DNA of 64,000 nt, taken from assembly GCA_024875585.1 (NCBI GenBank), contig GCA_024875585.1_4107.1; one strand, given 5' to 3'. The stretch comes from a phage. Shown one piece after another: positions 1 to 64,000 of the stretch. Numbering within the stretch: the first letter of the stretch is position 1; each line of letters starts with the position of its first letter. The translations under genes were made by a program, and so were the position numbers. The notes beneath the pieces were generated by a model that was given only the letters and a program-made list of their open reading frames with translations, ran no database searches and had not been told where the DNA came from.

Positions 1-72
1 AACTTCTATTTCGATTACAGATACGTAAAGAAAGCTATAGATAACGATATTAATAAACCACACGGGGGTTGA
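1..72 (+). CDS. 3' end of an upstream family-A paralog (partial)
   Basis: In-frame translation ...NFYFDYRYVKKAIDNDINKPHGG* resembles the C-termini of downstream paralogs (e.g. SFYFDYEYVEN); stop TGA 70-72. Confidence 0.4.
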   Translation, partial: NFYFDYRYVKKAIDNDINKPHGG

Positions 73-73
73 A

Positions 74-544
74 ATGAGTTTAGAAAGAGCATTAGAGATT
101 GCGAAGTTAATTGATTTATGCAGCAAAGAAATTGTATCAAATTGTCTCAATGGATATCTATTCAAGGAAGGTAAATCATATTGTCGAATGAGATACGATG
201 ACAGTAGTGAGTATATTCACATGTATGAAGAAGACCTTGATGATTCCGAAATAACACTGAATGGGTGTGATGTTAATCTGGAAGATAATTACATTTACTT
301 CAGTCGTGGTGCTGATATTTTAATACAAGAAACATCAATTCAACATGTGAATCCAGATGTATATCTTCCATATTCAGTACTGGATAATGACTGGGGAAGT
401 GAAGAGGTTTACTTTCAGCATAATACTATCTACGATGAAGATGTGCTTGACAAGCTTGTCATTCTGTGGTACTTTAAGAACACTGATACTCCCAACTTCT
501 ATATGGATTTGGATCTACTACGAGTTATAAAAGAGGATATATGA
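74..544 (+). CDS. family-A small acidic protein (MSL..AL N-terminus; PYSVLDNDWG..EEVYFQHNTIY..LWYFK)
   Basis: 156-aa ORF, ATG after GGGGG RBS; shares N- and C-terminal motifs with the next three ORFs; ATGA overlap with next gene. Confidence 0.7.
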   Translation: MSLERALEIAKLIDLCSKEIVSNCLNGYLFKEGKSYCRMRYDDSSEYIHMYEEDLDDSEITLNGCDVNLEDNYIYFSRGADILIQETSIQHVNPDVYLPYSVLDNDWGSEEVYFQHNTIYDEDVLDKLVILWYFKNTDTPNFYMDLDLLRVIKEDI

Positions 545-984
545 GTTTAGCAAGTGCACTTAAACTGGCACACAAAATACATCACTTCCACGATAACATA
601 AAAAGTGGGTTCTATGGTGATAAAGTAAGTGCATTGGGTAATGAGTATTATCTATCAGGTATAAAGACATACTCTGATGATATTTTACTTATGGGACATG
701 ATAAAGACAATACTATACAGTACTCTTCATGTAGTCAATATACTAGTTTTATGGTATATATTCCAGGTACTAAGATTACGTTTGACACATCAAATTCACC
801 TGTTGACTTCGGGGTACTTGATGGCCCGTGGGGTACTGAAGAGTATTACTTCCAACAGAGTCTTATTTTCAACCAAGAAATTCTTGATTCCTTGGTTGTT
901 TTGTGGTACTTTAAGGAATTGAATTTTGAACCATTCTTTCTTGACTGGGGAGCATGTGAGTATTTAAGTACAGGGGATTTGTAA
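541..984 (+). CDS. family-A small acidic protein (EEYYFQQSLIF..LWYFK)
   Basis: 147-aa ORF, start/stop coupling both sides, conserved family motif. Confidence 0.7.
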   Translation: MSLASALKLAHKIHHFHDNIKSGFYGDKVSALGNEYYLSGIKTYSDDILLMGHDKDNTIQYSSCSQYTSFMVYIPGTKITFDTSNSPVDFGVLDGPWGTEEYYFQQSLIFNQEILDSLVVLWYFKELNFEPFFLDWGACEYLSTGDL

Positions 985-1472
985 TGTCGTTACAAAGTGC
1001 ATTAAAAGAAGCAAAGAAAATCCATGAGTACATGATTATGGTACAAGAAGGTTCAGTCCCAGGTGTGTATAAAACATCTGATACTGAATTTTTTGTAAAA
1101 GACCGTGACGATTATGATGAGTCAGAGATATGTGCAGAAACGTTAGTACTGCACACTGATACTGGTGATAGTGATAACTGTGAATATCATATGTACAATC
1201 AGTACATTAGTTATTGCCGTAATGAAGATATTACCATCTACAACACAGATATTGATGCTGATGACACTATCATTCCGTATTCAGTACTGGAAGGTCCGTG
1301 GGATAGTGAAGGGTATTACTTTCAGAATAGTACTATCTACAATGAAGAAGAACTGGATGTTATTGTGATTATGTGGTACTTTAAAAGTATTGACTCCAGT
1401 AGTTTCTATTTTGATTATGAATATGTAGAGAATACAGTAGGAGAAGGTAATGTCATTACAAAGTGCTCTTGA
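984..1472 (+). CDS. family-A small acidic protein (EGYYFQNSTIY..MWYFK)
   Basis: 162-aa ORF, TAATG coupling, conserved family motif. Confidence 0.7.
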   Translation: MSLQSALKEAKKIHEYMIMVQEGSVPGVYKTSDTEFFVKDRDDYDESEICAETLVLHTDTGDSDNCEYHMYNQYISYCRNEDITIYNTDIDADDTIIPYSVLEGPWDSEGYYFQNSTIYNEEELDVIVIMWYFKSIDSSSFYFDYEYVENTVGEGNVITKCS

Positions 1473-1896
1473 AAAAGCAAAAGAAATACATGGATACTTT
1501 GAAGATATAAAGGCAGGAAAGTTCAAAGAAGTATACAAAGCCGAGAACGGTAACTACTACAAAGATGAAATATATAATAATTCCGTTGGTGTAAGGGTTA
1601 TTCTTGAGTTGAATTCCAATAGTCCTGTGTCGTTTTCTGAATACAATAGAGATGCAGAATTCATTAGTTATGTTGAAAATGGTAGCATTCGTTTTATTAA
1701 TAGACAAAAACCATTAATTTTGAATTATGAAGTTCTGGATGGTCAGTGGGATAATGAAGAGTATTACTTCCAAAACAGTACTGTATACGACGATGAAGTA
1801 CTTGAAGCATTAGTTATTATGTGGTACTTCAAGAGTATTAACTGTCCTCGATTTTATTTGGATTTCGAAGAACTTGGTAAAGATCCAGAGGTATAG
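1450..1896 (+). CDS. family-A small acidic protein (EEYYFQNSTVY..MWYFK)
   Basis: 148-aa ORF with conserved MSLQSAL N-terminus and family motif. Confidence 0.7.
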   Translation: MSLQSALEKAKEIHGYFEDIKAGKFKEVYKAENGNYYKDEIYNNSVGVRVILELNSNSPVSFSEYNRDAEFISYVENGSIRFINRQKPLILNYEVLDGQWDNEEYYFQNSTVYDDEVLEALVIMWYFKSINCPRFYLDFEELGKDPEV

Positions 1897-1897
1897 A

Positions 1898-2212
1898 ATG
1901 AAAAACTTATTCAGTGTTCAGTACGTTCCAGGTGAAATTAGTTTATTGTATCTCTTTGACCATGATAATTCATTATTACTAGTAGTAAAGAAATGTCAAG
2001 CTAGTTCGTTTGTTGAATACATTCACGATAATGAATATATACCTGATTTTTTAGAGTGCGATTATTACGATGATCATGAATCATTTATTTTTCAGGAATC
2101 GCTAGTATGGGACAAATCGATTAACTTCTTTACGTTAATTGAATTACAAAAGCAAGTGAAGTATCATTGGGATTATTTAATTACACAGGATTACATTGAG
2201 ATAGAAATATAA
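1898..2212 (+). CDS. family-A-like protein (ESFIFQESLVWD)
   Basis: ORF; ATG at 1898 preceded by GAGG; divergent family motif. Confidence 0.55.
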   Translation: MKNLFSVQYVPGEISLLYLFDHDNSLLLVVKKCQASSFVEYIHDNEYIPDFLECDYYDDHESFIFQESLVWDKSINFFTLIELQKQVKYHWDYLITQDYIEIEI

Positions 2213-2454
2213 TGACTAAAAATGAATTTGATTCACTTTGTACTGTTTATAATTCATTAACAGAAATACCTAACTTTATTAGTTATATTTCAGCTTTAAA
2301 TCACATTATGCATAGTTTTGAACAATCGTTTGAAGAGAAATATGCTGGAAGAAAAGTTCTATGTCATATGCCAATGTACTTAGGAGATGGTGAGCCTTAC
2401 ACTACAAGTACTACATGTGAAATAAAAAATATAATATATTATTGGGTACTATAG
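2212..2454 (+). CDS. hypothetical small protein (family-B-like EKYAGRKV motif)
   Basis: 80-aa ORF, start overlaps previous stop. Confidence 0.5.
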   Translation: MTKNEFDSLCTVYNSLTEIPNFISYISALNHIMHSFEQSFEEKYAGRKVLCHMPMYLGDGEPYTTSTTCEIKNIIYYWVL

Positions 2455-2515
2455 AATTCACAGTATCCAATGGCGGTAGTTATATGTACTTTAGAGATGG
2501 AGTGGTTGAATTATT

Positions 2516-2965
2516 ATGAGTTACGAAAGTGCAATCAAGAAAGCAAATGATATTCTACGCGTCGTTCAATTCTTCAAAGAAAATCCTGAATACGTAGATG
2601 ATAAAAACCAAGAGCACGATGAGAGATTGAGACGAAAAATTATCTCTTTATTTGACACTAATAAAGATAATTGGAGTCTAATTGAGTTAGCATACGATTA
2701 TATTTCATTGAACCGAAATGATGATGTAGTTAAGATAGAAAGGCATGAGTCAGAAGAATCTTTTAGAATTTCAGATATTTTATCCCTGAGTACTGAAGAA
2801 GGGTACTTCCAGGGTAGCACTCTTTATAATGAAGAAACACTTGACAATCTATGCACATTCAGTGTAATATATCAGAAATCTGTACTAGATATATTTTATC
2901 TTGACACTGCTGAACTGCATACCCTAACCAATTTTGTTACTACCGAAGAGGCTACATTCGAGTGA
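2516..2965 (+). CDS. family-A small acidic protein (EEGYFQGSTLY)
   Basis: 149-aa ORF, family motif. Confidence 0.65.
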   Translation: MSYESAIKKANDILRVVQFFKENPEYVDDKNQEHDERLRRKIISLFDTNKDNWSLIELAYDYISLNRNDDVVKIERHESEESFRISDILSLSTEEGYFQGSTLYNEETLDNLCTFSVIYQKSVLDIFYLDTAELHTLTNFVTTEEATFE

Positions 2966-3498
2966 TGAAAGTTAACATTAATGACTTTGATGCATTACAA
3001 GATTTATCAAAAAAGATTCGCACCATCGTACCAGTACTTAAAAAATGCAGTACTGGTTTAATCGATCCTAGTTCTGTTGTCAATGAGAAGTACAATTTTC
3101 ATCGTGTATTACAGGGGACAGGTGCATTTCAGAAGTGTGAGGTACGTGAGAAACATGTAATTGATACATCGTTGTTTTCTATTGGTGCACCTGTGTCAAA
3201 CAATACTATTTTCCTGGATGCCGCTGGAAATATTCAACAATTAACATTTAAGAAAAGGAAAAAGAATAATAACATTGGTGTGTACGAGATGAAGTGGGGA
3301 CAGCCAGAGTTGATGCGTGACATTCACATTCCTAAGTACAATTTCAATGCATTTGAAGAACAGTGTTTTCAACTTTCTTGTACTGACCCTGACTATGCTA
3401 TCATTCAATTCTATATGGAATTGCAGATTGCATTTAATAGTAATTTGTATATTAACTTATTGGCAATGAACATAGATGAAGTATTCAAAAACATTTAA
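2962..3498 (+). CDS. family-A-like protein (EEQCFQLSCTDPDY)
   Basis: 178-aa ORF, ATGA overlap, divergent motif. Confidence 0.55.
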   Translation: MMKVNINDFDALQDLSKKIRTIVPVLKKCSTGLIDPSSVVNEKYNFHRVLQGTGAFQKCEVREKHVIDTSLFSIGAPVSNNTIFLDAAGNIQQLTFKKRKKNNNIGVYEMKWGQPELMRDIHIPKYNFNAFEEQCFQLSCTDPDYAIIQFYMELQIAFNSNLYINLLAMNIDEVFKNI

Positions 3499-3694
3499 TC
3501 GAATTGAATACATGAGAACTGTGAGAGCGGTGTGGAATATATGGTACACTACTAAACCAAAAATGGATTACCATGATTTTAAGCTCTTGTTCTTTGTTGG
3601 CTCTAACAAACAGGATGTTGCAATGAAGGGTTATATTCAGCACTTACAGGAACTAATCCAGAAGAGAATATATGAAAATAATAGACCAAAATGA
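3476..3694 (+). CDS. hypothetical protein
   Basis: 72-aa ORF in operon-like context; no recognisable motif. Confidence 0.4.
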   Translation: MKYSKTFNRIEYMRTVRAVWNIWYTTKPKMDYHDFKLLFFVGSNKQDVAMKGYIQHLQELIQKRIYENNRPK

Positions 3695-3863
3695 CATTGC
3701 TAAACTATTCAATATATATTCTACTAGAATGATGCAAACAGATTCATATAGTACTAAATTCAAAGAGTTGAAAGTACTGATGTACTTGGGAACACAATAT
3801 CAGGAACAAGTTATTTTAGAATATATTAATTCATTAAAGAAGGATATCCGTGATGTACGATGA
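3672..3863 (+). CDS. hypothetical protein
   Basis: 63-aa ORF; overlaps neighbours. Confidence 0.4.
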   Translation: MKIIDQNDIAKLFNIYSTRMMQTDSYSTKFKELKVLMYLGTQYQEQVILEYINSLKKDIRDVR

Positions 3864-4413
3864 TTTAGATCTTGCGTTTGAACGCATGAAAATTTTAATG
3901 CAATGCAATGAAATGCATGAGACAATCCGTCGCACCAAAGGGATTGAATATACAAGTAAACTATTCTCATACGAAAGTCGTCGAGGGATGGATCATTTTT
4001 ACTGCACTGATTGTTCAAAGTTTTCAGTACTGAAATATTATCATCCTACTGTTTCCAATAATAGTTTAATATCCACATATGACGGTGATCTGTTTAGTGT
4101 AATGTATGACACATTACATCCATCAATTTCAATATATAAAGATTGCGATAGTAGTCTATCGTATATAATTGAAGATTACTTATCTCCTAATACTGAAGAG
4201 AATATATTTCAAAACAGTGTATTGCATGATGAATTAAGTATAAAATGCATCTATATGTTCAATAAGTTAAAAGAATACGTTGATAATAATTACTTAATTG
4301 ATGAGTTAGCTGTGTTTTCGGTTTCAGTTTTCAATACAAATGATGTTGATATGAAATACTATAACGAAATTTGTAAAGTACATAACATGTATAAGGAACT
4401 CTTATGCTACTAA
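3850..4413 (+). CDS. family-A-like protein (ENIFQNSVLHDE)
   Basis: 187-aa ORF, motif. Confidence 0.6.
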   Translation: MMYDDLDLAFERMKILMQCNEMHETIRRTKGIEYTSKLFSYESRRGMDHFYCTDCSKFSVLKYYHPTVSNNSLISTYDGDLFSVMYDTLHPSISIYKDCDSSLSYIIEDYLSPNTEENIFQNSVLHDELSIKCIYMFNKLKEYVDNNYLIDELAVFSVSVFNTNDVDMKYYNEICKVHNMYKELLCY

Positions 4414-5006
4414 ATGCCAATAAATGTTGTAGTGCAAATGTGCATTTGTTTTTTAAGAAATTGGCAAATGATATTATATATATGCAGGAAATGATTTACC
4501 ACAAACGAACAGATTTAGAAAAAGCATTAGGACAGTTCTCATTTATGCTTGATGGTGATATATTTCTACATGGTGATACATTGCGAACAGTACTGGACGG
4601 AAATTCAAATAGAAGTTTCATTTGTACAAATAATAAATTTTCTTCCCCGATGTGCCGTACTTTTTATAATCCTGATTCGGACTTATATCAAGTGTCGTAT
4701 TCTAAAGGTGCAATTGAATCATCATATTGTGATAGTTCAGCTTTAGGTAAAAGTCGTCCATATATGCAATCATTTGAAATTGAACTCATCAGTACTGATG
4801 AAGATGCAATGTTCACAAATGATATAACGATGGATCGTGAATCGGCAATGATATATATTACAAATTCTATGCATACATTCTTTCAACGATTAGAATTTGA
4901 TAATGTATATATATCAAATGTAAATATTTTCAATGATCTGTGTCAGTACTTGAAAAGTGTTTGTGATTTTGATGAAAGCTATTGTAAGCTTTATACTGAG
5001 GTATAA
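4404..5006 (+). CDS. hypothetical protein (divergent family-A-like, EDAMFTNDI)
   Basis: 200-aa ORF. Confidence 0.5.
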   Translation: MLLNANKCCSANVHLFFKKLANDIIYMQEMIYHKRTDLEKALGQFSFMLDGDIFLHGDTLRTVLDGNSNRSFICTNNKFSSPMCRTFYNPDSDLYQVSYSKGAIESSYCDSSALGKSRPYMQSFEIELISTDEDAMFTNDITMDRESAMIYITNSMHTFFQRLEFDNVYISNVNIFNDLCQYLKSVCDFDESYCKLYTEV

Positions 5007-5011
5007 AACAA

Positions 5012-5374
5012 ATGAACACATTAAGTATTACATACTATACAACTAAAAAATTAGTTACTTGTTTAATATCATTGAAGTCAAAAAATGATGATATGTTTGA
5101 TATGGCTGCATATGAATTAGAATTATCAGAAGATGGTTTCAAGATCTATGAAGTATATAGCTATGTTCGTGAAGATGTAATTGACACTACACTAATGCAA
5201 GAGGATGAGTTATTCCAAGAAAGTTTAGTATGGGATAATAAGTACGATTGTAACTTTGATTTCTTATGTTTAATCCAAAAAGAAATGAAAAGAATCTTTG
5301 ATAATTATCCAATCAAACGTTTCAGTACTGCACCTGAGCAATATAAAAGGATTATATTCACCTATGAAGATTGA
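5012..5374 (+). CDS. family-A-like protein (DELFQESLVWDN)
   Basis: 120-aa ORF, motif. Confidence 0.6.
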   Translation: MNTLSITYYTTKKLVTCLISLKSKNDDMFDMAAYELELSEDGFKIYEVYSYVREDVIDTTLMQEDELFQESLVWDNKYDCNFDFLCLIQKEMKRIFDNYPIKRFSTAPEQYKRIIFTYED

Positions 5375-5741
5375 ATTTGAAGTTATTACATATAGTATAG
5401 GTGATGGTATCCGTTGCTACGTACAAGCAAGGCATATTGTTCCTGATGATAAACTGTCACCCAAAAGTTTCCTTATTACACAAGAACTCTTAGATATTAA
5501 CAGAGAGAACAAGTATACATATTATCTCACTAAGGGTTATTGTGGTTCGCGTGGATTTAATATTGTAGCTGTTTCTAGAGATGAAATTGATGATTTAACT
5601 GAGTACGGTGAAGAAGAGATGTTCCAGTACAGTACTGTTTTTAATGAACTGGATGTGTTTCTGTTACGAAAAATACAACACATTATGCAAGAATGTTTGC
5701 ATCATAAGAGAGGTATTGTATGCGACGTGAATCTGAATTAG
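5364..5741 (+). CDS. family-A protein (EEMFQYSTVF)
   Basis: ORF; start moved to ATG 5364 (track start 5298 would overlap the previous gene extensively). Confidence 0.55.
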   Translation: MKIEFEVITYSIGDGIRCYVQARHIVPDDKLSPKSFLITQELLDINRENKYTYYLTKGYCGSRGFNIVAVSRDEIDDLTEYGEEEMFQYSTVFNELDVFLLRKIQHIMQECLHHKRGIVCDVNLN

Positions 5742-6061
5742 TTAAAGTAATGTACGCTACTCATATTAAACTACTACTTGTGAAATTTGATTATAATATA
5801 AAACATAATGATTTCTATACGTTGATTCGTGATGAAAATTCATTCTCATTGCGATGCAACAATATACAGTGGACGATAAGTGATTTTACTTCACTTGACG
5901 AGGGTGAATTATTTCAAGAATCATTAGTTTTTAATAGTAATATAAAAGTTGATATAGAAGCAATTAAACAGTATCAAATATTATTAAACAAAATTATTGA
6001 TTGTTATCCATGTGAAATAGGTGGTCATATGCAGTTCAAATCAAAAATGTACGAGTTATGA
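5720..6061 (+). CDS. family-A-like protein (GELFQESLVF)
   Basis: 113-aa ORF, motif. Confidence 0.55.
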   Translation: MRRESELVKVMYATHIKLLLVKFDYNIKHNDFYTLIRDENSFSLRCNNIQWTISDFTSLDEGELFQESLVFNSNIKVDIEAIKQYQILLNKIIDCYPCEIGGHMQFKSKMYEL

Positions 6062-6068
6062 GGTCTTT

Positions 6069-6605
6069 ATGTTAGATAAAAAAATGAACACTGGAACTCT
6101 ATACAATCATCTTAAGTTGGATACTTTCGAATCAGCTATCAGTACTGCACAAGATATTATCGATATTATTAAGTACATTAAAGAAAATAAGTTAAAATGT
6201 GTGAAAACACCCGAACGTACAATGTATAAAGATGACTGTATTCACGTATCTGTTGTTAATCCAAAAGATAAGGATGGTAATAGAGATTTCTATAATAACA
6301 GTGAGCAGTTCGAATGTGAATATGATCCAGAATTCAGAGGTGGTTTCATGTGTTACAGTATGAAGGATACCTCACACATTGAGATACGTTCATCTAAAGG
6401 TGGCATACGTACATTAGAGTTCATTGATATAGTTTTAAATCAGGAATACTACTTTCAACTATCATTATTGTTTCCTGCATACGATTTAGGAGTTCTATTC
6501 ATGTATAAGTACTTTCATGAGCACTGGAATGAAGACTTCTATCTGGACTTAGAAGATTACCAATTAGTTTGGGAAGAAATGGTAGAACTTCGCAACCACT
6601 CTTGA
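6069..6605 (+). CDS. family-A protein (QEYYFQLSLLF)
   Basis: ORF; ATG 6069 after GAGG; motif. Confidence 0.6.
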   Translation: MLDKKMNTGTLYNHLKLDTFESAISTAQDIIDIIKYIKENKLKCVKTPERTMYKDDCIHVSVVNPKDKDGNRDFYNNSEQFECEYDPEFRGGFMCYSMKDTSHIEIRSSKGGIRTLEFIDIVLNQEYYFQLSLLFPAYDLGVLFMYKYFHEHWNEDFYLDLEDYQLVWEEMVELRNHS

Positions 6606-6631
6606 CACCCACCGATTTTTTGTGATATAAT
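6602..6631 (+). promoter_or_regulatory. sigma70-type promoter TTGACA-N18-TGaTATAAT (extended -10)
   Basis: TTGACA 6602-6607, TG 6623-6624, TATAAT 6626-6631, in the intergenic gap before ORF 6665; followed by a 5'UTR hairpin ccctttata...taaaggg. Confidence 0.6.
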
Positions 6632-6664
6632 CCCTTTATATTAATTTTAAAGGGTTATAACACA

Positions 6665-7141
6665 ATGTCCAACGAACTCACATTCACCAATGCACAAAAA
6701 ATAGCAAAAGACATTATCAGGGTTTATAAATTCCTTGCGAATGTTACTGAAGATTTTTTAATTGATAAAAATAAAGTTATTAAGCGAAATGGATACCTTT
6801 CCTTTATGGATGGGTTGCTCTATAGTTCAGATGAGTCAGCTTGTAGTATTAGAGTACTTGATACTGTACCAAGTGGTGATTTTATTTCATACCATTTTCC
6901 AAGTTCAGATAAGTTCAAATACTACAATAGTATTCTCATAGCAGAAGACTTTGATACGATTGTAATTAACACTGAAGAAGAGTTCTTCCAGTACAGTACT
7001 GTGTACCCAGAGAGGATTGTTTTCAGTTCAGTGATTTACACTACCCTTAAAAATGAACTAAATTCCGATAGTGATCATTTCTACTTGGACCTGAATAATA
7101 TCGATTGTATTATTGAGTACATGGAGAAAAATGGTTTATGA
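6665..7141 (+). CDS. family-A protein (EEEFFQYSTVY)
   Basis: 158-aa ORF, motif. Confidence 0.65.
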   Translation: MSNELTFTNAQKIAKDIIRVYKFLANVTEDFLIDKNKVIKRNGYLSFMDGLLYSSDESACSIRVLDTVPSGDFISYHFPSSDKFKYYNSILIAEDFDTIVINTEEEFFQYSTVYPERIVFSSVIYTTLKNELNSDSDHFYLDLNNIDCIIEYMEKNGL

Positions 7142-7641
7142 TTACTACAGAATATGATTACAATAGTGTCCTTGAATTTGCAGAAAATATATATCGTATT
7201 GCAAAGGAGTTCAGAAGTCCTGAGCCGTTTGGTGGTATGTTCGAATACGATGAGTTTAGTTCATCAAAAGGAAGACTTGCATTTACTAATGGTAGAGGTA
7301 ATCAAATCTACACAGAGTACTTTGATGACAATGACTTTCATCACAAAGCCGAATACATTTCATATTGCCCTGGGTCTGATTTGAAGATTCATATTGAAAG
7401 AGATATAGAAAATGTATTTGTTCCATATACTGATTTAGTCTTCATGTCAGAGGAAATGTACTTTCAGGAATCATTGATTCATGATACAAAAGTACTTAAT
7501 ACTATATTATTATATGGTACACTACTTAATCATTACAAATACAATCAAAGATTCTTTTTAGATTTAGTAGTATACCATCAATGTGTGGATTATTTGAATG
7601 CAAAATCAGACAACAATTCAGTACATGACCGATGGTTCTGA
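7138..7641 (+). CDS. family-A protein (EEMYFQESLIHD)
   Basis: 167-aa ORF, ATGA overlap, motif. Confidence 0.65.
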   Translation: MITTEYDYNSVLEFAENIYRIAKEFRSPEPFGGMFEYDEFSSSKGRLAFTNGRGNQIYTEYFDDNDFHHKAEYISYCPGSDLKIHIERDIENVFVPYTDLVFMSEEMYFQESLIHDTKVLNTILLYGTLLNHYKYNQRFFLDLVVYHQCVDYLNAKSDNNSVHDRWF

Positions 7642-7960
7642 ATACTTTGTTTCAAGATATGTAATAAATCACAACCATTATGTAACCTATATTCCAGAGT
7701 ACAATCAATTTTATATCCAGATTTATCAACATAATGGAAAGAGAAATGATATATATTCAGAAATAAAAATCCCTGATTATAGTTCTTTATCAGAAGAGGA
7801 ATTGTTTCAGGAGAGCACTATCAGTACTGAAGATGTGTACGAAATAATGGAGTACCAGAAGGTACTTAAACATTTTCATGAAACAAATGATATACAAATA
7901 GATATTGTTAAACCGTGGTGTTACAATACATATGAGGTAAATTATGTTAGAAATGATTAA
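7625..7960 (+). CDS. family-A-like protein (EEELFQESTIS)
   Basis: ORF; start at ATG 7625 overlapping the previous stop. Confidence 0.55.
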   Translation: MTDGSEYFVSRYVINHNHYVTYIPEYNQFYIQIYQHNGKRNDIYSEIKIPDYSSLSEEELFQESTISTEDVYEIMEYQKVLKHFHETNDIQIDIVKPWCYNTYEVNYVRND

Positions 7961-8357
7961 AATTATGCAACGCTGTCTTATTGACAAATACGGGATATAT
8001 GGATATCGTTTAAGTGCTCCTATTGACAAAAATAAAACAACCTATGTAAGCTATAATGCTGTACAAGGGTTTGATATATTCATTAGTACTAATTATCAAA
8101 TCAAACAAGCTAAAGATGTGTCTATAATGACCCCTGATGAGTTATTTCAGTACAGCTTAGTTCTTCCTACATGTATCGATTTACAACGTCTAGGAGCGAT
8201 ACAGAAGGTTTTACGCGAACATAAAGTACAACCCAATAAAGTCACGCACATTCCAGAAACAATCTTCAAAACTATAGAAGTAGAAACCCCTGATTATATG
8301 TTAAGTGATGATGAATTCTACGAGAAGCACTTCCCTGGTAAAGTTTGGAGAGACTAA
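7944..8357 (+). CDS. family-A-like protein (DELFQYSLVL)
   Basis: 137-aa ORF. Confidence 0.55.
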   Translation: MLEMIKIMQRCLIDKYGIYGYRLSAPIDKNKTTYVSYNAVQGFDIFISTNYQIKQAKDVSIMTPDELFQYSLVLPTCIDLQRLGAIQKVLREHKVQPNKVTHIPETIFKTIEVETPDYMLSDDEFYEKHFPGKVWRD

Positions 8358-8839
8358 TGAACCGAAAGTACAGAGAAACTATGAAGTTCGCTAAGGAGTG
8401 TTTAGAGACATTTGATTTCATTTTCGATAACAAAGACTCACTTGGTCATTACTTCGTAATTACAAAAAAAGAAGATGAGAGATACAAGTGTCAAAGATTA
8501 GGATACAGTATTGAGTTATCCTTAATGAGTGATGGTATGATAAACTCCATATATGAATCTGGTAAGACAGATTACATTTCATTTAGATCATGGAGTGATA
8601 ATATAATGTTCTTGAGTCCTAATGGAAGTAAATATCCATTCATTAATGATTTATCAGAAGAAAGTTACTTTCAAAACAGTTTAATTTATACAGAAAAAGA
8701 ACTCAAAATGTTATTCATAATGTCGTACTTTAAAAAGTACTGTAAATTTAAATCATTATCTTTTGAGATTTCTGCGATGAAAGTATTCATTAAAAATGTA
8801 AAAGAATTAAAGAGGGCTTTTAATGTACATAGAAAATGA
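8357..8839 (+). CDS. family-A protein (EESYFQNSLIY..MSYFKK)
   Basis: ORF; ATG 8357; motif. Confidence 0.6.
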   Translation: MNRKYRETMKFAKECLETFDFIFDNKDSLGHYFVITKKEDERYKCQRLGYSIELSLMSDGMINSIYESGKTDYISFRSWSDNIMFLSPNGSKYPFINDLSEESYFQNSLIYTEKELKMLFIMSYFKKYCKFKSLSFEISAMKVFIKNVKELKRAFNVHRK

Positions 8840-9365
8840 GAATGTAAAATGCATCACTGACATTTGTATAAAATTAATGAAAATTTTCATTAACCCAAAA
8901 TACAAGACTCGTTCTTTACGTCATAATATTGATGAGCATTGTACCATTAATATCCTAGGTAGTATTCTTGATGTAAAATATGATGGTAAACTGTTATTCG
9001 GTATAAGAGAAGAGAAAATGGATGATGCATTCTTTTCTTGTAAAGATAAATTTGAACCTTCTGATTATAAAGTAATTATTCGTGATGATAGCATCTATAT
9101 TAGTAGTGATTATTCAAATTACTTCGATAAAATATACACTGAAAACGTTGATTACCATTATGAAATGCTAGATTTACCAGTAACAGACATTGATATGGAG
9201 AGAATCAAATTTTCATTATCAGATAATGAGTACTTAGGTATACAAACATATTATTCACTACAAGGAAAGATTCCACCTGCTATGTATATAAGGATTGAGA
9301 TTGGTAATGTATTCAATGATAAGGTTATATCAATTGCTGATAAAATATTGAGGGTTGAATTATGA
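8823..9365 (+). CDS. hypothetical protein
   Basis: 180-aa ORF; no family motif recognised. Confidence 0.5.
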   Translation: MYIENENVKCITDICIKLMKIFINPKYKTRSLRHNIDEHCTINILGSILDVKYDGKLLFGIREEKMDDAFFSCKDKFEPSDYKVIIRDDSIYISSDYSNYFDKIYTENVDYHYEMLDLPVTDIDMERIKFSLSDNEYLGIQTYYSLQGKIPPAMYIRIEIGNVFNDKVISIADKILRVEL

Positions 9366-9925
9366 ATGGCCATGATTACCAATTCCATAGACTAGAATTT
9401 AGACACTGTGTTGCATATGCAAAAACATTAATGTGCATCATTGACACTCTTTCATCCGAACAATTTTGTAAGGATAATGATTTATTGCTGAAAAAAGGTC
9501 GTATAACATCATCCGATATCGGTATTGAACTATTTGTTGAAATCAGTGTTGATACCGGAGACAGTACAAGGGCTGGTTGTATAGGTCATATTGGTACACA
9601 TTGTTTCACATGGAATCCAAATACAAGTCAAGTTAGAATTGATTATAGAAATTCACGTTGGGTTGATCTTAGTACTGAATCAGATTTAGAATCAGTTATG
9701 TTCCAGCTAAGTTTAATTCACGATCCTAATGAACTTCTTTATATTATTACTTTCAGTTATCTGTTACAAAACTACGATAGTCCATCAGGGTTTTTCATAG
9801 AATCAGATATAGATGAAATTATGGAAGAGATTCCTAGTTTAAAGAATATTCTGGAAGAAAAAGATTTCTATAAGGACTTCAGAGATTTATACGACATGCA
9901 CTTGGAGTTATTTAAGAATGGATAA
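9362..9925 (+). CDS. family-A-like protein (ESVMFQLSLIHD)
   Basis: 187-aa ORF, ATGA overlap. Confidence 0.6.
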   Translation: MNGHDYQFHRLEFRHCVAYAKTLMCIIDTLSSEQFCKDNDLLLKKGRITSSDIGIELFVEISVDTGDSTRAGCIGHIGTHCFTWNPNTSQVRIDYRNSRWVDLSTESDLESVMFQLSLIHDPNELLYIITFSYLLQNYDSPSGFFIESDIDEIMEEIPSLKNILEEKDFYKDFRDLYDMHLELFKNG

Positions 9926-10436
9926 AGATGATATTCTAATTAGACTAGTTCAGAGTTTGATAAAGTTCGCAAATAATGATATCAATACATACAAAGTAGG
10001 TGATATTGAATTCAAATCATTTGGTATGTACGGTGATGACGAAACATATTATGCTTCAATGAAATTTCAAGAATTTCACGAGATGTTAATATCGTTATCA
10101 TACGAAGATGTTGACCCAAGATGGAGTTCCAGTATTTCACTATCGAGAATGGTAATTCGTAGTAAGCATCGTTACATTTCGTCAAAGAATACTCCTAACT
10201 TGATTAATATTGTGTTGAATGAAAATACAAACCCCCTATCTAAACATGATATCGTACCTTTAACCGATGAAGCAATTTTTCAATTGCGTACTATTTGTGA
10301 TGAAGATGTGATATCATGTATGAAAATTTATGAGAAAGTTGGGGGTGATATTCCCATGAACTATTACCTAACTATAGATGAAACGTATCTCCAAGATGAT
10401 GTTCTGGCGTACATTGACAGTGTTTTACCAAAATAA
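9918..10436 (+). CDS. family-A-like protein (EAIFQLRTICDED)
   Basis: 172-aa ORF followed by a terminator. Confidence 0.6.
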   Translation: MDKDDILIRLVQSLIKFANNDINTYKVGDIEFKSFGMYGDDETYYASMKFQEFHEMLISLSYEDVDPRWSSSISLSRMVIRSKHRYISSKNTPNLINIVLNENTNPLSKHDIVPLTDEAIFQLRTICDEDVISCMKIYEKVGGDIPMNYYLTIDETYLQDDVLAYIDSVLPK

Positions 10437-10460
10437 AGACCCGTTATGGGTCTTTTTGTG
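10437..10460 (+). terminator. rho-independent terminator
   Basis: hairpin agaccc-gttat-gggtct followed by TTTTT. Confidence 0.7.
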
Positions 10461-10468
10461 TTTATGGC

Positions 10469-10497
10469 TTTACAAGAGCATTCAGGTGTGTTATACT
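10469..10497 (+). promoter_or_regulatory. sigma70-type promoter TTTACA-N17-TATACT with upstream TG
   Basis: TTTACA 10469-10474, TATACT 10492-10497, between a terminator and the next ORF. Confidence 0.5.
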
Positions 10498-10524
10498 TGA
10501 TTTCAAATAGAGTTGGAGGAATAT

Positions 10525-11088
10525 ATGAGTACTGAATTAATTAAAGAAGTTACCTTACTTCTGAAGCATTGTTTTAAGTTCATTCCTGATACTGGTTCAC
10601 GCCAGTACATTAAAGTTAATGAGAAATATAACATCAATATCCTTGTATCTGAAACTGCGAGCAGCTATGCTAACATTGAGTTGGATTCTGAAGAAAAATA
10701 TACAGTATTACAAATCATAGCAGATGTACAACGTAAACAAGATTATCGTTCTTCATTTGACAACGATTATCTGTGTGTTTGCTCAAACTTCAGTGAGAAT
10801 AAAATTGTGTATAAGAATTTATACACACATGAAGTGATTGATACATATAATTATAAAATTTCATCTGATGAATACAATGTTCTAATGTTCAACGCAAACC
10901 TTTTGTATGATGCCAGTACTGTACGCTGTTTAGAGTTAGCATATAAAATTCCAAAGATCATGGAAAGAAAAGATTTGATTCACTTTAAAACTATTTTAAA
11001 ATACAGTACAAAAGAATTAGAAGATTTAGTACAGGCTCTTAAGAATTTCATTAATGAACATGTACCTGTTAAATTAGAGGACTTATAA
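10525..11088 (+). CDS. hypothetical protein
   Basis: ORF; ATG 10525 preceded by GGAGGA. Confidence 0.6.
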   Translation: MSTELIKEVTLLLKHCFKFIPDTGSRQYIKVNEKYNINILVSETASSYANIELDSEEKYTVLQIIADVQRKQDYRSSFDNDYLCVCSNFSENKIVYKNLYTHEVIDTYNYKISSDEYNVLMFNANLLYDASTVRCLELAYKIPKIMERKDLIHFKTILKYSTKELEDLVQALKNFINEHVPVKLEDL

Positions 11089-11672
11089 TGCAAGTTGAAC
11101 ACATTCAAATTATGAAATTGATGCATGACATTGCGGAACTATCTGATAAGTACGATATTACTGTTCATGAGCCTATTGGAAATTATCGACTTAAAATTGA
11201 AAACAAATCACCACATCGTTTTGGTTCTGTAACTCTTGAATATTATAAAGTTTACGGTTATGAAACGGCAAAAAAAGGTTTCTGGGATACTATGGCAATG
11301 TATATCCGTACATCAAGACGTAGAGAACAAATCGGTTCAATCACGCCACATATGATATTTGTCAATGCTGTACACAGTGATATTAATCGAATTGTTGAAT
11401 CTAATTTTGGTGACGTTGAGAACGATACATATTTAGAAATTCCACCAGAACTAGATCAATGTGAAGACATTCGTGAAGCATACATTTTCCAGAGATCATT
11501 ACTTGACAACTTCAATGAGTTTGAGTACTTGATGCTTTGCTATGAAACTGCAAAAGCTATTAAGACTGGGGAATTGGTAATGTATAATAATTTCATTAAC
11601 TGCAAATCCGATACACTTAAAGAGTTACACACTGCCATAAAAAACATCAAGGATACATATGAACGCTTATAG
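11088..11672 (+). CDS. family-A-like protein (EAYIFQRSLLDN)
   Basis: 194-aa ORF. Confidence 0.6.
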   Translation: MQVEHIQIMKLMHDIAELSDKYDITVHEPIGNYRLKIENKSPHRFGSVTLEYYKVYGYETAKKGFWDTMAMYIRTSRRREQIGSITPHMIFVNAVHSDINRIVESNFGDVENDTYLEIPPELDQCEDIREAYIFQRSLLDNFNEFEYLMLCYETAKAIKTGELVMYNNFINCKSDTLKELHTAIKNIKDTYERL

Positions 11673-12237
11673 TTACATGACAGAACGTCATCAGATATTA
11701 TATGATATCAGTACTAAAATGTTATCAATTGTTAGTAGTGCGAAAGAAATTGAAAAACAATACCTCATCCGTGATGTAGCAATTTCATCTAAATGTTGGT
11801 CCAATGAATATTACGATCATGGTATTCTTACTATTTCTGGGGCTAGAAATATTTGTATTGTAAAAAATAAGAAAAAATGCAATGAAGAGTGTGAGATTAG
11901 TTCTGATATCCAAATAAAGGATGATGGAAGCTTTTCTCATCATCCATTCCATATTAGTACTATTGGTGTTTTATATAATATTAAAGTACTATTCGGTGAT
12001 GAAGAGTATGTGTTAAAAGCTATCAATCCAGAATCAAGTACAGTTGAAGAAGAACTGTTCCAGATGAGCACGGTTATACCTGAAGAGGTTCTTAGTACTG
12101 TTATTTTTTGTAGTTTAATTTATCATGAATACAAAAAGAACCAGTTCGATTTCCACATGTTAGGAACGTACATCTTCAATAATTTGAGCGTAGATCGTTT
12201 AAAAGCATTAAATTCAGCGATGGATAAGGTTCTATAA
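11659..12237 (+). CDS. family-A protein (EEELFQMSTVI)
   Basis: 192-aa ORF. Confidence 0.6.
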   Translation: MNAYSYMTERHQILYDISTKMLSIVSSAKEIEKQYLIRDVAISSKCWSNEYYDHGILTISGARNICIVKNKKKCNEECEISSDIQIKDDGSFSHHPFHISTIGVLYNIKVLFGDEEYVLKAINPESSTVEEELFQMSTVIPEEVLSTVIFCSLIYHEYKKNQFDFHMLGTYIFNNLSVDRLKALNSAMDKVL

Positions 12238-12665
12238 TGACAAGAGATGATTGTTTGTACATATGGGATGTAGTTGAAAATACACTTTCAAATCCAGAAA
12301 ATTATAAAACACAAAAAAGACAGCGACACAAAACATGGATAGATTTGTTCGTTGAGGACATACATGCAGTGACTATTTGGGATTCACCGAGGGCATCAGC
12401 ATCTACTCTATTGGACAATGAATGCATTGATTGCATTAATTCCACTTTTCATCTACACGGTTCTACAATTTTTGGTACATTTCTGGATATTGAAAATAAA
12501 GATGATATTGATTCACTTGCGTTACAATATCAAGTACTGTATAATACTAAATTAATTTACGATTTAGTACTAGCTTCTTATGTGTATAAATTAATGATGA
12601 AATATAATCACATTTCAGTATCAGTTTATACCAAGGATATTCTTTCATTAAGAGACAAAACATGA
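12237..12665 (+). CDS. hypothetical protein
   Basis: 142-aa ORF, ATGA-type coupling. Confidence 0.5.
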   Translation: MTRDDCLYIWDVVENTLSNPENYKTQKRQRHKTWIDLFVEDIHAVTIWDSPRASASTLLDNECIDCINSTFHLHGSTIFGTFLDIENKDDIDSLALQYQVLYNTKLIYDLVLASYVYKLMMKYNHISVSVYTKDILSLRDKT

Positions 12666-13171
12666 GTTTATTAAATGCACGAGAATTAGTTGAGATGTAT
12701 GAGATCTTATCTTCATATAAAAATTCCCCAAAAGATGTAATTCTCAACAAAAAGTTCCATGTCAATGTTGATCATATGAAAAATATAGATATGATTTCTT
12801 TAGTGGAAAGTAGTAAATCGGGTCTTGAGCGTGATATCATGCGTTTGATTTATATTACCAAACCATCATATACCAATGATAGTTCAATTAGTAATGAGAC
12901 GTTTTTGTACACTCCTTATACTGATTGTACTTTAGTTTCAGTGTCTAATCAGAAACAAGATAATTTCCAATTCATCTATACCAGTACTGACAACATTGAA
13001 GAAGTTGAATTCCAAAACAATACATTAAGTCCATGTGGTAGTGTTATAACTTTTATGTCGTATCTATGGTCATCTAAAACAAGTGCAATTGTATATAGTT
13101 CTAATTACACACAAGATAGTATTGTTGAATCATATAAAGCTCTGAAGGAATACTATGAAAATAACAAATGA
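12662..13171 (+). CDS. family-A-like protein (EEVEFQNNTLS)
   Basis: 169-aa ORF. Confidence 0.6.
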   Translation: MSLLNARELVEMYEILSSYKNSPKDVILNKKFHVNVDHMKNIDMISLVESSKSGLERDIMRLIYITKPSYTNDSSISNETFLYTPYTDCTLVSVSNQKQDNFQFIYTSTDNIEEVEFQNNTLSPCGSVITFMSYLWSSKTSAIVYSSNYTQDSIVESYKALKEYYENNK

Positions 13172-13736
13172 TTTTTTTAAATGTTTAGTACACCCTATGC
13201 TTAGTGTTATGAAAAAATTACAGAATCTACCGGAAGACAACGATTACAAGTTTAATCGTTTTGATTCAGATGTGTTTTGTATTGAAATGGAAATTAATAA
13301 TAATCGTAATTTGCATTTAAAATTCAAAGAATCGTCAAGTCCGTATTACAACTTTGATATGAATTTTAAAATAGATACTGACATTGAAGAAAACGTAATA
13401 TCAAATCATACTAGCAAAAATGGTTTTAAGCATAGAACTACTATGTACAATAATAAAAATAGTATTATATCTAAATGGTTTCACCAATTCACCAAAATTG
13501 GTGAAATTGAATATAGTGATTTTGGTGAAGAGCAATACTTTCAGTTGAGTACAATTCATGAACTTCCACCATATGATTATGTTAAAACATGGTTTGATAT
13601 TCATAATATAATTGATGATGCAATCAAACTTCCATTTGGGGTATCAATATCATATACTGCTCCTAAAACATTTGTTTTTACGGAAGATATGATTATGAAA
13701 AAGATATGGGCAATTATCCCACTTATGATGGATTAA
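13155..13736 (+). CDS. family-A protein (EEQYFQLSTIHE)
   Basis: 193-aa ORF. Confidence 0.6.
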   Translation: MKITNDFFKCLVHPMLSVMKKLQNLPEDNDYKFNRFDSDVFCIEMEINNNRNLHLKFKESSSPYYNFDMNFKIDTDIEENVISNHTSKNGFKHRTTMYNNKNSIISKWFHQFTKIGEIEYSDFGEEQYFQLSTIHELPPYDYVKTWFDIHNIIDDAIKLPFGVSISYTAPKTFVFTEDMIMKKIWAIIPLMMD

Positions 13737-13741
13737 ATTTA

Positions 13742-13768
13742 TACCAGGGGTTGACTCTGGTATTTTTG
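13742..13768 (+). terminator. rho-independent terminator
   Basis: hairpin taccag-gggttgact-ctggta then TTTTT. Confidence 0.55.
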
Positions 13769-13797
13769 TATGATACATTATCCTAAAGGAGAATTTT

Positions 13798-14349
13798 ATG
13801 AACTACAATCATGATCTTTTTACATTATGTGCATCAAAATGTGTTGATGGTTGGGCAGATAAAATCAATACCATAATTCATCGATATCTCGTCTTTAGTT
13901 CCCGTGCACGAAGTGAGGGGGCTATGGATTTCAAATATACACTATCTATTGATGGTGTAACTATCCATGCAGACGAAGAACGTCTGAGCATTAATTTGTA
14001 TGATTCCTGTGTATTTGCTATTCACCAAAAGATGGGGAAAGGATGGGGTTGTAATAACATTAACTCCAAAGCTATCTTTTGGGTTGGTCACCATCAGACA
14101 GTACTTGATCCTTCAATTAAATCTAATCTTTTATCCGATAATATGGTTTATGATTTATTGTACTCCGAAGAACAACATTTTCAATTAAGTACATTGCATG
14201 ATCTGGCACAGTACGAGGATTGTTACAAAACATTAGAACTATGCCATTCCCTTGAACTCAAAGATAAATTGATACAAGTTTACCCTTCATTCTTTCATGA
14301 AGAAGTACAATGCACACTAGAACATATTTTATATGGGTACGACAAATGA
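13798..14349 (+). CDS. family-A protein (EEQHFQLSTLHD)
   Basis: 183-aa ORF with AAAGGAG RBS. Confidence 0.65.
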   Translation: MNYNHDLFTLCASKCVDGWADKINTIIHRYLVFSSRARSEGAMDFKYTLSIDGVTIHADEERLSINLYDSCVFAIHQKMGKGWGCNNINSKAIFWVGHHQTVLDPSIKSNLLSDNMVYDLLYSEEQHFQLSTLHDLAQYEDCYKTLELCHSLELKDKLIQVYPSFFHEEVQCTLEHILYGYDK

Positions 14350-14948
14350 GAAAAAGTTATCAAGAAACTATTGACCTAATTAGAGAAGTTATTAAAGTGG
14401 CTCCTGGTGCGATAGCATTCAAGAAGTCCCTATATAAAAAGTATGGCTCCATGTCAAATATGTGTTGTCAAAAGAAACGTAGTAAATTCACTACGCAGTA
14501 CTGGCATGATTCTATTATCCTTAGTAATGAACATCAGCGTATTTTAACACTAGAATCTGAACCTAATGAGTACGAGGAAGGAAACATTTGTGTACCTGAT
14601 TATGATGAAATTAACTTCAACTGCGGTGATTTTGAAACAACATTATTACTTCACGAGGGTTATCCAGAAGGTGATGTATTAGCTGAGTACAATCCAAAAA
14701 CTAAAATTCTCAAAAGAGGAATCCAGTTCACTATTAATAACAAAGATGATGTTGAAGCAGCACTAATGCAACTGAGTACAAGTGAACCTATTACTATTAG
14801 TGTAGAAGAGTTATGGGGAATTATTTCAGTCCTCAATGAATGCTACAAAGTAAAATCATTGCGTAATCACACCCTTATATTGCATACTAATATGGCAAAT
14901 ATAAAATGTAAGCACATTCAAGAAATGGCGGTTCCAGATGGACTTTAA
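14346..14948 (+). CDS. family-A-like protein (EAALMQLSTSEP)
   Basis: ORF; start ATG 14346 in ATGA overlap. Confidence 0.55.
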   Translation: MRKSYQETIDLIREVIKVAPGAIAFKKSLYKKYGSMSNMCCQKKRSKFTTQYWHDSIILSNEHQRILTLESEPNEYEEGNICVPDYDEINFNCGDFETTLLLHEGYPEGDVLAEYNPKTKILKRGIQFTINNKDDVEAALMQLSTSEPITISVEELWGIISVLNECYKVKSLRNHTLILHTNMANIKCKHIQEMAVPDGL

Positions 14949-15531
14949 AGAAATTGAAAGTAAATTAAAGTACTTCAAAGATATCAAACTTCTTTGGGAA
15001 AAGTATAAAATTGATTACAAATTCAGTGATGATGAGACAATAAAATCCATTGATATTAATATCAAAATCAAGTTCAAGAATAATAATTATGGTGAAGTAA
15101 GCTTAAATCATACTGGTGTATCACTCAGGGACTATGATGGTTCAACACTCGCATATTTCGACTTCATTCCAGAACCAGGTGAAACACTACTTAGTGAGAT
15201 AAATTCCTATGATATGGAAATATTCGGCGGGAATCCGTTACTGTTCCGACTGTCTGAAGAGTGGAGTGAAGAATACTACACTTACAAAGATGGTGTAGTA
15301 CTTGACATTAATGGAGAAGTTGTGAATGACTTGGAAGAACGTTTGTTCCAAGAATTGTGTGTTTCAAATACTTCATATGCATACAATCATATCCTTGACA
15401 TGTTTGATTTATATAGTAAAATAGATGCTGAAATGAATGCACATGGTATTCATTACCTTACAATTAACGACTATGCACAACTCGAAACCGCTGTGACAGC
15501 ATTGTCTAAAGTACTGAAAATAGGAACGTAA
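14938..15531 (+). CDS. family-A-like protein (EERLFQELCVSN)
   Basis: 197-aa ORF. Confidence 0.55.
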   Translation: MDFKEIESKLKYFKDIKLLWEKYKIDYKFSDDETIKSIDINIKIKFKNNNYGEVSLNHTGVSLRDYDGSTLAYFDFIPEPGETLLSEINSYDMEIFGGNPLLFRLSEEWSEEYYTYKDGVVLDINGEVVNDLEERLFQELCVSNTSYAYNHILDMFDLYSKIDAEMNAHGIHYLTINDYAQLETAVTALSKVLKIGT

Positions 15532-15532
15532 T

Positions 15533-15946
15533 ATGAAACTGTACCATGCGAGTACTGTAAAAATTGATAACTTTTATATCCCGTATGGTGGCCTTCATAT
15601 GGGAGGCAAACATAGTGCTTTGGAAGCTGCATTACGCAAGCTAAGAAGCCCACTGAACGTTGTTGATGCTGATACAGTATACTTGCATACCTTAGAAGTG
15701 GACATTGATAACGTGCTTCTGTGTGAAGATTTAGGTAGTGATGATGAGTGGCGTTCACTTATTGAGAATTGCACTGCTCAAGGTTATGATGCTGTTCAGT
15801 ACAAAAATGATTACGAGCCAGACAATGTTCCTAGCTTTATGATTTGGGATGCATCTAAAGTTCGCATCATTGAAGTTGATGCTATGCATATGGATGATGC
15901 TGAAATGATTATCGAAGATTTTCTTGATGAATATGAAGGTGTATAA
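15533..15946 (+). CDS. hypothetical protein (unrelated to family A, locally GC-richer)
   Basis: 137-aa ORF. Confidence 0.55.
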   Translation: MKLYHASTVKIDNFYIPYGGLHMGGKHSALEAALRKLRSPLNVVDADTVYLHTLEVDIDNVLLCEDLGSDDEWRSLIENCTAQGYDAVQYKNDYEPDNVPSFMIWDASKVRIIEVDAMHMDDAEMIIEDFLDEYEGV

Positions 15947-16482
15947 TGTCTGACCCGATGGTAGCACTGGCACGTACTAAATTACTATTAAAGATTGGTG
16001 AGATATTCACAGATCTTCTGTGCAATAAAATTGATATTACCGAGCTAGATATTAAGCAACCGTGGGAAGTGAGTATGTTCTCGGCGTTTCACCGATTGTC
16101 ATATAAAGGTGAAAGTGTTCTTGATTTTAACCCCAAAGCTAAATTCATAGATTATGCCGCGTTGTACAGAGCATTGCACCGAAATAGTTATTCAGGTTGT
16201 ATAACAAATAACTTTGAACGAATTCAAGTTCAAACTGCATCACATGAGTTCAATGATTTACTCTATCCAGAATTTAATCTAACTGAAGAATTACTTTTTC
16301 AGTACTCGTTAATTCTCACAAATCTAGAATCACTCGAGTACTACACAAAGTTAGTAGATATTTTTATGAATACACGACTTTCAAAAGATATTGTGATATT
16401 CTGGTATACAGAGCATGTTACGGAGGAATTGCTTACTGAATTTCTTCTAAATATGACAGCTATAAAGGAGAAGTTATGTTAG
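15946..16482 (+). CDS. family-A-like protein (EELLFQYSLIL)
   Basis: 178-aa ORF. Confidence 0.6.
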   Translation: MSDPMVALARTKLLLKIGEIFTDLLCNKIDITELDIKQPWEVSMFSAFHRLSYKGESVLDFNPKAKFIDYAALYRALHRNSYSGCITNNFERIQVQTASHEFNDLLYPEFNLTEELLFQYSLILTNLESLEYYTKLVDIFMNTRLSKDIVIFWYTEHVTEELLTEFLLNMTAIKEKLC

Positions 16483-16949
16483 ATATTTTAGGAAACATCG
16501 ATACTGCAAATTATTTTATCCAAGACGCACTGTTTAATACACTACAAAAAGGTTTAGAAGTTCGTCACAATGTATACCAAGGTGATGGTTATTTCGTTGA
16601 TATTGTTGAGGCACGAAAGAATACGTTTAATCTTAACATTACGACGCTTGGAAGACAGAACATTGCACGAATTTTAGTAAGTAAAGATGAAATAGTACTG
16701 AGATACAGTGCTAAGTTTATGTTGACGTACAAGAAAAAAACTGACATGTTCAGTACTAATTTATTTGATGAGCCATTTGACCTTGAAGATATTGAAGCTA
16801 CCTTCTTTACTCAAAGTACTATGGTAAAATACACTGATGTTCAATTTTCATCAGACGTTATGTCTGAAACATTACAAATGATCAAGGTATTATTTTATGC
16901 ATTTGAGCAATTCAGAGAAGAAAGAAATAAGGTTAACAACCACAGATGA
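16476..16949 (+). CDS. family-A-like protein (EATFFTQSTMV)
   Basis: 157-aa ORF. Confidence 0.5.
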   Translation: MLDILGNIDTANYFIQDALFNTLQKGLEVRHNVYQGDGYFVDIVEARKNTFNLNITTLGRQNIARILVSKDEIVLRYSAKFMLTYKKKTDMFSTNLFDEPFDLEDIEATFFTQSTMVKYTDVQFSSDVMSETLQMIKVLFYAFEQFREERNKVNNHR

Positions 16950-17310
16950 ACTAATAGAGGCGATCACTAAGGATTCAAAATACCATAAAGGTATTCGTCT
17001 ATACTTTATAGATAATGGTTCGATGGAAGGTACATACATTTATGGTTCACAATCATTGTCTTATGATGCAATGCCAGATAAACATGTTAAAATCTTTCTA
17101 GGTTCAAGTAATAAAACTTTCTTGACAATTAATGATAACAGTGTTATTATGAATTCCCTGGGTCATGACAAAGTAGAAATTGACCTAAACACATTAGAAG
17201 AAATGGATTTTTTTCAATACGAGTGTTTAGGCGTTGACTTACATGGTATCAGTAGTGATATGATAAAATCATTAATTAAATATTTCGAAGGTGTTTATAA
17301 ATGTATCTAA
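16897..17310 (+). CDS. family-A-like protein (EEMDFFQYECLG)
   Basis: 137-aa ORF; start uncertain (overlaps previous by about 50 nt). Confidence 0.45.
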   Translation: MHLSNSEKKEIRLTTTDELIEAITKDSKYHKGIRLYFIDNGSMEGTYIYGSQSLSYDAMPDKHVKIFLGSSNKTFLTINDNSVIMNSLGHDKVEIDLNTLEEMDFFQYECLGVDLHGISSDMIKSLIKYFEGVYKCI

Positions 17311-17807
17311 CTAAATCGATGAAAAATTCATTAGATAATATAAAGAGTGTAATTAGTGGTGAGTATATTGCTAGTGTAACACAAACTGCTGACCAGATAC
17401 AAAGTAGTTCTAGTGATTGTACTGTGATTCTCGGTTTACACAGTCTACGTTTATCAATAGTAAATAATATTGACAACACTGCTATTGTAATCACACCATG
17501 TCATATTCAAAATGAGAATGGTGTATATCTTCATCACATGGGAACAGTATTTTACATTTTCAATACAAACAATACACTCGAAACAATTATCAAAGAATAT
17601 AATACACTTAACATTGATCCGGGTGAATTATTTCAGATGAGTACGTTGTATTCATGTGATTTTACAGATACCTCACATATTTTACCATTTTTCTTGGAAA
17701 TTCTAAAGAAAATGGAAAAATTAAATCGTGAATACAATAAAAAAATGGTTCCAGAAGCTATATTAAATATTACTGATGCTATGAAAAAATATAAAGCAGT
17801 GCCTTAA
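17301..17807 (+). CDS. family-A-like protein (GELFQMSTLY)
   Basis: 168-aa ORF. Confidence 0.55.
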   Translation: MYLTKSMKNSLDNIKSVISGEYIASVTQTADQIQSSSSDCTVILGLHSLRLSIVNNIDNTAIVITPCHIQNENGVYLHHMGTVFYIFNTNNTLETIIKEYNTLNIDPGELFQMSTLYSCDFTDTSHILPFFLEILKKMEKLNREYNKKMVPEAILNITDAMKKYKAVP

Positions 17808-17851
17808 TAAAAAAACGCACATGGAGTGCATATGAAGATCAAGGATAGATC

Positions 17852-18325
17852 ATGGAGATTAAAACTGTTGAAAATGGGAAAATTGATGACATTTTAGACT
17901 TGGACGCATTCAAAGTTCATGATATAATGTTTAATGTGAAGGACATTATTCAATGTCTGTTTTTATGCAGCAAGACTATGCATGATTTTTTTCACAACCC
18001 GAATACTAATGTTTTTATACTTACAATCAGTACTGAAAACTCGTTCATCATGGGTATGCCCATGAGTACAAATGAACAGTATATTGATTGTGTTATTCGC
18101 AATAATGATTGTATTACCCCACAATCTGAAGTTCGCAAAAAGAAAAACACTTACACAATCAAAGATGATAAAATCATGATGTGTTGCAGTAAAGGATTTA
18201 TATTGGACAATTTCATCGTCAAAGATAGTTATCATGACTTTAAAATTTCCGAAAATCAATCCAATGTAGTTCTTTATGCTAGTGATATCGAAAGTTTAAC
18301 AGTCAAAGATCCTAGTTTGGAGTAA
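17852..18325 (+). CDS. hypothetical protein
   Basis: 157-aa ORF with AAGGATAG RBS. Confidence 0.55.
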   Translation: MEIKTVENGKIDDILDLDAFKVHDIMFNVKDIIQCLFLCSKTMHDFFHNPNTNVFILTISTENSFIMGMPMSTNEQYIDCVIRNNDCITPQSEVRKKKNTYTIKDDKIMMCCSKGFILDNFIVKDSYHDFKISENQSNVVLYASDIESLTVKDPSLE

Positions 18326-18327
18326 GT

Positions 18328-18459
18328 ATGGCTAAGAAAGTAAACAATTTCGTACAGAAACACATGAATGAGTTTAACAAGCCTCAGACACATGTGGATC
18401 GTAAAAAAGAAATGAAAAATGGTAAAGTAAAACACAAGTCGAGATTTATTCTCGACTAA
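18328..18459 (+). CDS. small Lys-rich protein (43 aa)
   Basis: ATG 18328 after GGAG RBS; MAKKVNNFVQKH...; below the ORF-track length cutoff. Confidence 0.35.
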   Translation: MAKKVNNFVQKHMNEFNKPQTHVDRKKEMKNGKVKHKSRFILD

Positions 18460-18466
18460 TTTTTTG
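18438..18466 (+). terminator. rho-independent terminator
   Basis: hairpin gtcgag-atttatt-ctcgac then TTTTTTG. Confidence 0.55.
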
Positions 18467-18488
18467 TCTAAATTTTTGAGGATTGTAT

Positions 18489-19337
18489 ATGTTGGACATT
18501 TCAGATTTTCTTAATTTTAAAAAGTATTCAGTACTTGAACATATCAACGAATTTCTGAATTCCCCAACACCATTTGGTATCAGTACATCAGATTCATACG
18601 ATGGATATAGAATCTTCCCATGCAATGACTTTCAAATTTCTGTCAAAAAAGGTTTTACAAAAGAAGTTGCAATTCGTGATGTAGTAATGTATAGCGATTC
18701 TTCTATTTCTTACTGTCATGATGTGAACAATTTTGAATCTCTTTCAACACCTAATTGTTCATACTACAAATCCCATGACACGATGATGTATAAAGAACAA
18801 CATATCAATGGTGTTTCGTTCTACAAAACTAGCAGTGATAAATCATATACATCTAGAGATGATTTTGGAAAATACACATGTACTATGCACACGGATAATG
18901 AAAAAACAAATTACACTCATTCATTCGAGTCCAAATTCCAAGAGAGTGAAGTTTCAAATATCACTATACAAGAACAGGTTTCAGAAGGCATTGTATATCG
19001 TAGTACTGCATTCTTTCGCATGAAAGATGTTGCCACAGGCAGACCAATGATGTACAATATTGACATATACATGAAAGGTGATATATCAGAAGTAGTGATT
19101 AGTACTGGTTATCGTGAAAAATATACAGTTACAATGGAATCACCAGATGCATCGTTAGTTCACCTCTTTAACAATTTATATACATTCCAATTCGAACTTA
19201 GTTTAGACTACAATGAATATCAAATATTCGATATATTAAAAAGTAATATTATTAATAAGTTAGAATATTACTACAAGTTAGGTGGTAAGATGTGCATAGT
19301 TAATACTATGTTACATAACATAAAAGAAACATTATAA
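18489..19337 (+). CDS. hypothetical protein
   Basis: ORF; ATG 18489 after GAGGA. Confidence 0.6.
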   Translation: MLDISDFLNFKKYSVLEHINEFLNSPTPFGISTSDSYDGYRIFPCNDFQISVKKGFTKEVAIRDVVMYSDSSISYCHDVNNFESLSTPNCSYYKSHDTMMYKEQHINGVSFYKTSSDKSYTSRDDFGKYTCTMHTDNEKTNYTHSFESKFQESEVSNITIQEQVSEGIVYRSTAFFRMKDVATGRPMMYNIDIYMKGDISEVVISTGYREKYTVTMESPDASLVHLFNNLYTFQFELSLDYNEYQIFDILKSNIINKLEYYYKLGGKMCIVNTMLHNIKETL

Positions 19338-19353
19338 ATCTGGAGGATTTGGT

Positions 19354-19647
19354 ATGGATACTAAATTCAAAATTATTTTTAAAACTAAGCCGTATATTCC
19401 ACATACAGCAGAACGTTTTATACCACATGATGCAGAGGAAATTATTCATCAAGATGGTACAAAGTTATATCTAGTGCCATGTTCATATGAACGTGCAGTA
19501 GAAATGTTACTCATGAATTCTAAATTATGTACAAACAAGTACATTAGTTACTTATATAATGAACATATTTTAGATTTTAATGATGAAAATATGTTTATTC
19601 TGGCAATTGAAGATTTTAATAATTGGTACAACATTATTAAAATCTGA
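19354..19647 (+). CDS. hypothetical protein
   Basis: 97-aa ORF with GGAGGA RBS. Confidence 0.55.
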   Translation: MDTKFKIIFKTKPYIPHTAERFIPHDAEEIIHQDGTKLYLVPCSYERAVEMLLMNSKLCTNKYISYLYNEHILDFNDENMFILAIEDFNNWYNIIKI

Positions 19648-19654
19648 TAAAATA

Positions 19655-19685
19655 TTGTGAACATATTAAATCTTTATGATATAAT
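19655..19685 (+). promoter_or_regulatory. promoter with extended -10 TGATATAAT flanked by an inverted repeat
   Basis: TTGTGA 19655-19660, TGATATAAT 19677-19685; inverted repeat tgtgaacat / atgttcaca brackets the -10. Confidence 0.5.
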
Positions 19686-19717
19686 GTTCACATCTTTTTT
19701 TGATAATGGAGATATAG

Positions 19718-20104
19718 ATGAATACAAGTTCAATCCTAAAAGCAATTGGTGGTGTTTTACTTATTGAAGTGAAAGGTGAACCAAAACTGTGCTGTTTGGA
19801 AGATATGAAGAATACAAAACACTTCAGTACTGGTCAGATTTTTAATGCCATTCGTGTTCTAAATGATAAATCAATCGCTGATTATGGTAAAGTTTGGCCT
19901 GTATATCAAAACGCAGATGGTGATATCAGTTCTGACTGGAAAACCATTGAAGCAGTCCGACAAAGTTGTGATAGCGACTGGGACTTCATTGTAGAAGTAT
20001 GTGACCAACTTCAAGAAGATGTACCAGAAATTGTGGAACGAAAGGAAGTTCTGGCAAATCTAGAAAAGTTCCGTCATGGAACACTACCATATGATACAAT
20101 CTAA
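19718..20104 (+). CDS. hypothetical protein
   Basis: 128-aa ORF. Confidence 0.55.
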   Translation: MNTSSILKAIGGVLLIEVKGEPKLCCLEDMKNTKHFSTGQIFNAIRVLNDKSIADYGKVWPVYQNADGDISSDWKTIEAVRQSCDSDWDFIVEVCDQLQEDVPEIVERKEVLANLEKFRHGTLPYDTI

Positions 20105-20154
20105 TCTACTTATTAAAAAATAGCTAGTTAACATTATATAAAAAGGAATTTAAA

Positions 20155-20460
20155 ATGGAAGATAATGGAATGAAATTTGATATGTTTGAGGGTGTACCTG
20201 AGTTTGATTTTAACAAACTAGAAAATGGTGAAGAGTCAGAACTCGTTAGTGTTACACTTAAAGCAGATTCTAAAAAGAAATATTCATCAACGGTACGTTC
20301 ACGTTCACAAGAAGAATATGAATCTTTCATTGAAAGTATTCATTATGAAACATTATATCATAAAGATGGAACTCCATATGAAGTACGTGTAACAGTACTG
20401 AAGCCTGAAGTGAATCCAATGGAAAATCTACGTCCTGTTTACTGCTGGGCAAGTCACTAA
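20155..20460 (+). CDS. hypothetical protein
   Basis: 101-aa ORF with AAAGGAA RBS. Confidence 0.55.
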   Translation: MEDNGMKFDMFEGVPEFDFNKLENGEESELVSVTLKADSKKKYSSTVRSRSQEEYESFIESIHYETLYHKDGTPYEVRVTVLKPEVNPMENLRPVYCWASH

Positions 20461-20469
20461 TAAACCAAT

Positions 20470-20498
20470 GGACGGGATTTCATATCTCGTCCTTTTTT
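20470..20498 (+). terminator. rho-independent terminator
   Basis: hairpin ggacg...cgtcc then TTTTTT. Confidence 0.55.
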
Positions 20499-20511
20499 AT
20501 ATGGAGATTTT

Positions 20512-21366
20512 ATGAAACTTTATCTAATAGTTGACTATAATAAAGAATATGCTGGAAATTTTTCTGAAGATTCAGAAGGACATTGTACCTCTACTAATGT
20601 TAATGTGCGTTCCAGTAATACACATGAGCATGAATCAATTACTAATCTAAAAAATTTCATCACATATCGAGCCTTTGAAACCAATTTTTGTCGTTCGAGA
20701 TATTCTAAGTTTGAGTACCCATTAATTGATGTTCCTGATGAATTGATGTTCCAGCTAATGTTAACTGGAGTTCAAGATTATGATTATATTGCTTATAATC
20801 ACATAACAAAGAAGATTTACATTGGAACATCAGTACACGATACTTCCATGTATGCATCATGCCCAGATGATCGAATGAAGCATAGAAATTCATACTATAG
20901 TGGATCAGTTGGTTCAAATAATTCATCAAATAAAAATTCATTCTTTGAGTACGTGTATGATTACCATCACGAGAAAAAAGAACGTGAAGATTACTGTATA
21001 GAGATTGATAGTACTAATGGATATGAAGACGTAAAAGAAGCTCTTATGCCATACATTATAGAAAAATACTACAAAGATTTTCAGTACTGTAGTAATTTTC
21101 TAATCAGAAATTCTATTCAAATCGGTCGTCAATCCACTGCATACGCTATGTACTACAGTGATTCTCCAGTTGTAGCAGGAAATGAAAGGGGTGATATCCT
21201 ACCAATTCCACGTGAAGATATGACATTCATTTTTACATCTTTTATTGAGGATGATGAATTGTACGTTAAAAATAAGCATCGTTTCATGCCAAGTAAAATT
21301 GAGATTATTAGAAGCATCAGTGTTGATATATTAACCAATTTTACTGAAAAAACTGAATATAACTGA
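20512..21366 (+). CDS. hypothetical protein with family-A-like motif (DELMFQLMLTG)
   Basis: 284-aa ORF with GGAG RBS. Confidence 0.6.
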   Translation: MKLYLIVDYNKEYAGNFSEDSEGHCTSTNVNVRSSNTHEHESITNLKNFITYRAFETNFCRSRYSKFEYPLIDVPDELMFQLMLTGVQDYDYIAYNHITKKIYIGTSVHDTSMYASCPDDRMKHRNSYYSGSVGSNNSSNKNSFFEYVYDYHHEKKEREDYCIEIDSTNGYEDVKEALMPYIIEKYYKDFQYCSNFLIRNSIQIGRQSTAYAMYYSDSPVVAGNERGDILPIPREDMTFIFTSFIEDDELYVKNKHRFMPSKIEIIRSISVDILTNFTEKTEYN

Positions 21367-21383
21367 GACAAAATAGAAGTTAA

Positions 21384-21392
21384 TGATATAAT
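21384..21392 (+). promoter_or_regulatory. TGATATAAT extended -10 element
   Basis: same 9-mer as other intergenic promoters; directly abuts a terminator-like hairpin. Confidence 0.3.
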
Positions 21393-21396
21393 GTGA

Positions 21397-21426
21397 GGTG
21401 ACAGTATATACTGTCACCTTTTTTTA
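21397..21426 (+). terminator. strong rho-independent terminator
   Basis: perfect palindrome ggtgacagtatatactgtcacc followed by TTTTTTT. Confidence 0.8.
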
Positions 21427-21994
21427 ATCCTGAAAGGTTCCTATAAGGAAATGATTAAAAGCCTAATCCACTCGAAAATGTAGAGGGTAGATGAGTAGTC
21501 CTTTCAGTACGAACAGCAGATGAAACCCGTTAGATGATGGCATAGTTTGAACCACTCACGGCAATGCGGCTGTATAAAGAACTCCAATAGGATAAAGAGA
21601 GTTCCTAGATAGACATATAAGGATCGCACCTTACCAATTATCTAAGGGAGATTTCATAAGAAATATGCGGTCGGAATTATACAATATAGTTGCGTCCAAA
21701 TTTTGTGAAATCAAATACAAGTACTGGTCATATGGTATTTGTATTATGTGTCGGGATGTTTAAGACCGACGACCGTTGCTACAAGAACCGCGATAGAGAG
21801 AAACAGAGCAACCCGCTTTCGTCTCGTAAGAGAATTCGTGATATGAACTATGTGAAGGCCACCAGCGTCAAACTTTTTTGTTCTTTCCCCTGCGGGGGGG
21901 GATGAAATATGCTCAAGCAAACCTCGTCAATATTAATTAAAAGACTTTATAATACTTGTAGAATTGTACATGCACCGCATGGAGAATTCTACTG

Positions 21995-22591
21995 ATGTTG
22001 ATTACATCAACATCACGTATATTCATTGATGTTTCCATAGGAATAATGATGGCATTTATTAAAAAAGAAAAAACTATTACTTATAAAACTTTGAATTTTG
22101 ATGATTGTATTAATCAATCACAGGACGAAAATATTTTTACTGGATATGTGGTTATTAAAGAAAAAGGATGCATTTCTTATATAAAGGAATTGCAAAATGG
22201 CATTGAAGTCACTTCAGTTAAATTACTTCCTACACAAAAACCAACAATATCAAAAGCCCAGTACGGTAATTATTTCGAGGAAAGATACAGTAATAATTTA
22301 ATAAGTGTTAAAGCTCATATTGTAAAAGGAGAACTAGAAGGAGAATATAGAAAATTCAACCCACAAGGAAAATGTGTTTGGGTTAAATACTACAATTCAG
22401 GTGTTGATATAACATCTGAAATTATAGAGTTCTTAGGGTTGTCATGTACACCTGAAACTCTTCATGACTACAAATTTAATACTGAAGAAGAGTTTAATCT
22501 GATGATGCGTTATGGATCACATTTTAAATTTTTATATGAATATAACGTTGACAGTAGTATTTTTGATAAAATAGTACATAACTGTCTATAA
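21995..22591 (+). CDS. hypothetical protein with MORN-like G.Y..F...G repeats
   Basis: ORF; start uncertain (alternative ATG 22046 has an AGGAA RBS). Confidence 0.5.
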   Translation: MLITSTSRIFIDVSIGIMMAFIKKEKTITYKTLNFDDCINQSQDENIFTGYVVIKEKGCISYIKELQNGIEVTSVKLLPTQKPTISKAQYGNYFEERYSNNLISVKAHIVKGELEGEYRKFNPQGKCVWVKYYNSGVDITSEIIEFLGLSCTPETLHDYKFNTEEEFNLMMRYGSHFKFLYEYNVDSSIFDKIVHNCL

Positions 22592-22607
22592 CAAAAGGAT
22601 TTATATA

Positions 22608-23129
22608 ATGTCGAAGAAGGATACTTCGAATAAGCACTCAGTTCATTTCAGTACTGGAAAAGATAACTGGACAACCCCAAAAGATTTTTTTGAAGATTTA
22701 GATGAGTTATGGGGATTTACACTTGATGCTGCTTGTGTAGATGAGACTGCATTGTGTGATAATTTTTTCACTCCAGAAGATGATTCACTGTCACAGGATT
22801 GGGGAAATAATATAGTTTGGTTGAATCCACCATATAGTGACTTAAAAACATGGTTATCTAAAGCTGTAGATGCATATAATAACGGAGCAACTGTAGTTAT
22901 TCTTGTACCCTCAAGAACCGATACAATTGCTTTTCAGGATTATGCTGCTAAAATATGTGATTGTATTTGTTTTATTAAGGGAAGATTGCGATTTGGTATA
23001 CCAGAAGAACCCGATAAGAAAACTGATTCAGCACCATTTCCTTCGTGTCTGATAGTTCTGGATAAGTACTTAACCACTGCTAAAATCAATTGTCTTAAAT
23101 CTCTCGGATTGGTGATGAAGAATTTATGA
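22608..23129 (+). CDS. DNA N6-adenine methyltransferase (phage Dam family)
   Basis: N-terminal W-T-TP motif (DNWTTPKDFF) and catalytic NPPY (VWLNPPYSD); AAGGA RBS. Confidence 0.7.
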   Translation: MSKKDTSNKHSVHFSTGKDNWTTPKDFFEDLDELWGFTLDAACVDETALCDNFFTPEDDSLSQDWGNNIVWLNPPYSDLKTWLSKAVDAYNNGATVVILVPSRTDTIAFQDYAAKICDCICFIKGRLRFGIPEEPDKKTDSAPFPSCLIVLDKYLTTAKINCLKSLGLVMKNL

Positions 23130-23659
23130 AAGAAACATGTATATTATCATTTATGAGATGTAACCCAGTCCACAATGGACATGGTTTAGTTTTTGAAAAG
23201 GCCAAAACATTACAAGAACAGTACAATGCTGATTTAAAAATTTATCTAAGCACTAGTACTGACAATATAAAAAACCCACTACCACCTGAACTAAAAATGT
23301 ATTATACAGAGGGATTCTATCCTTCAGTGCAAGAGAACATCTACACAGAGGACAATCTATTTGATATAATGAGAGAACTGGATGGAAAGTACTTAGATGT
23401 TCTCTTCATATGTGGTTCTGACCGTATTGATTCTTTTCAGAAAACCCTTGACACTTACAATGGGAAGTTGTATAATTTTTGTAATATAAAAGTAATTCAA
23501 GCAGGTATTGACCGCCAATCAAGTCGATATAGCTCAACACAAATGCGTAAGTTTGCCAAAAATGAAGATTTTGATAGTTTTCGTGAGTTTTTGCCTGGAA
23601 ATGACGAGAACTTAAAAATTCAATTATTTGAAGATGTTATAAAATACATGAGGAAATAA
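23126..23659 (+). CDS. nucleotidyltransferase (NMN/NaMN adenylyltransferase-like, HxGH superfamily)
   Basis: F-x-x-x-NP-x-H-x-GH motif (SFMRCNPVHNGH) and SxTxxR motif (SSTQMR); ATGA overlap with the methyltransferase. Confidence 0.55.
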   Translation: MKETCILSFMRCNPVHNGHGLVFEKAKTLQEQYNADLKIYLSTSTDNIKNPLPPELKMYYTEGFYPSVQENIYTEDNLFDIMRELDGKYLDVLFICGSDRIDSFQKTLDTYNGKLYNFCNIKVIQAGIDRQSSRYSSTQMRKFAKNEDFDSFREFLPGNDENLKIQLFEDVIKYMRK

Positions 23660-23661
23660 TT

Positions 23662-23955
23662 ATGTCAGTACTGTTCAAAACTAATCCAGTACTTTGGGAA
23701 CAAAATGAACAATCAGGATTTCGTTCCATCCATGTTGAATACAAAGGTAATACAGTAGTTGCAATTATTGCTAACAAAACTCTAGGAAAATGGACCGCAC
23801 AGGTTGTTCCTATGGGCTATTCTTATACATCTGATGAGGTTCAATTTTTAGCTGAACTTTATCGTCAAGTTCCTTTTATTATTAATGTGTTAGAAGGCAA
23901 TGATACATTATCACATGAAGATGTGATTGATTTTCTTGGAAACTTACATGTGTGA
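23662..23955 (+). CDS. hypothetical protein
   Basis: 97-aa ORF. Confidence 0.5.
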   Translation: MSVLFKTNPVLWEQNEQSGFRSIHVEYKGNTVVAIIANKTLGKWTAQVVPMGYSYTSDEVQFLAELYRQVPFIINVLEGNDTLSHEDVIDFLGNLHV

Positions 23956-24235
23956 TGAAATAAATCTTACAGGATATTTTTTACAAGAATCTATGATCAA
24001 ATTTAGTGAACATTTCCCAGTACTGGATGGTATCGAAATGTGGCATGTCAAACCACTGTTTCACACTTTCAGTAAAGAGCACAAAATGTTATTGACTGAA
24101 GCGAGTAAATCAAATAACATATGTGAAATCAAAATTGGTGTAAATGTCTATAAAGGGATGGTTATCTTTTTTGACAATAACAGCAACTACTTTTATATTG
24201 TTAAGGAGCAATACGTTGACAAATACAAATACTAA
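23927..24235 (+). CDS. hypothetical protein
   Basis: 102-aa ORF. Confidence 0.45.
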   Translation: MIFLETYMCDEINLTGYFLQESMIKFSEHFPVLDGIEMWHVKPLFHTFSKEHKMLLTEASKSNNICEIKIGVNVYKGMVIFFDNNSNYFYIVKEQYVDKYKY

Positions 24236-24824
24236 TACATACTTCCGTTATCTTCGTTTAGGTCTTTCCCTTCGACCAATCCGTGGAAAGTGTGATTCAC
24301 TCGCAGACCTTGACTATGCATATGCATTACATCATGAGGGTGTACAGTATGTATTGGGTGATTATGGTGAATTTGAAGAAACAAATGACAGTACTGGAAT
24401 TAATGCTGGTGTAGAAAATCTCAACAACATTGCAAACAGTTCGCGTCATGATATTGTGTTACAGATTCAAAACTTTATTGAGCAACACACTGGTAAACGT
24501 GTTTGGTGTTATGTCGGAACTGATGCACAAATGTCTATTTCATTCGGTAATGATGACGGATATGTCGCACAGCTAATTATGGATTTTGAATCTGAAGAGA
24601 AGTTTTTAGAATTTAAAGATAAAATCATCAAATCACTCGTTGATATGGGTATCCCAGAAGATAAAATGCCAGAAGTTCAAAACATTGATGAATTTGTTTT
24701 GATTCCATCTGATGAGAAATACGATGCTATGTTTTCTGCTCTTAATATTCCAGGAGTCATTGTGGAGTACTTTGATGATGGTGATGATAGCATCTATATC
24801 GATTTAGATGACGATGATGAATAA
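24144..24824 (+). CDS. hypothetical protein with acidic C-terminal tail (DLDDDDE)
   Basis: ORF; true start uncertain, probably downstream of 24235. Confidence 0.45.
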   Translation: MSIKGWLSFLTITATTFILLRSNTLTNTNTNTYFRYLRLGLSLRPIRGKCDSLADLDYAYALHHEGVQYVLGDYGEFEETNDSTGINAGVENLNNIANSSRHDIVLQIQNFIEQHTGKRVWCYVGTDAQMSISFGNDDGYVAQLIMDFESEEKFLEFKDKIIKSLVDMGIPEDKMPEVQNIDEFVLIPSDEKYDAMFSALNIPGVIVEYFDDGDDSIYIDLDDDDE

Positions 24825-24828
24825 TATA

Positions 24829-24857
24829 TAGCCCGACATAAGTTCGGGCTATTTTTG
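24829..24857 (+). terminator. rho-independent terminator
   Basis: hairpin tagcccga-cataagt-tcgggcta then TTTTTG. Confidence 0.8.
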
Positions 24858-24868
24858 TAAGGGGAAAT

Positions 24869-25144
24869 ATGAATTATAAATTTCTACAATATACATACAC
24901 AATATTATTTGATTTACATCACAATGGACGATATATCAACACAATACGAGAAAACACATTTACTCATATGTTATGGATTGATTACTTAGAAACGATTCGT
25001 GCATATTTTGTTAATACTGAGATAATCATTCGTGGTAAAAAACAGAAGATTCAACATGTTAATAGTTATGGTGGTAAATTAACTCTAACATTTACCGATA
25101 ATAATACTAATGAAATATGTTGTATCGAGTTGGTGAACATATGA
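24869..25144 (+). CDS. family-C small protein (N-terminal F.QYTYT.L motif)
   Basis: 91-aa ORF; paralogous to the next five ORFs. Confidence 0.6.
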   Translation: MNYKFLQYTYTILFDLHHNGRYINTIRENTFTHMLWIDYLETIRAYFVNTEIIIRGKKQKIQHVNSYGGKLTLTFTDNNTNEICCIELVNI

Positions 25145-25407
25145 ATTATAAAGATTTCCAATTAACATATAAGATTATTCGCAATCTAGCACACAGCAAT
25201 AATAGCCCTAGTCTAGAAGACACATGCACAGAAATGATCCATACGATTCGTGCAAAGATTGAAGAAAATTTCAGTACTGTTATTATTAATGATGACCATG
25301 CAGAATTTTCTGATATAATCATTAGACGTGATGGTAAAGTTGAGGTTCAGTACTACACTGATTTTGGATTTACAAGTGTACCGTTGGAGATATTCCCTTG
25401 GGATTAA
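25141..25407 (+). CDS. family-C small protein
   Basis: ORF starting MNYKDFQLTYKII; ATGA overlap. Confidence 0.55.
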   Translation: MNYKDFQLTYKIIRNLAHSNNSPSLEDTCTEMIHTIRAKIEENFSTVIINDDHAEFSDIIIRRDGKVEVQYYTDFGFTSVPLEIFPWD

Positions 25408-25709
25408 ATTTAAATGATATACAATTCACTTATAAGGTACTATATGATTTGTATGATGCATACCTTGTTAGTAACAAAATAGGTTCACATAACCCAACCA
25501 AAGAACAATCATTTATTGATTTATATATTGAGTACTTAGATTCTATTGAAAACTATCTCAAAAAGAATTACAGTACTTTTATCGATGGAAATGATACATT
25601 CGATTTCTATGGTGTGCAATCATATGATGGTATAATCCATGTTCAATTTCAGGAAAGAACCGATAGGGAATTTATCGAAATTAAAGTTGTGAAGTTGGTG
25701 AATTTATAA
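25398..25709 (+). CDS. family-C small protein
   Basis: ORF with DIQFTYKVLYDL; probable TTG start. Confidence 0.5.
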   Translation: MGLNLNDIQFTYKVLYDLYDAYLVSNKIGSHNPTKEQSFIDLYIEYLDSIENYLKKNYSTFIDGNDTFDFYGVQSYDGIIHVQFQERTDREFIEIKVVKLVNL

Positions 25710-25719
25710 GAGGTTACAT

Positions 25720-26031
25720 ATGTTATTAAATGATATACAATTTACATACAAATTTTTGTATATCCAATTCGCAACGGTTGATGCTGGTGAATATATCTAC
25801 AGTGAAGTTTATCGTTCGATATGGATAAAGTTTTTAGATGAATTACATGAATATTACCATGATTTGCGTATAGTTCGTAATAATAAAATATACAAATTCC
25901 GCGATATTGTTAGTCATAGCGGTAAGCTACGATTGGAATTAAGTACTGATAGTGATGTTGATTGGATTGGTGTAAATTTACTGGAGTTGGAGAATGAAAA
26001 GCAACTTAAAGGAAATACAAGTATTTTATAA
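25720..26031 (+). CDS. family-C small protein
   Basis: ORF MLLNDIQFTYKFLY with AGAGG RBS. Confidence 0.6.
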   Translation: MLLNDIQFTYKFLYIQFATVDAGEYIYSEVYRSIWIKFLDELHEYYHDLRIVRNNKIYKFRDIVSHSGKLRLELSTDSDVDWIGVNLLELENEKQLKGNTSIL

Positions 26032-26278
26032 ATTCTTATACTTGTCATATGTTAAAGATGAGTACTATGAAAGTGTGTATTATTTTTTATGGCAACATTA
26101 CCGTACTATAGTAAGAGATTTATATCTAGGAAAATCTATCATATACAATGGTGAAAAATGTACATGTACGGATGTAGTTAGTTTTAATGGTTCTTTAACA
26201 CTGTGTTTCAGATGCGATAATAATAGTGGGTCATTTTCATTAAACGTATATCAGTTAGAAGGAATAAATTTTGAATAA
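25994..26278 (+). CDS. family-C small protein
   Basis: ORF with EIQVFYKFLYLS. Confidence 0.5.
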   Translation: MKSNLKEIQVFYKFLYLSYVKDEYYESVYYFLWQHYRTIVRDLYLGKSIIYNGEKCTCTDVVSFNGSLTLCFRCDNNSGSFSLNVYQLEGINFE

Positions 26279-26471
26279 GTGTCCATATTGTAACAGTACT
26301 CAATTAGCTCGTTTCCGTTTAGATTCAGACTGGGCAACTGGTGCTGGGGATTTCTTCCCTATTAATGATGATGCGGAATACACCGAAGAACAACACAAAG
26401 ATTTTGATAAATCATGGCGACCGGACATTGAGTGCATTTATTGCCTTAATTGTGAGCGTGTCCATGACTAA
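26271..26471 (+). CDS. small zinc-ribbon protein (CPYC...CIYCLNC)
   Basis: 66-aa ORF with two Cys pairs. Confidence 0.5.
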   Translation: MNKCPYCNSTQLARFRLDSDWATGAGDFFPINDDAEYTEEQHKDFDKSWRPDIECIYCLNCERVHD

Positions 26472-26727
26472 AGCTGAACTAATAGTTCATACATATAAAA
26501 TGATATCAAGTACTGAGTTATCATATAGTGAAGATAATCCGGTACTGGATTATTTTGTGGAATTATTGAAAGACCATTATATTGGTAAATCACTGAATCT
26601 TAATAATATTAATTTCACTGTAAAGGATGTAGCACCAGGTAAAAACGTACTAATAGTATGTGTTACTTCATCTGATAACCCAGTATACCCAATATCAATA
26701 ACTTTTGAGATATTAGGGGATGTATGA
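26464..26727 (+). CDS. family-B small protein (HYIGKSLNL)
   Basis: ORF; start ATG 26464 overlapping the previous stop. Confidence 0.5.
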   Translation: MTKAELIVHTYKMISSTELSYSEDNPVLDYFVELLKDHYIGKSLNLNNINFTVKDVAPGKNVLIVCVTSSDNPVYPISITFEILGDV

Positions 26728-27014
26728 ATATCATTTTAATACAAAAAACATATACTCTACTAATGAAAGAATATGCTAATACTTATGATGAAAGGTGTAG
26801 TGCAATTCATAATATGTATGAATTTATTACTCAAGAGTACAGGGATTATATATATGCTGCGTTAGTGGGTAGATATTTCAGTACTAGAAAATACCCAAAA
26901 CTTCAAATAGTTGATGTTTCTTTTTATTTCAATGGTCATATTACTATTCATAGTTTAGACCAAGATTCAACAACGTACTTAAACTTTTCATTTGATGAGG
27001 TAACATTTTTATGA
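26724..27014 (+). CDS. family-C small protein
   Basis: ORF with IQKTYTLLMKEY. Confidence 0.55.
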   Translation: MNIILIQKTYTLLMKEYANTYDERCSAIHNMYEFITQEYRDYIYAALVGRYFSTRKYPKLQIVDVSFYFNGHITIHSLDQDSTTYLNFSFDEVTFL

Positions 27015-27193
27015 GAACAGTATTTTTTATCTGGAGTCTTTTTTCATTGGCAGTACTGACAGTTTCAGGTGCTTATTCATTTTTAACAATGAACACATGG
27101 TATGTTAATTTACTATTCCCAATTGTTGGTGTTGGTTTAGGATTTAGTTTACATAGTGTATGTAAGGATTACAATGACAAATACAACAAATGA
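27011..27193 (+). CDS. small membrane protein (2 predicted TM helices)
   Basis: 60-aa hydrophobic ORF. Confidence 0.45.
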   Translation: MRTVFFIWSLFSLAVLTVSGAYSFLTMNTWYVNLLFPIVGVGLGFSLHSVCKDYNDKYNK

Positions 27194-27458
27194 AGTTCTT
27201 ATTGCTGAAACAATGAAGATGATTTACTTTATTACTACGGCACAGGATTTGTCTTATCCAGTGAAATCGTTACTTAGGTCAATGTATCTTGATATTGTAA
27301 AAGAATATTATAAATCTAAACACAGAAGCATTATTAGTGTTTATCGTGATTATGAAAGGATTCGTATTTTATTCTGGAACAAGAATCGAGTACGTTCTGA
27401 ATGTGATCTAGTAGATTTTAAATTAGAGAATCTTTATTGCTATAAACAGGAACAATAG
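27174..27458 (+). CDS. hypothetical small protein
   Basis: ORF; start ATG 27174. Confidence 0.45.
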   Translation: MTNTTNEVLIAETMKMIYFITTAQDLSYPVKSLLRSMYLDIVKEYYKSKHRSIISVYRDYERIRILFWNKNRVRSECDLVDFKLENLYCYKQEQ

Positions 27459-27467
27459 TTTAATTCA

Positions 27468-27476
27468 TGATATAAT
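27468..27476 (+). promoter_or_regulatory. TGATATAAT extended -10 promoter element
   Basis: intergenic, upstream of ORF 27517 (AAGGAG RBS). Confidence 0.45.
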
Positions 27477-27516
27477 AAAGGGTAAGGAACAATAATTAAC
27501 ACAAGGAGTGTGTGAA

Positions 27517-28245
27517 ATGCTTGACCGTATCCGTTTCGCTACAGAGATGGCGAATGAATTAAACATGGCAAATTTCCAAATGTTAACATCAGTAATGGCT
27601 GAACATGCATGTGCTTATTCTGTAAGTGGTGTGCAGTGTGGTCAGGAGAATATGTTAGCAGATGTTTATAGTGAAGTACAAAGTAAGCAATATAGTGTAA
27701 AGACTTACAAGGACAAGTTTGTAAGTCTTTACATGAATGAAGATATTAAAGAAGATCGTAAATTCACTGATTTTATTATTGAACGTCGAGTATCGGGTGT
27801 ATCTAATCCTAATGCATCAAGTGATGAAGTCTTTGCGGAAGTACTTCAAGATATATATGAAAATGAATTGAAAAGTAAGAATCATTACAATGTACGTGAA
27901 ACTAGCACAGTGCTCTTGGGATATGATGAAGACGAACAATATTATTATTTCCGTATGACTGAAGTTCCATTTGAATATAAATCACCAAACACCACATCAG
28001 TTAAAGAATTTACTGAAAAAAGTAAAAATTACATGAAACATGAAGGTAATCGCTGTAGTGTGAATGGTTATGATGAAAATGGTGTTCATGTTTACGAGTG
28101 GATTCATCCTAACTGTCAGACATACACCCGTTGCTTGAAAAAACGTTATAATTTAGAAGAGCATGACTCATTCTATTTTAAGGTAAAGAAACAAGATTAC
28201 CGTCGCCCTGATGATTCTGAATTAATGGGGATGGTCTATTTCTAA
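27517..28245 (+). CDS. hypothetical protein
   Basis: 242-aa ORF; ATG 27517 after AAGGAG. Confidence 0.6.
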   Translation: MLDRIRFATEMANELNMANFQMLTSVMAEHACAYSVSGVQCGQENMLADVYSEVQSKQYSVKTYKDKFVSLYMNEDIKEDRKFTDFIIERRVSGVSNPNASSDEVFAEVLQDIYENELKSKNHYNVRETSTVLLGYDEDEQYYYFRMTEVPFEYKSPNTTSVKEFTEKSKNYMKHEGNRCSVNGYDENGVHVYEWIHPNCQTYTRCLKKRYNLEEHDSFYFKVKKQDYRRPDDSELMGMVYF

Positions 28246-28255
28246 AGGAATCGTC

Positions 28256-28540
28256 ATGGATTTATACTCACATGCTTGGACATTCGAACAGTATATTTCA
28301 TTATATAATGAAATTTACAATACTGATATGTCATACTGCAATTATTTTCGCAATATGATCGATGAATATTCAAAGGAATTTAATAGTTTATACCTTTATG
28401 TTAATAAAGAAGTTACACATAAGACTATGAATAAAACAGGTACAATTGATGAAATTTCATTTGATTCCTATGGTGTGTATTTCTATATTACATTTTCTGA
28501 TGATACTTTAGGTATACACACTTATAGTGAGTTAAAATAA
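28256..28540 (+). CDS. hypothetical small protein
   Basis: 94-aa ORF followed by a terminator. Confidence 0.55.
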   Translation: MDLYSHAWTFEQYISLYNEIYNTDMSYCNYFRNMIDEYSKEFNSLYLYVNKEVTHKTMNKTGTIDEISFDSYGVYFYITFSDDTLGIHTYSELK

Positions 28541-28546
28541 AAATAT

Positions 28547-28571
28547 AGGCCAGCGTTTGCTGGTCTTTTTT
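28547..28571 (+). terminator. rho-independent terminator
   Basis: hairpin ccagc-gttt-gctgg then TCTTTTTT. Confidence 0.65.
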
Positions 28572-28584
28572 CGCAGGTACAAAG

Positions 28585-28887
28585 ATGATCAGTATAGATT
28601 TAATTGATAGTACTATAAAAATGTTGGCTGATTTAGTGAGACAATCCAATGAAACTTTATACCAATCAATGTATAAAATGTTTGACCGATACATCAAGGA
28701 TTGTAACATATCATTATATGGACTTGCTGTTGATATAGACGATTACTATGGTATTAATACTTCATATGAAACAGGAATTTTAATTGGTATTAATATAAAG
28801 ATGGGATATTATCCTTATTACTGTATAGGATTACCAGATAATACGTTGGTAGAATATCCAGCCAGTACTATTAAATTAAGAGGATAA
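28585..28887 (+). CDS. hypothetical small protein
   Basis: 100-aa ORF. Confidence 0.5.
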   Translation: MISIDLIDSTIKMLADLVRQSNETLYQSMYKMFDRYIKDCNISLYGLAVDIDDYYGINTSYETGILIGINIKMGYYPYYCIGLPDNTLVEYPASTIKLRG

Positions 28888-28894
28888 AACTAAA

Positions 28895-29473
28895 ATGAAT
28901 GTATTAGAATTAAGTACGAAGCTGATTAGTATGCGTAACGAGTGGTACGATTGGTTTTATAATGGTACTGATATGGATTTTTCAAAATATCCATTTATGG
29001 AATCAGGATGTGATTCAAGATACCGCTGGTTGAGCAAAAGTGGTTCTGGTTTATTCATTCGTGTTGATGATAGTGGTCGAGGAATTATAAAAGATTTCAT
29101 TCAAGTTGAAGAACTCGTCTATGATAATTGGGGTGATAACGATCCATACCTTGGAAATATGATTTATGTAAGTGAAAATGATTGCATATTCGTTATCCAG
29201 CGTCATGGTGATTCTATGTTTTATGTAGCGGACAACAATACACCTGACGGTGCAGCAGCCGATGGACTTATGCCTAAGATTGATATATTGGAATTTGGAT
29301 TACCTGAGCATTTTCAGATTAGTACTTTATACGATATCCCACCACTTGAGTTCTTTGAAGAATTTAAATTATACTACAATGAACTTCAAAAATTGAGTTC
29401 TGAACATCGAATTGAAATAACAGTCAAGTACATAGATGGGACAAAATTAACCGATACGGGGATAGAATTTTGA
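28895..29473 (+). CDS. family-A-like protein (PEHFQISTLYD)
   Basis: 192-aa ORF. Confidence 0.6.
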   Translation: MNVLELSTKLISMRNEWYDWFYNGTDMDFSKYPFMESGCDSRYRWLSKSGSGLFIRVDDSGRGIIKDFIQVEELVYDNWGDNDPYLGNMIYVSENDCIFVIQRHGDSMFYVADNNTPDGAAADGLMPKIDILEFGLPEHFQISTLYDIPPLEFFEEFKLYYNELQKLSSEHRIEITVKYIDGTKLTDTGIEF

Positions 29474-30159
29474 TTAAAGATTTAGATAGAATTTTATATG
29501 TACTAAGGGGTGTAATTACATTACATCCACACATCAATCGAATTGAAAGTACATTTCAGTTGGAGTCAAGAGAAACTCAATATTCACATATATCAAATGT
29601 AGTTGGCTCACTTAGTACTGAAGACTCGCCTTACGATATTTGTGTATGTGAAGTACAACCAAGTTCGGATCTTGGATTTGCTATTTTTGATAAAAATCAA
29701 AATCTCATTAGTATGTTTCAGTGCAATAATCCTTTTTGGAAAACATGCCTGTATCCAGAGTGGGCTATGCTTGATCCAACCAAGAGCACCATTAAAGTTT
29801 ATGACTCTAAAAATGATGAAGTCGTTATTGATTTGGATGAGTCAATGTCCGAGGAAGAACACTTTCAGCTAATGATGATGCGTGCTATGCCTGAATACAA
29901 TGCAATGATTAACACTGTGCAATACATTAAGGATACCATGCCATCATTGCGTACACATGAGTTTTGTCATCCGGTATTGTATGAACATTTAGATTTAGAT
30001 TTCAGTACTATTAAATTTAAAGATAGTGTCATTGAGTATATCCAAGAGGTTACTAAATTCGATTTCATTAGTACAATGAATAATAACCCTGAAACAAATT
30101 TCAGACGACAATACAATGAATCTTTGTCTAATGGACGTGATACAAGTTGGTGGAAATAA
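29470..30159 (+). CDS. family-A-like protein (EEEHFQLMMMR)
   Basis: 229-aa ORF. Confidence 0.6.
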   Translation: MIKDLDRILYVLRGVITLHPHINRIESTFQLESRETQYSHISNVVGSLSTEDSPYDICVCEVQPSSDLGFAIFDKNQNLISMFQCNNPFWKTCLYPEWAMLDPTKSTIKVYDSKNDEVVIDLDESMSEEEHFQLMMMRAMPEYNAMINTVQYIKDTMPSLRTHEFCHPVLYEHLDLDFSTIKFKDSVIEYIQEVTKFDFISTMNNNPETNFRRQYNESLSNGRDTSWWK

Positions 30160-30160
30160 T

Positions 30161-30424
30161 ATGAATATTCAAGATAGATTACAATTACTATACACTATTG
30201 AACAGGCTGCTTTTGAACTTGTTAATAAAATCTCCGAAGAACTTCCCAAAGGAACTATAGTTCGTGTACGTGAGAGGGATTATGAATCTGGAGAAATTGA
30301 AGAACTAGTACTGACCGTGAATAAAGTAACATACTATGAATCTGAGTTGGCTATCCAATGTAGATCGGAAGATGGTAAAATATACTATTATGACACTGGT
30401 GTAGATATAGAGGTAATAAAATGA
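30161..30424 (+). CDS. family-B small protein
   Basis: ORF; ATG 30161. Confidence 0.5.
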   Translation: MNIQDRLQLLYTIEQAAFELVNKISEELPKGTIVRVRERDYESGEIEELVLTVNKVTYYESELAIQCRSEDGKIYYYDTGVDIEVIK

Positions 30425-31563
30425 CCCTTTTGCAAATATATGAAGATTTAATGCACTTGTGCAATACAAACGATGCGTTCTTTTATGTGGATCATAAAAG
30501 TCCTGCTGGTGGAACGTATCGTGTATTCAGTTATCGTCTAGCATCATATACTGATTTCATGCAACCCAATGCATTAGAAACCCGTGGATCTATGTGGGAA
30601 ATTGATGAAGAAGGTAATATGATTCGTTGTGCTGCTCGTACTATGAAAAAGTTCTTTAATGCTTACGAGAATCCTGCTACAATGTTCCCTGCTAACACCA
30701 CATGCGATGACATTGCAGTAGTGATGCCTAAATTGGATGGTTCAGTGATCAGTACTTACCGTGACAATGATGGTGAGATTCGTTGTAAATCACATACTGC
30801 ATTGTATTCTGACCATGCGATTAACAGTACTCGACTTATTAACGAGAACCAGAATCTATATCAGTACATCGATGAAGCTGAACGTTTAGGTTACACAGTT
30901 AATATGGAGTATACAAGCCCAGAGTACCGAATTGTATTACCGTATCAGGTAGAACAATTGTTTGTGCTGAACGTTCGTCATCGTGTAAGTGGTGAGTTGC
31001 TATGTGGTAAAGCATTACGTGATAAGTTTCCATGTCTTTCACAGTACAGCACTAATATGACAGGAAAAGATATTCATCACACTTTTCCTGTGCGAAATTC
31101 ATTCCGTGAAAGCGTTGATGAAGTTCATAAAATGCTTGACATTGAGGGTTTTGTTTGCATTTTAAAAGATGGGACAATGTGTAAAATAAAGACTGACTGG
31201 TACAGTTCATTACATCTTACAAAAGATAGTATTATTATTGATTCTCATTTATATGAAGCTGTATTAAATGGTTCAAGTGATGATTTAAAACAATTGTTCA
31301 GTTCTGACGAATATGCTATGCAAAAGATATTAAGAATGGAACAGTTGGTTTTTTCGTGCTATAATGCATTACAAGATGAAGTAGAAAGCTTCGTCAATGA
31401 ACACAAGCACTTAGAGCGAAAGGAATTCGCATTGAAGGTTCAGACGTGCTTATCTAGTGAACTGAATCGTCAGGGCTTGGCATTTGCAATGTATAATAAT
31501 AAGAAAGTTGATTACAAAGATACACTTATCAAATACATGAAAATTATACTAAAAGATTTTTAG
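30421..31563 (+). CDS. rnlA: RNA ligase 1 (T4 gp63/RnlA-like)
   Basis: 380 aa; N-terminal GGTYRVFSY...ALETRG and KxDG adenylation motif (MPKLDGS), laid out as I recall T4 Rnl1. Confidence 0.88.
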   Translation: MTLLQIYEDLMHLCNTNDAFFYVDHKSPAGGTYRVFSYRLASYTDFMQPNALETRGSMWEIDEEGNMIRCAARTMKKFFNAYENPATMFPANTTCDDIAVVMPKLDGSVISTYRDNDGEIRCKSHTALYSDHAINSTRLINENQNLYQYIDEAERLGYTVNMEYTSPEYRIVLPYQVEQLFVLNVRHRVSGELLCGKALRDKFPCLSQYSTNMTGKDIHHTFPVRNSFRESVDEVHKMLDIEGFVCILKDGTMCKIKTDWYSSLHLTKDSIIIDSHLYEAVLNGSSDDLKQLFSSDEYAMQKILRMEQLVFSCYNALQDEVESFVNEHKHLERKEFALKVQTCLSSELNRQGLAFAMYNNKKVDYKDTLIKYMKIILKDF

Positions 31564-31593
31564 TACTAACTAGCCTAAGCACAAGGAGAAGTG

Positions 31594-31848
31594 ATGGCTA
31601 AACCTAAGTATAAAAATGACGGTTCCCTTTCTCCAACTGAGTTCAGGAAAATACAACAAGAAATCGATGAATTACAGCACAAACGCTCAATGAAAGGTGT
31701 GAAGATAAGTAAGAAGAGAATCGAGAATACTTTCGGATGTAGTAGTACTGAATATAAGAAGAAAAGGAAACCGAAGGGTGTTAAGCCGAGAATACATGAT
31801 GTAACTCGCTATACATCAAAACGTGAAAATAAATTTGATCCACTATAA
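31594..31848 (+). CDS. small basic protein
   Basis: 84-aa Lys/Arg-rich ORF with AAGGAG RBS. Confidence 0.5.
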   Translation: MAKPKYKNDGSLSPTEFRKIQQEIDELQHKRSMKGVKISKKRIENTFGCSSTEYKKKRKPKGVKPRIHDVTRYTSKRENKFDPL

Positions 31849-31857
31849 GGAGTTCAT

Positions 31858-32088
31858 ATGAAAGTTGAAGTTCAGCATAGTATTGTTCAAGATATGTCTG
31901 TAGTTAAATTTCTTTCATTAAAAGATTACTTTAGATGTATCAAGTTCCTAGAAGAATCTCATTTAAAATGGACTCCATTAAAGTACAGTTCATCCAAAGA
32001 CACTGCTAGTATTCGTTGTGATGAAGCTGTACTCGTAAAAATCTCTAAAAGATTTGGGATAGGTAAAGTGAATGAGCACAGTAAATGA
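31858..32088 (+). CDS. hypothetical small protein
   Basis: 76-aa ORF. Confidence 0.5.
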   Translation: MKVEVQHSIVQDMSVVKFLSLKDYFRCIKFLEESHLKWTPLKYSSSKDTASIRCDEAVLVKISKRFGIGKVNEHSK

Positions 32089-32326
32089 ACTAAAATACTA
32101 CAACAAAATTGCGGATACGTTTATTACTCATTTATATGAAGAATTCAGTAGTATCCGCAAGGAATATACAGGTAAATGTATTTTATATAGTTCTTATCTT
32201 AGTGGAAGAATTGAACGTGCTTACATTACTAAAGTGAAGTTTTCTGATGATTATCAATTACTATTTGAATTGGATGATTGTTTAGTCATTGAAGCTGATT
32301 TAATAGTAGATGTGCTGAACAATTGA
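32072..32326 (+). CDS. hypothetical small protein
   Basis: 84-aa ORF. Confidence 0.5.
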   Translation: MSTVNELKYYNKIADTFITHLYEEFSSIRKEYTGKCILYSSYLSGRIERAYITKVKFSDDYQLLFELDDCLVIEADLIVDVLNN

Positions 32327-32332
32327 GGACAT

Positions 32333-32647
32333 ATGAATAAAGAACTTGCATATAAGGGTATCGAAAAGCTAAAGTTCGTTGAAAAGGAACTAATAGAATC
32401 AGTTGAAACAATGGTTGAAGATTACGTTTTTGATTTTAAGAAAACATTAATTGGATGTAAAGTCAAATGCTGGGATCATACCATTAGAGAATGGTTCAGT
32501 GCTATAATTCTTGATGTTAAAGTATCTCGAACTGGTATTGGTAACTTAGTAAATGGTGAATGCTTTGTATACACTGAATACAATAACGGTACAAGACACC
32601 TTTCAAAAGGATGGCACAATCTCGAAGATGTAGAATTCATTGAGTAA
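32333..32647 (+). CDS. family-B small protein (LIGCKVKC)
   Basis: 104-aa ORF. Confidence 0.5.
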   Translation: MNKELAYKGIEKLKFVEKELIESVETMVEDYVFDFKKTLIGCKVKCWDHTIREWFSAIILDVKVSRTGIGNLVNGECFVYTEYNNGTRHLSKGWHNLEDVEFIE

Positions 32648-32659
32648 CAAGGAGTAATA

Positions 32660-33592
32660 ATGCCAACTATCACCTTAACAATTGGGTTGCCTGGGTGTGG
32701 TAAAACTACATGGGCAGTGCAAGAGATTAAAAACGCCAAATCTAAGACTATCAACATCAACCGTGATGATATTCGTGAATCTATGGCGGGGTCACATGAT
32801 GCTTACAAATTCAACGATGCTAATGAGCAGTACGTAACTACTTTACAGTTCAGTGCAGCAAATTTAGCAGCAGAGAATGGTTGGAACATCATCATATCCG
32901 ATACGAACCTTAAACAACATTTCCGTGATCTCTGGAAAGTATGGGCTAAAGATAATGATTATGATTACAAAGAAAAGAACTTCTATGATGATTTTGTACC
33001 TAATGAAGACCGTGGTGCAGATGTTCATGAATTCTTTAAGATTAAAGAGTTCGTAAAACTTTGTAAGAAATATAACCGCCAGCGTGAGCGTTCAGTACAA
33101 GATAATATCATTGACACTATGGCAGATACTTACTATTATAGTAAAGCAATGCACATTGGTTACTATGGTAATTCAAGAGAAGCCGCTGTTATCGTTGATA
33201 TTGACGGAACTCTTGCTCATAAATGGGGTCGTAATCCTTACGATGAAAGTACTGTACTACAAGATACACCAGATGAAGAAGTTATTTTGTCTATTATCGC
33301 TGAAGCAGTTTTCCATAAACGTAAGATTATTGTAATGAGTGGGCGTACTGAAGGGTGTCGTGCAGACACAGAACAGTGGCTTAAGAATTGGGGTGTTCCT
33401 TACGATGCATTGTTTATGCGAGGCATCGATGATAAACGACCCGATGATGTGGTAAAATATGAGTTGTATATGAATAACGTCGTGCATCATTACGATGTTA
33501 AAAAAGTATACGATGACAGATCACAAGTCGTATTCATGTGGCGTAAACTACTTGGATTAAAAGTGATGCAAGTTGCAGAAGGAAATTTCTGA
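32660..33592 (+). CDS. pseT: polynucleotide 5'-kinase/3'-phosphatase (T4 PseT-like)
   Basis: P-loop GLPGCGKTT in the N-terminal kinase domain; HAD phosphatase motif DIDGTLA plus DDR near the C-terminus; AAGGAG RBS. Confidence 0.9.
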   Translation: MPTITLTIGLPGCGKTTWAVQEIKNAKSKTININRDDIRESMAGSHDAYKFNDANEQYVTTLQFSAANLAAENGWNIIISDTNLKQHFRDLWKVWAKDNDYDYKEKNFYDDFVPNEDRGADVHEFFKIKEFVKLCKKYNRQRERSVQDNIIDTMADTYYYSKAMHIGYYGNSREAAVIVDIDGTLAHKWGRNPYDESTVLQDTPDEEVILSIIAEAVFHKRKIIVMSGRTEGCRADTEQWLKNWGVPYDALFMRGIDDKRPDDVVKYELYMNNVVHHYDVKKVYDDRSQVVFMWRKLLGLKVMQVAEGNF

Positions 33593-33597
33593 CACAA

Positions 33598-33628
33598 AAG
33601 GGATCAATGTATGATCCCTTTTTCTTTT
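33598..33628 (+). terminator. rho-independent terminator
   Basis: hairpin gggatca-atgta-tgatccc then TTTTTC. Confidence 0.8.
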
Positions 33629-33640
33629 AAGGTATATTAT

Positions 33641-33817
33641 AATGAATGTAAAAACACAGATGTTATTACAAAAAGAATACTTAGAAAATATAGAAATGTT
33701 CTATAGATTGTCTTTATACGAAAATAAACATAAAAAATATAACTTTTCTAAACAACTAACCACAAGTACTAATGATTATCTATTTTCATCAATGTTTTAT
33801 GTGAGAGGTTTATTATA
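33641..33817 (+). CDS. small hypothetical protein (58 aa)
   Basis: ORF below track cutoff; stop overlaps the next ATG (TAATG). Confidence 0.3.
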
Positions 33818-34075
33818 ATGGATAAATTTCACACAGATATAACACAGATAGGTAATCTTATCAATAGTCTAATTACTGATTTAGAAGAAAAGTACTTAGG
33901 TCGAAATGTATACGTTGAAATGTATGAAACATATGGTGTTATTGATATGATTTATTACAGTGCATTGAAGTGTGAAATACGTTTAACAGTATGTTTGTTT
34001 GAAAAAGATACATTCAACAGAAGTACTGCAATTCGTCAGGTTGGTGTAGATGACATTGAATTATATGAGGAATAA
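33818..34075 (+). CDS. family-B small protein (KYLGRNVYV)
   Basis: 85-aa ORF. Confidence 0.55.
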   Translation: MDKFHTDITQIGNLINSLITDLEEKYLGRNVYVEMYETYGVIDMIYYSALKCEIRLTVCLFEKDTFNRSTAIRQVGVDDIELYEE

Positions 34076-34329
34076 TGATGTTTGAACAGGACGTAGAGCT
34101 ATTCAAAAGACATATTGAATATTTGACTGTTTTAGAGAATGATTTAACCACAAAATACAAAGGAATTAGAGTCCAGTGTTGGTATGATGACTGGGATTAT
34201 AAAAGGGAACTTACTATTGACCGAATTTATTTCAGTGATGGTGTACTGAATGTACATGGTGTAAATGATTTTGGTCATTCATATACATATTCTAATAATG
34301 CTAAATTTAAAAGGATCTGCAATGAATGA
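34075..34329 (+). CDS. family-B small protein (KYKGIRVQC)
   Basis: 84-aa ORF. Confidence 0.55.
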   Translation: MMFEQDVELFKRHIEYLTVLENDLTTKYKGIRVQCWYDDWDYKRELTIDRIYFSDGVLNVHGVNDFGHSYTYSNNAKFKRICNE

Positions 34330-34624
34330 ATATTATCATAATTTATTCGATTACATAAAACTAATAGATGATCTTTCTTTTGAATTTCTCAGTACTGAAA
34401 AAGTTGATGAACCTCTCTATTATGATTGTATTAGTTCACTGTGTTTAGATGAAAAAGAGATATTAGCAAATAACTTACCATCCACGGTCTGTGTAATCAA
34501 TGGTTCCAAGGCTGTGGTGTCTGAGGTTAATTTTCATAAATCACTTAATACAATTGTTTACAAGTTCGATAACACTTGGTTTAATCACGTAACTAGTAAT
34601 ATTAAATCTGTGAGATTTTTATGA
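34322..34624 (+). CDS. hypothetical small protein
   Basis: ORF; start ATG 34322. Confidence 0.5.
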   Translation: MNEYYHNLFDYIKLIDDLSFEFLSTEKVDEPLYYDCISSLCLDEKEILANNLPSTVCVINGSKAVVSEVNFHKSLNTIVYKFDNTWFNHVTSNIKSVRFL

Positions 34625-34917
34625 ATATAAAAAAATTATTTGAACAAGTAAATTTATTGTACTTGTGTTCAGACGGCTCAGATAAGGAATATAGTGAAGT
34701 TTATTTAGAACTATTTAGAACTGAAATACATCTAATTCGAAGATACCTAATTGATAACAAAACTGAAGTAAAAGTTAGATACCATAATGGTACTTTAAAG
34801 AATGGTATAATTATTGGATTGATAGTTACAAGAATGTCCAGTAATATTAAAGTTGCAGTAAGATTAATGACTGATGATGGTGTCTACACAATAGAAGCTA
34901 ATGAGATTATATATTAA
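34621..34917 (+). CDS. hypothetical small protein
   Basis: 98-aa ORF, ATGA overlap. Confidence 0.5.
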   Translation: MNIKKLFEQVNLLYLCSDGSDKEYSEVYLELFRTEIHLIRRYLIDNKTEVKVRYHNGTLKNGIIIGLIVTRMSSNIKVAVRLMTDDGVYTIEANEIIY

Positions 34918-35223
34918 ATGGATATACAAACATTCAATAAACTAAAGTACTATGATAATGGTTTTGTATTAATAATTAACGAACTTGATAGTATACCATA
35001 CGAATATCATAATCAAGTAATGAATATAGTAAAAAATATATGTGAAGAACTAAAAAGTATATTTAAAAATGAATATGTTTATGATTTAGGTAATAATAGA
35101 ACAAAACTATACATAAAGAAATTCTGGGGAACACATTGTGGTTTGATGGTCGATTTGGGTTTAAGTTTAGACAATAATTTCGAATCATGTTCATTATATT
35201 TGGACGAAATGAGAATCTCATGA
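34918..35223 (+). CDS. hypothetical small protein
   Basis: 101-aa ORF. Confidence 0.5.
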   Translation: MDIQTFNKLKYYDNGFVLIINELDSIPYEYHNQVMNIVKNICEELKSIFKNEYVYDLGNNRTKLYIKKFWGTHCGLMVDLGLSLDNNFESCSLYLDEMRIS

Positions 35224-35240
35224 GACATAAGGACATTCGG

Positions 35241-35249
35241 TGATATAAT
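35241..35249 (+). promoter_or_regulatory. TGATATAAT extended -10 promoter element
   Basis: intergenic, upstream of ORF 35281. Confidence 0.45.
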
Positions 35250-35280
35250 TTGATTATATCATTAATAAGGAGAGGTTGAA

Positions 35281-35607
35281 GTGAATGGGTCGTTTTTAGA
35301 AATACTAGAAAAGACAACTGGGATGCTTTCAAGTTCACTAATGCACATTTTCAGTACTAGTAATTTTTACGATTCGCGTGTGTTAGATGTAATTTGTAAT
35401 AGCTATGTTGAATGTGTGTCTAATACAATATGTCCATTTAACGCTTATTCAAATGATGGTGTTGAAAAGTTTATTATATCCAAGATTCAATGTGGTTTTG
35501 GTGATTGGATAGTTCTATGTGAACGTAGTGGTGTGTCTTTATACATCGAAGAAATTGGAAAATTTATATACAAAGGAGTAGAATATGTTAGTCCCAATTA
35601 TTATTAG
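35281..35607 (+). CDS. hypothetical protein
   Basis: 108-aa ORF; GTG start after AAGGAGAGG. Confidence 0.5.
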   Translation: MNGSFLEILEKTTGMLSSSLMHIFSTSNFYDSRVLDVICNSYVECVSNTICPFNAYSNDGVEKFIISKIQCGFGDWIVLCERSGVSLYIEEIGKFIYKGVEYVSPNYY

Positions 35608-36232
35608 TAGTGCATATGTCATCGGTATTATTATTTCTGGTATGCTTGCATATAACTATAACAGAAGTATTCTAGGTTATGCAGTACTTGGTGCAGTTCT
35701 AAGTCCAGTAATTGCAATTGGTGTTCTTATCATCTTAGGTGAGAAAAACACAAAATATTTTATTACTGAAGAACTTGATAAAATCACTCCAGCACCGGAG
35801 ACGGTTATTCCAGAAGTTGAAGAAGAAGTAAAAGAAGTTGAAGTTCAAATGCAAGTTAAAGTACATAATACACTCGAAGAAACTGATCCTAAAGTTGTGG
35901 TGAATGTAGTTCCTGTCGTTGAAGATGTAAAACCAAAAGCCCAAAGATCCAAAAAAACCACTAAAACACAGAAAAATACTAAAACTGCAAAAAAATCACG
36001 TAACACTAAAGGTAAGAATAAAGGGAAATCGACGGATGAACAACAACTAGGTGTTCATAACCATACTGCACAAATTACATCGGCAGCGGCAGCGGGGGCA
36101 ATCGTAACATCACCAATCTACAACAATGATGATTACAGTGATTATAGTCGTCACAGTAGTTCCCCTTCTGATTCTTGTTCTTATGATAGTTCTAGCTCTG
36201 ATTCAAGTTCATCTTCTGGAAGTTGTGATTAA
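35585..36232 (+). CDS. membrane protein with Lys-rich linker and Ser/Asp-rich C-terminal tail
   Basis: two N-terminal hydrophobic helices, then a KTQKNTKTAKK stretch, then SSSDSSSSSGS low complexity. Confidence 0.55.
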   Translation: MLVPIIISSAYVIGIIISGMLAYNYNRSILGYAVLGAVLSPVIAIGVLIILGEKNTKYFITEELDKITPAPETVIPEVEEEVKEVEVQMQVKVHNTLEETDPKVVVNVVPVVEDVKPKAQRSKKTTKTQKNTKTAKKSRNTKGKNKGKSTDEQQLGVHNHTAQITSAAAAGAIVTSPIYNNDDYSDYSRHSSSPSDSCSYDSSSSDSSSSSGSCD

Positions 36233-36561
36233 TGTCAATGAAACCACTAATTCAACATAATATTTTTTATAGTTCATTATTCAAAATACAAGATGATTTT
36301 TATCAGACGTTGAGTAATGATCTTATAGGTAAAACTGTACGATATTCGGACCAATACATCAAACGTATGACAAGTCAGTATATTGACCCTGAATACGAAT
36401 ACGACATTGAACACATTAATCCCAATACTAGAATGAAAATCATTGAGATATTTAAGAATGGGAGAACTATAGGTGCTGAAATTGAGTACTTGAATTGTGA
36501 TTGTTATATAGATACAGAGTTGAGTTTGGATTATCTTGTTTTAGTGGATGATGAGGAATAA
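36232..36561 (+). CDS. family-B small protein (LIGKTVRY)
   Basis: 109-aa ORF. Confidence 0.55.
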   Translation: MSMKPLIQHNIFYSSLFKIQDDFYQTLSNDLIGKTVRYSDQYIKRMTSQYIDPEYEYDIEHINPNTRMKIIEIFKNGRTIGAEIEYLNCDCYIDTELSLDYLVLVDDEE

Positions 36562-36563
36562 TT

Positions 36564-36779
36564 ATGATAACATTTTTCGCAATATATGGATTTGTGGTAT
36601 TTGTCACATTTATAACCAACTTTTTAGTACTTAATTGGGGTTGTTTTAAAGATGAAATCATGATTGCCATGAATCTCCAAACAGCCGCACTAATGGCTAT
36701 TATTTGGCCTGTAACGTTAGTATACCTTTTTATTTCACTTACTCAAGATATTATTAACAAATATAAGAGAAAGAACTAA
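36564..36779 (+). CDS. small membrane protein
   Basis: 71-aa ORF with two hydrophobic segments. Confidence 0.5.
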   Translation: MITFFAIYGFVVFVTFITNFLVLNWGCFKDEIMIAMNLQTAALMAIIWPVTLVYLFISLTQDIINKYKRKN

Positions 36780-37036
36780 TGTTCAAAACCGACTTATCAC
36801 ATTTTCGATATCTTAGGTCTTTGGCTGATGATTTTATAAATGATCTTAAGCCAAAATATATTGGTCAAGAAGTACGATTAATAAACTCCAGAGGGTATGG
36901 AAAGTATATTATATCGGATATGTATATTAGTGCAGGTGAGTGGCGTTTTAAAATTAACACTTATCTTAAAGATGGTTCTTTTGCTGGAACACAAGTTACT
37001 AAACATACTAATATTATATGGTTGGAGCAACAATGA
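36779..37036 (+). CDS. family-B small protein (KYIGQEVRL)
   Basis: 85-aa ORF. Confidence 0.55.
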   Translation: MFKTDLSHFRYLRSLADDFINDLKPKYIGQEVRLINSRGYGKYIISDMYISAGEWRFKINTYLKDGSFAGTQVTKHTNIIWLEQQ

Positions 37037-37776
37037 AACACTTTTTAGAAGTAACCGTGCCTGATGATAAAGATTTATATATTGTAGGTGATTTGCATGG
37101 TAATGGTAAACTATGGGATGCTACAGTAAAAGAATTTGGTATTACACACAATGATTATGTTTTCAGTGTAGGTGATGTTATCGACCGTGGAGAACAAAAT
37201 TCAAAGCTCCTATTTGAATTTTTGTTCGGAGAAAATCGTTACATGATTGCTGGAAATCATGAGATGATGTGTGTTGATTCAGAAACACTTCGAGATTGGT
37301 ATCATTGTTGGATAAGTAATGGCGGTGATAAATTCCTTGATGAAGTTGGGGGAACAGGCATTCAATTCTTTCGTCAGTACTTGAAAGATTTACCTATGAT
37401 TATCCAAATCAACCATAGAGGCTTGAAGATCGGGTTAGTTCATGCTGGAGTTCCTTTGGAATATACAACATGGGAACGATTTGTTAATGGGACAAAATCA
37501 CTTAGTGCTGATATAGTTGATAAGTGTTTGTGGGATAGGAAAACATTCGATTATTGTAGGACAAATAATACTTATTATGCACCTAAGTTAGATGGAGTGC
37601 ATTGTGTCTTTAGTGGACATACAGCAGTTACTGAACCACTCATTTATGGCAATCGCATTTGGATTGATAGTCAGTTCTTGACGGGTGACTTAACTCTCGC
37701 TACTCCACAAAGTGGTGGGATGAGATACTTACGTAAAGAAAAAGATGAGTACTCATTCAGTCGTTTCAAAAGGTAA
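37033..37776 (+). CDS. PPP-family metallophosphatase (Ser/Thr phosphatase or ApaH-like)
   Basis: signature motifs GDLHGN, GDVIDRG, GNHE. Confidence 0.75.
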   Translation: MKHFLEVTVPDDKDLYIVGDLHGNGKLWDATVKEFGITHNDYVFSVGDVIDRGEQNSKLLFEFLFGENRYMIAGNHEMMCVDSETLRDWYHCWISNGGDKFLDEVGGTGIQFFRQYLKDLPMIIQINHRGLKIGLVHAGVPLEYTTWERFVNGTKSLSADIVDKCLWDRKTFDYCRTNNTYYAPKLDGVHCVFSGHTAVTEPLIYGNRIWIDSQFLTGDLTLATPQSGGMRYLRKEKDEYSFSRFKR

Positions 37777-37781
37777 TAATT

Positions 37782-38051
37782 ATGCATGATGTAGTTAAAA
37801 AATATTTGAATGATAGATATATCATGGAAAAATCTATTAATTCTATCCTAAAAGATCATGATAATCAAATACGTGAGATTCTATCAAATAAACTTATTGG
37901 TTGTTCAGTTGAGTTCAACTACAAAAAGAATGTAGTGAAGATTGGAGTTATTAAACGTGTAGTTGCTGTTTATGTCCAAAATGTATATGTTGAAATTGAA
38001 TATGATGGTAAATTATCACAATTAAGCACTGAAGATTTAACATTTTTATAA
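37782..38051 (+). CDS. family-B small protein (LIGCSVEF)
   Basis: 89-aa ORF. Confidence 0.55.
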   Translation: MHDVVKKYLNDRYIMEKSINSILKDHDNQIREILSNKLIGCSVEFNYKKNVVKIGVIKRVVAVYVQNVYVEIEYDGKLSQLSTEDLTFL

Positions 38052-38061
38052 GGAAATAGAA

Positions 38062-38289
38062 ATGAAAGTAATTCAAGTTATGGTAGAAAAATACCAAACT
38101 GAAGATGGTCGTATTTTTGATTCAGCTAAACAAGCTGAACATCATGAACGTATTATTTCGGGTACACGTAAAGTGTGTCCTACATGTAATGGAACACAAC
38201 AAGTGCCGTCAGAAGATTACCGCAGCTTTTATGCTTGTCCATACTGTGATGGGAAAGGCTATGTAGAAAAACAAGAGGTATGGAAATGA
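38062..38289 (+). CDS. small zinc-ribbon protein (CPTC...CPYC)
   Basis: 75-aa ORF with two CxxC pairs. Confidence 0.5.
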   Translation: MKVIQVMVEKYQTEDGRIFDSAKQAEHHERIISGTRKVCPTCNGTQQVPSEDYRSFYACPYCDGKGYVEKQEVWK

Positions 38290-38699
38290 AATTGTATTGC
38301 TTAACTAATATGTACTGTCAAGGTGTCCAAGCTGGTATTCAAGCATTTCATGCTGGTGTTAAACTAATCAAAGAATATGAAGGTACTGCTTTCAGTACTA
38401 TGATTGATGAATGGTATAATGAGCACGAAACTATTGTAGTACTAAATGCGGGTGGACATGATAAATTAAATTCTTATTATAAAGACCTTAACAAACAGGG
38501 AACAGTTCCGTTTGCCAAATTCAATGAAGCTGGATTGAATGATGCTATTACATGTATCGCAGTACTGTGTACATCTGAAATGATTGAAGACATGGCTGTT
38601 ATGCGTATGAATCTTCCTGCTGGTGATCAGCTAATGCAAGTGAAATATGGTGCATTGTTTGACACACTTAAAGCAATCAGTACGATGAGGACAATTTGA
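38280..38699 (+). CDS. hypothetical protein
   Basis: 139-aa ORF. Confidence 0.55.
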   Translation: MEMKLYCLTNMYCQGVQAGIQAFHAGVKLIKEYEGTAFSTMIDEWYNEHETIVVLNAGGHDKLNSYYKDLNKQGTVPFAKFNEAGLNDAITCIAVLCTSEMIEDMAVMRMNLPAGDQLMQVKYGALFDTLKAISTMRTI

Positions 38700-39898
38700 T
38701 GGATTTTCCAGAGAAGTTATTTGTTGCACGTTCCTATGTAAACCACAACCAAGTTGATGGTTTTATCATTGATGCAACCAAATCACACACAAAAGCATTT
38801 GAGACAAAGAAAGAAAGAGCAGAGTATTGGGCAAAGAAGAACAATCTTCCATCGTTGTTTATTGACAACGTTCCAACCACTGGATTTTGTGTAGTTGATA
38901 AATTAACAATTCATGCACGAGAAACATATTTCACAATCCGTCACCCAGAAGGATTTGAATTTATGATTAGTGCAAAAAACATGAATGATTTAATTATCAA
39001 TAATGATATCATTAAAGGTGTTTTTGTAGACCCAATGTTTTTTAACAATAACTTAGAATTGATTAATGGTAAAACAAAAACATTTGCTAAGTTAGTTGAA
39101 AAACAAAATAAAAAAGAACAACAAAAAGAAACTGTGGCAAGTCTTAAAGTTGGTGATGGTTTCACTTATCTTAAAGAAGATTACTATTACTGCGGTAAAG
39201 TACATGCAATTTGTATCAAGAAAACTAAAGAATTTGCATATCCAGATAAAAGTTCAATATATCATTTAGTTTTTAATAGTACTCGTGGAACTTATGCATT
39301 GAATAAACGTTTGGATAATTACAATCTGGAACCTCGTGCACTCTTGAATAAGAAGACTACGACAGATGAAGAAATTAAACTTGCTAATGAATTTTGGCAA
39401 AGCTATAGAACAAACAGACATAACCCATTAGGTGAATCTAACATTCCAGTACTGGTACACAATAAATCATTTAAAGCAAAAGACCTAAAAATTAAATACG
39501 AAGAAATAAATGTTGATGACCTTATGAATAATGGACGTTTTAACGAGAACGTACCATTCATGACTAAAGATAATGAACAATCTTATCGCGTATTTTTTGG
39601 TGTAAGTAATAATACAACGCGTAGTTATTATGGACGTAACGGGGATTATACTATTCATTATATTGATAAATTTGAACGCTTTAGTGCATACCCAGTTCAA
39701 ATTGATGATAATGGAATTATGTCAATGGATGTTGATATTAATGAGCACACATCATTTAGTACATGGAATGGTTATCGTTCTCCATTCTTTCCACCAAATG
39801 AACGCAAAACATCAAGTACTCGTTACTATCAGGATAAACCATCTCACGTCCAATTATCAATTAGCAATCCACTTTTTATTGGAAAGTATTATCTATAA
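38696..39898 (+). CDS. hypothetical protein (400 aa)
   Basis: long ORF with ATGA overlap; no motif recognised. Confidence 0.6.
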   Translation: MMDFPEKLFVARSYVNHNQVDGFIIDATKSHTKAFETKKERAEYWAKKNNLPSLFIDNVPTTGFCVVDKLTIHARETYFTIRHPEGFEFMISAKNMNDLIINNDIIKGVFVDPMFFNNNLELINGKTKTFAKLVEKQNKKEQQKETVASLKVGDGFTYLKEDYYYCGKVHAICIKKTKEFAYPDKSSIYHLVFNSTRGTYALNKRLDNYNLEPRALLNKKTTTDEEIKLANEFWQSYRTNRHNPLGESNIPVLVHNKSFKAKDLKIKYEEINVDDLMNNGRFNENVPFMTKDNEQSYRVFFGVSNNTTRSYYGRNGDYTIHYIDKFERFSAYPVQIDDNGIMSMDVDINEHTSFSTWNGYRSPFFPPNERKTSSTRYYQDKPSHVQLSISNPLFIGKYYL

Positions 39899-39909
39899 AG
39901 GAATATACA

Positions 39910-41328
39910 ATGAGCATTTTAGCAATTCTTGAAAGCATTAAAAATACTAGCAGTACTCTGGGTAAAAAAGCTATCCTTGAACAAAACAAAGATAACCAAA
40001 CATTACAAAAAGTACTGAAATATACACTAGACCCTTCAATTGTAAGTGGGTATAAAAAGCTACCACAAGCTGATGATGTATACCAACATATGACATTAGA
40101 TGAAGCAATTGATAAGCTAGAATGCATTTACAAACGTGGTGTAACCGGAAATGCTGGACGTGACTTCATTGCTTCAGTACTGGGTTCTGTATCTGAAGAT
40201 GATCAGGAAGTTCTACGAAGAATGCTCACTAAGAACCTTGATTGTGGTATTCAAGAAAAGAACTGCAATGATGTGTTCGGGAAAGGTTTTATCAAAGACG
40301 AACCATACATGCGTTGTTCTTTAATTGACAAAAAGACTGCAAAGAACATTAACTTCAAAGATTATGGTTATGCTATATCAGAAGTGAAAATGGATGGTCA
40401 GTACTTGAACCACGTTGTCATTAATGGTTCATTAACTTCTACATCCCGTAATGGTAAACTATACGACTTCCTGGGTTGTCGTGATGGTGAGATGGCAGGT
40501 CTTGCTCACATCATCCAAAGTAAAGATGAACGTTTTAGTAGTGGTGTAGTCTTTATGGGTGAAGGTGTAGTACTGGACAATGATGGAGAAACCATTCTCC
40601 CACGCACTACTGGCAATGGTATAATTCAGAAAGCTGGAAAAGATAGTATCAGTCAGAATGAAGCAATGCGTACTGTATTTGTTCTATGGGATGTTGTTCC
40701 ATATGATGCATTTTGTGAAGGTGTATGGGATGTAAAACGTAAAGAACGTCGCGAGATCTTAGTAGATGCAATTAACGAACTCAGTAGTGATTTTGTTCGT
40801 ATGGTTGGATTCCGTAAAGTTCTAAACATCAAAGAAGCATTTGAGTACAATAGTGAACTAATGAACGAAGGTGAAGAGGGTTCAGTACTGAAATGTGAAG
40901 ATGGTATCTGGAAATCTCACACTTCTCCTAAGCAATTGAAAATGAAACTCAAAATGCAACTGGACTTGCGTATTGTTGGTTTCAATGAAGGTGAAGGTAA
41001 GCGTAAAGGTAGCCTTGGTTCTTTACAACTGGAAAGTGCGTGTGGTACATTGAAAGTTAATGTAGGTACAGGTATCCGTGAAAAAGATGCCGAATGGACA
41101 TTTAAAACTATCTGGGAAAGAATGCAAGAACTTATTGGTAAAGTGGTTACAGTTGAGTGTAATGACATTGTATTCGATAAGCGTACTGGTGAACCATCAC
41201 TATTTTTACCTGTATTTATTGAATTTAGATTTGACAAAAACACTTGCGACGATTATACTCGTATCTTAGAAATTCGTGATAGTGCAGTTGAAGTGTTTTC
41301 AAACAGTATTATTGAAGCATTAGGTTAA
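39910..41328 (+). CDS. ATP-dependent DNA ligase (T4 gp30-like)
   Basis: adenylation motif I KxDG (SEVKMDGQY); N-terminal ILEQNKDN and C-terminal LPVFIEFRFDK match T4 ligase as I recall it; 472 aa. Confidence 0.9.
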   Translation: MSILAILESIKNTSSTLGKKAILEQNKDNQTLQKVLKYTLDPSIVSGYKKLPQADDVYQHMTLDEAIDKLECIYKRGVTGNAGRDFIASVLGSVSEDDQEVLRRMLTKNLDCGIQEKNCNDVFGKGFIKDEPYMRCSLIDKKTAKNINFKDYGYAISEVKMDGQYLNHVVINGSLTSTSRNGKLYDFLGCRDGEMAGLAHIIQSKDERFSSGVVFMGEGVVLDNDGETILPRTTGNGIIQKAGKDSISQNEAMRTVFVLWDVVPYDAFCEGVWDVKRKERREILVDAINELSSDFVRMVGFRKVLNIKEAFEYNSELMNEGEEGSVLKCEDGIWKSHTSPKQLKMKLKMQLDLRIVGFNEGEGKRKGSLGSLQLESACGTLKVNVGTGIREKDAEWTFKTIWERMQELIGKVVTVECNDIVFDKRTGEPSLFLPVFIEFRFDKNTCDDYTRILEIRDSAVEVFSNSIIEALG

Positions 41329-41347
41329 CCATTTATTGGAGGTAATT

Positions 41348-42139
41348 ATGAAATTTGTCGTAACATCTGATGTACACGGTAGCACTGATTACCTTCATAG
41401 TGGGGATTACAGCGATACAGTACTGTTCATTGCTGGAGACTTCGATGAAGTTAAACGCAGTCGTTACCGTACTGGTATCGAATCACTATGTAAGCAGTTC
41501 AAAAATGTAGTGCTGGTTCCTGGCAATCACGAATACTATGGTTCTAATATCCACAAAACGCATAAAGTTCTGTCTGACATGCAAGATGAGATTCCCAATT
41601 TCATCTTTTTGCAAAACAAATTTGTATGGCTGGATGGGGTACTTCTTGTTGGTAGTACTCTGTGGACAGACTTCGATAAAGGTAACTCTTTGACTAAGTT
41701 TGATGCTCGTCAAAAGATGAATGATTATAAACATATCCGTCATGGAACAACATCCGAGCCTTGGCGTAAGAAGTTGACACCAGATGATACGGAGTTCATG
41801 CATTATAAAGATAAACAATTTATTAAAAATTCTATTGACACGGCTCGCTTTATGCATGATAATGATTTCAAGGTAATTGTGATTACACATCACGCACCAA
41901 GTTATCAAAGTGTTTCACCAAAATATAAAAATGATTCCCTGAATGGCTGTTACTGTTCAGATATGGATCAGTACATTGAAGATTTGGGTGCTGATATTTG
42001 GATTCATGGTCATGTTCATAGTAGCTTTGACTACCACATTGGTAAGACACGTATCATTTGTAATCCACGAGGCTATGAATCGTACAGTGGTGCTTGTGAG
42101 AATTTTGATTACAATCCTAAATTAGTATTTGAAATTTAA
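41348..42139 (+). CDS. calcineurin-like metallophosphoesterase
   Basis: DVHG, GDF and GNHEYY motifs; later HH and GHxH; GGAGG RBS. Confidence 0.65.
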   Translation: MKFVVTSDVHGSTDYLHSGDYSDTVLFIAGDFDEVKRSRYRTGIESLCKQFKNVVLVPGNHEYYGSNIHKTHKVLSDMQDEIPNFIFLQNKFVWLDGVLLVGSTLWTDFDKGNSLTKFDARQKMNDYKHIRHGTTSEPWRKKLTPDDTEFMHYKDKQFIKNSIDTARFMHDNDFKVIVITHHAPSYQSVSPKYKNDSLNGCYCSDMDQYIEDLGADIWIHGHVHSSFDYHIGKTRIICNPRGYESYSGACENFDYNPKLVFEI

Positions 42140-42151
42140 TAAGAGGATATT

Positions 42152-42535
42152 GTGTCATTAATTTATTTTGAACTACCCGAATATACCAATTATCCAAGCC
42201 GAGTTATTTGCTCAATATATAGTAATGCATACCATCACTTGTTAGTGAATAGTAATAAAGCTGTGCATTATTATCGAGATAAAGAACCAATTATATTAAA
42301 GAATCGTTATGGATTTAACTCAACTGATCCTGAAGTTAAACTCTGTGATTTATCAGGGGAAGTGTTGGTTGTAATGAAATGTGATACTAATCTTTTCCAT
42401 ACATACAAACTTAATCAGTACTTTATGGAAACACTTTCTATACGTTCCCATGCTCCGATGATTAAAGTTGATTTGAATTATGTTGATGATAAATTAAAAT
42501 ACGATCTCATAAATTCACTTGTTTATTTGGAGTAA
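42152..42535 (+). CDS. hypothetical protein
   Basis: ORF with GTG start after AGAGGA. Confidence 0.45.
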   Translation: MSLIYFELPEYTNYPSRVICSIYSNAYHHLLVNSNKAVHYYRDKEPIILKNRYGFNSTDPEVKLCDLSGEVLVVMKCDTNLFHTYKLNQYFMETLSIRSHAPMIKVDLNYVDDKLKYDLINSLVYLE

Positions 42536-42536
42536 T

Positions 42537-42941
42537 ATGAATATACGTTCAGTACGAATATTTTCATTTGTTGATAAGAATGAAAAACACTCTTATGTGT
42601 TTGAAAATGTCAATAAGTTAAATCCTCATACAGCAAAAATGATTGAAACAATGAAAATCTTTAGCTGGAAGATAGAAGTGTTCCATCTTAATGACGATTC
42701 TGTTTTTATATATGATGATGGATGGTATGACGGTGTATTTTATGAGGACATTTTCACATCAGCAGATTACTACTTTCTAGTGAGTAATCCACTTTTCAGT
42801 ACTAACACGTTGTTTGACATTACCATTTCAAACGCGTATGAAACAAGTCATGTTGAGTTACTTAAGTTTGATCCCGTATTATTCAATAAAGAAACAGCTT
42901 ACTGGATGACTGATTTCTTTTCAAATATTCCAGTAAAATAG
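42537..42941 (+). CDS. hypothetical protein
   Basis: ORF; ATG 42537 after GGAG. Confidence 0.5.
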   Translation: MNIRSVRIFSFVDKNEKHSYVFENVNKLNPHTAKMIETMKIFSWKIEVFHLNDDSVFIYDDGWYDGVFYEDIFTSADYYFLVSNPLFSTNTLFDITISNAYETSHVELLKFDPVLFNKETAYWMTDFFSNIPVK

Positions 42942-42942
42942 T

Positions 42943-42971
42943 TTGGACATTTTAAATCTTAGTGATATAAT
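42943..42971 (+). promoter_or_regulatory. sigma70-type promoter TTGGAC-N17-TATAAT with extended -10 TGATATAAT
   Basis: intergenic, upstream of clpP. Confidence 0.55.
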
Positions 42972-43005
42972 ACTCACAACAACGAAATAATAGAGGAAAT
43001 TAATA

Positions 43006-43701
43006 ATGGTTGAACAATTCAATTTTGGTGGTTATGCTAATGGTGAAGTAAGTAACATTTCTATTCCGTATGTAGTTGAAAAAGTTAATGGTTCAGAGCG
43101 TACATATGATCTAGCATCTCGTATGATGCAAGACCGTATCATTTTCCTTGATACTGATTTCAATGACCAGATGGCACATATCATCAAACAACAATTGGTG
43201 TGGTTAGACTCACAAGGTGATTCCCCTATTACATTCTATATTAGTTCACCAGGTGGTTCAGTACATGCAGGTTTGGGCATCGCTGATATTGCTAAATCTT
43301 GTGTATCACCAATCCGTACTGTAGTAATGGGTTATGCAGCATCAATGGGGTGTTATACACAATCTGTTATTGGGACTAAAGGTTTCCGTTTGGGTGGTAA
43401 ACGTTCCTACTTCATGTGTCACCAAGTAAGTTCTGGTACGAAAGGTCTAATTACTGACCAGAAAATTTCACTTAAACATTCTGATGAACTGAACACGTTG
43501 CTGACGAAAGAAATCGCTGAAGCTGTTGGCGTTTCTCATGAACAACTACTGAAAGATGCAGACCGTGATTTGTGGTTGAATGCTGAAGAAGCACTCGAAT
43601 ATGGTGAAAAAGGATTTATCGATGGTATTATCCTTGGACCACGCAACGAGAAAGGTCAATACCTAGTCAAGCGTCGTGGTGGTGTTGAAGAGTGGGTTTG
43701 A
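43006..43701 (+). CDS. clpP: ClpP-family serine protease
   Basis: strongly resembles the bacterial ClpP core as I recall it: SSPGGSV, GYAASMG (catalytic Ser), MCHQ (His), ADRD (Asp); GAGGA RBS. Confidence 0.85.
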   Translation: MVEQFNFGGYANGEVSNISIPYVVEKVNGSERTYDLASRMMQDRIIFLDTDFNDQMAHIIKQQLVWLDSQGDSPITFYISSPGGSVHAGLGIADIAKSCVSPIRTVVMGYAASMGCYTQSVIGTKGFRLGGKRSYFMCHQVSSGTKGLITDQKISLKHSDELNTLLTKEIAEAVGVSHEQLLKDADRDLWLNAEEALEYGEKGFIDGIILGPRNEKGQYLVKRRGGVEEWV

Positions 43702-43756
43702 TTTAGTGATGATTACACTTTATACCCACATTGTGTGGTATTTCTAAGGAGCAAAA

Positions 43757-44053
43757 ATGACAAAAACTTTAGTTCGTAATAATTCAGCACAAGAGGCTGA
43801 TGTTCTTGAAGATTCAGAATTCATCACTGTTGCACTGGAACAAATTAGTACTCAAGCATTGGCACTAAAAGATACTACACAGTCAGAAGACCTACTGGTT
43901 GGGATGGCTAATATCCTTGAACTAATGCAGGAAGTTCTAGTAAAGAACAATATTACACCAATTGATGCAGTACAATATGCTGCAAATCTACGAGCAGAAT
44001 TCGGTTCATTCTGTGATAAGAAATATATCAGTACTGAAGAGGAAAAAGAATAA
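43757..44053 (+). CDS. hypothetical acidic protein
   Basis: 98-aa ORF. Confidence 0.55.
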   Translation: MTKTLVRNNSAQEADVLEDSEFITVALEQISTQALALKDTTQSEDLLVGMANILELMQEVLVKNNITPIDAVQYAANLRAEFGSFCDKKYISTEEEKE

Positions 44054-44054
44054 T

Positions 44055-44501
44055 ATGTCTAATGCACAATACAAAGAAGGTTCTGCCGCGTTTAAAAACA
44101 AAGTAGTTTTTAACAATGAACAGCTAAAATCACAGCACCCACTATTCCGTCAAGGTTATCGTGCTGCACAAGCTGAAGCAATGAAGAAAAGTAATGTGAC
44201 ATTCCCAACTACATTATATGATATTCCTAAACGTCCACATATTTTTAAAGCAGAATGGACTGATATTATGGCAGCGACAAAGCGACCTCGTTTTGCTAAA
44301 CTTCATACTGATCAAGGACGTTGGCTACTAATTGGTATTATGAAAGCAGTAGAAAATCAATCACATAAGATTTCCCGATATAAAGATGTTATTGCTATGG
44401 TCGATAAAGCATTTGATCTTGTTCTGCAATATGGTTATGACGAAGGTGTTCTAACTGTTGCTGATTGTGAGCAATATCAGTACACTCCATATCAAAAATG
44501 A
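44055..44501 (+). CDS. hypothetical protein
   Basis: ORF; ATG 44055 after GAGGA. Confidence 0.55.
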   Translation: MSNAQYKEGSAAFKNKVVFNNEQLKSQHPLFRQGYRAAQAEAMKKSNVTFPTTLYDIPKRPHIFKAEWTDIMAATKRPRFAKLHTDQGRWLLIGIMKAVENQSHKISRYKDVIAMVDKAFDLVLQYGYDEGVLTVADCEQYQYTPYQK

Positions 44502-44504
44502 TAT

Positions 44505-44543
44505 AAAAAATAGGAATCCCACACAAGGATTCCTATTTTTATT
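44505..44543. terminator. rho-independent terminator (A-run / hairpin / T-run)
   Basis: hairpin taggaatcc-cacacaa-ggattccta flanked by AAAAAA and TTTTT. Confidence 0.8.
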
Positions 44544-44592
44544 ATTGCACGTCAAATTGGATTCATTGATGTTTATAATCTAGAGGGACATA

Positions 44593-45117
44593 ATGAAATA
44601 TACACACCTAAGTATAGATGATACTAATATCTGGTTAGATAACATAATCAAGACATTAGAATTAATTAAGCTTACATTACAGAAATCAATTGATATTGAA
44701 ACTAATATTAAACACGAAATATTAAATTATTATCACAAAAACAAATATTGTAAGTTTTTCTCTAAATTAATTTATGGATTATATGATAGTGAAGATATTT
44801 GTATCGGTTACAGTACTGGTATTTGCTTTACAATTAATGGTCTTATGAATGATTTAAATTTCCGTCTTTCAGAAGAACAGCGAAATTTTCGTCTATTTTG
44901 TAAGGATATTATGGATGAAGATGAAATATCATTTGTTGTTGAATTGAATAGAACATGGTCTACATATGCAGATAAACCATTTGAAATCAATGAAACCGAT
45001 GTGTTAAACTATTTTCGAGTTATGAAAATTCATGATTTGTGTAAAAACGCATTGTTAAGTATTGGAGCTTATAATGAAACATACGACTTGGTTGAAGATA
45101 GCAGAAGTAGTTGCTGA
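44593..45117 (+). CDS. hypothetical protein
   Basis: 174-aa ORF. Confidence 0.55.
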   Translation: MKYTHLSIDDTNIWLDNIIKTLELIKLTLQKSIDIETNIKHEILNYYHKNKYCKFFSKLIYGLYDSEDICIGYSTGICFTINGLMNDLNFRLSEEQRNFRLFCKDIMDEDEISFVVELNRTWSTYADKPFEINETDVLNYFRVMKIHDLCKNALLSIGAYNETYDLVEDSRSSC

Positions 45118-45553
45118 AGAAAGTAAATGTATTTCACAAAAAGTTGGTTGTGTTATTGTTAAAAATAATCGAGTATTGAGTACTGGATATAACGGTACAC
45201 CATCAAAGCAACCTAACTGTTGTGATGTTAATAAACATCTCGTAAACAATGGTCAATTTCAAAATTGGATTGATGACGATGCTAAACACTTACATCACGA
45301 GTGGAGTAATATTCATGAGATCCATGCAGAAATGAATGCATTACTATATAGTTCACCACAAGAACGTCAAGGTGCAACACTTTACACCACACTCCAACCG
45401 TGCTATACTTGTTCTAAGTTAATTGCCGGTAGTGGTATTTCTCGTGTAATTTACGAAAAATCGTATCGTCGTACTCCACCAGAAGCTATTAAAGTACTGG
45501 AAGATGCTGGAATTATTGTTAATTGCATTTATGATAAGGGTCTTGATAAATGA
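45074..45553 (+). CDS. cd: dCMP deaminase
   Basis: zinc-binding HAEMNAL and PCYTCSKL motifs of the dCMP deaminase family; GGAG RBS. Confidence 0.85.
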   Translation: MKHTTWLKIAEVVAEESKCISQKVGCVIVKNNRVLSTGYNGTPSKQPNCCDVNKHLVNNGQFQNWIDDDAKHLHHEWSNIHEIHAEMNALLYSSPQERQGATLYTTLQPCYTCSKLIAGSGISRVIYEKSYRRTPPEAIKVLEDAGIIVNCIYDKGLDK

Positions 45554-45807
45554 CAGTAATAATTATTATTGCTTTTCTAATAACAGTGTTTTTTATTTTT
45601 ATGTTATATATAGTTGCTATGGATGAACCTAATAGTTCTTTTAGAAATTATGAAGTTCGTTTTTCTGCACAAAATAATAAGTACTATATTGTAAACTGTG
45701 TACATTGTAGTGAGAAAAAGGTAACTGGTAGGTTTGGGTTTACAATTTATTATAAAGATCGAGTAGAAGCTGATATGGTTTGTCAAAAACTTAACACAGT
45801 AGAATAA
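45550..45807 (+). CDS. small protein with N-terminal TM helix
   Basis: 85-aa ORF, ATGA overlap with cd. Confidence 0.5.
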   Translation: MTVIIIIAFLITVFFIFMLYIVAMDEPNSSFRNYEVRFSAQNNKYYIVNCVHCSEKKVTGRFGFTIYYKDRVEADMVCQKLNTVE

Positions 45808-45836
45808 AAAAAGGAGCCGCATGGCTCCTTTTTTAT
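45805..45836. terminator. bidirectional rho-independent terminator
   Basis: AAAAAAA - hairpin aggagcc-gcat-ggctcct - TTTTTT; sits between convergent plus and minus transcription units. Confidence 0.8.
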
Positions 45837-46073
45837 GTTTTTACGTAAGATGTATAGATCATTATGTAATTTGATTTTGTTAATCATATACATAGTACAA
45901 AAACCTTCAACATCTGCTTTTTCATCTTTCAATTTAATGAAGAAAGTATCATCTCTTAGACTTTCATCTGAATTTTCGATACTATCAATAGAAAAAGGAA
46001 GTCTTCCGGTTAATGTAATTATTCTTCTCTAAGGAAAGTGCATGATAATTATCATGCACTATATTATTAAAAA

Positions 46074-48746
46074 TTACGCACTGATTGTTACAGTTGCAGT
46101 ATCTTTTTTATTACCATCCACAGTAGTCACTGTAATGATTACAGAACCTTCTTCTAGAGCAGTTACTAATCCATCATCACTAATAGATACTTTAGTAGGT
46201 TCATCTGCACTATAAGTTACTGATTTGTTAGTTGCTTTAGCTGGAAGAACTTCAGGAACTAGTTGAACTGTTTTAGTTCCTGATAGTGAAAGTTCAGTAG
46301 TTTTAGGTGTTAAACTAACACTGGATACTGGAACTGGAATATTAACGATTACTGATGTTTGACCAGTAACATCACTACCATCAGCGGCAGTAGCGATAAT
46401 ATTTGCAGTACCATTAGTTAGTGCAGTTACGATACCAGTATTAGCATCTACTTTAGCAATTTCTGGAGCACTGGATGACCAAATTACTTTTTTATTGGTT
46501 GCATTACTTGGGGTAATTGCAGCAGTCATCTGTTTAGTTGCATTCAATGTAGTCAAAGTTTGATCTTTAGGAGTTACATCAATTGCAGTTACTGGCACTG
46601 GAATATTAACAGTAATAACACCTTGACCTGTTTTACCACTTCCATCAGCAGCAGTTGCGATAATGTTTGCAGAACCGTTAGTTAACGCAGTTACAACACC
46701 AGTACTAGCATCTACTTTCGCTACAGCAGGTTTACTGGAAGACCATGTTACAGATTTATTTGTTGCGTTAGTTGGAAGAACTTCAGCAGCCATTGCTTGA
46801 GTTGCGTTAACAGCAGTCAATGTTTTAGTTGCTGGAGTAACATTAATAGATGCGACTGGAACTGGAATTGCTACAGTTACCGCACATTTTGCAGTTTTTG
46901 CTCCATCAGCAGTTGTTACTGTGATATCAGCAGTGCCATTTGCTACAGCAGTGATTAAACCAGTTGGACTAACAGTTGCCACTCCATCAGCAGAAGTACT
47001 ATAAGTTACTGCTTTGTTGGTAGCATTAGGTGGTAGTACAGTTGGTGTTAGTTGTTGAGTATCACCGACTGAAGTTAATTTAGCACTTGTTGGAGATACT
47101 GATACACTTGCAACAGGAACTGGAATATTAACATTTACCACGCAAACTTTAGTAAATCCACCATCAGATGTGGTTGCTGTAATATTTGCAGTACCGTTTG
47201 CAACAGCAGTGATTAAACCAGTTGGACTTACCGTTGCGACACCCTCAGCAGAAGTAGTGTATGAAATATCTTTACGACGAGCGTTATCTGGAATAACAGA
47301 TGCAGTTAGTTGTTGAGTAGCACCTACAGAAGTTAGGGTTGCTGTCAACGGAGTCATATTAATACCAGTTACTGGGATCGTTACATCAATCACTGATTCA
47401 GCAGTTTTAGCACCATCATCAGTGGTAACAGTAATAGTTGTAGTACCGTTATCAACCGAAGTTACTAGACCAGTATTGCTAACTTTTGCCACGTCTGGAT
47501 ATGAAGAAACATATGAAACTGCTTTATTGGATGCAGTTGTAGGAGCAACGGTTGTTTCTAATTGTTTAGTATCACCTAATGTTGAGAATGTATAAGTACT
47601 AGGAGTCATAGTGACACCAGATACAGGTGTTTTCACAGTGATAGTAGTAGTATCAGTTTTAGCACCATCTTCGGTTGTTGCTGTAATCACCACTGTACCG
47701 TTAGCAACACCAGTTACTAGACCAGAAGTAGGGTTAACAGTTGCTATATCAGGTGTTGCTGAAGACCACGTGACGTTTTTATTAGTTGCATCATCAGGAG
47801 ATATTGTAGCAGTTAATTGTTGAGTACCGCCAACGTTAATTGTTGCAGTTTTAGGAGAAACAACAACACCACTAACTGGAGTTGTTACAGTAACAGTACA
47901 TTTTGAAACAAATATGCCATCAACAGTAGTTGCAATTACATCAGTACTACCATCTGCAACACCAGTTACCATACCAGATGGACTTACAGTTGCGACGCGT
48001 GGTATACTAGATAACCAATTAACACGTTTATCACTTGCATCATCGGGTGATACGGTAGCTGTTAGTTGTTGAGTTTTACCAACACTAAGAGATAGAGTTG
48101 AAGGAGAAACAACAACACCACTAACTGGAGTTGTTACGGTAAATGCACAAACATCAGTGAAACCACCATCATGAGTAGTAACTGTTACATTTGCGTTACC
48201 ATTAGCACGGGCAATTGCTAAACCAGTTTGAGCATCAACTTCAACAATTGTTGGAGCAGAGGAACTATAACTTACTGTTTTATCATTTGCATAATCTGGA
48301 TCAATTGTAGCTGATAGCTGTTGTGTACTACCAACTTTAAGTGCTACTACTTTAGGTGAAATAATTACACCATCAACTGGAGTAGTATAATCACGTTTAA
48401 CCACACGACCATTGTTCAATTTAATAATACGACCCATATAAAGAGTAGTATATCCTTTACTAATCCCATCATCTACATAAATCATGAATGAATTGTCTTG
48501 AACCATATTAATTGCGTCTACTGGTTTAACGGAATTTGGAATGTCGATACCACGGGTATCATACCAACACATGGAAACTTTGTAATAGATATCACCATTA
48601 TCATTTATGAGATCATAAACGTTACTGGAACGTTGACGGTTAATATATAAAGTTTCGGTTAACACCTTACCATCGATTTTAGCGACAGAAACTTTAATAC
48701 CACCAATACCAAATGGCAATTTACCTTCACTAGATATTGCTTTCAT
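46074..48746 (-). CDS. Ig-like (Big_2) repeat virion surface protein, Hoc-like or adhesin-like
   Basis: 890 aa; unique N-terminal ~120 aa followed by about nine ~85-aa repeats (VSGVVVSP...TQQLTAT..PDDA..K.V.WSS...ATV...GLVTGVANGT); only long minus-strand gene; AAGGA RBS. Confidence 0.7.
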   Translation of the reverse strand: MKAISSEGKLPFGIGGIKVSVAKIDGKVLTETLYINRQRSSNVYDLINDNGDIYYKVSMCWYDTRGIDIPNSVKPVDAINMVQDNSFMIYVDDGISKGYTTLYMGRIIKLNNGRVVKRDYTTPVDGVIISPKVVALKVGSTQQLSATIDPDYANDKTVSYSSSAPTIVEVDAQTGLAIARANGNANVTVTTHDGGFTDVCAFTVTTPVSGVVVSPSTLSLSVGKTQQLTATVSPDDASDKRVNWLSSIPRVATVSPSGMVTGVADGSTDVIATTVDGIFVSKCTVTVTTPVSGVVVSPKTATINVGGTQQLTATISPDDATNKNVTWSSATPDIATVNPTSGLVTGVANGTVVITATTEDGAKTDTTTITVKTPVSGVTMTPSTYTFSTLGDTKQLETTVAPTTASNKAVSYVSSYPDVAKVSNTGLVTSVDNGTTTITVTTDDGAKTAESVIDVTIPVTGINMTPLTATLTSVGATQQLTASVIPDNARRKDISYTTSAEGVATVSPTGLITAVANGTANITATTSDGGFTKVCVVNVNIPVPVASVSVSPTSAKLTSVGDTQQLTPTVLPPNATNKAVTYSTSADGVATVSPTGLITAVANGTADITVTTADGAKTAKCAVTVAIPVPVASINVTPATKTLTAVNATQAMAAEVLPTNATNKSVTWSSSKPAVAKVDASTGVVTALTNGSANIIATAADGSGKTGQGVITVNIPVPVTAIDVTPKDQTLTTLNATKQMTAAITPSNATNKKVIWSSSAPEIAKVDANTGIVTALTNGTANIIATAADGSDVTGQTSVIVNIPVPVSSVSLTPKTTELSLSGTKTVQLVPEVLPAKATNKSVTYSADEPTKVSISDDGLVTALEEGSVIITVTTVDGNKKDTATVTISA
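46150..48400 (-). repeat. tandem ~250-270-bp coding repeats (Ig-like domain units)
   Basis: recurring DNA blocks such as actggaactggaat...gcagtaccatt within the Big_2 gene. Confidence 0.6.
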
Positions 48747-48782
48747 ATACTTTCCTTTATAAATTGTATTGTATTGTTATAT

Positions 48783-48790
48783 TATTTATA
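48783..48790 (-). promoter_or_regulatory. T4-type late promoter TATAAATA
   Basis: exact TATAAATA on the minus strand about 40 nt upstream of the Big_2 start codon. Confidence 0.55.
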
Positions 48791-49058
48791 TTATAACAAA
48801 ATTATTTTAGTATTAAAAAGGAGTTCTAATGTTCCTTTATATTTTAAAGGAACATACTGTGTAAATCTGGTTTGGTCAGGTAAATCTTTCGGAGAGAAGG
48901 AAGTAGTGAATGACATTTTATCATTAAAATCATCTCCTTACCTTTAAAATAGAATTGTAAACTGCCTCCTAATATGATACCATAGTTCAAATGGTAAATC
49001 AATGAACTTAACAAAAAAAACACTTGATACTACAGTCATAATTGTTCAGTTTTTGTGC

Positions 49059-49087
49059 TTGACATAATTAATCAATTATTGTACTAT
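49059..49087 (+). promoter_or_regulatory. sigma70-type promoter TTGACA-N17-TACTAT
   Basis: in the divergent intergenic region upstream of ORF 49123. Confidence 0.5.
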
Positions 49088-49122
49088 TAATAATGTTCCT
49101 TAACTCAAATCCGAGGTAATTA

Positions 49123-49728
49123 ATGAAACGATTATTGAAAGAGATTATACAAACCGTTGTTATAATTGCTGCATTAAACTTTCCAGCGGCGGCAGAAGTT
49201 TCAAAAAAAGCATCTGTTTTTCTATTAAATGATCATGTTGGGTCAATTGATGGTGAACTAAATGATAAAACTGTACAAGATGTGGAGCAGTTGTGGAAAG
49301 AAAAAAAATTTAAAATTTTAACAATTACATCACCTGGGGGTGATTTTGATGCTGGTATTAAAATGGGAAATTTTGTTAGAGACAATGGTATAAATTTAAT
49401 TGTTTCTAGATATTGCAATTCAGCATGTACTGTGGTATTCTTTAGTGTGTCCCCTGAAAAACGATATATGACAAATCAATCAGTACTGGGATTACATAAC
49501 ATTTCAATCAAAAGTAACGTTAGAGATAGGGATAATACTTTTGTATCTGTTAGACAATTATCAACATTTACTGAAGAAATGGCAACAAAAGTAGGATTTT
49601 TATTTACACTATATTCAGCTAATGGAATTCCACCTAGCGTTCTATATAGAGTTAGTCGTGCACGTGGTGAAGATGTTGTTATCTTAACAAAAAAAGACCT
49701 AATTCATTACGGTTCGGTAAATCCATAA
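49123..49728 (+). CDS. secreted ClpP/crotonase-fold protein (putative periplasmic protease)
   Basis: N-terminal signal-peptide-like segment (VVIIAALNFPAAAEV); TSPGGDFDAG resembles the ClpP/SppA GG motif. Confidence 0.4.
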   Translation: MKRLLKEIIQTVVIIAALNFPAAAEVSKKASVFLLNDHVGSIDGELNDKTVQDVEQLWKEKKFKILTITSPGGDFDAGIKMGNFVRDNGINLIVSRYCNSACTVVFFSVSPEKRYMTNQSVLGLHNISIKSNVRDRDNTFVSVRQLSTFTEEMATKVGFLFTLYSANGIPPSVLYRVSRARGEDVVILTKKDLIHYGSVNP

Positions 49729-49796
49729 AAATAATTATAATAACAGGATGATTATGTTGTTCTTCCTTTGTTATTAACTATATCGGAAATATAACT

Positions 49797-50057
49797 ATGA
49801 CAAACATCCAGAATTTGACGTCTATTATTTTTTATGCTACAGTGGTGATGTATGCTATTGTACTTATTTTAACAGTTTTTATTTACAAAGATTACAAAAA
49901 AGGCTTTATTAATAGTACAACAATGAAGTTCAATTCTAAATTTGAAGCAATTATATTTTATGTTTTGACAACATCATATTTGTTGTGTATAATGTTACTA
50001 GGGTCATTGATTTATATTTTATATACAACATTATTTGCAATTGGAGCTATTTTATGA
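49797..50057 (+). CDS. small membrane protein (3 predicted TM)
   Basis: 86-aa hydrophobic ORF. Confidence 0.45.
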   Translation: MTNIQNLTSIIFYATVVMYAIVLILTVFIYKDYKKGFINSTTMKFNSKFEAIIFYVLTTSYLLCIMLLGSLIYILYTTLFAIGAIL

Positions 50058-50650
50058 CATGTATTATTGCACACACTGATGGTGTAACTTCATTTATTGC
50101 AGGGGACAAGATGGGGAGTGATGGTTTTACGAAATCAATCCAAACAGAGCCTAAAGTGTTTGAGAAAGAATTTGTAAAGATTAGTGGTGATGACGGCTTG
50201 ACTCGTACAAAAGATGTTATGACAATTGGATTCACTACATCATTTCGTATGGGTCAACTGCTAACTTATAATTTAAATTTACCAGACCAAAATTCAAATG
50301 AGACGTTTCTACAGTATTTAGTACTGAAAGTTATTCCTCTTATTCGTCAAATGTTTAAAGACGAATGGGGTGCACGTGATACAACCCAAGATGTTGGTGG
50401 TGGTCAATTTATTATTTTACACAATCATACGATTTATGAAATTCAGGAAGATTTTTCGGTTCTCCAGTCAAAATCAAGAGTTGCATCTGTTGGTAGTGGT
50501 ACATATCATGCAATTGCAGCTATGCAAGCATATATTGATCTTGAGAAAGAAACTAACGTACAACTACATGAACGTATCAAATCCATTTTCAAAATTGTTA
50601 GTGATAATGTATCGAGTGTAAGCGAAGAGTTTGATGTATTAAAATATTAA
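50054..50650 (+). CDS. HslV/proteasome-beta-like N-terminal nucleophile hydrolase
   Basis: begins M-T-CIIAHTDGVTSFIAGD (Thr at position 2; cf. HslV TTIVSV..IAGD); later GSGTYHAIAAMQA resembles HslV GSGGPYAQAAA. Confidence 0.5.
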   Translation: MTCIIAHTDGVTSFIAGDKMGSDGFTKSIQTEPKVFEKEFVKISGDDGLTRTKDVMTIGFTTSFRMGQLLTYNLNLPDQNSNETFLQYLVLKVIPLIRQMFKDEWGARDTTQDVGGGQFIILHNHTIYEIQEDFSVLQSKSRVASVGSGTYHAIAAMQAYIDLEKETNVQLHERIKSIFKIVSDNVSSVSEEFDVLKY

Positions 50651-50665
50651 AATTATAAGAGAGAA

Positions 50666-50860
50666 ATGATGGCATACACAATTTATGAATGGATTTTGAG
50701 TTTTATTATAGTATTTTTTATGGTTGTAATTTACAATAATGCTAAATGCTTATATAGAGATTTAAAATCCAATGGTTATCATGCAAACAATAATTTAATG
50801 TATGCCTATCATATTGGAATCATTCTATTATTATCAATATATTTAATTGGTTTTATTTAA
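50666..50860 (+). CDS. small membrane protein (2 TM)
   Basis: 64-aa hydrophobic ORF. Confidence 0.45.
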   Translation: MMAYTIYEWILSFIIVFFMVVIYNNAKCLYRDLKSNGYHANNNLMYAYHIGIILLLSIYLIGFI

Positions 50861-50869
50861 GGATTGCGT

Positions 50870-51622
50870 ATGATATCAGAAAAATTTATAAGTAATGAGG
50901 GAAACAAGAGATTACTTATTATCTCAGGAGCAGGTCTTTCCGTTGAAAGTGGGATGGAGCCATTTCGATTTGATGATGGCTTATGGGATACATTTAAAAT
51001 TAATGACGTATGTAATATTGCAAATTTAGATACAAAATATCATGTTGTTCATTCGTTTTATAACACACTGCGTGTTAAACTGGGTCAATGTGAACCAAAT
51101 GCAATGCATTATTTTATAAAATCCTTAGAGGACCAATATGGTGATTGTTTTCTTCATATGACCTCCAATATGGATGATCTTTATACACGTATTGGTGGCA
51201 AAGAACTAAAACTTCATGGTAATTTATGTGAAGTGATAGAAAATTATAGTATTAATGGTGATGATTATAACATTGTTAACTGTGGTTATGAGCCATATAT
51301 ACCAAAACATGATGTTTTTGCTAAACCAAATGTAGTGATGATTGGTGAATATCACCGTTATGTTGATGGTGTTCGTTTGCCAATATATGAAGAAAGAAAT
51401 AATGTTTTAAAAACACTTAATGAAAACGATACTGTGATTGTTATTGGAAGTAGTGATACAGTACTTGTGTGGTCCAGATTAGCTGCGGCATTACCCTGTT
51501 ATAGCGTTAATGTTAACATTCGTAAAAATGATAATGATTTTCTGTTCAATGAAAAAATTATTCAACCAGCTACCAAAGCAATACCACAATTAGAGACTAT
51601 AATTAAGGAACGTATGAAATGA
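50870..51622 (+). CDS. Sir2-family NAD-dependent deacylase/ADP-ribosyltransferase-like protein
   Basis: sirtuin motifs GAGLSVESGMEPFR, TSNMDDL, LHG, VMIGE, VIGSS; AAGGA RBS. Confidence 0.7.
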   Translation: MISEKFISNEGNKRLLIISGAGLSVESGMEPFRFDDGLWDTFKINDVCNIANLDTKYHVVHSFYNTLRVKLGQCEPNAMHYFIKSLEDQYGDCFLHMTSNMDDLYTRIGGKELKLHGNLCEVIENYSINGDDYNIVNCGYEPYIPKHDVFAKPNVVMIGEYHRYVDGVRLPIYEERNNVLKTLNENDTVIVIGSSDTVLVWSRLAAALPCYSVNVNIRKNDNDFLFNEKIIQPATKAIPQLETIIKERMK

Positions 51623-52170
51623 GTGTTAAAGAAGTTCCCTTTGGTGAATATGGTTCACGTGCCAATTTTGTATTTTGCTATTTCTTTGCAAGAAAATGTA
51701 ACCCTTACGAAAATTACGAATTGAATGATATACCAGAAGTAAATTTAGTATTACTTCAATTACGTTGGGATGGCCTTCTAGGGGGATGTGGTGGGACAGT
51801 TGAAAGTACTGATATCTCACTAGAAGATGCGTTACGTCGTGAAATTCAAGAAGAGATGGATTACAATATTTTTGTTTCCCATCTTCGACCACTTAAAACT
51901 TTTGAAATTTACCCAGGTGCAAACAGTCATAGTTTTAGCTATGAAGTAACCTATGATGAGTTGAAACACATTAGAGATGGATACACTAATGCTAAACATG
52001 CGAGTGCTGAAGTGGCTGGTGTAAATTTATGTCATATTTCTCGTTATTCTAAGGGACAAAATCGAGAAGCGGGATATAATAATCTTATGACTCAGAACTT
52101 CATTGGTACAGCAAAACAAGAATTGGAGTATCTGGTTCAAAAAGAAAACTTACTAATTAGTTATCTATAG
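51619..52170 (+). CDS. Nudix hydrolase
   Basis: Nudix-box-like GG..E...LRREIQEEMD (spacing not fully canonical); ATGA overlap with the Sir2 gene. Confidence 0.55.
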   Translation: MSVKEVPFGEYGSRANFVFCYFFARKCNPYENYELNDIPEVNLVLLQLRWDGLLGGCGGTVESTDISLEDALRREIQEEMDYNIFVSHLRPLKTFEIYPGANSHSFSYEVTYDELKHIRDGYTNAKHASAEVAGVNLCHISRYSKGQNREAGYNNLMTQNFIGTAKQELEYLVQKENLLISYL

Positions 52171-52179
52171 GAGTTTAAC

Positions 52180-52500
52180 ATGTCTTACTCAATGTTTTTG
52201 GATGATATCCGTGATGCAAATCTATATTATCCAAACCAAGATATGGTGGTATGTCGTGACTTTAAAAGTGCATGTGAATATGTTATTGAAAATGGAATTC
52301 CAGCATTTGTATCATTCGACCATGACTTGGGTGATGTGAGCGAAGACGAAAAGACTGGATATTCTTTTGCTAAGTTTCTTATTGATTATATGTTTGATAA
52401 TAATATTAAAGAACCGTTTGAGTACTTTGTTCACAGTAGTAATCCTGTTGGTAAAATTAATATTGAAACATACTTAAACAATGGGTTTAACGCATTATGA
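52180..52500 (+). CDS. hypothetical protein (possible receiver-like fold)
   Basis: 106-aa ORF; acidic DD...SFDHDLGD pattern. Confidence 0.4.
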   Translation: MSYSMFLDDIRDANLYYPNQDMVVCRDFKSACEYVIENGIPAFVSFDHDLGDVSEDEKTGYSFAKFLIDYMFDNNIKEPFEYFVHSSNPVGKINIETYLNNGFNAL

Positions 52501-52799
52501 TTCAAACACACATCAAAAGTCTTATTTGTACTGTTCTGTTAGGTGTAGGTGTTCTTTGGTTCGGATATTATCACGAGAACACTAAGCGTACTAACATTCA
52601 CTACAATACCGCAGAAGTTGTTAGTTTAGGGCAATGTAGTGAGTCAAAATGTGCATTTACGTACAAAACCAGTAATGGTGAAATACGTAATGGACTATCA
52701 AGAGAACCAGTTTCGATTGGTCAACTTGTTTACCAGGAGTGCTGGGAAGAAAAGGTTCGAGGTTCACGTTGCTATGTTGAATACGAACCAAATATGTAA
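52497..52799 (+). CDS. small membrane-anchored protein
   Basis: 100-aa ORF with N-terminal TM helix. Confidence 0.5.
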   Translation: MIQTHIKSLICTVLLGVGVLWFGYYHENTKRTNIHYNTAEVVSLGQCSESKCAFTYKTSNGEIRNGLSREPVSIGQLVYQECWEEKVRGSRCYVEYEPNM

Positions 52800-52859
52800 T
52801 AATCCAAGTCAATAACATTAGTCGAGTACAAGGATGTACTCATAACTCAAGGATGTTTT

Positions 52860-54299
52860 ATGAAAAAATATACAATTGACACAAACGTACTACTATCTGA
52901 TCCAAATGCGTCTGTTGCTTTTGATGGTGCTGCAATCATTCTACCATTTACAGTACTGGAAGAATTGGATTCGATTAAGAGTCGCAATGTTGATGTTTCA
53001 CGTGATGCTCGTGTTGCGATTCGTAACATTGAAGCAATTATTGCAGAGGCATCACATAATGAGATTAGTTGTACTGGTGTTAATATTGCTGATGTTCATA
53101 CCAATATGAATCCTGATAGCAAATTGTTTGTTATTACAACCGAAGAAGCTGAGGCACTAATTCGTACTAAAGGTTCAGACGAGAAAGTTCAAACCCTTCT
53201 TAAAAGTACTGTACCTGATGATAAAATTATTCTGGTAGCTTTAGCAACCGAATCAGTACTGGTAACTCGTGATATCAACATGCGTATCAAAGCACTAAGT
53301 TATGGTGTCGAGGTACAAGACTATCGTCATGATATTGTTATTGGTGATAGTGATTTGATGCACATTGGTCAACATCATTTGGAACTCAATTTTTGGGATG
53401 TATATAGCAATTTAGCAAATACAAATATTAAAACTGAACAAATTGGTCGTCGATTGTATCATTACATTCCTAAAAGCTTGATTGGTCATTTACTTCCACA
53501 AAATCTATGCATTGGTGATTATCTATATGATGATGCTGATGTATTATTTGTATATGAAGGCCAATCAGCCATTGAGGAAGATGATGGCACACTAACACCA
53601 GAAGATATTTTGGTATTCCAAGACATTGGTCAATCTGTAGCTTTGCGTGCTAAAGTATGGGATATTAAAGCAAAGAATATTCAACAAGCACTTGCAATCA
53701 ACAGTATTCTCGATCCTGATGTACACCTAACAGTGCTGCTAGGTTCTGCTGGAACTGGCAAAACATTAATTACGATTGCTACTGCACTAGAGTTAGTACT
53801 GGAAAAACGCAAATACGACCGTATTATCTTCTCTAAAACACAAGATTCACAGTTTGAAGATATAGGATTCTTGCCAGGTTCTGAGACAGAGAAAGTTATC
53901 CCATTCTGTGGACCTGCAATTGATGCTCTTGAGTATCTTCATAAAGATGATGTATCACCACAAGGTAGCATCGAAGAGATTCTCAAACGTAACGTGATGC
54001 AATTTAAAGCATTGAACTTTATTCGTGGTCGTTCTTTTGCCAATACAATTCTAATTGTGGATGAAGCACAGAACTTAACACCAGCCCAGTTAAAAACTGT
54101 CTTGACAAGAGCCGGAGAAAACTGTAAAGTAATCATACTTGGTAACCTAGCACAGATTGATAACAAGTTTATCAGTCCAGTAAACAGTGGTTTGACATAT
54201 GTAACTGAAAAATTCAAGGATTGGAGTGGTTGTCGTATCATTGAATTAGAAGGTGTTGTTCGTTCACCACTTGCTGAATTTGCTGAAGAAAATATGTAA
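52860..54299 (+). CDS. phoH: PhoH-like ATPase with N-terminal PIN domain
   Basis: PIN-like N-terminus (YTIDTNVLLSDP...LEELD); Walker A GSAGTGKT and Walker B IVDEAQN. Confidence 0.85.
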   Translation: MKKYTIDTNVLLSDPNASVAFDGAAIILPFTVLEELDSIKSRNVDVSRDARVAIRNIEAIIAEASHNEISCTGVNIADVHTNMNPDSKLFVITTEEAEALIRTKGSDEKVQTLLKSTVPDDKIILVALATESVLVTRDINMRIKALSYGVEVQDYRHDIVIGDSDLMHIGQHHLELNFWDVYSNLANTNIKTEQIGRRLYHYIPKSLIGHLLPQNLCIGDYLYDDADVLFVYEGQSAIEEDDGTLTPEDILVFQDIGQSVALRAKVWDIKAKNIQQALAINSILDPDVHLTVLLGSAGTGKTLITIATALELVLEKRKYDRIIFSKTQDSQFEDIGFLPGSETEKVIPFCGPAIDALEYLHKDDVSPQGSIEEILKRNVMQFKALNFIRGRSFANTILIVDEAQNLTPAQLKTVLTRAGENCKVIILGNLAQIDNKFISPVNSGLTYVTEKFKDWSGCRIIELEGVVRSPLAEFAEENM

Positions 54300-54327
54300 T
54301 ATAATATGGGATGTACTGTCCCATACA

Positions 54328-54336
54328 TGATATAAT
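54328..54336 (+). promoter_or_regulatory. TGATATAAT extended -10 promoter element
   Basis: intergenic, upstream of ORF 54368; preceded by inverted repeat atggga-tgtactg-tcccat. Confidence 0.45.
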
Positions 54337-54367
54337 GTTGTTATCATAATACAAAAGGAGATATAAA

Positions 54368-54556
54368 ATGGCTAAACAACCCAAGAAAAAAGAACCAGTA
54401 GCTAAAGTTAAAAAAGAAAAAGTTATTCAATCCAAAGAACAACGTATGTACGAACAACGTAAGAGTGAAACTCTATCTGGGCTACAAGCTCTACGCAAAC
54501 AAGGTATTCTAACTCGTGCACAATATCGTGAACTAGTATCTATGAAAGGTTTTTGA
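54368..54556 (+). CDS. small basic protein
   Basis: 62-aa Lys-rich ORF with AAAGGAG RBS. Confidence 0.5.
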   Translation: MAKQPKKKEPVAKVKKEKVIQSKEQRMYEQRKSETLSGLQALRKQGILTRAQYRELVSMKGF

Positions 54557-54657
54557 TTCATTTGAAGCAATATTATGGAGTTCTTAATAAATACTTTTAT
54601 AAGAATAATAATACTTTTTATTAAATTAAAAAGAACTCCATGTGTTATTTCAGTTTT

Positions 54658-54688
54658 TTATCCCTGTCAATTGGCAGGGATTTTTTTC
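54658..54688 (+). terminator. rho-independent terminator
   Basis: hairpin tccctg-tcaattgg-caggga then TTTTTTT. Confidence 0.75.
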
Positions 54689-54783
54689 TATCTCTATCTT
54701 GACAAAAGGTTTAAAACATGAGAACATACATTAAAGGTAGAATGACATTCCATTAGGTTATTTTTAACTTAAAGGAGATATAT

Positions 54784-55341
54784 ATGTTTTTTGACCAAAC
54801 ATTTACGTTGTATCACGATTCTGGTAAAGTTGAGATTATTGATAATCTGCTACTGTACATTTCTGAGCATGAAGGGATAGACCGTTTTCATAGTAAGATG
54901 AAATTCGATTTAGCTGAATTCAACAAAAAGAATCGTGAAACTTTTTGGAAGAACCGATTCTATTATGAAATGTTCCCAGAAAGGTTTGTTGGTTATTATC
55001 TTTGTACTGAGAAAGGTTTATTAGTATCTCCAGATTTACTTATGGGTGAATACATGGTTCTCTATAATGAGTACTGGAAAAATAAACGTAACGCTCGTGA
55101 CATTGAATGGAGACACAAGCGTTCGTACATGTACAAACACAACCACTCCCGATACAAACGTCCTAAGACTCAACAAGAGCGTCGTATGGCGTGTGCGGTA
55201 TTGAAGGATGAGGGGGAACCTGATATACGTGGTAAGCGTAAAATGCGTTCAATACCTTCATACTGGGATGATATCAGAACAAGACACAGTACTGGCTGGA
55301 AATACAGTACTAAGCGTAAAAAACAATACAAAGGGAGCTAA
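54784..55341 (+). CDS. hypothetical protein with basic C-terminus
   Basis: 185-aa ORF with AAAGGAG RBS. Confidence 0.55.
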   Translation: MFFDQTFTLYHDSGKVEIIDNLLLYISEHEGIDRFHSKMKFDLAEFNKKNRETFWKNRFYYEMFPERFVGYYLCTEKGLLVSPDLLMGEYMVLYNEYWKNKRNARDIEWRHKRSYMYKHNHSRYKRPKTQQERRMACAVLKDEGEPDIRGKRKMRSIPSYWDDIRTRHSTGWKYSTKRKKQYKGS

Positions 55342-55368
55342 TGCTCCCTATTTTATAGGTTAAACTTT

Positions 55369-55698
55369 ATGAGCAAAATTAATGTTGATGTAGTTATTGG
55401 TTATATTGAAATTGAACCGTGTAGTATTGATACAATGATTGACACTCTTAGTAAGTATCGTTTAGAGTACAGGGGACATATTAGTATTTCGCCCGACGGT
55501 GGTTACGGTGGATTCCATGGATACAATGTAATTTGGACCAGAGAAGAAACTGACGAAGAATATAATACACGAATTGAAGCTGAATCTAAAAGACGTGAAG
55601 AAATTGATCGTCAAGAAATGAAACAATTAATGAACAAGAAATCATTAAGTTCCGAAGAGAAAGAAAAACTTCTAACATACATCAAGGATTACATGTAA
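55369..55698 (+). CDS. hypothetical protein
   Basis: 109-aa ORF. Confidence 0.55.
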   Translation: MSKINVDVVIGYIEIEPCSIDTMIDTLSKYRLEYRGHISISPDGGYGGFHGYNVIWTREETDEEYNTRIEAESKRREEIDRQEMKQLMNKKSLSSEEKEKLLTYIKDYM

Positions 55699-56537
55699 TG
55701 AAAAATGTAACTCAAGAAAAGATTCTGTACCTTGCAAAGTACAATGGTGGTTTCAATATCATTAGCCGTGAGTATCGTGGTAATTTGGCTAAGTTGATTG
55801 ACAGCTTGTTAGAATTCGATTTCATTAAATGGGAAACTAATGAACTTTGGTATGAATATGCTGGTCAGAAATGGGAAAGTGATTATGATAATGCAACACA
55901 TACCTATACTATCACCAAAGCAGGTGAAGTTCGTCTATTGATTTATCGTCTAGCATATGCTTATAAGAATCATAAAGATACTGATAAGCACCAACGTAGG
56001 ATTGATGAATTACAGCAAGCACTTCAACAATATGATTTAGATATTAATAATTTCAAAGATTGTTGTTCTAAGAATGAACTTAAAGCAATTAATGATTTCA
56101 ATAGTAAGACCACAAATGTTGAATTAACTGATTCTGTTGACTTAGAACTTTCACCATACAATACCAATCCTACTTGGGGAAGAACTCTTACTAATATCAA
56201 TGATATTGATTTCAGCCAACCAGCACTGAATAATATGTTCCAAATGAGTTCAATGCTGGGTGCTAAAGGTTTTGATGCGTCAAGAACTGATGATTATGTT
56301 CTTCGTAAAATAAATGAAGAACTTGGTGAAATGACACTTGAAATGAACATCCGTGATGGGTTATCATATAAAGAAGCAGGTAAAGATGGTGTCAAAGGTG
56401 AAGCTGTAGATCTTTGCATTTGTGCACTTGACATGTTCGCTTTGCAATGCGATAATATGAGTCCAGAAGAGATGGAACGTGAGTTCCTTACTTACATGAA
56501 TGTTAAACTAGCCAAATGGCGTAAATCAATTCAATAG
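55698..56537 (+). CDS. hypothetical protein with possible C-terminal MazG-like NTP pyrophosphohydrolase domain
   Basis: EELGEMTLE ... GEAVDLCICALD resembles the MazG EExxE/ExxD pattern (weak). Confidence 0.5.
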   Translation: MKNVTQEKILYLAKYNGGFNIISREYRGNLAKLIDSLLEFDFIKWETNELWYEYAGQKWESDYDNATHTYTITKAGEVRLLIYRLAYAYKNHKDTDKHQRRIDELQQALQQYDLDINNFKDCCSKNELKAINDFNSKTTNVELTDSVDLELSPYNTNPTWGRTLTNINDIDFSQPALNNMFQMSSMLGAKGFDASRTDDYVLRKINEELGEMTLEMNIRDGLSYKEAGKDGVKGEAVDLCICALDMFALQCDNMSPEEMEREFLTYMNVKLAKWRKSIQ

Positions 56538-56545
56538 GTTTTTTA

Positions 56546-57517
56546 ATGAAAACTAAAATTATTTCTGAACAAAAAATCGGCAATACTACAGTACTGAATC
56601 TTGAAGTTCAAGATCTTAGTAATGTTCGTTCTCTTACTGTTTGTACTCAGAGAGATGATTTGACTGATTTTTATAGCTCCGAATACATGTCAGAAGAACA
56701 TTGGGATATGGGATGGTTAGACGGTAGTAGTTATATCAGTTCTCGTTATAGTTTTGGTTCTCATGAAAATATTGAACAAGTAAAAAATGAGTATATTAAA
56801 CTCAGTGATACTATTGAAATGAAAGAAGAAGATTGTGTAGAACTTTTCATTTTTGAATTCGATGCAGGAAATGGTAATTCATTACTAGTAAGTAATATTG
56901 AAGAACATTTAATGTATCATGATATTGAAGATGTAGATTTTAAAAGTATTAAAAATGTTGTTCATATGGTTGGTGGTAGTATTACTGATGATTCAGATAT
57001 CGGTCATAATATTTCACTGTGCTTAATTTCTCATCCAAAAACTCGTGGTTTTAAAGTTCCACAAGATGAAACTTACGTGTTTGAAACTGCTGATGAAGGA
57101 ATTTATCCTTGGAATGATTATGTAGAATACTATGGTCATTTCTGTTCTGATATAAAAGAACTGAAAAAAGGCGAACGATATTTTGATATGTTCCGTGCTG
57201 CACAGCGTTTAGTACTGAATAATACTGAACTATTTCCTGATCGCGGTGAAGAAAATATGATTGATATTATCTTCAAGAACTATGATTATGTGCAGAACAT
57301 TCCTGATAATGTACATTTGGAATATGTTCACGGTTCTTCAAACAAATTCTATAATATTGAATTGAATGCTCCAGTGTGTGAAGTAATCATTGAGTACGGT
57401 GCTATTGGTAAAACCAGTACTACCGATGGTGAAGAATTCGAAACTATTGAAGAAGCACGTAAGTTCTTCGAGAAGAAAGTAATTTCCAAAATTAAAAGTG
57501 GTTATATCCCAAAATGA
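56546..57517 (+). CDS. hypothetical acidic protein (323 aa)
   Basis: long ORF. Confidence 0.55.
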   Translation: MKTKIISEQKIGNTTVLNLEVQDLSNVRSLTVCTQRDDLTDFYSSEYMSEEHWDMGWLDGSSYISSRYSFGSHENIEQVKNEYIKLSDTIEMKEEDCVELFIFEFDAGNGNSLLVSNIEEHLMYHDIEDVDFKSIKNVVHMVGGSITDDSDIGHNISLCLISHPKTRGFKVPQDETYVFETADEGIYPWNDYVEYYGHFCSDIKELKKGERYFDMFRAAQRLVLNNTELFPDRGEENMIDIIFKNYDYVQNIPDNVHLEYVHGSSNKFYNIELNAPVCEVIIEYGAIGKTSTTDGEEFETIEEARKFFEKKVISKIKSGYIPK

Positions 57518-57527
57518 GAAAAATATC

Positions 57528-57761
57528 ATGAAAAATATATTCATTACATTAACAATATTTGTATCCATTATTCTCTGTGGTTGTGCTCCTAAAGTTGATG
57601 AGATGGATGCTGAAATCATCCGTCAAGGTTTAACAAAACTAAATCACCAAGGAACACTATACGCATGTCATACTATGCGTCATGGGCAAGATCTTAATCT
57701 CATGTGCAGGAAGATTGTGAACCGCAAACGTCTTAATACTATTCCGAAGGATGCACAATGA
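57528..57761 (+). CDS. small secreted protein or lipoprotein
   Basis: N-terminal hydrophobic segment ending ILCGC. Confidence 0.4.
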   Translation: MKNIFITLTIFVSIILCGCAPKVDEMDAEIIRQGLTKLNHQGTLYACHTMRHGQDLNLMCRKIVNRKRLNTIPKDAQ

Positions 57762-57928
57762 AAGAAGTAATTGGCTACAAATGTAAAAATTGTGGCAAAG
57801 ATATGGGTAAGCATTCAGTACAAGGTATGGCTTGTCCAAATCCAGGACGTGGTAATTTTAGAGGGTTCAGTACTGAAAAGTCTTATGAACCTGATTATTC
57901 AAAACCAGTGATGGGCTATAAGTTATGA
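57758..57928 (+). CDS. small Cys-containing protein (56 aa, CKNC...CPNP)
   Basis: ORF below track cutoff; ATGA overlap with the next gene. Confidence 0.35.
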   Translation: MKEVIGYKCKNCGKDMGKHSVQGMACPNPGRGNFRGFSTEKSYEPDYSKPVMGYKL

Positions 57929-58284
57929 GTGATTATGTGGCATTTGTTCATCGATTTGGTGAAGCTAAAGAAAAACATATTATTCGTATGCCCGTATATG
58001 GTGAAAAAGACTGGCACAAAAGCACTATCAGTGTAGGTGCATTTCGTGACCGTGAAGCTGAATTCTTTCTTGGTAAGCAACATGAACGCGAGGTACTTTG
58101 CTCACTTTGGCGTTTAGATGAATGGGATAGTGAAAATTCCAGAACGGCTGAATCAATGATGGCTATTGTTGGTATTGCGAACTATCAGCACCCATATGAT
58201 CTATTACCTACATTTGAACATGCTTCTTTGTTTGACTTTTACAAAGCAGTAGGGTATGATTATAAAAAGAAACGTTACATTTAA
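57925..58284 (+). CDS. hypothetical protein
   Basis: 119-aa ORF. Confidence 0.55.
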   Translation: MSDYVAFVHRFGEAKEKHIIRMPVYGEKDWHKSTISVGAFRDREAEFFLGKQHEREVLCSLWRLDEWDSENSRTAESMMAIVGIANYQHPYDLLPTFEHASLFDFYKAVGYDYKKKRYI

Positions 58285-58312
58285 TAACAGCACCTTTTAA
58301 ATTGGAGAAATC

Positions 58313-58927
58313 ATGACTACATCTGAAAAGTACTGGTGGATTTTGGGCCATCCTAAATTCATCAACGGAGATATGGTTCCCCCAAGGATTGATATCGAAC
58401 CACATGATGTGTGTCCAATCACAAACCGCATTGAATCATTTAAAGCTCTGAATACAAAGACACAATTTTGGGTAGAATTCATCTCACCTATGTACGTTGA
58501 GCAAGATGATGAATGGGTACAAGCACATGATTATGAGTTAGATTGCGGTGGTGATACTTATGATGAGGCAATTGACGCACTATACAAAAATGTGCTAAAC
58601 ACTTATGGTGATTACACCCAACAAGAAGCAGACGATACGTTTAATAAGATCCATGCAGCCATTTCTACATCATCAATTTACAATCCAGCAAAAACAGTTT
58701 GGGAAGAACGTCACGGGTGGAGTTCATCTGTAATTGATGCAGAAGCCAAAGAAACAATTCTCGAAGACATAAAAAATATAAAAAGTACAATAGAAGCCTT
58801 GCGTGAATTTATAAAGTCTTGTACAATAGAACAACAGAAAGAGGCAAAGATGCATTTGGAAAGTGAAGAATGTAAACTTTGGGTTCTAGAGAAATCTATT
58901 GAAAAGGGTATAGACTTAGACTTATGA
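58313..58927 (+). CDS. hypothetical protein
   Basis: 204-aa ORF. Confidence 0.55.
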   Translation: MTTSEKYWWILGHPKFINGDMVPPRIDIEPHDVCPITNRIESFKALNTKTQFWVEFISPMYVEQDDEWVQAHDYELDCGGDTYDEAIDALYKNVLNTYGDYTQQEADDTFNKIHAAISTSSIYNPAKTVWEERHGWSSSVIDAEAKETILEDIKNIKSTIEALREFIKSCTIEQQKEAKMHLESEECKLWVLEKSIEKGIDLDL

Positions 58928-59292
58928 ATAGTAAATTGGAGAAATTAATCGAAGAATTACGCCAGATGCCACCGATTGAACAAGTAGGTAATTATAAACG
59001 GTATCGTATTATTGCTCGTGCACTTGATAAAAAAGGTCGAGTACTGGCAACTCGCACCAATTCTTATACACAGACTCACCCTAAGCAGAAAAACTTTGCA
59101 GTTAAAGCTGGAAGAAATGATGCAATATGGTTACATGCTGAAATAAGCTGTTTACTCGCAGCAAGGGCTGATGTTCACACATTATTAATTGCACGGGTTA
59201 GTAAAGATGGAATTCCCGTTTCTGCAAAACCATGTGAAATTTGCTCTTTAGCAATACAAGAATACGGAGTAGTTGAAGTAATACATACATAG
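58924..59292 (+). CDS. CDA-fold zinc deaminase (short)
   Basis: HAE (HAEISCL) and PCxxC (PCEICSL) zinc-binding motifs; 122 aa. Confidence 0.55.
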   Translation: MNSKLEKLIEELRQMPPIEQVGNYKRYRIIARALDKKGRVLATRTNSYTQTHPKQKNFAVKAGRNDAIWLHAEISCLLAARADVHTLLIARVSKDGIPVSAKPCEICSLAIQEYGVVEVIHT

Positions 59293-59305
59293 GTAGAATA
59301 TTTTC

Positions 59306-59596
59306 ATGGAAGAAATAAAAAAAGAATTAAATCAATTTAATGAATACGTATATAATTTGTATTTTAATAAAAATATTATTTTTACTTGGATGAAACCTGA
59401 AGATATAAAGTATATAAAAACATCATCATCAAGTAAATCTCCATTTTACTTTGAAAAATTAATACTCAATAAATCATTTTCAAATTATCATTTTGAATTT
59501 CTTGGTTTTAATATAAAAAAATCAGATGATTGGATAGGAAAGCTTACAAATATAGTAATTAAGTTGAATGATATAATATATATATACGTAACATAA
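59306..59596 (+). CDS. hypothetical protein (very AT-rich)
   Basis: 96-aa ORF. Confidence 0.45.
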   Translation: MEEIKKELNQFNEYVYNLYFNKNIIFTWMKPEDIKYIKTSSSSKSPFYFEKLILNKSFSNYHFEFLGFNIKKSDDWIGKLTNIVIKLNDIIYIYVT

Positions 59597-59610
59597 AATC
59601 TTTTTTGGAG

Positions 59611-60384
59611 ATGCCTGTGACTCTCAAGCGTGTCCCATATGTGATTCATAATTCTAATAATATTAGTTACTATTTAAACAAATACAATAAAAATTTAAAA
59701 TATATAAATTGTATGTATGATAAAATCAATGAAAAAACTTATTTAGATTTACAATGTAAAATATGTGGTTATGAATATAAATCATGTTTAAACAATATTA
59801 AACATAGAAATACAGATTGTCCTGGTTGTATGAATAATGTTGTATTATCTGAAGATGATATGTTATATAGAATAACATTGAAATTATATACACAGCCACA
59901 TATAAAATTATTAAATTTCAACTATAATAACGGTGGTAATAAGAATGCAATAGGTACATATTATTGTGAAATACACAATTATACATGGGATTCTATGTAT
60001 TTTGGGACAATTGCAAAAGATCAAAGTTGTAAACTTTGTATGCAAGGTCAATCTAAAGGTGAAAAATATATCACTGAAATATTGGATAATTTAAAGGTAA
60101 ATTATATAAGAGAATATAAATTTGATAAATGTTTTAATCAAAGAAAATTACCTTTTGATTTTTATATTCCAGATTTCAATTTATGTATAGAATATGATGG
60201 AAGACAACATTTTGAATCTGTGGATTTTTATGGTGGAAACGATGCTTTTTTTATAAGAAAAAAGAATGATGAAATAAAAAATTCATTCTGTGAAAATAAT
60301 AATATTACATTATTAAGATTTAATGATCTCAATTTTTCTCGTATTGAATCAACATTGAATAGAATACTAAAAAGTGTTAAATAA
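59611..60384 (+). CDS. putative freestanding endonuclease (zinc-finger N-terminus, Vsr/DUF559-like C-terminal domain)
   Basis: several CxxC pairs; C-terminal FDFYIP..CIEYDGRQHF...RFN pattern; very AT-rich. Confidence 0.45.
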   Translation: MPVTLKRVPYVIHNSNNISYYLNKYNKNLKYINCMYDKINEKTYLDLQCKICGYEYKSCLNNIKHRNTDCPGCMNNVVLSEDDMLYRITLKLYTQPHIKLLNFNYNNGGNKNAIGTYYCEIHNYTWDSMYFGTIAKDQSCKLCMQGQSKGEKYITEILDNLKVNYIREYKFDKCFNQRKLPFDFYIPDFNLCIEYDGRQHFESVDFYGGNDAFFIRKKNDEIKNSFCENNNITLLRFNDLNFSRIESTLNRILKSVK

Positions 60385-60606
60385 ATGAAAATTGAACGCT
60401 ACCAAAACCATACAGTTGTGGCTGAAGATGATATATTTTATTATTATATTTTCAGACCCACACACTGTTTACAAATAACGACATTTGAGAATGATAATTT
60501 CAAAGATGTCAACTTCCATATAACAGATTTAGCTAAATATTCCAGTACTGAACACTTTAGTAATCTAGTATTTGTGTACTGTATTCCAAACTCAAATAAT
60601 AAGTAG
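60385..60606 (+). CDS. hypothetical small protein
   Basis: 73-aa ORF. Confidence 0.45.
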   Translation: MKIERYQNHTVVAEDDIFYYYIFRPTHCLQITTFENDNFKDVNFHITDLAKYSSTEHFSNLVFVYCIPNSNNK

Positions 60607-60616
60607 GAGATTAAAA

Positions 60617-60976
60617 ATGGCTAAAACAATTTCTTTAAAAAATGAAAAGGTAGGACAACGAAAAGATGGCTTCTATGGTTTTTCTTGGACCACATTATTT
60701 TTTGGACCTTTCCCTGCATTGTTCCGTGGTGACTTTATTACGTTTATCGGTGCATTTGTAATTTACTTCATCCTAAACGCAGTGTCTTTTTGGATTGTAG
60801 GTTCTATTGCCATGATCGTATGGGCATTTCTTTATAATAAGTACTACACAGTGAATCTCATCAAGAATGGGTATAAATTCAATGGTACACATGAAGAAAA
60901 TGCTGAAGCTGCAATGGCTTTGCAAATTGATTTGAATAAAAACAACACAGTTGATAAAAATAAAGATCCTGAGTAA
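60617..60976 (+). CDS. membrane protein (2 TM)
   Basis: ORF; ATG 60617 after AGGAG; hydrophobic helices. Confidence 0.55.
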   Translation: MAKTISLKNEKVGQRKDGFYGFSWTTLFFGPFPALFRGDFITFIGAFVIYFILNAVSFWIVGSIAMIVWAFLYNKYYTVNLIKNGYKFNGTHEENAEAAMALQIDLNKNNTVDKNKDPE

Positions 60977-61195
60977 ATGGAAAAATACGATATAATTTAC
61001 GATTATTATGGTAAGGCTTATATGAAGTGTGGGCGTTATGTTGAACTATCTAATAGAGATTCAATAGATCCTCACACTATTATAACAATTCACAACTCTT
61101 ACTATAAAAAAGTTACAATAGCTAATTTTGCAACATACGTAAATAATCCTTTATTTCCTTACATTATTCAGTACTACTGTCGAGTTATAAAATAA
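60977..61195 (+). CDS. hypothetical small protein
   Basis: 72-aa ORF. Confidence 0.45.
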   Translation: MEKYDIIYDYYGKAYMKCGRYVELSNRDSIDPHTIITIHNSYYKKVTIANFATYVNNPLFPYIIQYYCRVIK

Positions 61196-61206
61196 GGTAA
61201 AAAGAC

Positions 61207-61617
61207 ATGTTAGCCGATGATTTTATGTCTCTAAGTACCAAAATATTTGATATATTAGGAGATGAAATCGATTTTCATCTAAATGATGCAACTATACCGT
61301 TAGAAGATGGTGGTTATTTTTTCGCAATTGGTTATAAGTACAATGTTGATTTTTCAATTCCGATTCCTGATGGAAGTGATTACACATCATCAACATATTT
61401 TGAATTTCAGTTCAGAGGACACAAAGAGCGTTTACTAACATATAGACGTAAAGGTAATTTCAGTAGACCAGAGATTATATTAATGGATATTGAAAAACGC
61501 ATAGAAATTGCAAAGAATAATCCATTCTTCAGTTCTTATGCATTAAACCAACTTATTGAACTATTTGATGGCTATCCAGACAGAATACGAGGGTCGTTAC
61601 GTATAAATGCAGAATGA
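61207..61617 (+). CDS. hypothetical protein
   Basis: 136-aa ORF. Confidence 0.55.
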   Translation: MLADDFMSLSTKIFDILGDEIDFHLNDATIPLEDGGYFFAIGYKYNVDFSIPIPDGSDYTSSTYFEFQFRGHKERLLTYRRKGNFSRPEIILMDIEKRIEIAKNNPFFSSYALNQLIELFDGYPDRIRGSLRINAE

Positions 61618-61792
61618 AATCTTTAAAAAAGAATACGATGGTGAAAGCCTTTATGATATTCAGAGAGATGTTCATGAAGCCTTTGATTCAAAATTTAACC
61701 CATTAGCTGAACAAATCCCACAAGATGAATTTGGTTTTCAGGAAGGCACTTTCACAGTGACTATTACATGGAGTCCAGATGAGACTAGCTAA
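61607..61792 (+). CDS. hypothetical small protein
   Basis: 61-aa ORF. Confidence 0.45.
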   Translation: MQNEIFKKEYDGESLYDIQRDVHEAFDSKFNPLAEQIPQDEFGFQEGTFTVTITWSPDETS

Positions 61793-61894
61793 ACTTGTCA
61801 TAGGGTGTAGTGCAATTGCTGCATATATGATTTTTTCACCTCCAACCAATGTATTACTGCTAATTTGGGCGGTTGTTATATTAGCAGTACTTTA

Positions 61895-61918
61895 AAAGCA
61901 CCTTAGTGGTGCTTTTTA
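61895..61918 (+). terminator. rho-independent terminator
   Basis: hairpin agcacc-ttagt-ggtgct then TTTT. Confidence 0.65.
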
Positions 61919-61952
61919 TATTTGTGCAAATAAAAACCAATGTGACTTTTCC

Positions 61953-61966
61953 TTGATATATATCAA
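61953..61966. promoter_or_regulatory. FNR-type binding site TTGAT-N4-ATCAA
   Basis: perfect TTGATATATATCAA palindrome centred about 41.5 bp upstream of the predicted nrdD transcription start. Confidence 0.6.
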
Positions 61967-61988
61967 GAGAAATAGCCTGTTCTGACGC

Positions 61989-61994
61989 TATAAT
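61989..61994 (+). promoter_or_regulatory. -10 hexamer TATAAT of the nrdD promoter
   Basis: TATAAT with no good -35, as expected for a class II activator-dependent promoter. Confidence 0.5.
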
Positions 61995-62058
61995 ATTGTC
62001 TGGTGATATTAAATATCTTCACCCCCAGATGATTTCAAAATACAAGGAATGTACAATG

Positions 62059-63861
62059 CAGCTAGATAAATTATATAATGACGTAACGAATTTCCTAAAT
62101 CAGAGTAATACAGATCTCACAAATGAAAATGCGAACAAAGATGCGAAGTGCGTCAATACACACAGGGATTTACTTGCAGGTATCCTATCTAAACATTATT
62201 CACAAGATGTTATCCCAAATGAACTAATGCAGTGGCATAATGATGGTTATGGACATATTCATGATTTAGACTACTACATCAGCCCATTAACCAACTGTTG
62301 CTTAGTCAACTACCCAGATATGCTAAAAAATGGATTTACTATTGGCTGTGCTAAAATTGAAGAACCAAAAAGTTTTAGTGTTGCATGTACAGTACTAACA
62401 CAGATTGTACAAGCTGTAGCTAGTTCACAATACGGAGGACAATCGTTGGCTCACATTGATGTCGGGTTGGAACCTTACGTTAAAAAGTCATGGGATAAAC
62501 TATTAGAAAAACAAAAGAAATATAATCTAAGTGATGAGTACATTGAAGAAGAATTACGAAAAGAAGTATACGATGGATGTCAAACATTACTTTATCAAAC
62601 TAATTCAATGATTAGTACTAATGGTCAAGCTGCATTTATTTCTCTTAGTTTAGGTTTGAATACTTCCAAATTTGGTAAATTAATCACCGAACAGTACTTA
62701 AAAGTTCATGAGAATGGTTTAGGTAAAGATAAGATTACTCCAGTGTTTCCTAAAGTGATTTTCTTTTTACAAGATGGTATAAACATGAATACCAATGATT
62801 GTAATTATGACCTTAAACAGTTAGCTATGCGTTGTGCATCAAAGCGAATCTACCCAGACTTTGTTTCAGTTCCATTAAATCACAAAGTGACGGGAAGTAG
62901 TAGTACTGCTGTAACACCGATGGGCTGTCGTTCATTCTTAGGAAAATGGGAAGATTCAAATGGAAATGAACAATATAACGGTCGCTTCAATTTAGGTGTA
63001 GTTTCTATCAATTTACCACTAATTGCTCTTGAAAGTGCTACAGATGGAGAGTTTTTTGATAAGATAGATGAGCATATGAATATTGCATATCGTGCTCAGA
63101 TGAACCGCGTCGAGCGTTTAAAAGGTACAAAAGCGAAACAGAATCCAATTTTGTTTATGGAAGGTGCATTAGCACGTTTAGATGCAGAAGAGACTATTGA
63201 CAAGCTATTTTACAATGGTTATGCTAGTATTAGTATTGGTTATGTTGGACTTGTTGAATGTTCGGAAATCCTCACTGGTTCTATCAGTAAGGAGTTTTGT
63301 ATGTCAGTACTGAATTATATGAAAGTAAAATGCGATGAGTTTAAAAAAGAAAGTAATATTGCTTTTAGTTTATATGGAACTCCAGCAGAGTCACTTTGTT
63401 ATAAATTTGCACGTTGCATTGAAGCAAAGTATCCGTCTGTTCTAAAACGTAATTATATTACAAATTCATTCCATCAACCAGTATGGGTTGAAAGTTCTGC
63501 TTTTGAAAAGTGGGATTATGAGGAAAACTTTGCTTATCTAAGCAATGGTGGTAATATTAGCTATGTCGAAACACCAAACTTAACAAACAACATTCAAGCA
63601 CTTGAAACATTAATCAATTATGCCTATAAAAAAATTCCATATTTTGGAATAAACCAGCCTATAGATCATTGTCATAAATGTAATTTTGAAGGTGAATTCA
63701 GCGTCGATAAAAACGGTTTCCACTGTCCAGTTTGTAATAATAGAGATGAAAAATCTATGTCAGTTATTCGAAGAGTTAGCGGATATCTTAGTGCACCAAA
63801 TAGTCGCCCATTCAATAAAGGAAAGCAAGATGAAGTGATTCAGAGAATTCGCCATTTATAA
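62059..63861 (+). CDS. nrdD: anaerobic ribonucleoside-triphosphate reductase (class III RNR)
   Basis: C-terminal glycyl-radical motif RRVSGYLS and Cys-rich CHKCNFEGEF...CPVCN zinc site; N-terminal NENANKD region; start set at ATG 62059 with AAGGAA RBS (track start 61996 rejected). Confidence 0.9.
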   Translation, partial: QLDKLYNDVTNFLNQSNTDLTNENANKDAKCVNTHRDLLAGILSKHYSQDVIPNELMQWHNDGYGHIHDLDYYISPLTNCCLVNYPDMLKNGFTIGCAKIEEPKSFSVACTVLTQIVQAVASSQYGGQSLAHIDVGLEPYVKKSWDKLLEKQKKYNLSDEYIEEELRKEVYDGCQTLLYQTNSMISTNGQAAFISLSLGLNTSKFGKLITEQYLKVHENGLGKDKITPVFPKVIFFLQDGINMNTNDCNYDLKQLAMRCASKRIYPDFVSVPLNHKVTGSSSTAVTPMGCRSFLGKWEDSNGNEQYNGRFNLGVVSINLPLIALESATDGEFFDKIDEHMNIAYRAQMNRVERLKGTKAKQNPILFMEGALARLDAEETIDKLFYNGYASISIGYVGLVECSEILTGSISKEFCMSVLNYMKVKCDEFKKESNIAFSLYGTPAESLCYKFARCIEAKYPSVLKRNYITNSFHQPVWVESSAFEKWDYEENFAYLSNGGNISYVETPNLTNNIQALETLINYAYKKIPYFGINQPIDHCHKCNFEGEFSVDKNGFHCPVCNNRDEKSMSVIRRVSGYLSAPNSRPFNKGKQDEVIQRIRHL

Positions 63862-64000
63862 TATAGTATAACATGATTACCTCGATTTAACATAAATATT
63901 TAAAATTAAATCGAGTAAACTAATTATGAAATGAAAAATGAACAAAGAATCTAATTTTTTGTTCATTTGTTTATGAAATATCGTTTGATGATAGAATATT

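Follow-up and report, generated by a model that had tools for sequence, protein, structure and literature searches.

In this study, the palindromic octamer CAGTACTG has been found to be massively over-represented in a 64-kb window (the whole stretch of DNA analysed, 1..64000) from an Asteriusvirus (121Q/PBECO4-type) jumbo coliphage, where it stands as the strongest version of a graded word of perfect symmetry, roughly tt-C-AGTACT-G-aa. The exact count is 41, the same as the approximate figure obtained by eye in an earlier sequence-only reading, against about 0.8 by chance; dinucleotide-preserving shuffles of the window gave a mean of 0.78 with a maximum of 3, and the zero-order expectation is 0.56. 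When codons were shuffled synonymously within the ORFs, a background which that reading had proposed for comparison, 5.8 +/- 1.6 copies were obtained (maximum 10). We tentatively explain the word, with a probability of roughly 45%, as a distributed site for a two-fold symmetric protein of duplex DNA, more probably encoded by the host, which would mark or protect the phage DNA. No prior report of hyper-abundant CAGTACTG in these phages was found in the literature.

The exact matches, to which no strand is assigned, are located at 375..382, 1282..1289, 1776..1783, 3048..3055, 4025..4032, 4588..4595, 4790..4797, 5323..5330, 5630..5637, 6140..6147, 6994..7001, 7822..7829 (gene boundary), 10914..10921, 12982..12989, 14496..14503, 18028..18035, 19825..19832, 20393..20400, 21082..21089, 22649..22656 (within the Dam-family methyltransferase gene), 23666..23673, 24018..24025 (gene boundary), 24389..24396, 25272..25279, 27051..27058 (gene boundary), 34390..34397, 38560..38567, 39447..39454, 40175..40182 and 40883..40890 (both in the DNA ligase gene), 41418..41425, 44029..44036, 44811..44818, 49481..49488, 52951..52958, 53254..53261, 55287..55294, 56589..56596, 57868..57875, 60543..60550 and 63305..63312. 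Of the coordinates read earlier, 35 of 41 were exact and six were off by 10 (18038, 27041, 40185, 49491, 52961 and 57878). The sites are not confined to one frame or to one paralogous family, an artefact which the sequence-only reading had considered; their flanks are unrelated (identity <=55% over 60 nt) and only two pairs occupy possibly paralogous positions. The minus-strand gene at 46074-48746 (2.7 kb) carries four AGTACT cores and no CAGTACTG, and this absence is attributable to chance, as had been suspected, since only ~1.7 copies are expected there at the mean window density (P(0) ~0.18).

The octamer had earlier been taken as the enriched unit, which holds for its own excess but not for the 8-mer alone, as AGTACT occurs 155 times in the window against 16.9 +/- 4.5 expected and GTAC 411 times against 190. 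The enrichment is nested and rises from GTAC (2.2x) through AGTACT (7-8x) and CAGTACTG (~60x) to TCAGTACTGA (~130x). In agreement with the flank described earlier as tTCAGTACTGr, T makes up ~50% of the bases at positions -1 to -3, and G/A and then A follow downstream. G at position -1 is excluded in the jumbo phages and in an unrelated temperate clade alike. The bases immediately flanking the core vary by genus, being C..G in Asteriusvirus, RaK2 and the temperate clade and A..T in GAP32-like and Eneladusvirus phages. The half-sites showed no enrichment (CAGTA without a following C, 1.24x; AGTA without a following C, 0.87x). Since a word of perfect two-fold symmetry is enriched and its half-sites are not, recognition of the duplex by a symmetric protein is suggested, and an RNA-processing role, one of those proposed earlier, is unlikely. 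The form of the palindrome given as a probe for pull-down or EMSA is the TTCAGTACTGAA duplex.

With respect to reading frame, 18 sites are read as nCA-GTA-CTG, 18 as nnC-AGT-ACT-Gnn and two as CAG-TAC-TGn, and three fall at gene boundaries. The earlier claim that all three frames are used was borne out in that each one is populated, 10-20x above its own shuffle expectation (3.7-20x being the full range of excess over synonymous shuffles), but the CAG-TAC-TGn frame is rare. The corresponding codon pairs are also in excess (AGT-ACT, 69 vs 18.6 expected; GTA-CTG, 32 vs 4.1; CAG-TAC, 27 vs 5.8), and the dipeptides Ser-Thr, Val-Leu and Gln-Tyr are over-used; the motif has raised their use, bending the amino-acid usage of the phage toward itself. 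AGT-ACT encodes 42-59% of the Ser-Thr dipeptides in each region of the genome, which points to a genome-wide pressure.

Comparison with a 91%-identical relative showed 25 substitutions in AGTACT where 77.5 were expected, and 16 against 44.3 at third codon positions; the palindrome sites are kept 2-3 times better than the background, third codon positions included. Individual positions are replaced nonetheless: ligase orthologues of 65% nucleotide identity carry 5-6 cores each with only two positions in common, and the density of sites is shown to stay constant while positions turn over. In the temperate clade, the sites accumulate divergence half as fast as control hexamers of the same composition, and 22% of them lie within the non-coding 13% of the DNA. 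The excess in every frame over synonymous shuffles, the codon pairs, the third-position conservation and this non-coding excess support selection on nucleic acid rather than on protein, as the sequence-only reading had argued.

The relative EC22.5-2 (350 kb) carries 202 CAGTACTG and 913 AGTACT, and about one AGTACT core per 0.4 kb is present genome-wide in the Rak2-like enterobacterial jumbo phages (Asteriusvirus, Alcyoneusvirus, Mimasvirus and Eneladusvirus). The trait is common to RaK2, GAP32, Eneladusvirus and IMG/VR relatives and is absent from PA5oct, XacN1, T4 and E. coli; PA5oct and XacN1 avoid AGTACT. A new finding of the analysis is that the motif also occurs in temperate, lambda-like phages infecting Enterobacteriaceae which form an unrelated clade, with 324 CAGTACTG (108x) and AGTACT at 11.9x. 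These phages possess a serine recombinase and integrate adjacent to msyB in Enterobacteriaceae hosts. Their half-site logo matches that of the jumbo phages, and the palindromic 6-mer profiles of the two groups correlate at r = 0.86 (0.07-0.21 against T4, PA5oct and DCP80). In the portions of the temperate contigs examined, lysozyme is the only protein in common with the jumbo phage, and a DNA methyltransferase motif scan found none. The word is shown to have arisen at least twice, in unrelated phages with a common host family. A second feature accompanies it, as GCGC is absent from the window (0 vs 44 expected), from the 350 kb of EC22.5-2 (0 vs 292, or 159 by maximal-order Markov) and from the temperate clade (0 vs 384 in one count and 0 vs 597 in another). 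Every locus with AGTACT at >=5x has no GCGC, and the two features were never apart among the loci examined. Other palindromes are strongly avoided in the motif-bearing phage genomes, with GGTACC, CGTACG and the majority of GC-rich hexamers also at zero. The contrast drawn earlier with the usual depletion of palindromes by phages is real.

The palindrome might be regarded as a neutral by-product of mutational, replication or compositional bias without function. Its spacing along the genome is near random after allowing for local density, and words one mismatch away from AGTACT show a slight excess (1-2x), which is what decaying sites would leave behind. However, this account is barely tenable and has largely been refuted already by the conservation tests, which hold in two clades; moreover, close relatives of each motif-bearing clade are without the trait, the replication machinery differs (a T4-like polymerase versus presumably the host polymerase in the temperate clade) and the amino-acid usage is bent to the motif. 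The closest analogue of CAGTACTG is cyanobacterial HIP1 (GCGATCGC), an 8-bp palindrome containing 6- and 4-bp palindromes, conserved and in 15-300-fold excess in all frames, with one-nucleotide deviants concentrated at the outer positions (1 and 8) and a function still unknown (PMC4390886, PMC5861425). Like HIP1 and the alternate highly iterated palindromes of cyanobacteria, CAGTACTG combines nested palindromes, a tens- to hundreds-fold excess in every frame, conservation beyond background and a density of about one per gene, and in both clades its one-nucleotide deviants cluster at the two outermost positions, 1 and 8 (12-15x). On the other hand, CAGTACTG is AT-rich, resides in virus genomes and not in cellular chromosomes, is coupled to an absolute lack of another palindrome, GCGC, and arose at least two times in unrelated phages of one host family, and no methyltransferase of matching specificity is evident. 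The close match in anatomy favours a HIP-type element tied to DNA methylation, in which a phage or host methyltransferase would modify GTAC or AGTACT, and either methylation-dependent mismatch repair bias (Elhai's HIP1 model) or a methylation-read function would create and maintain the sites. The window does encode a Dam-family N6-adenine methyltransferase (22608-23129), which Klebsiella and Erwinia relatives retain along with the cytidyltransferase next to it, and RaK2 DNA is methylated, CpG methylation having been reported (PMC3622015). We consider this explanation unlikely. Depletion was seen in none of the words that differ from AGTACT by a single mismatch (AGTATT/AATACT, 1.07x), which gives no hint of conversion in one direction, and the graded, genus-dependent flank preference is unlike a sharp type II specificity. 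The motif scan of the jumbo phage gave two DNA methyltransferases only, the Dam-family one and a short m5C enzyme of DNMT3-like type. The latter is probably responsible for the CpG methylation indicated by bisulfite analysis of RaK2 (PMC3622015); it agrees with that methylation and not with a 6-bp specificity. The identical motif in the unrelated temperate clade, with no methyltransferase motif in the portions examined, further weakens the earlier suggestion that the phage itself encodes an enzyme which binds or modifies the site.

The companion absence of GCGC could instead be central, in a sequence-coded discrimination of self from non-self. A jumbo-phage nuclease or a widespread host defence would destroy GCGC-containing DNA, CAGTACTG would be a companion 'self' or loading signal, and the temperate phages would have adapted, as resident prophages, to survival in those same cells. 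The exceptionless absence, its constant association with AGTACT excess and the shared Enterobacteriaceae hosts agree with this, as does the richness of the host in GCGC, which occurs once per 146 bp in E. coli and jumps from 0 to 7-15 per kb within a few bases at prophage-host junctions. It is nevertheless rather improbable, as no GCGC-specific nuclease was identified, destruction of host DNA is of no obvious use to a temperate phage, the missing GCGC, taken on its own, could reflect ordinary evasion of a common restriction enzyme with a four-base site, and AGTACT is tied to GCGC by co-occurrence and not by mechanism. Ordinary restriction-site avoidance resembles the strong avoidance of GCGC, GGTACC, CGTACG and most GC-rich hexamers in these genomes, but AGTACT, the recognition site of ScaI/Eco255I-type enzymes, is enriched instead. 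To our knowledge, the nucleoid-occlusion factor SlmA is the only enterobacterial protein that recognises an AGTACT core, and spread, replicating phage DNA might hijack or decoy it to block FtsZ-ring formation. The palindromic SlmA-binding sequence GTGAGTACTCAC, the target of a dimeric protein, has the same central hexamer, and SlmA with its sites is conserved in E. coli, Salmonella, Klebsiella and Enterobacter (PMC3020112), the hosts of both clades; the relatives infecting Pseudomonas and Xanthomonas are without the motif. Cells infected with Asteriusvirus Sharanji filament, with DNA spread along the cell (PMC11895373). This possibility is nonetheless quite remote, because SlmA requires G1, T2, A4, G5 and a purine at position 3 (PMC3020112), and the full site was found in none of the phage samples. 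At position 3 of the SlmA numbering, 45-55% of the phage sites have C and G is the most depleted base (8-9%); GAGTACTC is the sole context not enriched (1.2x), GTR-AGTACT occurs 19 times against ~51 expected, and no SlmA homologue was found in the phage proteome. The ~50 SlmA sites per 4.6-Mb chromosome (PMC3020112) also differ from the ~900 cores per 0.35-Mb phage genome, and SlmA sites seem to be avoided rather than used.

Returning to a distributed site read by a symmetric protein, selection on double-stranded DNA itself keeps the AGTACT word genome-wide; each copy would be a weak-to-moderate putative binding or recognition site of small added benefit, and selection would act on the total number and not on particular positions, as for Chi sites or HIP1. 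The same word, flanks, exclusion of G at -1 and absence of GCGC evolved independently in the temperate clade, and the putative reader would be a protein or system of the Enterobacteriaceae host rather than one confined to a phage lineage; the word, where present and with GCGC absent, may mark or protect phage DNA at entry and during replication. We infer the symmetric reader, its host encoding and the protective or marking role from these patterns. The reader is quite possibly host-encoded, a host protein being the more probable because no DNA-binding or methyltransferase gene is common to both clades in the portions examined. As the temperate contigs are partial and small proteins evolve fast, a reader or methyltransferase encoded by both groups of phages may have escaped notice. 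The change of flank from C..G to A..T between genera would follow more easily if the reader were a co-evolving protein of the phage than if it were a conserved one of the host, and the host itself offers no pointer to a reader, as 50 kb of the E. coli chromosome has three AGTACT against 4.9 expected, with no enrichment and no clear avoidance. That a motif read by the host can build up in this phage has a precedent in Chi (GCTGGTGG), the RecBCD-modulating enterobacterial octamer, which occurs 28 times in the 350 kb of EC22.5-2 against ~2 expected and is densest, like CAGTACTG, in the terminal-repeat/early region. Chi is likewise a short word, tolerated in all frames, which reaches high density through many small additive benefits and is read by host machinery; however, it is asymmetric and works in one orientation, and no nuclease or helicase is linked to CAGTACTG. 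DNA uptake sequences (DUS/USS) of Neisseriaceae and Pasteurellaceae are similarly hyper-abundant short words across coding DNA with a molecular reader, but these are asymmetric, 9-12 nt long and driven by uptake bias in competent bacteria, and we know of nothing comparable for phage DNA. Hence, going by the sequences, the occurrence of one word together with the lack of GCGC in two unrelated groups of phages suggests that some protein must read this word.

The palindromic octamer CAGTACTG was found exactly 41 times in the 64-kb window, the number given in the sequence-only reading, whose coordinates were exact for 35 sites and shifted by ten bases for the other six. Base composition alone predicts 0.56 copies, and dinucleotide-preserving shuffles of the window gave a mean of 0.78 and a maximum of 3. 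Synonymous shuffling within ORFs, the codon-shuffle check which had been proposed for the excess, yielded 5.8 +/- 1.6 copies under a null which inherits codon usage already shaped by the motif. The window shows 96% identity to Escherichia phage UE-S1 and about 91% to 121Q/PBECO4-type Asteriusvirus phages (genomes of about 350 kb). The excess amounts to 73-fold in the window, 59-fold in the relative EC22.5-2 (350 kb; 202 octamers, 913 copies of the hexamer core AGTACT and 0 GCGC) and 108-fold in an unrelated clade of lambda-like temperate phages. Flank identity among the 41 sites reaches a maximum of 55% over 60 nt; the flanks are mutually unrelated and hence the count is not inflated by repeats or paralogues. 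A longer repeat, a promoter or a terminator was rejected as the source, the logo being devoid of information past about 12-14 bp and the sites lying within unrelated genes. The 2.7-kb minus-strand gene was confirmed to lack the octamer while containing four AGTACT cores, and the lack can be attributed to chance.

The octamer tops a graded series of nested palindromes, whose enrichment in the window rises from 2.2-fold for GTAC to 7.2-fold for AGTACT (155 copies vs 16.9 +/- 4.5 upon shuffling), about 20-fold for CAGTACT/AGTACTG and 73-fold for the octamer, and in EC22.5-2 the values are 2.2-fold for GTAC, 7.7-fold for AGTACT and 129-fold for TCAGTACTGA. One-nucleotide deviants of the octamer stand at 12-15-fold for positions 1 and 8 and at 1-10-fold for the inner positions, and among the sixteen xAGTACTy contexts C..G is enriched 59-fold and G..C 1.2-fold. 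The flanks of the octamer in the window are T-rich upstream and A-rich downstream, in agreement with the flank described earlier. Half-sites are not enriched (CAGTA without a following C, 1.24-fold; AGTA without a following C, 0.87-fold) and this, together with the graded enrichment, identifies the selected unit as a duplex word with two-fold symmetry, about 8-12 bp long. Such a pattern is expected of a symmetric protein on double-stranded DNA and not of an RNA signal, and the latter, suggested earlier, is therefore unlikely. AGTACT is the ScaI/Eco255I site and GTAC is the RsaI site. Regular spacing or helical phasing was rejected, because the sites are spaced almost at random for their local density and only distances of 20-22 bp are weakly in excess. 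Over the whole genome of EC22.5-2, 20 AGTACT pairs are 20-22 bp (two helical turns) apart vs about 8, which is about 2.5-fold the local-density prediction. Several intergenic regions of the temperate clade contain 3-4 sites in 70-180 bp, e.g. 7585-7745 of contig L144.

Selection on the nucleic acid and not on the protein, as had been argued, is borne out by the per-frame excess over synonymous shuffles, by third-codon-position conservation and by the non-coding excess. The claimed use of all three reading frames holds in that each is enriched over the synonymous shuffle in the window, and is to be qualified for the octamer, one frame of which is rare (2/18/18 observed vs 0.2/0.9/1.4 expected; for AGTACT 69/32/47 vs 18.8/8.6/11.8). 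The codon pairs AGT-ACT (69 vs 18.6), GTA-CTG (32 vs 4.1) and CAG-TAC (27 vs 5.8) exceed the prediction from dipeptides and codon usage. The three dipeptides concerned, Ser-Thr, Val-Leu and Gln-Tyr, are over-used as well, by 40-60% relative to the amino-acid composition; the DNA word has left its mark on the proteins. A protein or codon artefact, restricted to one frame or one paralogous family, was rejected on the basis of sites in three frames and in non-coding DNA, the synonymous shuffles and the flank identity of at most 55%. In comparison to a 91%-identical relative, AGTACT sites have accumulated 25 substitutions vs 77.5 expected from a codon position and base model (16 vs 44.3 at third codon positions), with substitutions near expectation in the flanks. 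In the temperate clade (55 loci, 566 kb), divergence is 0.073 per base in AGTACT vs 0.135 in control hexamers of the same composition (0.039 vs 0.068 in a closer identity band), and 22% of the octamers lie in the 13% of the DNA that is non-coding. DNA ligase orthologues with 65% nucleotide identity each contain 5-6 cores vs about 0.5 expected and have only 2 positions in common, so the number is kept as the positions turn over. It is established that this is a selection-maintained, distributed, symmetric duplex DNA word.

In EC22.5-2, octamer density peaks at up to 24 per 10 kb in the region matching the terminal repeat and small early genes, and is lowest in the structural-gene region; a direct terminal repeat of roughly 21 kb has been reported (PMC13070987). 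The share of AGT-ACT among Ser-Thr dipeptides is 42-59% across all genome regions, hence the pressure is genome-wide and density follows protein tolerance. A function limited to early genes or to the terminal repeat was rejected on the same uniformity, despite the density peak there. The top octamer density of the window, with 12 octamers in the first 8 kb, falls in 74-18325, an unbroken run of about 35 ORFs of 110-210 aa on the same strand whose stops and starts overlap or abut; no Pfam match was obtained among those scanned.

An AGTACT excess of 5.6-12.8-fold and zero GCGC were both found in RaK2 (Klebsiella), GAP32 (Cronobacter), pEa_SNUABM_12 (Erwinia, Eneladusvirus) and IMG/VR relatives with a ligase identity of 63-67%. 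The more distant relatives PA5oct (Pseudomonas; 1 AGTACT vs 10 expected) and XacN1 (Xanthomonas; 0 vs 7.5 expected) avoid AGTACT and contain GCGC, and no AGTACT enrichment was seen in T4 or in the E. coli K-12 sample. Asteriusvirus and RaK2 have the flank C..G, GAP32-like and Eneladusvirus phages mostly A..T, and G at -1 is depleted in every genus compared.

The same word is present in a second clade, of lambda-like temperate phages about 25-35 kb long. The IMG/VR scan looked for two octamers within 34 bp and then, more strictly, for a pattern of three sites, and yielded dozens of 23-35-kb contigs of 39-43% G+C in addition to the jumbo phages; the temperate loci are L073-L075, L115-L132, L141-L144 and L266-L348 (IMG/VR) and L177 (Escherichia sp. 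ESNIH1, PQKR01000003.1). The initial pool of 28 loci (228 kb) contained 324 CAGTACTG (108-fold), 873 AGTACT (11.9-fold), 0 GCGC vs 384 expected, and one GGTACC and three CGTACG vs 34 expected each, and its half-site logo is identical to that of the jumbo phages. These contigs encode a lambda-type portal, GpA terminase, HK97-type capsid protein and lambda tail tube and tip, as well as a large serine recombinase and a SegE-like endonuclease. In the contig portions examined, a T4-type lysozyme (42-48% identity) is the only protein common to both clades and no DNA methyltransferase motif was found. One member (L177) resides in the chromosome of Escherichia sp. ESNIH1, the only bearer of the signature among the matches listed when bacterial contigs were scanned for it. 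Two contigs (L341 and L342) span host junctions beside msyB in Enterobacteriaceae, the host flanks mdoH-yceK and mdtG having 75-79% identity to E. coli. GCGC goes from 0 within the prophage to 7-15 per kb outside, and its reappearance sets the prophage ends at about 1150 in L341 and about 10000 in L342. Megablast comparison with GenBank phages and with 5,426 complete E. coli genomes found no match to the clade. Judged by the terminase, its closest relative in GenBank is DCP80 (41% aa identity), which shows neither the AGTACT excess nor the GCGC absence. The DCP80 record (L349, PQ671644.1, 1-40000), classed as T4-like Gaprivervirus, has a GpA-type terminase and other non-T4 genes first and T4-like motA, ndd and rIIA from about 30 kb, and may be a chimeric assembly.

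GCGC is absent from the window (44 expected), from EC22.5-2 (292 expected from composition, 159 from a maximal-order Markov model) and from the temperate clade (about 600, Markov); its frequency in E. coli is one per 146 bp. In all loci examined, AGTACT at 5-fold or more is invariably paired with zero GCGC, and both features are found in the window, EC22.5-2 (L002-L008), L017, L018, the Erwinia Eneladusvirus L021 and the temperate clade loci. Such strict coupling points either to a single underlying system or to a selective environment that is shared. Nearly every other palindrome is depleted in the window. It contains no copy of about 25 GC-rich 6-bp palindromes and none of GGTACC (KpnI) or CGTACG, which differ from AGTACT in their G/C flanks; TGCA (1.6-fold) and CATATG (2.1-fold) are in mild excess. 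With AGTACT and GCGC-containing words removed, the palindromic-hexamer profiles of the jumbo and temperate clades correlate at r = 0.86, vs 0.07-0.21 for T4, PA5oct, DCP80 and E. coli.

The motif scan of the jumbo phage found two DNA methyltransferases and no cognate enzyme candidates beyond them. One is a Dam-family N6-adenine methyltransferase (PF05869; window 22608-23129), which forms with the adjoining cytidyltransferase a conserved gene pair (22608-23659); Eneladusvirus (L021) keeps this pair and the downstream order of RNA ligase, polynucleotide kinase, phosphatase and DNA ligase. The other, by motif scan the sole m5C methyltransferase of the lineage, is a 286-aa enzyme outside the window (L008:7362-8219; OR845138 307362-308222) that, among solved structures, most resembles the catalytic domains of eukaryotic DNMT3A/3B/3C (E 3e-23), with M.HaeIII and M.HhaI ranking lower. 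This enzyme is consistent with the m5CpG that bisulfite sequencing revealed in RaK2 DNA (PMC3622015) and is unlikely to be the reader of a 6-8-bp AT-rich word. A Pfam survey covering the window proteins and 296 of the roughly 565 ORFs in a relative, with a second list of the best 25 of 36 families, matched the Dam-family methyltransferase, RCC1-like paralogues, DksA-type zinc finger, ParE-like, Sir2, PIN and others; the matches listed for the 296 ORFs included neither a restriction-enzyme nor a helix-turn-helix family. Near the terminal-repeat region of EC22.5-2, a minus-strand tandem of about 14 RCC1-like (WD40_RLD) paralogues (L002:6790-24572) adjoins a ParE-like toxin domain and a DksA-type zinc-finger gene.

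The word does not behave as a target of a type II restriction-modification system or of an orphan methyltransferase, being graded over 4-10 bp with genus-specific flanks in place of a sharp specificity. DNA of fEgEco12 is normally cut by ten restriction enzymes (PMC13070987), so it is not bulk-hypermodified. VSR-type directional repair was rejected, since no single-mismatch neighbour of AGTACT is depleted, which argues against a VSR-like conversion drive. To our knowledge, the nucleoid-occlusion factor SlmA (site GTGAGTACTCAC) is the sole enterobacterial protein recognising an AGTACT core, and the central hexamer of its site is identical to that of the phage word. SlmA is retained as a minor rival for the reader because Asteriusvirus-infected cells filament with DNA spread along the cell (PMC11895373). 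Its site is a 12-bp palindrome needing G1, T2, A4, G5 and a purine at position 3 (PMC3020112), and the phage flanks fail these requirements: at position 3 the phage sites have C in 45-55% of cases and G in 8-9%, GTR-AGTACT was counted 19 times against an expectation of about 51 (2.7-fold under-represented), and GAGTACTC is the one AGTACT context without enrichment. The full site GTRAGYRCTYAC has 0 copies in all phage samples and no SlmA homologue was found in the jumbo phage. The phage sites were accordingly rejected as SlmA sites, and on sequence evidence they would seem to reflect avoidance more than use.

The closest known phenomenon is the cyanobacterial HIP1, four of whose descriptive features are found in the phage word. 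CAGTACTG exceeds the 15-fold genome-wide threshold for such octameric palindromes (59-fold to 108-fold), its nested inner palindromes are enriched with deviants at the outer positions, and its AGTACT sites are conserved beyond background inside and outside genes. As for the orphan methyltransferases of HIP1 for inner palindromes, the jumbo phage has only the Dam-family and DNMT3-like enzymes, with specificities not readable from sequence, so this likeness is not demonstrable. Unlike HIP1, the phage word is rich in A+T, occurs in viruses and goes together with a second word that is forbidden. Chi-like words are asymmetric with an orientation bias, whereas CAGTACTG is a perfect palindrome with unenriched half-sites. 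The RecBCD Chi octamer GCTGGTGG itself occurs 28 times in the 350 kb of EC22.5-2 vs about 2 expected, with paralogous genes uncontrolled; 11 copies lie at 30-50 kb (L002) in the terminal-repeat/early region, 7 consecutive ones in one orientation, and the window has two (21859-21866, minus; 30505-30512, plus) vs 0.32 expected. Genomes of this lineage thus do accumulate words read by host machinery.

Since number and not position is maintained and an amino-acid cost is tolerated, a small benefit per copy is probable, each copy adding to the others as would be the case with Chi or HIP1. A phage-encoded reader, such as the binding or modifying enzyme put forward in the sequence-only reading, is the less probable alternative, kept in play by the genus-specific flanks and the incomplete sampling. 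The convergence of two host-sharing clades with apparently no common methyltransferase or DNA-binding gene has moved our preference to a host-side reader or defence over a lineage-specific phage reader. A wider, rather improbable scenario is that Enterobacteriaceae, or a mobile system common in them, take GCGC as a signal to attack DNA and CAGTACTG/AGTACT as a signal to spare or assist it, and that two unrelated phage lineages converged on this code. If true, giant lytic myoviruses and small temperate siphoviruses would write the code into every gene, a sequence-encoded self/non-self discrimination of a kind so far undescribed.

Neither the motif nor the lack of GCGC was mentioned in the literature searched in full text, phage genome papers included. 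The twin signature of AGTACT excess and GCGC absence identifies members of both clades by composition alone and places prophage boundaries within a few bases. The HIP1 puzzle is 30 years old, and culturable coliphages, a 12-bp oligonucleotide bait (motif duplex TTCAGTACTGAA; comparison duplexes TTGAGTACTCAA and TTCAGTTCTGAA) and simple recoding provide a second, experimentally far easier system for it. Phages are textbook cases of palindrome avoidance, yet here one palindrome has been raised to about one copy per gene, altering amino-acid usage, and is held across at least four jumbo-phage genera; in an unrelated temperate group with hosts in the same family it likewise occurs, coupled to complete GCGC loss. 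The finding points to a so far unrecognised interaction of a protein with DNA, relevant to phage success in Enterobacteriaceae, a family which includes E. coli, Klebsiella and Salmonella, hosts against which phage therapy is directed.

Follow-up and report, generated by a model that had tools for sequence, protein, structure and literature searches.

An array of small paralogous proteins with an EExxFQxS core in RaK2-like jumbo phages, tentatively read as early binders of host proteins

The window, that is the whole stretch of 64,000 nucleotides analysed, comes from an Asteriusvirus jumbo coliphage with 97.6% identity to UE-S1, and it opens within a tandem array of small, diverged paralogous genes into which one ADP-ribosyltransferase (ART)-fold gene is embedded. 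The array and its outlying members are laid out as follows.

74..544 (+), family member (recent subfamily, MSL.(S)AL N-terminus), HMM E 3e-23, motif SEEVYFQHNT
541..984 (+), family member (recent subfamily), HMM E 1.5e-26, TEEYYFQQSL
984..1472 (+), family member, modelled representative, HMM E 4e-29, AF2 pLDDT 84.7, pTM 0.81
1450..1896 (+), family member (recent subfamily), HMM E 1.2e-30
1874..2212 (+), family member, short form, HMM E 9e-5, window-only HMM 4.5e-16
2516..2965 (+), family member, HMM E 1.8e-22
2962..3498 (+), family member, divergent (FEEQCFQLSC), iterated search converges on family, hhalign P 3.8e-4
3850..4413 (+), family member, HMM E 1.3e-10
4404..5006 (+), possible degenerate member by array position, size and degenerate motif STDEDAMFTND, without statistical support
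5012..5374 (+), family member, short form, HMM E 6e-8
5298..5741 (+), family member, true start probably 3' of 5298, HMM E 4e-13
5720..6061 (+), family member, short form, HMM E 4.8e-8
6021..6605 (+), family member, HMM E 2.8e-28
6602..6631 (+), sigma-70 promoter TTGACA-18-TATAAT with TG, in intergenic gap, position shared with phAPEC6 and A4
6665..7141 (+), family member, HMM E 2.3e-20
7138..7641 (+), family member, HMM E 4.8e-24
7598..7960 (+), family member, short form, HMM E 1.1e-11
7944..8357 (+), family member, HMM E 6e-9
8345..8839 (+), family member, allele replaced between close relatives, HMM E 1.6e-22, 67% identity and dS 0.68 to phAPEC6, identity in bands
8823..9365 (+), family member, motif degenerate, iterated search converges on family, hhalign P 3.2e-4
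9362..9925 (+), family member, HMM E 1.8e-15
9918..10436 (+), family member, HMM E 7.4e-20
10435..10455 (+), intrinsic terminator, followed by promoter TTTACA-17-TATACT at 10469-10497
10513..11088 (+), possible degenerate member, degenerate motif alone, without statistical support
11088..11672 (+), family member, allele replaced between close relatives, HMM E 2.3e-5, 61% identity and dS 1.6 to phAPEC6
11659..12237 (+), family member, HMM E 1.7e-10
12237..12665 (+), probable member, one close homologue in related loci is an HMM member
12662..13171 (+), probable member (NIEEVEFQNNT), with one HMM member as close homologue, hhalign P 5.8e-4
13155..13736 (+), family member, HMM E 3.9e-13
13741..13763 (+), intrinsic terminator, in intergenic gap
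13798..14349 (+), family member, HMM E 3.3e-9
14310..14948 (+), possible degenerate member, motif-like DDVEAALMQLST, without statistical support
14938..15531 (+), probable member (DLEERLFQEL), with one HMM member as close homologue, hhalign P 3.6e-4
15533..15946 (+), non-member, 137-aa ADP-ribosyltransferase-fold protein within the array
15946..16482 (+), family member, HMM E 7e-9
16476..16949 (+), possible degenerate member, motif-like EDIEATFFTQST, without statistical support
16897..17310 (+), possible degenerate member, motif-like TLEEMDFFQYE, without statistical support
17301..17807 (+), family member, last in contiguous array, HMM E 8.7e-7, window-only HMM 9e-26
18437..18457 (+), terminator 3' of the array block
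28895..29473 (+), borderline outlying member (GLPEHFQISTLY), hhalign P 4.8e-4, not recruited by the HMM
29470..30159 (+), outlying family member with C-terminal extension, HMM E 5.4e-13

Single-linkage BLASTP joined 13 window ORFs, an HMM iterated within the window recovered 23, and a further HMM, for which three Asteriusvirus loci and 109 database representatives were used along with the window, detected 25. Five more were added by transitive or profile searches, which brings the supported members in the window to 30. Iterated searches started at 2962-3498 and at 8823-9365 each converge on the family, one HMM member comes up as a close homologue for each of 12237-12665, 12662-13171 and 14938-15531, and hhalign gave P values of 3e-4 to 6e-4 for at least three of the five. 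Six further ORFs (4404-5006, 10513-11088, 14310-14948, 16476-16949, 16897-17310 and 28895-29473) carry a degenerate motif alone, at the equivalent relative position. The pattern FQ.[ST] was present in 23 of the 39 array ORFs versus 1.18 expected by shuffling (maximum of 5 in 1000 shuffles), and [DE][DE]..FQ.[ST] in 15 of 39 versus 0.02 expected, with no occurrence among the 88 ORFs elsewhere in the window. BLASTP linkage, HMMs and motif statistics thus agree with an earlier note on this DNA, which had seen here one large, previously unrecognised family of 30 or more paralogs and had proposed the alignment and HMM building that confirm their homology. In PHROGs the family is scattered over many 'unknown function' groups (9317, 12674, 34017, 28549, 13866 and others); it is previously undescribed, viral multigene families as a phenomenon being already known.

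The array had been placed in the first ~21 kb; it is real, but its contiguous part ends at about 17.8-18.3 kb, the ORFs at 18483-21366 being non-members by HMM, hhalign and iterated searches, and it also extends upstream, starting ~9.5 kb before window position 1, where UE-S1 has 12 further members, preceded by 20 kb with none. In the outlying pair that the note had added (28895-30159), 29470-30159 is a clear member (E 5e-13) but 28895-29473 is borderline. The translational coupling that it proposed is consistent with the overlap or near abutment of genes at 33 of the 38 junctions.

The family core, [ST]-E-E-x-x-F-Q-x-S-[TL] with a near-invariant EExxFQxS, is conserved at the protein level, F and Q being invariant and S at least 90% conserved among 23 members. 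Across 249 members, conservation is limited to the 8-residue motif and to hydrophobic/aromatic core positions, and the remainder is variable, a pattern that looks like that of a scaffold with variable surfaces. Of the other shared blocks described earlier, PYSVL.GPW, WYFK and the MSL.SAL N-terminus are indeed present but confined to the first four, recently duplicated copies. The palindrome CAGTACTG is over-represented, with 41 copies in the window, and CAG NNN AGT ACT G can encode Q-x-S-T and overlaps it. That the motif is this palindrome read in one frame, or the ORFs non-functional duplicates, is nevertheless hardly credible: the copies fall about equally in frames 1 and 2 and are spread over the whole window, just 3 of 23 motifs overlap one, synonymous codons are used freely for the invariant residues (F: TTT 15, TTC 8; Q: CAG 14, CAA 9; S: AGY 16, TCN 5), and dN/dS is about 0.2. 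The earlier note had itself named this origin as the refutation of its claim; the check was run, and the codon analysis rules out the motif as a palindrome by-product.

The products had also been called acidic, which holds mildly (median pI 4.85 versus 5.37 for other window ORFs; net charge -6.3 versus -3.6 per 100 aa), but D+E amounts to 16% (maximum 21%) and some members are neutral or basic, with pI up to 9.1. As for the Tyr/Trp richness that the note described, combined Y+W+F content does not differ between family and other ORFs (13% each). No member has a hydrophobic segment of membrane-spanning length. The somewhat greater acidity was the ground for suggesting DNA mimics that block restriction enzymes or other DNA-binding defences. 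We consider this very improbable, since Ocr-like charge values lie far beyond those of the family, the whole region's proteome is acidic, and structural comparison with the PDB gave no match to Ocr, ArdA or other mimics.

In one AlphaFold model (AF2), built on 23 paralogs, the product of 984..1472 is predicted to be a small alpha/beta domain (pLDDT 84.7, pTM 0.81) in which the conserved 8-residue stretch is helical; sequence and structure comparison recognised no known fold for the family. E124, E125, Q129 and S131 (HMM numbering), the sole conserved polar residues, are clustered and near-invariant in the 249 members and across the 109 database representatives. Instead of a structural staple, the Gln and Ser next to two Glu might form a site for catalysis or ligand binding, and the paralogs small enzymes specialised by substrate, with the Glu-Glu...Gln...Ser cluster as active site. 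This is unlikely: all these residues lie in one 8-residue predicted helix whereas active sites usually draw on several segments, no enzyme fold or sequence match was found, and Q or S is lost in several apparently maintained members.

The family occurs in RaK2-like jumbo phages (Asteriusvirus, Alcyoneusvirus and uncultured relatives), with about 36-44 diverged copies of the one small protein in this 350-kb E. coli phage and its relatives. Copy number in related phages, which the earlier note had proposed to check, was 36-40 in each of three Asteriusvirus genomes, 28 plus 7 motif-only in Klebsiella phage Muenster, and 10 plus 5 within 20 kb in an uncultured relative. For 26 of the 30 members the best match is a collinear gene of Asteriusvirus A4 rather than a paralog in the same genome, and for 18 a Muenster gene likewise outranks all paralogs of the same genome; most duplications are older than the divergence of the window phage from A4, and many older than the split from Alcyoneusvirus. 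Against phAPEC6, where synteny is gene-for-gene, the family has a median dN/dS of 0.20 and its neighbours one of 0.17. The copies are thus under purifying selection and, kept as positional orthologues, individually useful rather than redundant. This ratio, the retained synteny and the old duplications speak against a family 'diversifying' by positive selection, as it had been styled. Over long distances the family nonetheless evolves faster than its neighbours (33% versus 57% identity to A4), and allele replacement between close relatives has affected individual genes (8345-8839 and 11088-11672, relative to phAPEC6).

Sigma-70 promoters (TTGACA / TG-extended -10) and terminators are located in the few intergenic gaps of the array, and their positions are kept in phAPEC6 and A4 although the flanking genes are only ~30% identical. 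The block is therefore probably expressed early. The published virion proteome of phAPEC6 comprises 62 proteins, and gp404c-gp466c are all missing from it (PMC7247149); family products are probably absent from virions; they would be soluble, cytoplasmic and not virion parts. Copy number, order and purifying selection that are stable across genera resemble core machinery more than fast-turnover counter-defence, as might be expected of assembly chaperones or parts of an intracellular replication or morphogenesis structure for a very large virion. Such a phage-internal role is distinctly unlikely in view of the promoter type, the virion proteome, the absence of adjoining structural genes, the long-distance divergence and the allele swapping.

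The ART-fold protein is minimal, with no visible targeting domain, and its gene is flanked by one HMM member and one probable member in overlapping or abutting frames. It lies within the array in every array-bearing lineage examined (ph0011, A4, Muenster and the uncultured relative), and metagenomic contigs with the ART and with the family match in size (28486, 27858 and 21831 bp). The paralogs might thus be its partner subunits (targeting adaptors, regulators or substrates), with EExxFQxS, a short conserved motif on divergent proteins, as the docking point or acceptor site that all of them share, and with the host target picked by the variable rest of each protein. We find this rather unlikely: related phages may simply have inherited the linkage as part of their gene order, the 7.5-kb contig that carries the most distant ART homologue shows no family member next to that gene, and ~40 partners for one enzyme would have no known precedent. 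Dam, a T4-type Rnl1 (RNA ligase) and PNKP follow downstream of the array, and by gene content the neighbourhood appears to be a host-manipulation and counter-defence setting. Because the probably early block also holds an ART-like enzyme, the paralogs look like host-manipulation factors; the setting (conserved promoters, no virion member, embedded ART, RNA ligase and PNKP) fits the earlier proposal of host-takeover or anti-defence factors, the function itself being predicted.

The reading we favour, at a probability of roughly 0.4, is that of early, soluble host-protein binders on one conserved scaffold. One novel small alpha/beta domain would have expanded long ago in RaK2-like jumbo phages, and host sigma-70 RNA polymerase would transcribe the resulting array early as several translationally coupled operons, its paralogs forming a repertoire of binders. 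The common part, made up of the helix-turn [ST]EExxFQxS[TL] with some aromatic residues of the strands, would either stabilise the fold or serve as a site shared by all copies. The highly variable rest of the protein would recognise a different host protein in each copy (a defence component or housekeeping machinery), to be neutralised or redirected. Early timing, binding activity and host proteins as targets are what we infer. Known anti-defence proteins usually turn over fast, by gain and loss, and the stability and synteny of the array across genera could instead mean a conserved housekeeping role.

In the poxvirus Bcl-2-like and ankyrin families and African swine fever virus MGF360/505, each copy binds a different host factor, the feature proposed here for a phage family. 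Like the present array, these are tens of tandem, diverged paralogs of one fold in an accessory block, non-virion and early (both probably so here), but they belong to eukaryotic viruses, have known targets and often vary in copy number, whereas the phage array has an unrelated fold and stable synteny. The SUKH/SMI1-KNR4 immunity-protein arrays of bacterial polymorphic toxin systems, in which each protein is thought to neutralise a different protein, likewise consist of tandem, small, diverged cytoplasmic alpha+beta paralogs. T4-like early accessory regions and phage anti-defence islands share with the array small early genes of mostly unknown function with sigma-70 promoters and with counter-defence genes as neighbours, which here are the ART-fold enzyme, Rnl1 and PNKP, but they are mosaics in which unrelated genes turn over fast, unlike one homologous family in fixed order. 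An 'anti-defense island' has been described in KVP40-like phages (PMC12028318). The scale is unusual for a phage, as the earlier note held: a ~35-copy zinc ribbon expansion in Bacillus phage G has been termed 'unprecedented' (Iyer et al. 2021, PMC7824862). That expansion is also of one small domain of unknown function in a jumbo phage, but has a recognisable fold, proposed DNA binding and a single phage as carrier, whereas the present family is without a recognisable fold and spans several genera. Within the same phage group, 'nearly 10% of gene products are paralogues' in RaK2 (PMC3622015), a statement that probably includes members of the present family, and CBB has 22 paralogous ORFs (PMC5259590); the family, its motif, size, array structure and conservation were not defined in those papers.

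The first 20 kb of the window are 97.6% identical to Escherichia phage UE-S1 (Asteriusvirus, 358 kb) and 84-93% identical to 121Q, PBECO4, G17, phAPEC6, Sharanji and about 30 more jumbo coliphages, where the matching genes are all annotated as 'hypothetical protein' save one 'putative ADP-ribosyl transferase' (phage ph0011). Every gene of the region lies on the + strand, GC is about 32%, and gene junctions in the array overlap or almost abut. The array, composed of small paralogous proteins here called the EExxFQxS family after their motif, [ST]-E-E-x-x-F-Q-x-S-[TL], extends past the left end of the window: in UE-S1 a further 12 members occupy the ~9.5 kb upstream, and the preceding 20 kb contain none. 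In that genome the contiguous array measures about 27 kb, roughly 8% of the total. Its right end in the window is at about 17.8 kb and not, as an earlier note had placed it, at ~21.4 kb, the ORFs in 18483-21366 being unrelated. Non-members embedded in the array include:

2212-2454, +, small ORF
3476-3863, +, small ORF
15533-15946, +, ADP-ribosyltransferase (ART)-fold gene, 137 aa
17852-18325, +, ORF without assigned identity

Beyond the array, a 323-nt stretch without any ORF of at least 60 aa (21367-21689) opens with an extended -10 element, TTAATGATATAATGT, followed immediately by a strong hairpin and T-run, GGTGACAGTATATACTGTCACCTTTTTTT; further copies of its ATGATATAATGT element are at about 17918 and 19675. 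The stretch matched no Rfam family or tRNA, and the whole window contained no tRNA or Rfam RNA. Five consecutive ORFs of 91-103 aa at 24869-26278 (+), linked to one another by BLASTP, form another, smaller paralog family. The sole large minus-strand gene of the window (46074-48746), located in locally higher GC (0.388), encodes 890 aa with about nine Big_2 Ig-like repeats and may specify a virion decoration or adhesin protein. In the Asteriusvirus relative Escherichia phage A4, a 471-aa gene annotated 'methyl-accepting chemotaxis protein' (A4 positions 22909-24321) is inserted in the array, with HNH endonuclease genes directly downstream; the window has no counterpart of either at the corresponding positions.

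BLASTP single linkage joined 13 window ORFs, and an HMM iterated inside the window collected 23, from 74 to 17807 (E 1e-16 to 1e-46). When the HMM was rebuilt with UE-S1, phAPEC6, A4 and 109 database representatives alongside the window, it matched 25 window ORFs at E <= 1e-3, with 11088-11672 and the outlier 29470-30159 as gains. Transitive or profile evidence added five members (2962-3498, 8823-9365, 12237-12665, 12662-13171 and 14938-15531): iterated searches seeded by either of the first two reached ~200 family members, the other three each recruited one HMM member among their close homologues, and profile-profile comparison gave P of 3e-4 to 6e-4 for three of the five and for 28895-29473, with the alignment always on the motif. 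The sequence-supported membership in the window is hence 30 (25 by HMM, five by transitive or profile evidence), and the paralogous family proposed in the earlier note stands. Of the outlying pair also assigned to it, 29470-30159 was recruited by the HMM, whereas 28895-29473 was linked by profile-profile P only. Six further array ORFs have a decayed motif alone, at the same relative position. Membership could not be demonstrated in profile and iterated searches for 4404-5006, 10513-11088, 14310-14948, 16476-16949 and 16897-17310, because their homologues are too similar to yield strong profiles.

In the 23-ORF alignment, mean column identity is just 16%, while F and Q of the motif never vary and S is conserved at 90% or above; in a 249-member profile the values are F 96%, Q 92%, S 77% and E-E 71-72%. 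The core, [ST]-E-E-x-x-F-Q-x-S-[TL]-[IVL], is placed at 50-76% of protein length. Of 39 array ORFs, 23 have FQ.[ST], where shuffling predicts 1.18, and 15 have [DE][DE]..FQ.[ST], where it predicts 0.02; the 88 ORFs in the rest of the window all lack this stricter form. Across the 249 members, the motif E-E, Q and S are the only strongly conserved polar residues, and could be read as the cluster used by a set of small enzymes; the remaining conserved positions are aromatic or aliphatic, and we consider such enzymes rather improbable.

The motif might also have been a by-product of the palindrome CAGTACTG, the most frequent 8-mer of the window (41 copies versus 0.78 expected). Only three of 23 motifs overlap a copy, however, and the codons in the 23 members vary freely (F: TTT 15, TTC 8; Q: CAG 14, CAA 9; S: both classes, AGY 16 and TCN 5). 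Moreover, the CAGTACTG sites, from 375 to 63305, are spread evenly over the 64 kb, mostly intragenic and in two reading frames. Motif and palindrome are therefore independent features, and an artefact, the outcome that the earlier note had said would undo its family, has a negligible probability on these codon data. CAGTACTG, which recalls a 'highly iterated palindrome', is likewise enriched in UE-S1, phAPEC6, A4, the Klebsiella phage Muenster of Alcyoneusvirus (20 in 40 kb) and an uncultured array-bearing relative (25 in 20 kb), but not on the contig of the most distant ART homologue. AGTACT is in 7-fold excess in the window (155 versus about 22 expected), and many 6-bp palindromes, CAGCTG, AGCGCT, ACCGGT, AGGCCT, CGATCG and CGTACG among them, are missing where about five each would be expected, which suggests restriction-site avoidance.

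Searches of Pfam, NCBIfam and PDB sequences, with single members and with the profile, gave no significant match, in line with the first reading of the family as unrecognised; the defence-system models of PADLOC likewise produced nothing significant, with only three single-member matches (E 0.005-0.03), and PHROGs splits the family among many 'unknown function' groups (9317, 12674, 34017, 28549 and others). A confident AlphaFold model of 984-1472 (pLDDT 84.7, pTM 0.81) starts with a helix at the N-terminus, continues with seven short strands and then three helices, and closes with one strand and a last helix. Its best-predicted part (pLDDT 94-98) is the motif, which comprises helix 109-115 and the turn to helix 121-135. 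Among immunity-protein families of solved structure, SUKH-type or other, none was found to share the fold. The F-Q-x-S-T and E-E residues led us to consider degenerate ARTs, which were rejected on fold (ARTs have a split beta-sheet) and on motif order (R/H ... S-T-S/Y ... E). A TEV/3C-type cleavage site (E-x-x-Y-x-Q followed by S/G), which would call for an exposed linker and a cognate 3C-like protease, was rejected as well, since the motif lies in a predicted, confidently folded helix; its S would be at P2', not P1'.

Members lack hydrophobic segments of membrane-spanning length, and their aromatic content (Y+W+F) is no higher than that of other ORFs. They are acidic, as first described, but moderately so (median pI 4.85, versus 5.37 for other ORFs), and with a range of 4.05 to 9.08 some are not acidic at all. 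DNA mimics of the Ocr/ArdA type have extreme negative charge, with D+E well above 25% and a pI of about 4 or lower, and surface charges arranged like those of the B-DNA backbone. The family, with D+E at a median of 16% and a maximum of 21%, is far from this composition, and the DNA mimicry suggested from its acidity is very improbable.

As to copy number in related phages, which the earlier note had asked for, UE-S1, phAPEC6 and A4 have 36, 39 and 40 copies by HMM, respectively, and the syntenic block of Muenster, just within its 20-kb terminal repeat, has 28 HMM matches and seven motif-only ORFs (about 35). The uncultured relative (37% GC) has 10 HMM matches and five motif-only ORFs in 20 kb. 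Searched with the profile, 1.84 billion representative proteins yielded 109 matches only, of 65-208 aa and with a single matched stretch (two in one protein), about 100 of them with [ST]EExxFQxS[TL]. Matches with names belong either to Asteriusvirus or to 'E. coli', the latter on contigs of about 350 kb, the size of the phage genome; all traced matches are on jumbo-phage records or large contigs, and the distant representatives come from metagenomic contigs that reach 100-356 kb. Structure matches in BFVD came only from RaK2-like phages (121Q, RaK2, GAP32, Serratia phage BF and Yersinia phages fHe-Yen9-03/04). The HMM consensus gave no match as a tblastn query, a distant metagenomic representative matched Muenster alone, and tblastn did not support the 'Phi92_gp213' note of the ph0011 record.

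Every member has a positional orthologue in phAPEC6, with a median dN/dS of 0.20, versus 0.17 for neighbouring genes, so 'diversifying', taken as gene-wide positive selection, has to be abandoned. In two exceptions (8345-8839 and 11088-11672) dN and dS are both high, a sign of recombinational allele replacement and not of positive selection. Together with 28256-28540 and 32333-32647, these genes show 36-67% identity to phAPEC6 and high dS in surroundings of about 93%, a sequence pattern that indicates gene-sized allele replacement via recombination between otherwise close phages. Relative to the divergent A4, gene order is largely conserved and family identity is 33%, versus an average of 57% for non-family neighbours and 90% for Dam and the embedded ART. 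The A4 gene, at a collinear position, is a better match than any in-genome paralog for 26 of 30 members, and the Muenster gene for 18 of 30; most duplications thus predate the divergence from A4, and many the genus split. Recent duplicates are confined to the first four copies (74-1896), which share MSL.(S)AL, [YF]xVL[DE]-type sequence and WYFK. The N-terminal and WYFK resemblances described earlier therefore hold among these four, but PYSVLEGPW is found in just one. With many tandem paralogs in one lineage and copies selected individually, the array is a viral multigene family, or lineage-specific expansion.

Expression signals lie in the few intergenic gaps of the array:

6602-6631, +, perfect promoter TTGACA-18-TATAAT with TG
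10435-10497, +, terminator, then promoter TTTACA-17-TATACT
13741-13763, +, terminator

Both promoters are at orthologous positions in phAPEC6 and A4, between genes with about 30% protein identity. Being sigma-70-like, they point to transcription by unmodified host RNA polymerase, that is, to early expression; no transcriptome of this phage group turned up in the literature searched. The phAPEC6 orthologues, gp404c-gp466c, are absent from the 62 virion proteins identified by mass spectrometry (PMC7247149), which leaves a virion component unsupported. Phage-internal assembly or scaffold factors we rate as quite improbable.

The embedded gene 15533-15946 encodes an ART-fold protein. It is annotated 'putative ADP-ribosyl transferase' in ph0011 and Muenster, in the latter on the basis of an HHpred match to 4GV2_A at 99.8%; HMMER found no PDB or Pfam match and did not confirm the annotation. 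Among 41 homologues, H5 and S7 are at least 90% conserved and H22, Y90, N92 and E95 invariant, and these are candidate H-Y-E-type catalytic residues by conservation. Downstream of the array are Dam, a T4-type RNA ligase 1 and PNKP, and further downstream DNA ligase, PhoH-PIN and NrdD; T4 RNA ligase 1 and PNKP form a tRNA-repair pair that counters the PrrC anticodon nuclease. The ART gene is inside the array in every array-bearing lineage examined, as would suit family proteins that serve as its adaptors, regulators or substrates, while no family member lies next to its most distant homologue, which is on a contig of 7.5 kb; we regard this relationship as unlikely. More specifically, about 40 paralogs and the ART-fold enzyme might constitute a combinatorial host-modification system. 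The invariant EExxFQxS helix would serve as the docking site for the enzyme or as its ADP-ribosylation substrate, and each variable body would bring the enzyme to, or shield it from, a different host protein. This is a long shot; if true, the phage would encode a repertoire of targeting proteins based on a fold not seen before.

We favour, at a probability of about 0.4, a stable repertoire of early, soluble proteins in which one shared scaffold would carry all copies, each specialised for its own partner, most plausibly a host protein. Maintenance of about 36-44 distinct copies under purifying selection across genera implies that each is useful in a different way. The residual probability lies with functions outside the readings considered here. 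If the proteins do bind host proteins, they would provide an existing collection from which probes or inhibitors of Enterobacterial proteins and defence systems could be drawn, and a concrete handle on how nucleus-less jumbo phages take over the cell.

Space on this scale (about 27 kb, or 8%, in UE-S1) is spent, in a well-known group of therapeutic-candidate jumbo phages (121Q, PBECO4, phAPEC6 and RaK2 relatives), on one database-unnamed family whose predicted fold has no solved match. The family merits a Pfam entry, which would merge more than ten PHROGs and bring together, under a single family name, dozens of proteins per genome now annotated as 'hypothetical protein'. Paralogues were reported to make up about 10% of RaK2 gene products (PMC3622015), and an expansion to ~35 copies in phage G was described as unprecedented in a survey covering 224 jumbo phages (PMC7824862). 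Neither these papers nor other literature searched describes the EExxFQxS family or motif, and hence the phenomenon is known, but the family, its motif, its apparent fold novelty and the conserved 36-44-copy array are new. The array finds its closest analogues in the multigene families that poxviruses and African swine fever virus carry.

Follow-up and report, generated by a model that had tools for sequence, protein, structure and literature searches.

A lineage-specific superfamily of small proteins with a predicted helix and SH3-like barrel in Asteriusvirus jumbo coliphages

The window analysed here, a stretch of 64,000 nucleotides, is part of an Asteriusvirus jumbo coliphage of the 121Q/PBECO4 group with 98.5% identity to phage UE-S1. 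Interleaved with its genes for nucleic-acid enzymes (Dam, a nucleotidyltransferase, RnlA, PNK, a Ser/Thr phosphatase and DNA ligase) are the short genes listed in the table, named here by their first coordinate. The original prediction had noticed this interleaving for eight ORFs, proposing that they share the motif [KE]Y[IL]G-x-x-V about 25–40 residues from the N-terminus and end in a beta-rich region. All eight are present on the plus strand with the peptides quoted for them, and the motif starts at residues 25–43. Each has a gene call in 121Q, and seven have one in UE-S1; the exception, 36779, is an intact ORF there, yet is annotated as a fragment only. In the window, the 2212 frame ends at 2454 owing to an A-run (2424–2429) that is one base short (A6 versus A7 in 121Q), while the intact gene, orthologous to 121Q gp376, would reach 2519 and encode 102 aa. 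A scan for sigma-70 promoters gave 121 sites versus 111 expected and, the DNA being AT-rich, was uninformative; no Asteriusvirus transcriptome was found in the literature searched.

Taken literally, the proposed motif matches just two of the eight ORFs, but two related forms occur far more often among the 136 window proteins than shuffling predicts. KY.G..V was observed four times versus 0.20 expected (2212, 33818, 34075 and 36779), and LIG[CK].V four times versus 0.02 expected (32333, 36232, 37782 and the OB domain of DNA ligase). The loosest form, [YL].G..[VL], shows a mild excess of 30 over 18 expected, which would suit the view that chance or base composition produced the motif in unrelated short ORFs of an AT-rich genome, with no family behind it. 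The same view could draw on single-sequence BLASTP and phmmer searches, which link just 2212, 33818 and 36779 in the window, and on thin profiles built from phages more than 90% identical, with which 32333, 36232 and 37782 scored at the null level. An HMM with three seeds recruited no further ORF. However, after divergent relatives newly found in contigs were added to the orthologue profiles, the only setting in which the latter three ORFs were resolved, seven of the eight ORFs became connected at hhalign scores of 26–46, whereas the maximum among 595 reversed-template pairs was 18.3. These profiles contained orthologues only, assigned by reciprocal best hits, and did not overlap, no sequence being common to two groups. 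They replaced iterated profiles, whose very high scores were set aside as evidence because those profiles had sequences in common. The mean score among the eight ORFs was 23.1, compared to 11.0 with reversed templates, and 58 pairs exceeded the null maximum. Moreover, the flanks align through the barrel described below (for example, between 32333 and 37782), a C-terminal strand of the form D/E-h-x-F/L-h recurs across the family alignments, reversed-profile controls gave no matches, and an HMM search found the family at syntenic positions in Klebsiella phage K64-1. We consider coincidence extremely unlikely; for seven of the eight ORFs, these sequence comparisons already refute it.

Components drawn at an hhalign score of at least 25 comprise six genes (family A) and 11 genes (family B). 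The proposal that the eight ORFs form one family stands for the seven in family B (2212, 32333, 33818, 34075, 36232, 36779 and 37782), while 26464 falls in family A with the adjacent tandem array at 24869–26278, where an iterated HMM built from 25720 recruits its orthologues. The initial list was also incomplete, since 26724, 28256, 30116 and 32072 join family B at the same threshold. The set had further been put forward as a third lineage-specific family; its restriction to one lineage was borne out, but its independence was not. Because a family A HMM built without any family B sequence matches family B members at E 1.6e-4 to 1.7e-3 (480 ORFs searched), while reversed HMMs match nothing at E<1, sequence evidence unites A and B in a single superfamily with at least 17 window genes. 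Gene 26724 bridges the two families, and 27183 and 34621 are probably further members on the family A side; the vB_Ec-M-J orthologue of 34621 is matched by the family A HMM at 5.5e-4. Within family B, orthologues of 32333 are recruited at E<1e-5 by an iterated HMM from 36779. The most peripheral of the first-listed ORFs is 37782, which the family B HMM matches at 8.8e-14, although 37782 was in the training set of that HMM. The true start of 30116 may lie at 30137, and a positional homologue is found upstream of the K64-1 RnlA gene (E 3.3e-10). Members are 84–109 aa long and mostly acidic: the pI is below 6 in 14 of the 17, 11 of which lie at 4.4–5.4, and 36779 is the only clearly basic member (pI 9.3).

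Table. Superfamily genes in the window, with family assignment and supporting evidence (hhalign values are scores unless given as percentages)
Coordinates	Strand	Assignment and features	Evidence
2212..2519	+	Family B; frameshifted here	hhalign 27.3 with 33818, 23.2 with 34075; family B HMM E 9.5e-12
24869..25144	+	Family A; tandem array	hhalign 86.7 with 25720; family A HMM 3.4e-32
25117..25407	+	Family A	hhalign 41.9 with 25398
25398..25709	+	Family A	hhalign 57.6 with 25720
25720..26031	+	Family A	hhalign
25994..26278	+	Family A; LYLGKSI at motif position	hhalign 67.1 with 25720
26464..26727	+	Family A; HYIGKSLNL	hhalign 29.8 with 25720, 22.4 with 24869, 21.5 with 36779
26724..27014	+	Family B; ALVGRYF	hhalign 25.1 with 34075, 23.8 with 37782; family A HMM 1.6e-4
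27183..27458	+	Probable superfamily member, A side	Family A profile hhalign 71%, score 30.6, reversed 10.7
28256..28540	+	Family B	hhalign 26.9 with 36779 (20-79 vs 1-60)
30116..30424	+	Family B; directly upstream of RnlA	hhalign 28.6 with 34075, full length
32072..32326	+	Family B; EYTGKCILY	hhalign 27.4 with 36232, 26.3 with 36779
32333..32647	+	Family B; LIGCKVKC	hhalign 28.9 with 36232, 28.5 with 36779, 27.6 with 37782
33818..34075	+	Family B; KYLGRNV	hhalign 45.6 with 36779
34075..34329	+	Family B; KYKGIRV	Sole confident structure model
34621..34917	+	Probable superfamily member, A side	Family A profile hhalign 48%, score 26.6, full length
36232..36561	+	Family B; LIGKTVRY; longer insert inside barrel	hhalign 39.0 with 36779, 28.9 with 32333
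36779..37036	+	Family B; KYIGQEV; similarity-network hub	hhalign, HMM
37782..38051	+	Family B; LIGCSVEF	hhalign 27.6 with 32333 (20-85 vs 15-76), 26.1 with 36232

Structure prediction agreed with the anticipated beta-rich C-terminal region. The AF2 model of 34075 (pLDDT 93.9, pTM 0.78) consists of a helix at residues 3–28 and five strands, and that of 33818, obtained from nine sequences with a pLDDT of 61, shows a helix at residues 3–26 and five strands in the same topology; the latter was rejected for the fold search as too poor. A member is thereby modelled as a single domain, in which an N-terminal amphipathic helix of about 25 residues precedes a five-stranded SH3-like (Sm/Tudor-type) beta-barrel. 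Because one member alone has a confident model, the fold of the LIG sub-group (32333, 36232 and 37782) is assigned, provisionally, through homology only. Pfam and PDB sequence searches gave no match for the family, and Foldseek found none in the PDB or BFVD at E ≤0.001.

The motif, with the consensus [K/E]-[Y/L]-h-G-[K/R]-x-[V/I], is a structural hinge at the joint between helix and barrel rather than a demonstrated functional site. In the 34075 model, the helix ends with K27 and Y28, the linker holds G30, and strand 1 includes V33, suggesting that K and Y/L close the helix, the turn is made by G, and the first core residue of strand 1 is V/I. Such a structural role would account for the survival of the motif while the remaining sequence diverges. 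Indeed, apart from the initiator methionine, only the Y/L, G and V/I columns of the hinge are more than 80% conserved (Y/L in 53, G in 49 and V/I/F in 53 of the 56 family B sequences).

Only Rak2-like jumbo phages, K64-1 included, carry the family. Searching 50,697 phage records by tBLASTn with 33818 and 2212 returned nothing outside Asteriusvirus, and, with a 4-member profile, a word-indexed search returned orthologues only among 5.8 billion proteins. A 39-member profile gave 13 matches in the same 5.8 billion proteins, and those with a named source were all from E. coli phages or E. coli assemblies. An exhaustive HMM search of 1.84 billion representatives yielded only relatives on Asteriusvirus-like contigs, of which four were useful distant members (P0013, P0015, P0016 and P0018), and spurious repeat proteins, which were rejected (P0014, P0017 and P0019). 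The 17 window genes are mutually homologous, clustered and confined to one clade, as in a lineage-specific paralogous expansion, and relatives carry extra paralogues.

Orthologues with 31–88% identity hold syntenic positions in the divergent contigs L005 and L007, and synteny is also kept in the divergent contig L006 and in K64-1. With dN/dS values of 0.02–0.58, the members are real protein-coding genes under purifying selection. Nevertheless, their rate of divergence is about double that of neighbouring genes, the median identity being 39% versus 76% for other genes in comparison with L005, and 41% versus 83% with L007. Members have also been swapped as cassettes between phage lineages, their evolution being mosaic, as exemplified by 32333, which is 88% identical to its L005 counterpart but 40% to that of the otherwise closer vB_Ec-M-J. 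Instead of an arms race, the fast divergence could also stem from relaxed constraint if the genes are dispensable.

Beyond the homology, fold, restricted distribution, purifying selection, fast divergence and mosaicism established here, we infer only a binding function, its partners and the timing of expression. Our favoured reading, to which we assign a probability of roughly 0.55, is that the genes form a tandemly amplified, lineage-specific superfamily in which a common helix-plus-barrel scaffold provides binding modules without enzymatic activity, used in host takeover or counter-defence. These modules would act in the cytoplasm, each paralogue presenting its own surface to its own partner, be it a host protein or a nucleic acid. 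A distinct partner for each paralogue would explain the duplication, the twofold divergence relative to neighbours and the cassette exchange. Pfam, the PDB sequence profile and Foldseek gave no enzyme-like match, and Pfam, PHROG annotation and the PDB sequence profile offered no functional lead. In the related phage CBB, a region rich in short hypothetical ORFs is suspected of containing early host-takeover genes (PMC5259590).

The barrel invites a more specific assignment as phage Sm/Hfq-like RNA-binding proteins, which would assemble into homo- or hetero-oligomeric rings and work on RNA alongside RnlA and the polynucleotide kinase/phosphatase. Two BFVD matches are annotated as phage 'RNA binding protein', RnlA and PNK are flanked by family genes in every relative examined, and the many paralogues are reminiscent of the eukaryotic Sm ring, which is composed of seven paralogues. 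Yet Pfam LSM/Hfq matched none of the eight ORFs at E up to 10 and none of 39 members at E up to 1, no Sm or Hfq chain was matched by the PDB sequence profile, and the helix of about 26 residues is far longer than that of Sm proteins; the prevailing pI below 6 is unusual for RNA binders, although this argument is weak. We regard this assignment as unlikely. By analogy with Sm assemblies, the paralogues might even be subunits of at least one phage hetero-oligomeric Sm-like ring that organizes or protects RNA with RnlA, PNK and the phosphatase, for instance by retaining cleaved tRNAs or mRNAs for repair when a host anticodon nuclease attacks. If true, this highly improbable arrangement would give bacterial viruses their first heteromeric Sm-type assembly.

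With the C-terminal Tudor domain of UvrD/PcrA and Rof/YaeO as precedents, the proteins could instead be Tudor/SH3-type adaptors that dock on the host transcription machinery (RNA polymerase or Rho) and redirect or shut off host transcription. Sequence similarity is absent, the structural matches are weak and unrelated barrels score as well, and the idea is a special case of the binding-module explanation rather than a distinct mechanism; we find it quite unlikely. A place in the complex 121Q-type particle, as decoration, chaperone or internal proteins, is very unlikely, even though jumbo phages of the 121Q group have many minor structural proteins and some phage structural proteins contain SH3-like barrels. 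The 121Q annotation lists no member as a virion protein, whereas it flags the nearby gp468 and gp471 as 'structural'; the genes lie in a block for nucleic-acid metabolism, not morphogenesis; and assembly components seldom show rapid cassette turnover.

In a 14-kb stretch of these jumbo coliphages, which are candidates for therapy, roughly half of the short 'hypothetical' genes can be brought into one superfamily with a defined fold, reducing at least 17 orphans to one tractable question. The family combines a conserved scaffold and hinge motif with fast-diverging surfaces, cassette exchange and a position kept beside RNA/DNA-end repair enzymes across two genera, a pattern typical of phage proteins directed at variable targets in the host, for example defence systems or core machinery. 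It is therefore reasonable to look here for host-takeover or anti-defence activities that are new. Jumbo phages commonly contain paralogous orphan expansions, so the existence of the family will not surprise specialists. Each of the eight first-listed ORFs matches one PHROG (phrog_11429, 29519, 33398, 37322, 31355, 29135, 38615 and 33961; E 4e-20 to 6e-74), so the individual genes were already catalogued, with 'unknown function'. These PHROGs are eight separate families, with a possible link among four indicated only by weak cross-hits (E 0.01–0.1). The literature searched contains no description of the superfamily, its fold or its extent.

Among known folds, the model resembles the Sm/LSm/Hfq proteins (including Gemin6/7) in combining an N-terminal helix with a five-stranded, strongly bent antiparallel sheet. 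The family differs from them in that the Sm1 and Sm2 motifs are absent, the helix is two to three times longer, and most members are acidic. Unlike Tudor, chromo-barrel, BAH and BirA C-terminal SH3-like barrels, which are domains of larger proteins, the family proteins stand alone and have no conserved aromatic cage, the aromatic residues of 34075 varying among paralogues. WYL domains of the defence and stress regulators PafBC, CapW and BrxR, which likewise consist of an Sm-like barrel and a preceding helix, are the top Foldseek matches in the PDB. These matches are weak (E 0.08–0.6, TM about 0.45–0.5), and the single-domain family proteins have neither the W-Y-L signature, nor a Pfam WYL match, nor a fused HTH domain. 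At the level of genome organization, the closest parallels are the lineage-specific small-protein expansion in Bacillus phage G, with about 35 copies of a zinc ribbon (PMC7824862), and the 22 paralogous ORFs of phage CBB (PMC5259590), where many diverged copies of one small domain are also clustered among short hypothetical genes. The fold and the phage lineage are different here, and the family described in this work is distinguished by being interleaved with RNA/DNA-end-processing enzymes and by a position that is conserved across two genera.

All eight small ORFs of the original prediction, named here by their start coordinates (2212, 26464, 32333, 33818, 34075, 36232, 36779 and 37782), are present with their quoted peptides. 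The motif, placed about 25–40 residues from the N-terminus, starts at residue 25–43. Its literal form, [KE]Y[IL]G-x-x-V, fits 33818 and 36779 only, but two narrower patterns appear far more often than expected in the 136 proteins of the window: KY.G..V is present four times (2212, 33818, 34075 and 36779) against 0.20 expected from shuffles, and LIG[CK].V four times (32333, 36232, 37782 and the DNA ligase OB domain) against 0.02 expected.

Within-window BLASTP/phmmer paired 33818 with both 36779 (E 6e-4) and 2212 (E 2e-3), and PHROG cross-matches connected 2212, 33818, 34075 and 36779 at E 0.01–0.1, each ORF otherwise having one orphan PHROG. With profiles from sequenced Asteriusvirus genomes, which are too shallow because the orthologues are >90% identical, 32333, 36232 and 37782 scored no better than reversed-sequence controls. 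Decisively, an HMM of four paralogues, searched exhaustively against 1.84 billion representative proteins, retrieved the distant members P0013, P0015, P0016 and P0018, whose contigs (L005, L006, L007–L009 and L010) are diverged but syntenic relatives. We sorted 35 small ORFs into reciprocal-best-hit orthologue groups, no sequence being common to two groups, and compared all pairs of profiles by hhalign against reversed templates (595 pairs; mean 10.4, sd 2.1, maximum 18.3). The null maximum was exceeded by 58 real pairs, and family components were defined at a score of ≥25. The links include 33818–36779 (45.6), 36232–36779 (39.0), 34075–36779 (35.2), 32333–36232 (28.9), 32333–36779 (28.5), 32333–37782 (27.6; residues 20–85 versus 15–76), 33818–2212fs, the frameshift-repaired form of 2212 (27.3), and 36232–37782 (26.1). 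Therefore, seven of the eight ORFs constitute one family (B), for which coincidental sharing of the motif is excluded, whereas 26464 falls in the adjacent tandem family A (25720–26464, 29.8). Four members of family B were missing from the predicted list (26724, 28256, 30116 and 32072).

The proposed third family is not an independent one, as families A and B are related to each other. Their profiles align in register across the helix end, the motif and the strands, with a score of 23.7 versus 10.7 for the reversed control. The family A HMM, built without any B sequence, matches 26724 and its orthologues as well as orthologues of 36232, 36779 and 34621 (E 1.6e-4 to 1.7e-3 in a 480-ORF database), while HMMs from reversed alignments gave no match at E<1. 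Two further ORFs, 27183 (30.6) and 34621 (26.6), are probably also members, judging by their scores with the family A profile (reversed maximum 13). On these grounds, the window holds at least 17 members of one superfamily, and perhaps about 20.

Counted over 56 family B sequences, the motif reads K (28) or E (8) at position 0, Y (31) or L (22) at position 1, a hydrophobic residue at position 2, G (49) at position 3, K (22) or R (10) at position 4, and V (41), I (8) or F (4) at position 6. The last strand forms a second common element, D/E-h-x-[FL]-h (e.g. EDLTFL, DEVTFL, EDVEFIE and DDIELYE). The beta-rich end was borne out by an AlphaFold2 model of 34075 from a 13-sequence family alignment (pLDDT 93.9, pTM 0.78; all five models ≥93.1), in which helix 3–28 is followed by strands 32–36, 44–54, 57–63, 69–73 and 77–80; a previous model of 33818, of lower quality (pLDDT 61), has its elements in the same order. 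In the 34075 model, K27 and Y28 end the helix, G30 falls within the linker and V33 within strand 1, so the motif is predicted to be the hinge between helix and barrel. The pI is below 6 in 14 of 17 members (4.4–5.4 in 11 of these), 36779 (pI 9.3) being the sole clearly basic one.

ORF 2212–2454 is cut to 80 aa by a frameshift and carries an unrelated 8-residue tail; all 21 matching Asteriusvirus records align to it over residues 1–72 only. Nucleotide alignment with 121Q gp376, the one record inspected directly, which has the intact form, shows the A-run at 2424–2429 to be one A short (A6 versus A7). With that A restored, the gene would extend to 2519 and encode 102 aa, and this reconstruction was used in later comparisons. 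The deletion is either a homopolymer sequencing error or a fresh pseudogene.

Megablast with 30000–40000 matched 36 phage records. All belong to the genus Asteriusvirus (121Q, PBECO4 and relatives) and are either jumbo coliphages or Salmonella phages; UE-S1 is nearest (98.5% identity, 100% query coverage). GC content in the window is 31–36%, and the + strand carries almost all genes. Terminator-like hairpins divide the region into operon-like blocks that start with family members; a promoter scan was uninformative, and no tRNA was found across the whole window.

Window coordinates of the families and their gene setting (single values are starts; enzymes assigned from annotated genes plus Pfam matches on orthologues; families at hhalign ≥25)
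Feature	Position	Strand
Family A	24869, 25117, 25398, 25720, 25994, 26464	
Family B	2212fs, 26724, 28256, 30116, 32072, 32333, 33818, 34075, 36232, 36779, 37782	
Dam methyltransferase	22608	
Nucleotidyltransferase	23126	
RnlA RNA ligase	30421	
Polynucleotide kinase/phosphatase	32660	
Ser/Thr phosphatase	37018	
DNA ligase	39910	
Terminator-like hairpins	21395 (to 21420), 24828, 28547, 33596	
Stretch without conserved annotated gene	21371–21995	
Sole ORF in that stretch	21690–21905	
Two-CXXC protein	38062–38289	
Larger tandem array	74–1896, 2516–17807	
Mini-ORFs	46663–48072	+

Several further features accompany these genes. The stretch of ~620 nt without a conserved annotated gene, following the strong first hairpin, is unusually long, and its sole ORF, cysteine- and arginine-rich, looks non-coding. 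Adjoining the phosphatase is a stand-alone zinc-finger protein of 75 aa, kept in all relatives, with two pairs of CXXC; it weakly matches DnaJ_CXXCXGXG and Anti-TRAP, and 121Q annotates it as a DnaJ-like chaperone. Another tandem array, far larger, consists of mutually similar ORFs of 140–200 aa, the first four linked down to 1e-30 (BLASTP within the window), with weaker links to about 10.4 kb via a common motif near residues 100–140; a comparable one lies upstream of Dam in Klebsiella phage K64-1. Five mini-ORFs of 45–70 aa share a repeated peptide (…VT.PV..T.A..G…; up to 56% identity), and several (about 47.2–48.1 kb) are antisense to a minus-strand gene of 633 aa that UE-S1 annotates (37200–39101); they are probably not genes, an internal DNA repeat being more likely. 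Of the 36779 gene, UE-S1 annotates just a 38-aa fragment (26920–27036) despite carrying an intact ORF of 85 aa (26779–27036), an inconsistency in the public record. Phage vB_Ec-M-J carries an extra 'endonuclease' gene (29029–29952) flanked by counterparts of 27183 and 27508, absent from the window and 121Q, probably a mobile homing-endonuclease insertion within the small-gene array.

By tBLASTn, 33818 and 2212 were found in Asteriusvirus only, and profile searches of 5.8 billion proteins returned relatives of the same group only. Beyond the syntenic diverged contigs, members occur in K64-1 (genus Alcyoneusvirus), whose syntenic block (283080–293077; 106 ORFs) yields seven family B and three family A HMM matches (E 3e-10 to 9e-4), including positional counterparts directly upstream of RnlA and directly before the phosphatase; the superfamily is therefore older than the split of these genera. 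One K64-1 match, gp589 (K64_16177-16446), bears the label 'membrane protein', an apparent mis-annotation if the protein has the helix-plus-barrel fold.

The dN/dS values of 0.02–0.58 against 121Q and vB_Ec-M-J (11 genes tested) place the genes under purifying selection. Nevertheless, they diverge much faster than their neighbours, with median identities of 39% versus 76% for other genes to the metagenomic contig L005, 41% versus 83% to contig L007, and 73% versus 87% to vB_Ec-M-J. Among single genes, 32333 is 88% identical to L005 and 40% to vB_Ec-M-J, 26464 is 85% identical to L007 and 28% to vB_Ec-M-J, and 25994 is 94–96% identical to vB_Ec-M-J and L007 and 35% to L005, while BLAST and reciprocal-best-hit comparisons gave no qualifying counterpart of 32072 in vB_Ec-M-J. 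Across 24869–38051, identity patterns against these three relatives are mosaic, at odds with overall genome relatedness, which indicates that single small-gene cassettes have been exchanged between lineages. Relatives also carry extra copies (e.g. three more in the 6.7-kb contig L006). The mode is birth-and-death evolution with cassette exchange.

Members combine a conserved scaffold and hinge motif with no catalytic signature, are cytoplasmic in character without signal or transmembrane features, and show purifying selection together with a rapidly diverging surface, changes in copy number and lateral replacement. The most parsimonious reading, to which we assign a probability of roughly 55%, is that they would be non-enzymatic binding modules that act in host takeover or counter-defence, with each paralogue adapted to its own host or phage partner. 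An adaptor of the transcription machinery, like the UvrD Tudor domain or Rof, would be a special case of such a module. The main rival, an Sm/Hfq-like RNA-binding role tied to the adjacent RNA-repair genes, suits the topology and the location; however, the members are acidic, Sm motifs are absent, and Tudor and BAH matches are equally good, which makes this role unlikely. A virion role finds no support, the 121Q record flagging none of the members as 'structural'.

The superfamily reduces a large 'dark' gene block to simpler terms and gives candidates for host-interaction screens, although its interest is moderate, since specialists expect such expansions and the role is proposed only. The individual genes are catalogued as separate orphan PHROGs only, and we found no description of the family in the literature searched on 121Q-like phages or jumbo-phage comparative genomics. 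Pfam (8 ORFs, then 39 members) and PDB sequence-profile searches gave nothing consistent. BFVD yielded weak matches only (E ≥0.006), among them four proteins of ~90 aa from Klebsiella phage RaK2 and single ones from PBECO4 and 121Q. In the PDB, Foldseek with the 34075 model ranked WYL domains of PafBC, CapW and BrxR at the top, none better than E 0.077, followed by Tudor, chromo and Rof. The superfold is Sm/Tudor-type, but no described family fits. The family is new, its kind familiar: a small protein with an SH3-like barrel, in lineage-specific expansion in a jumbo phage.
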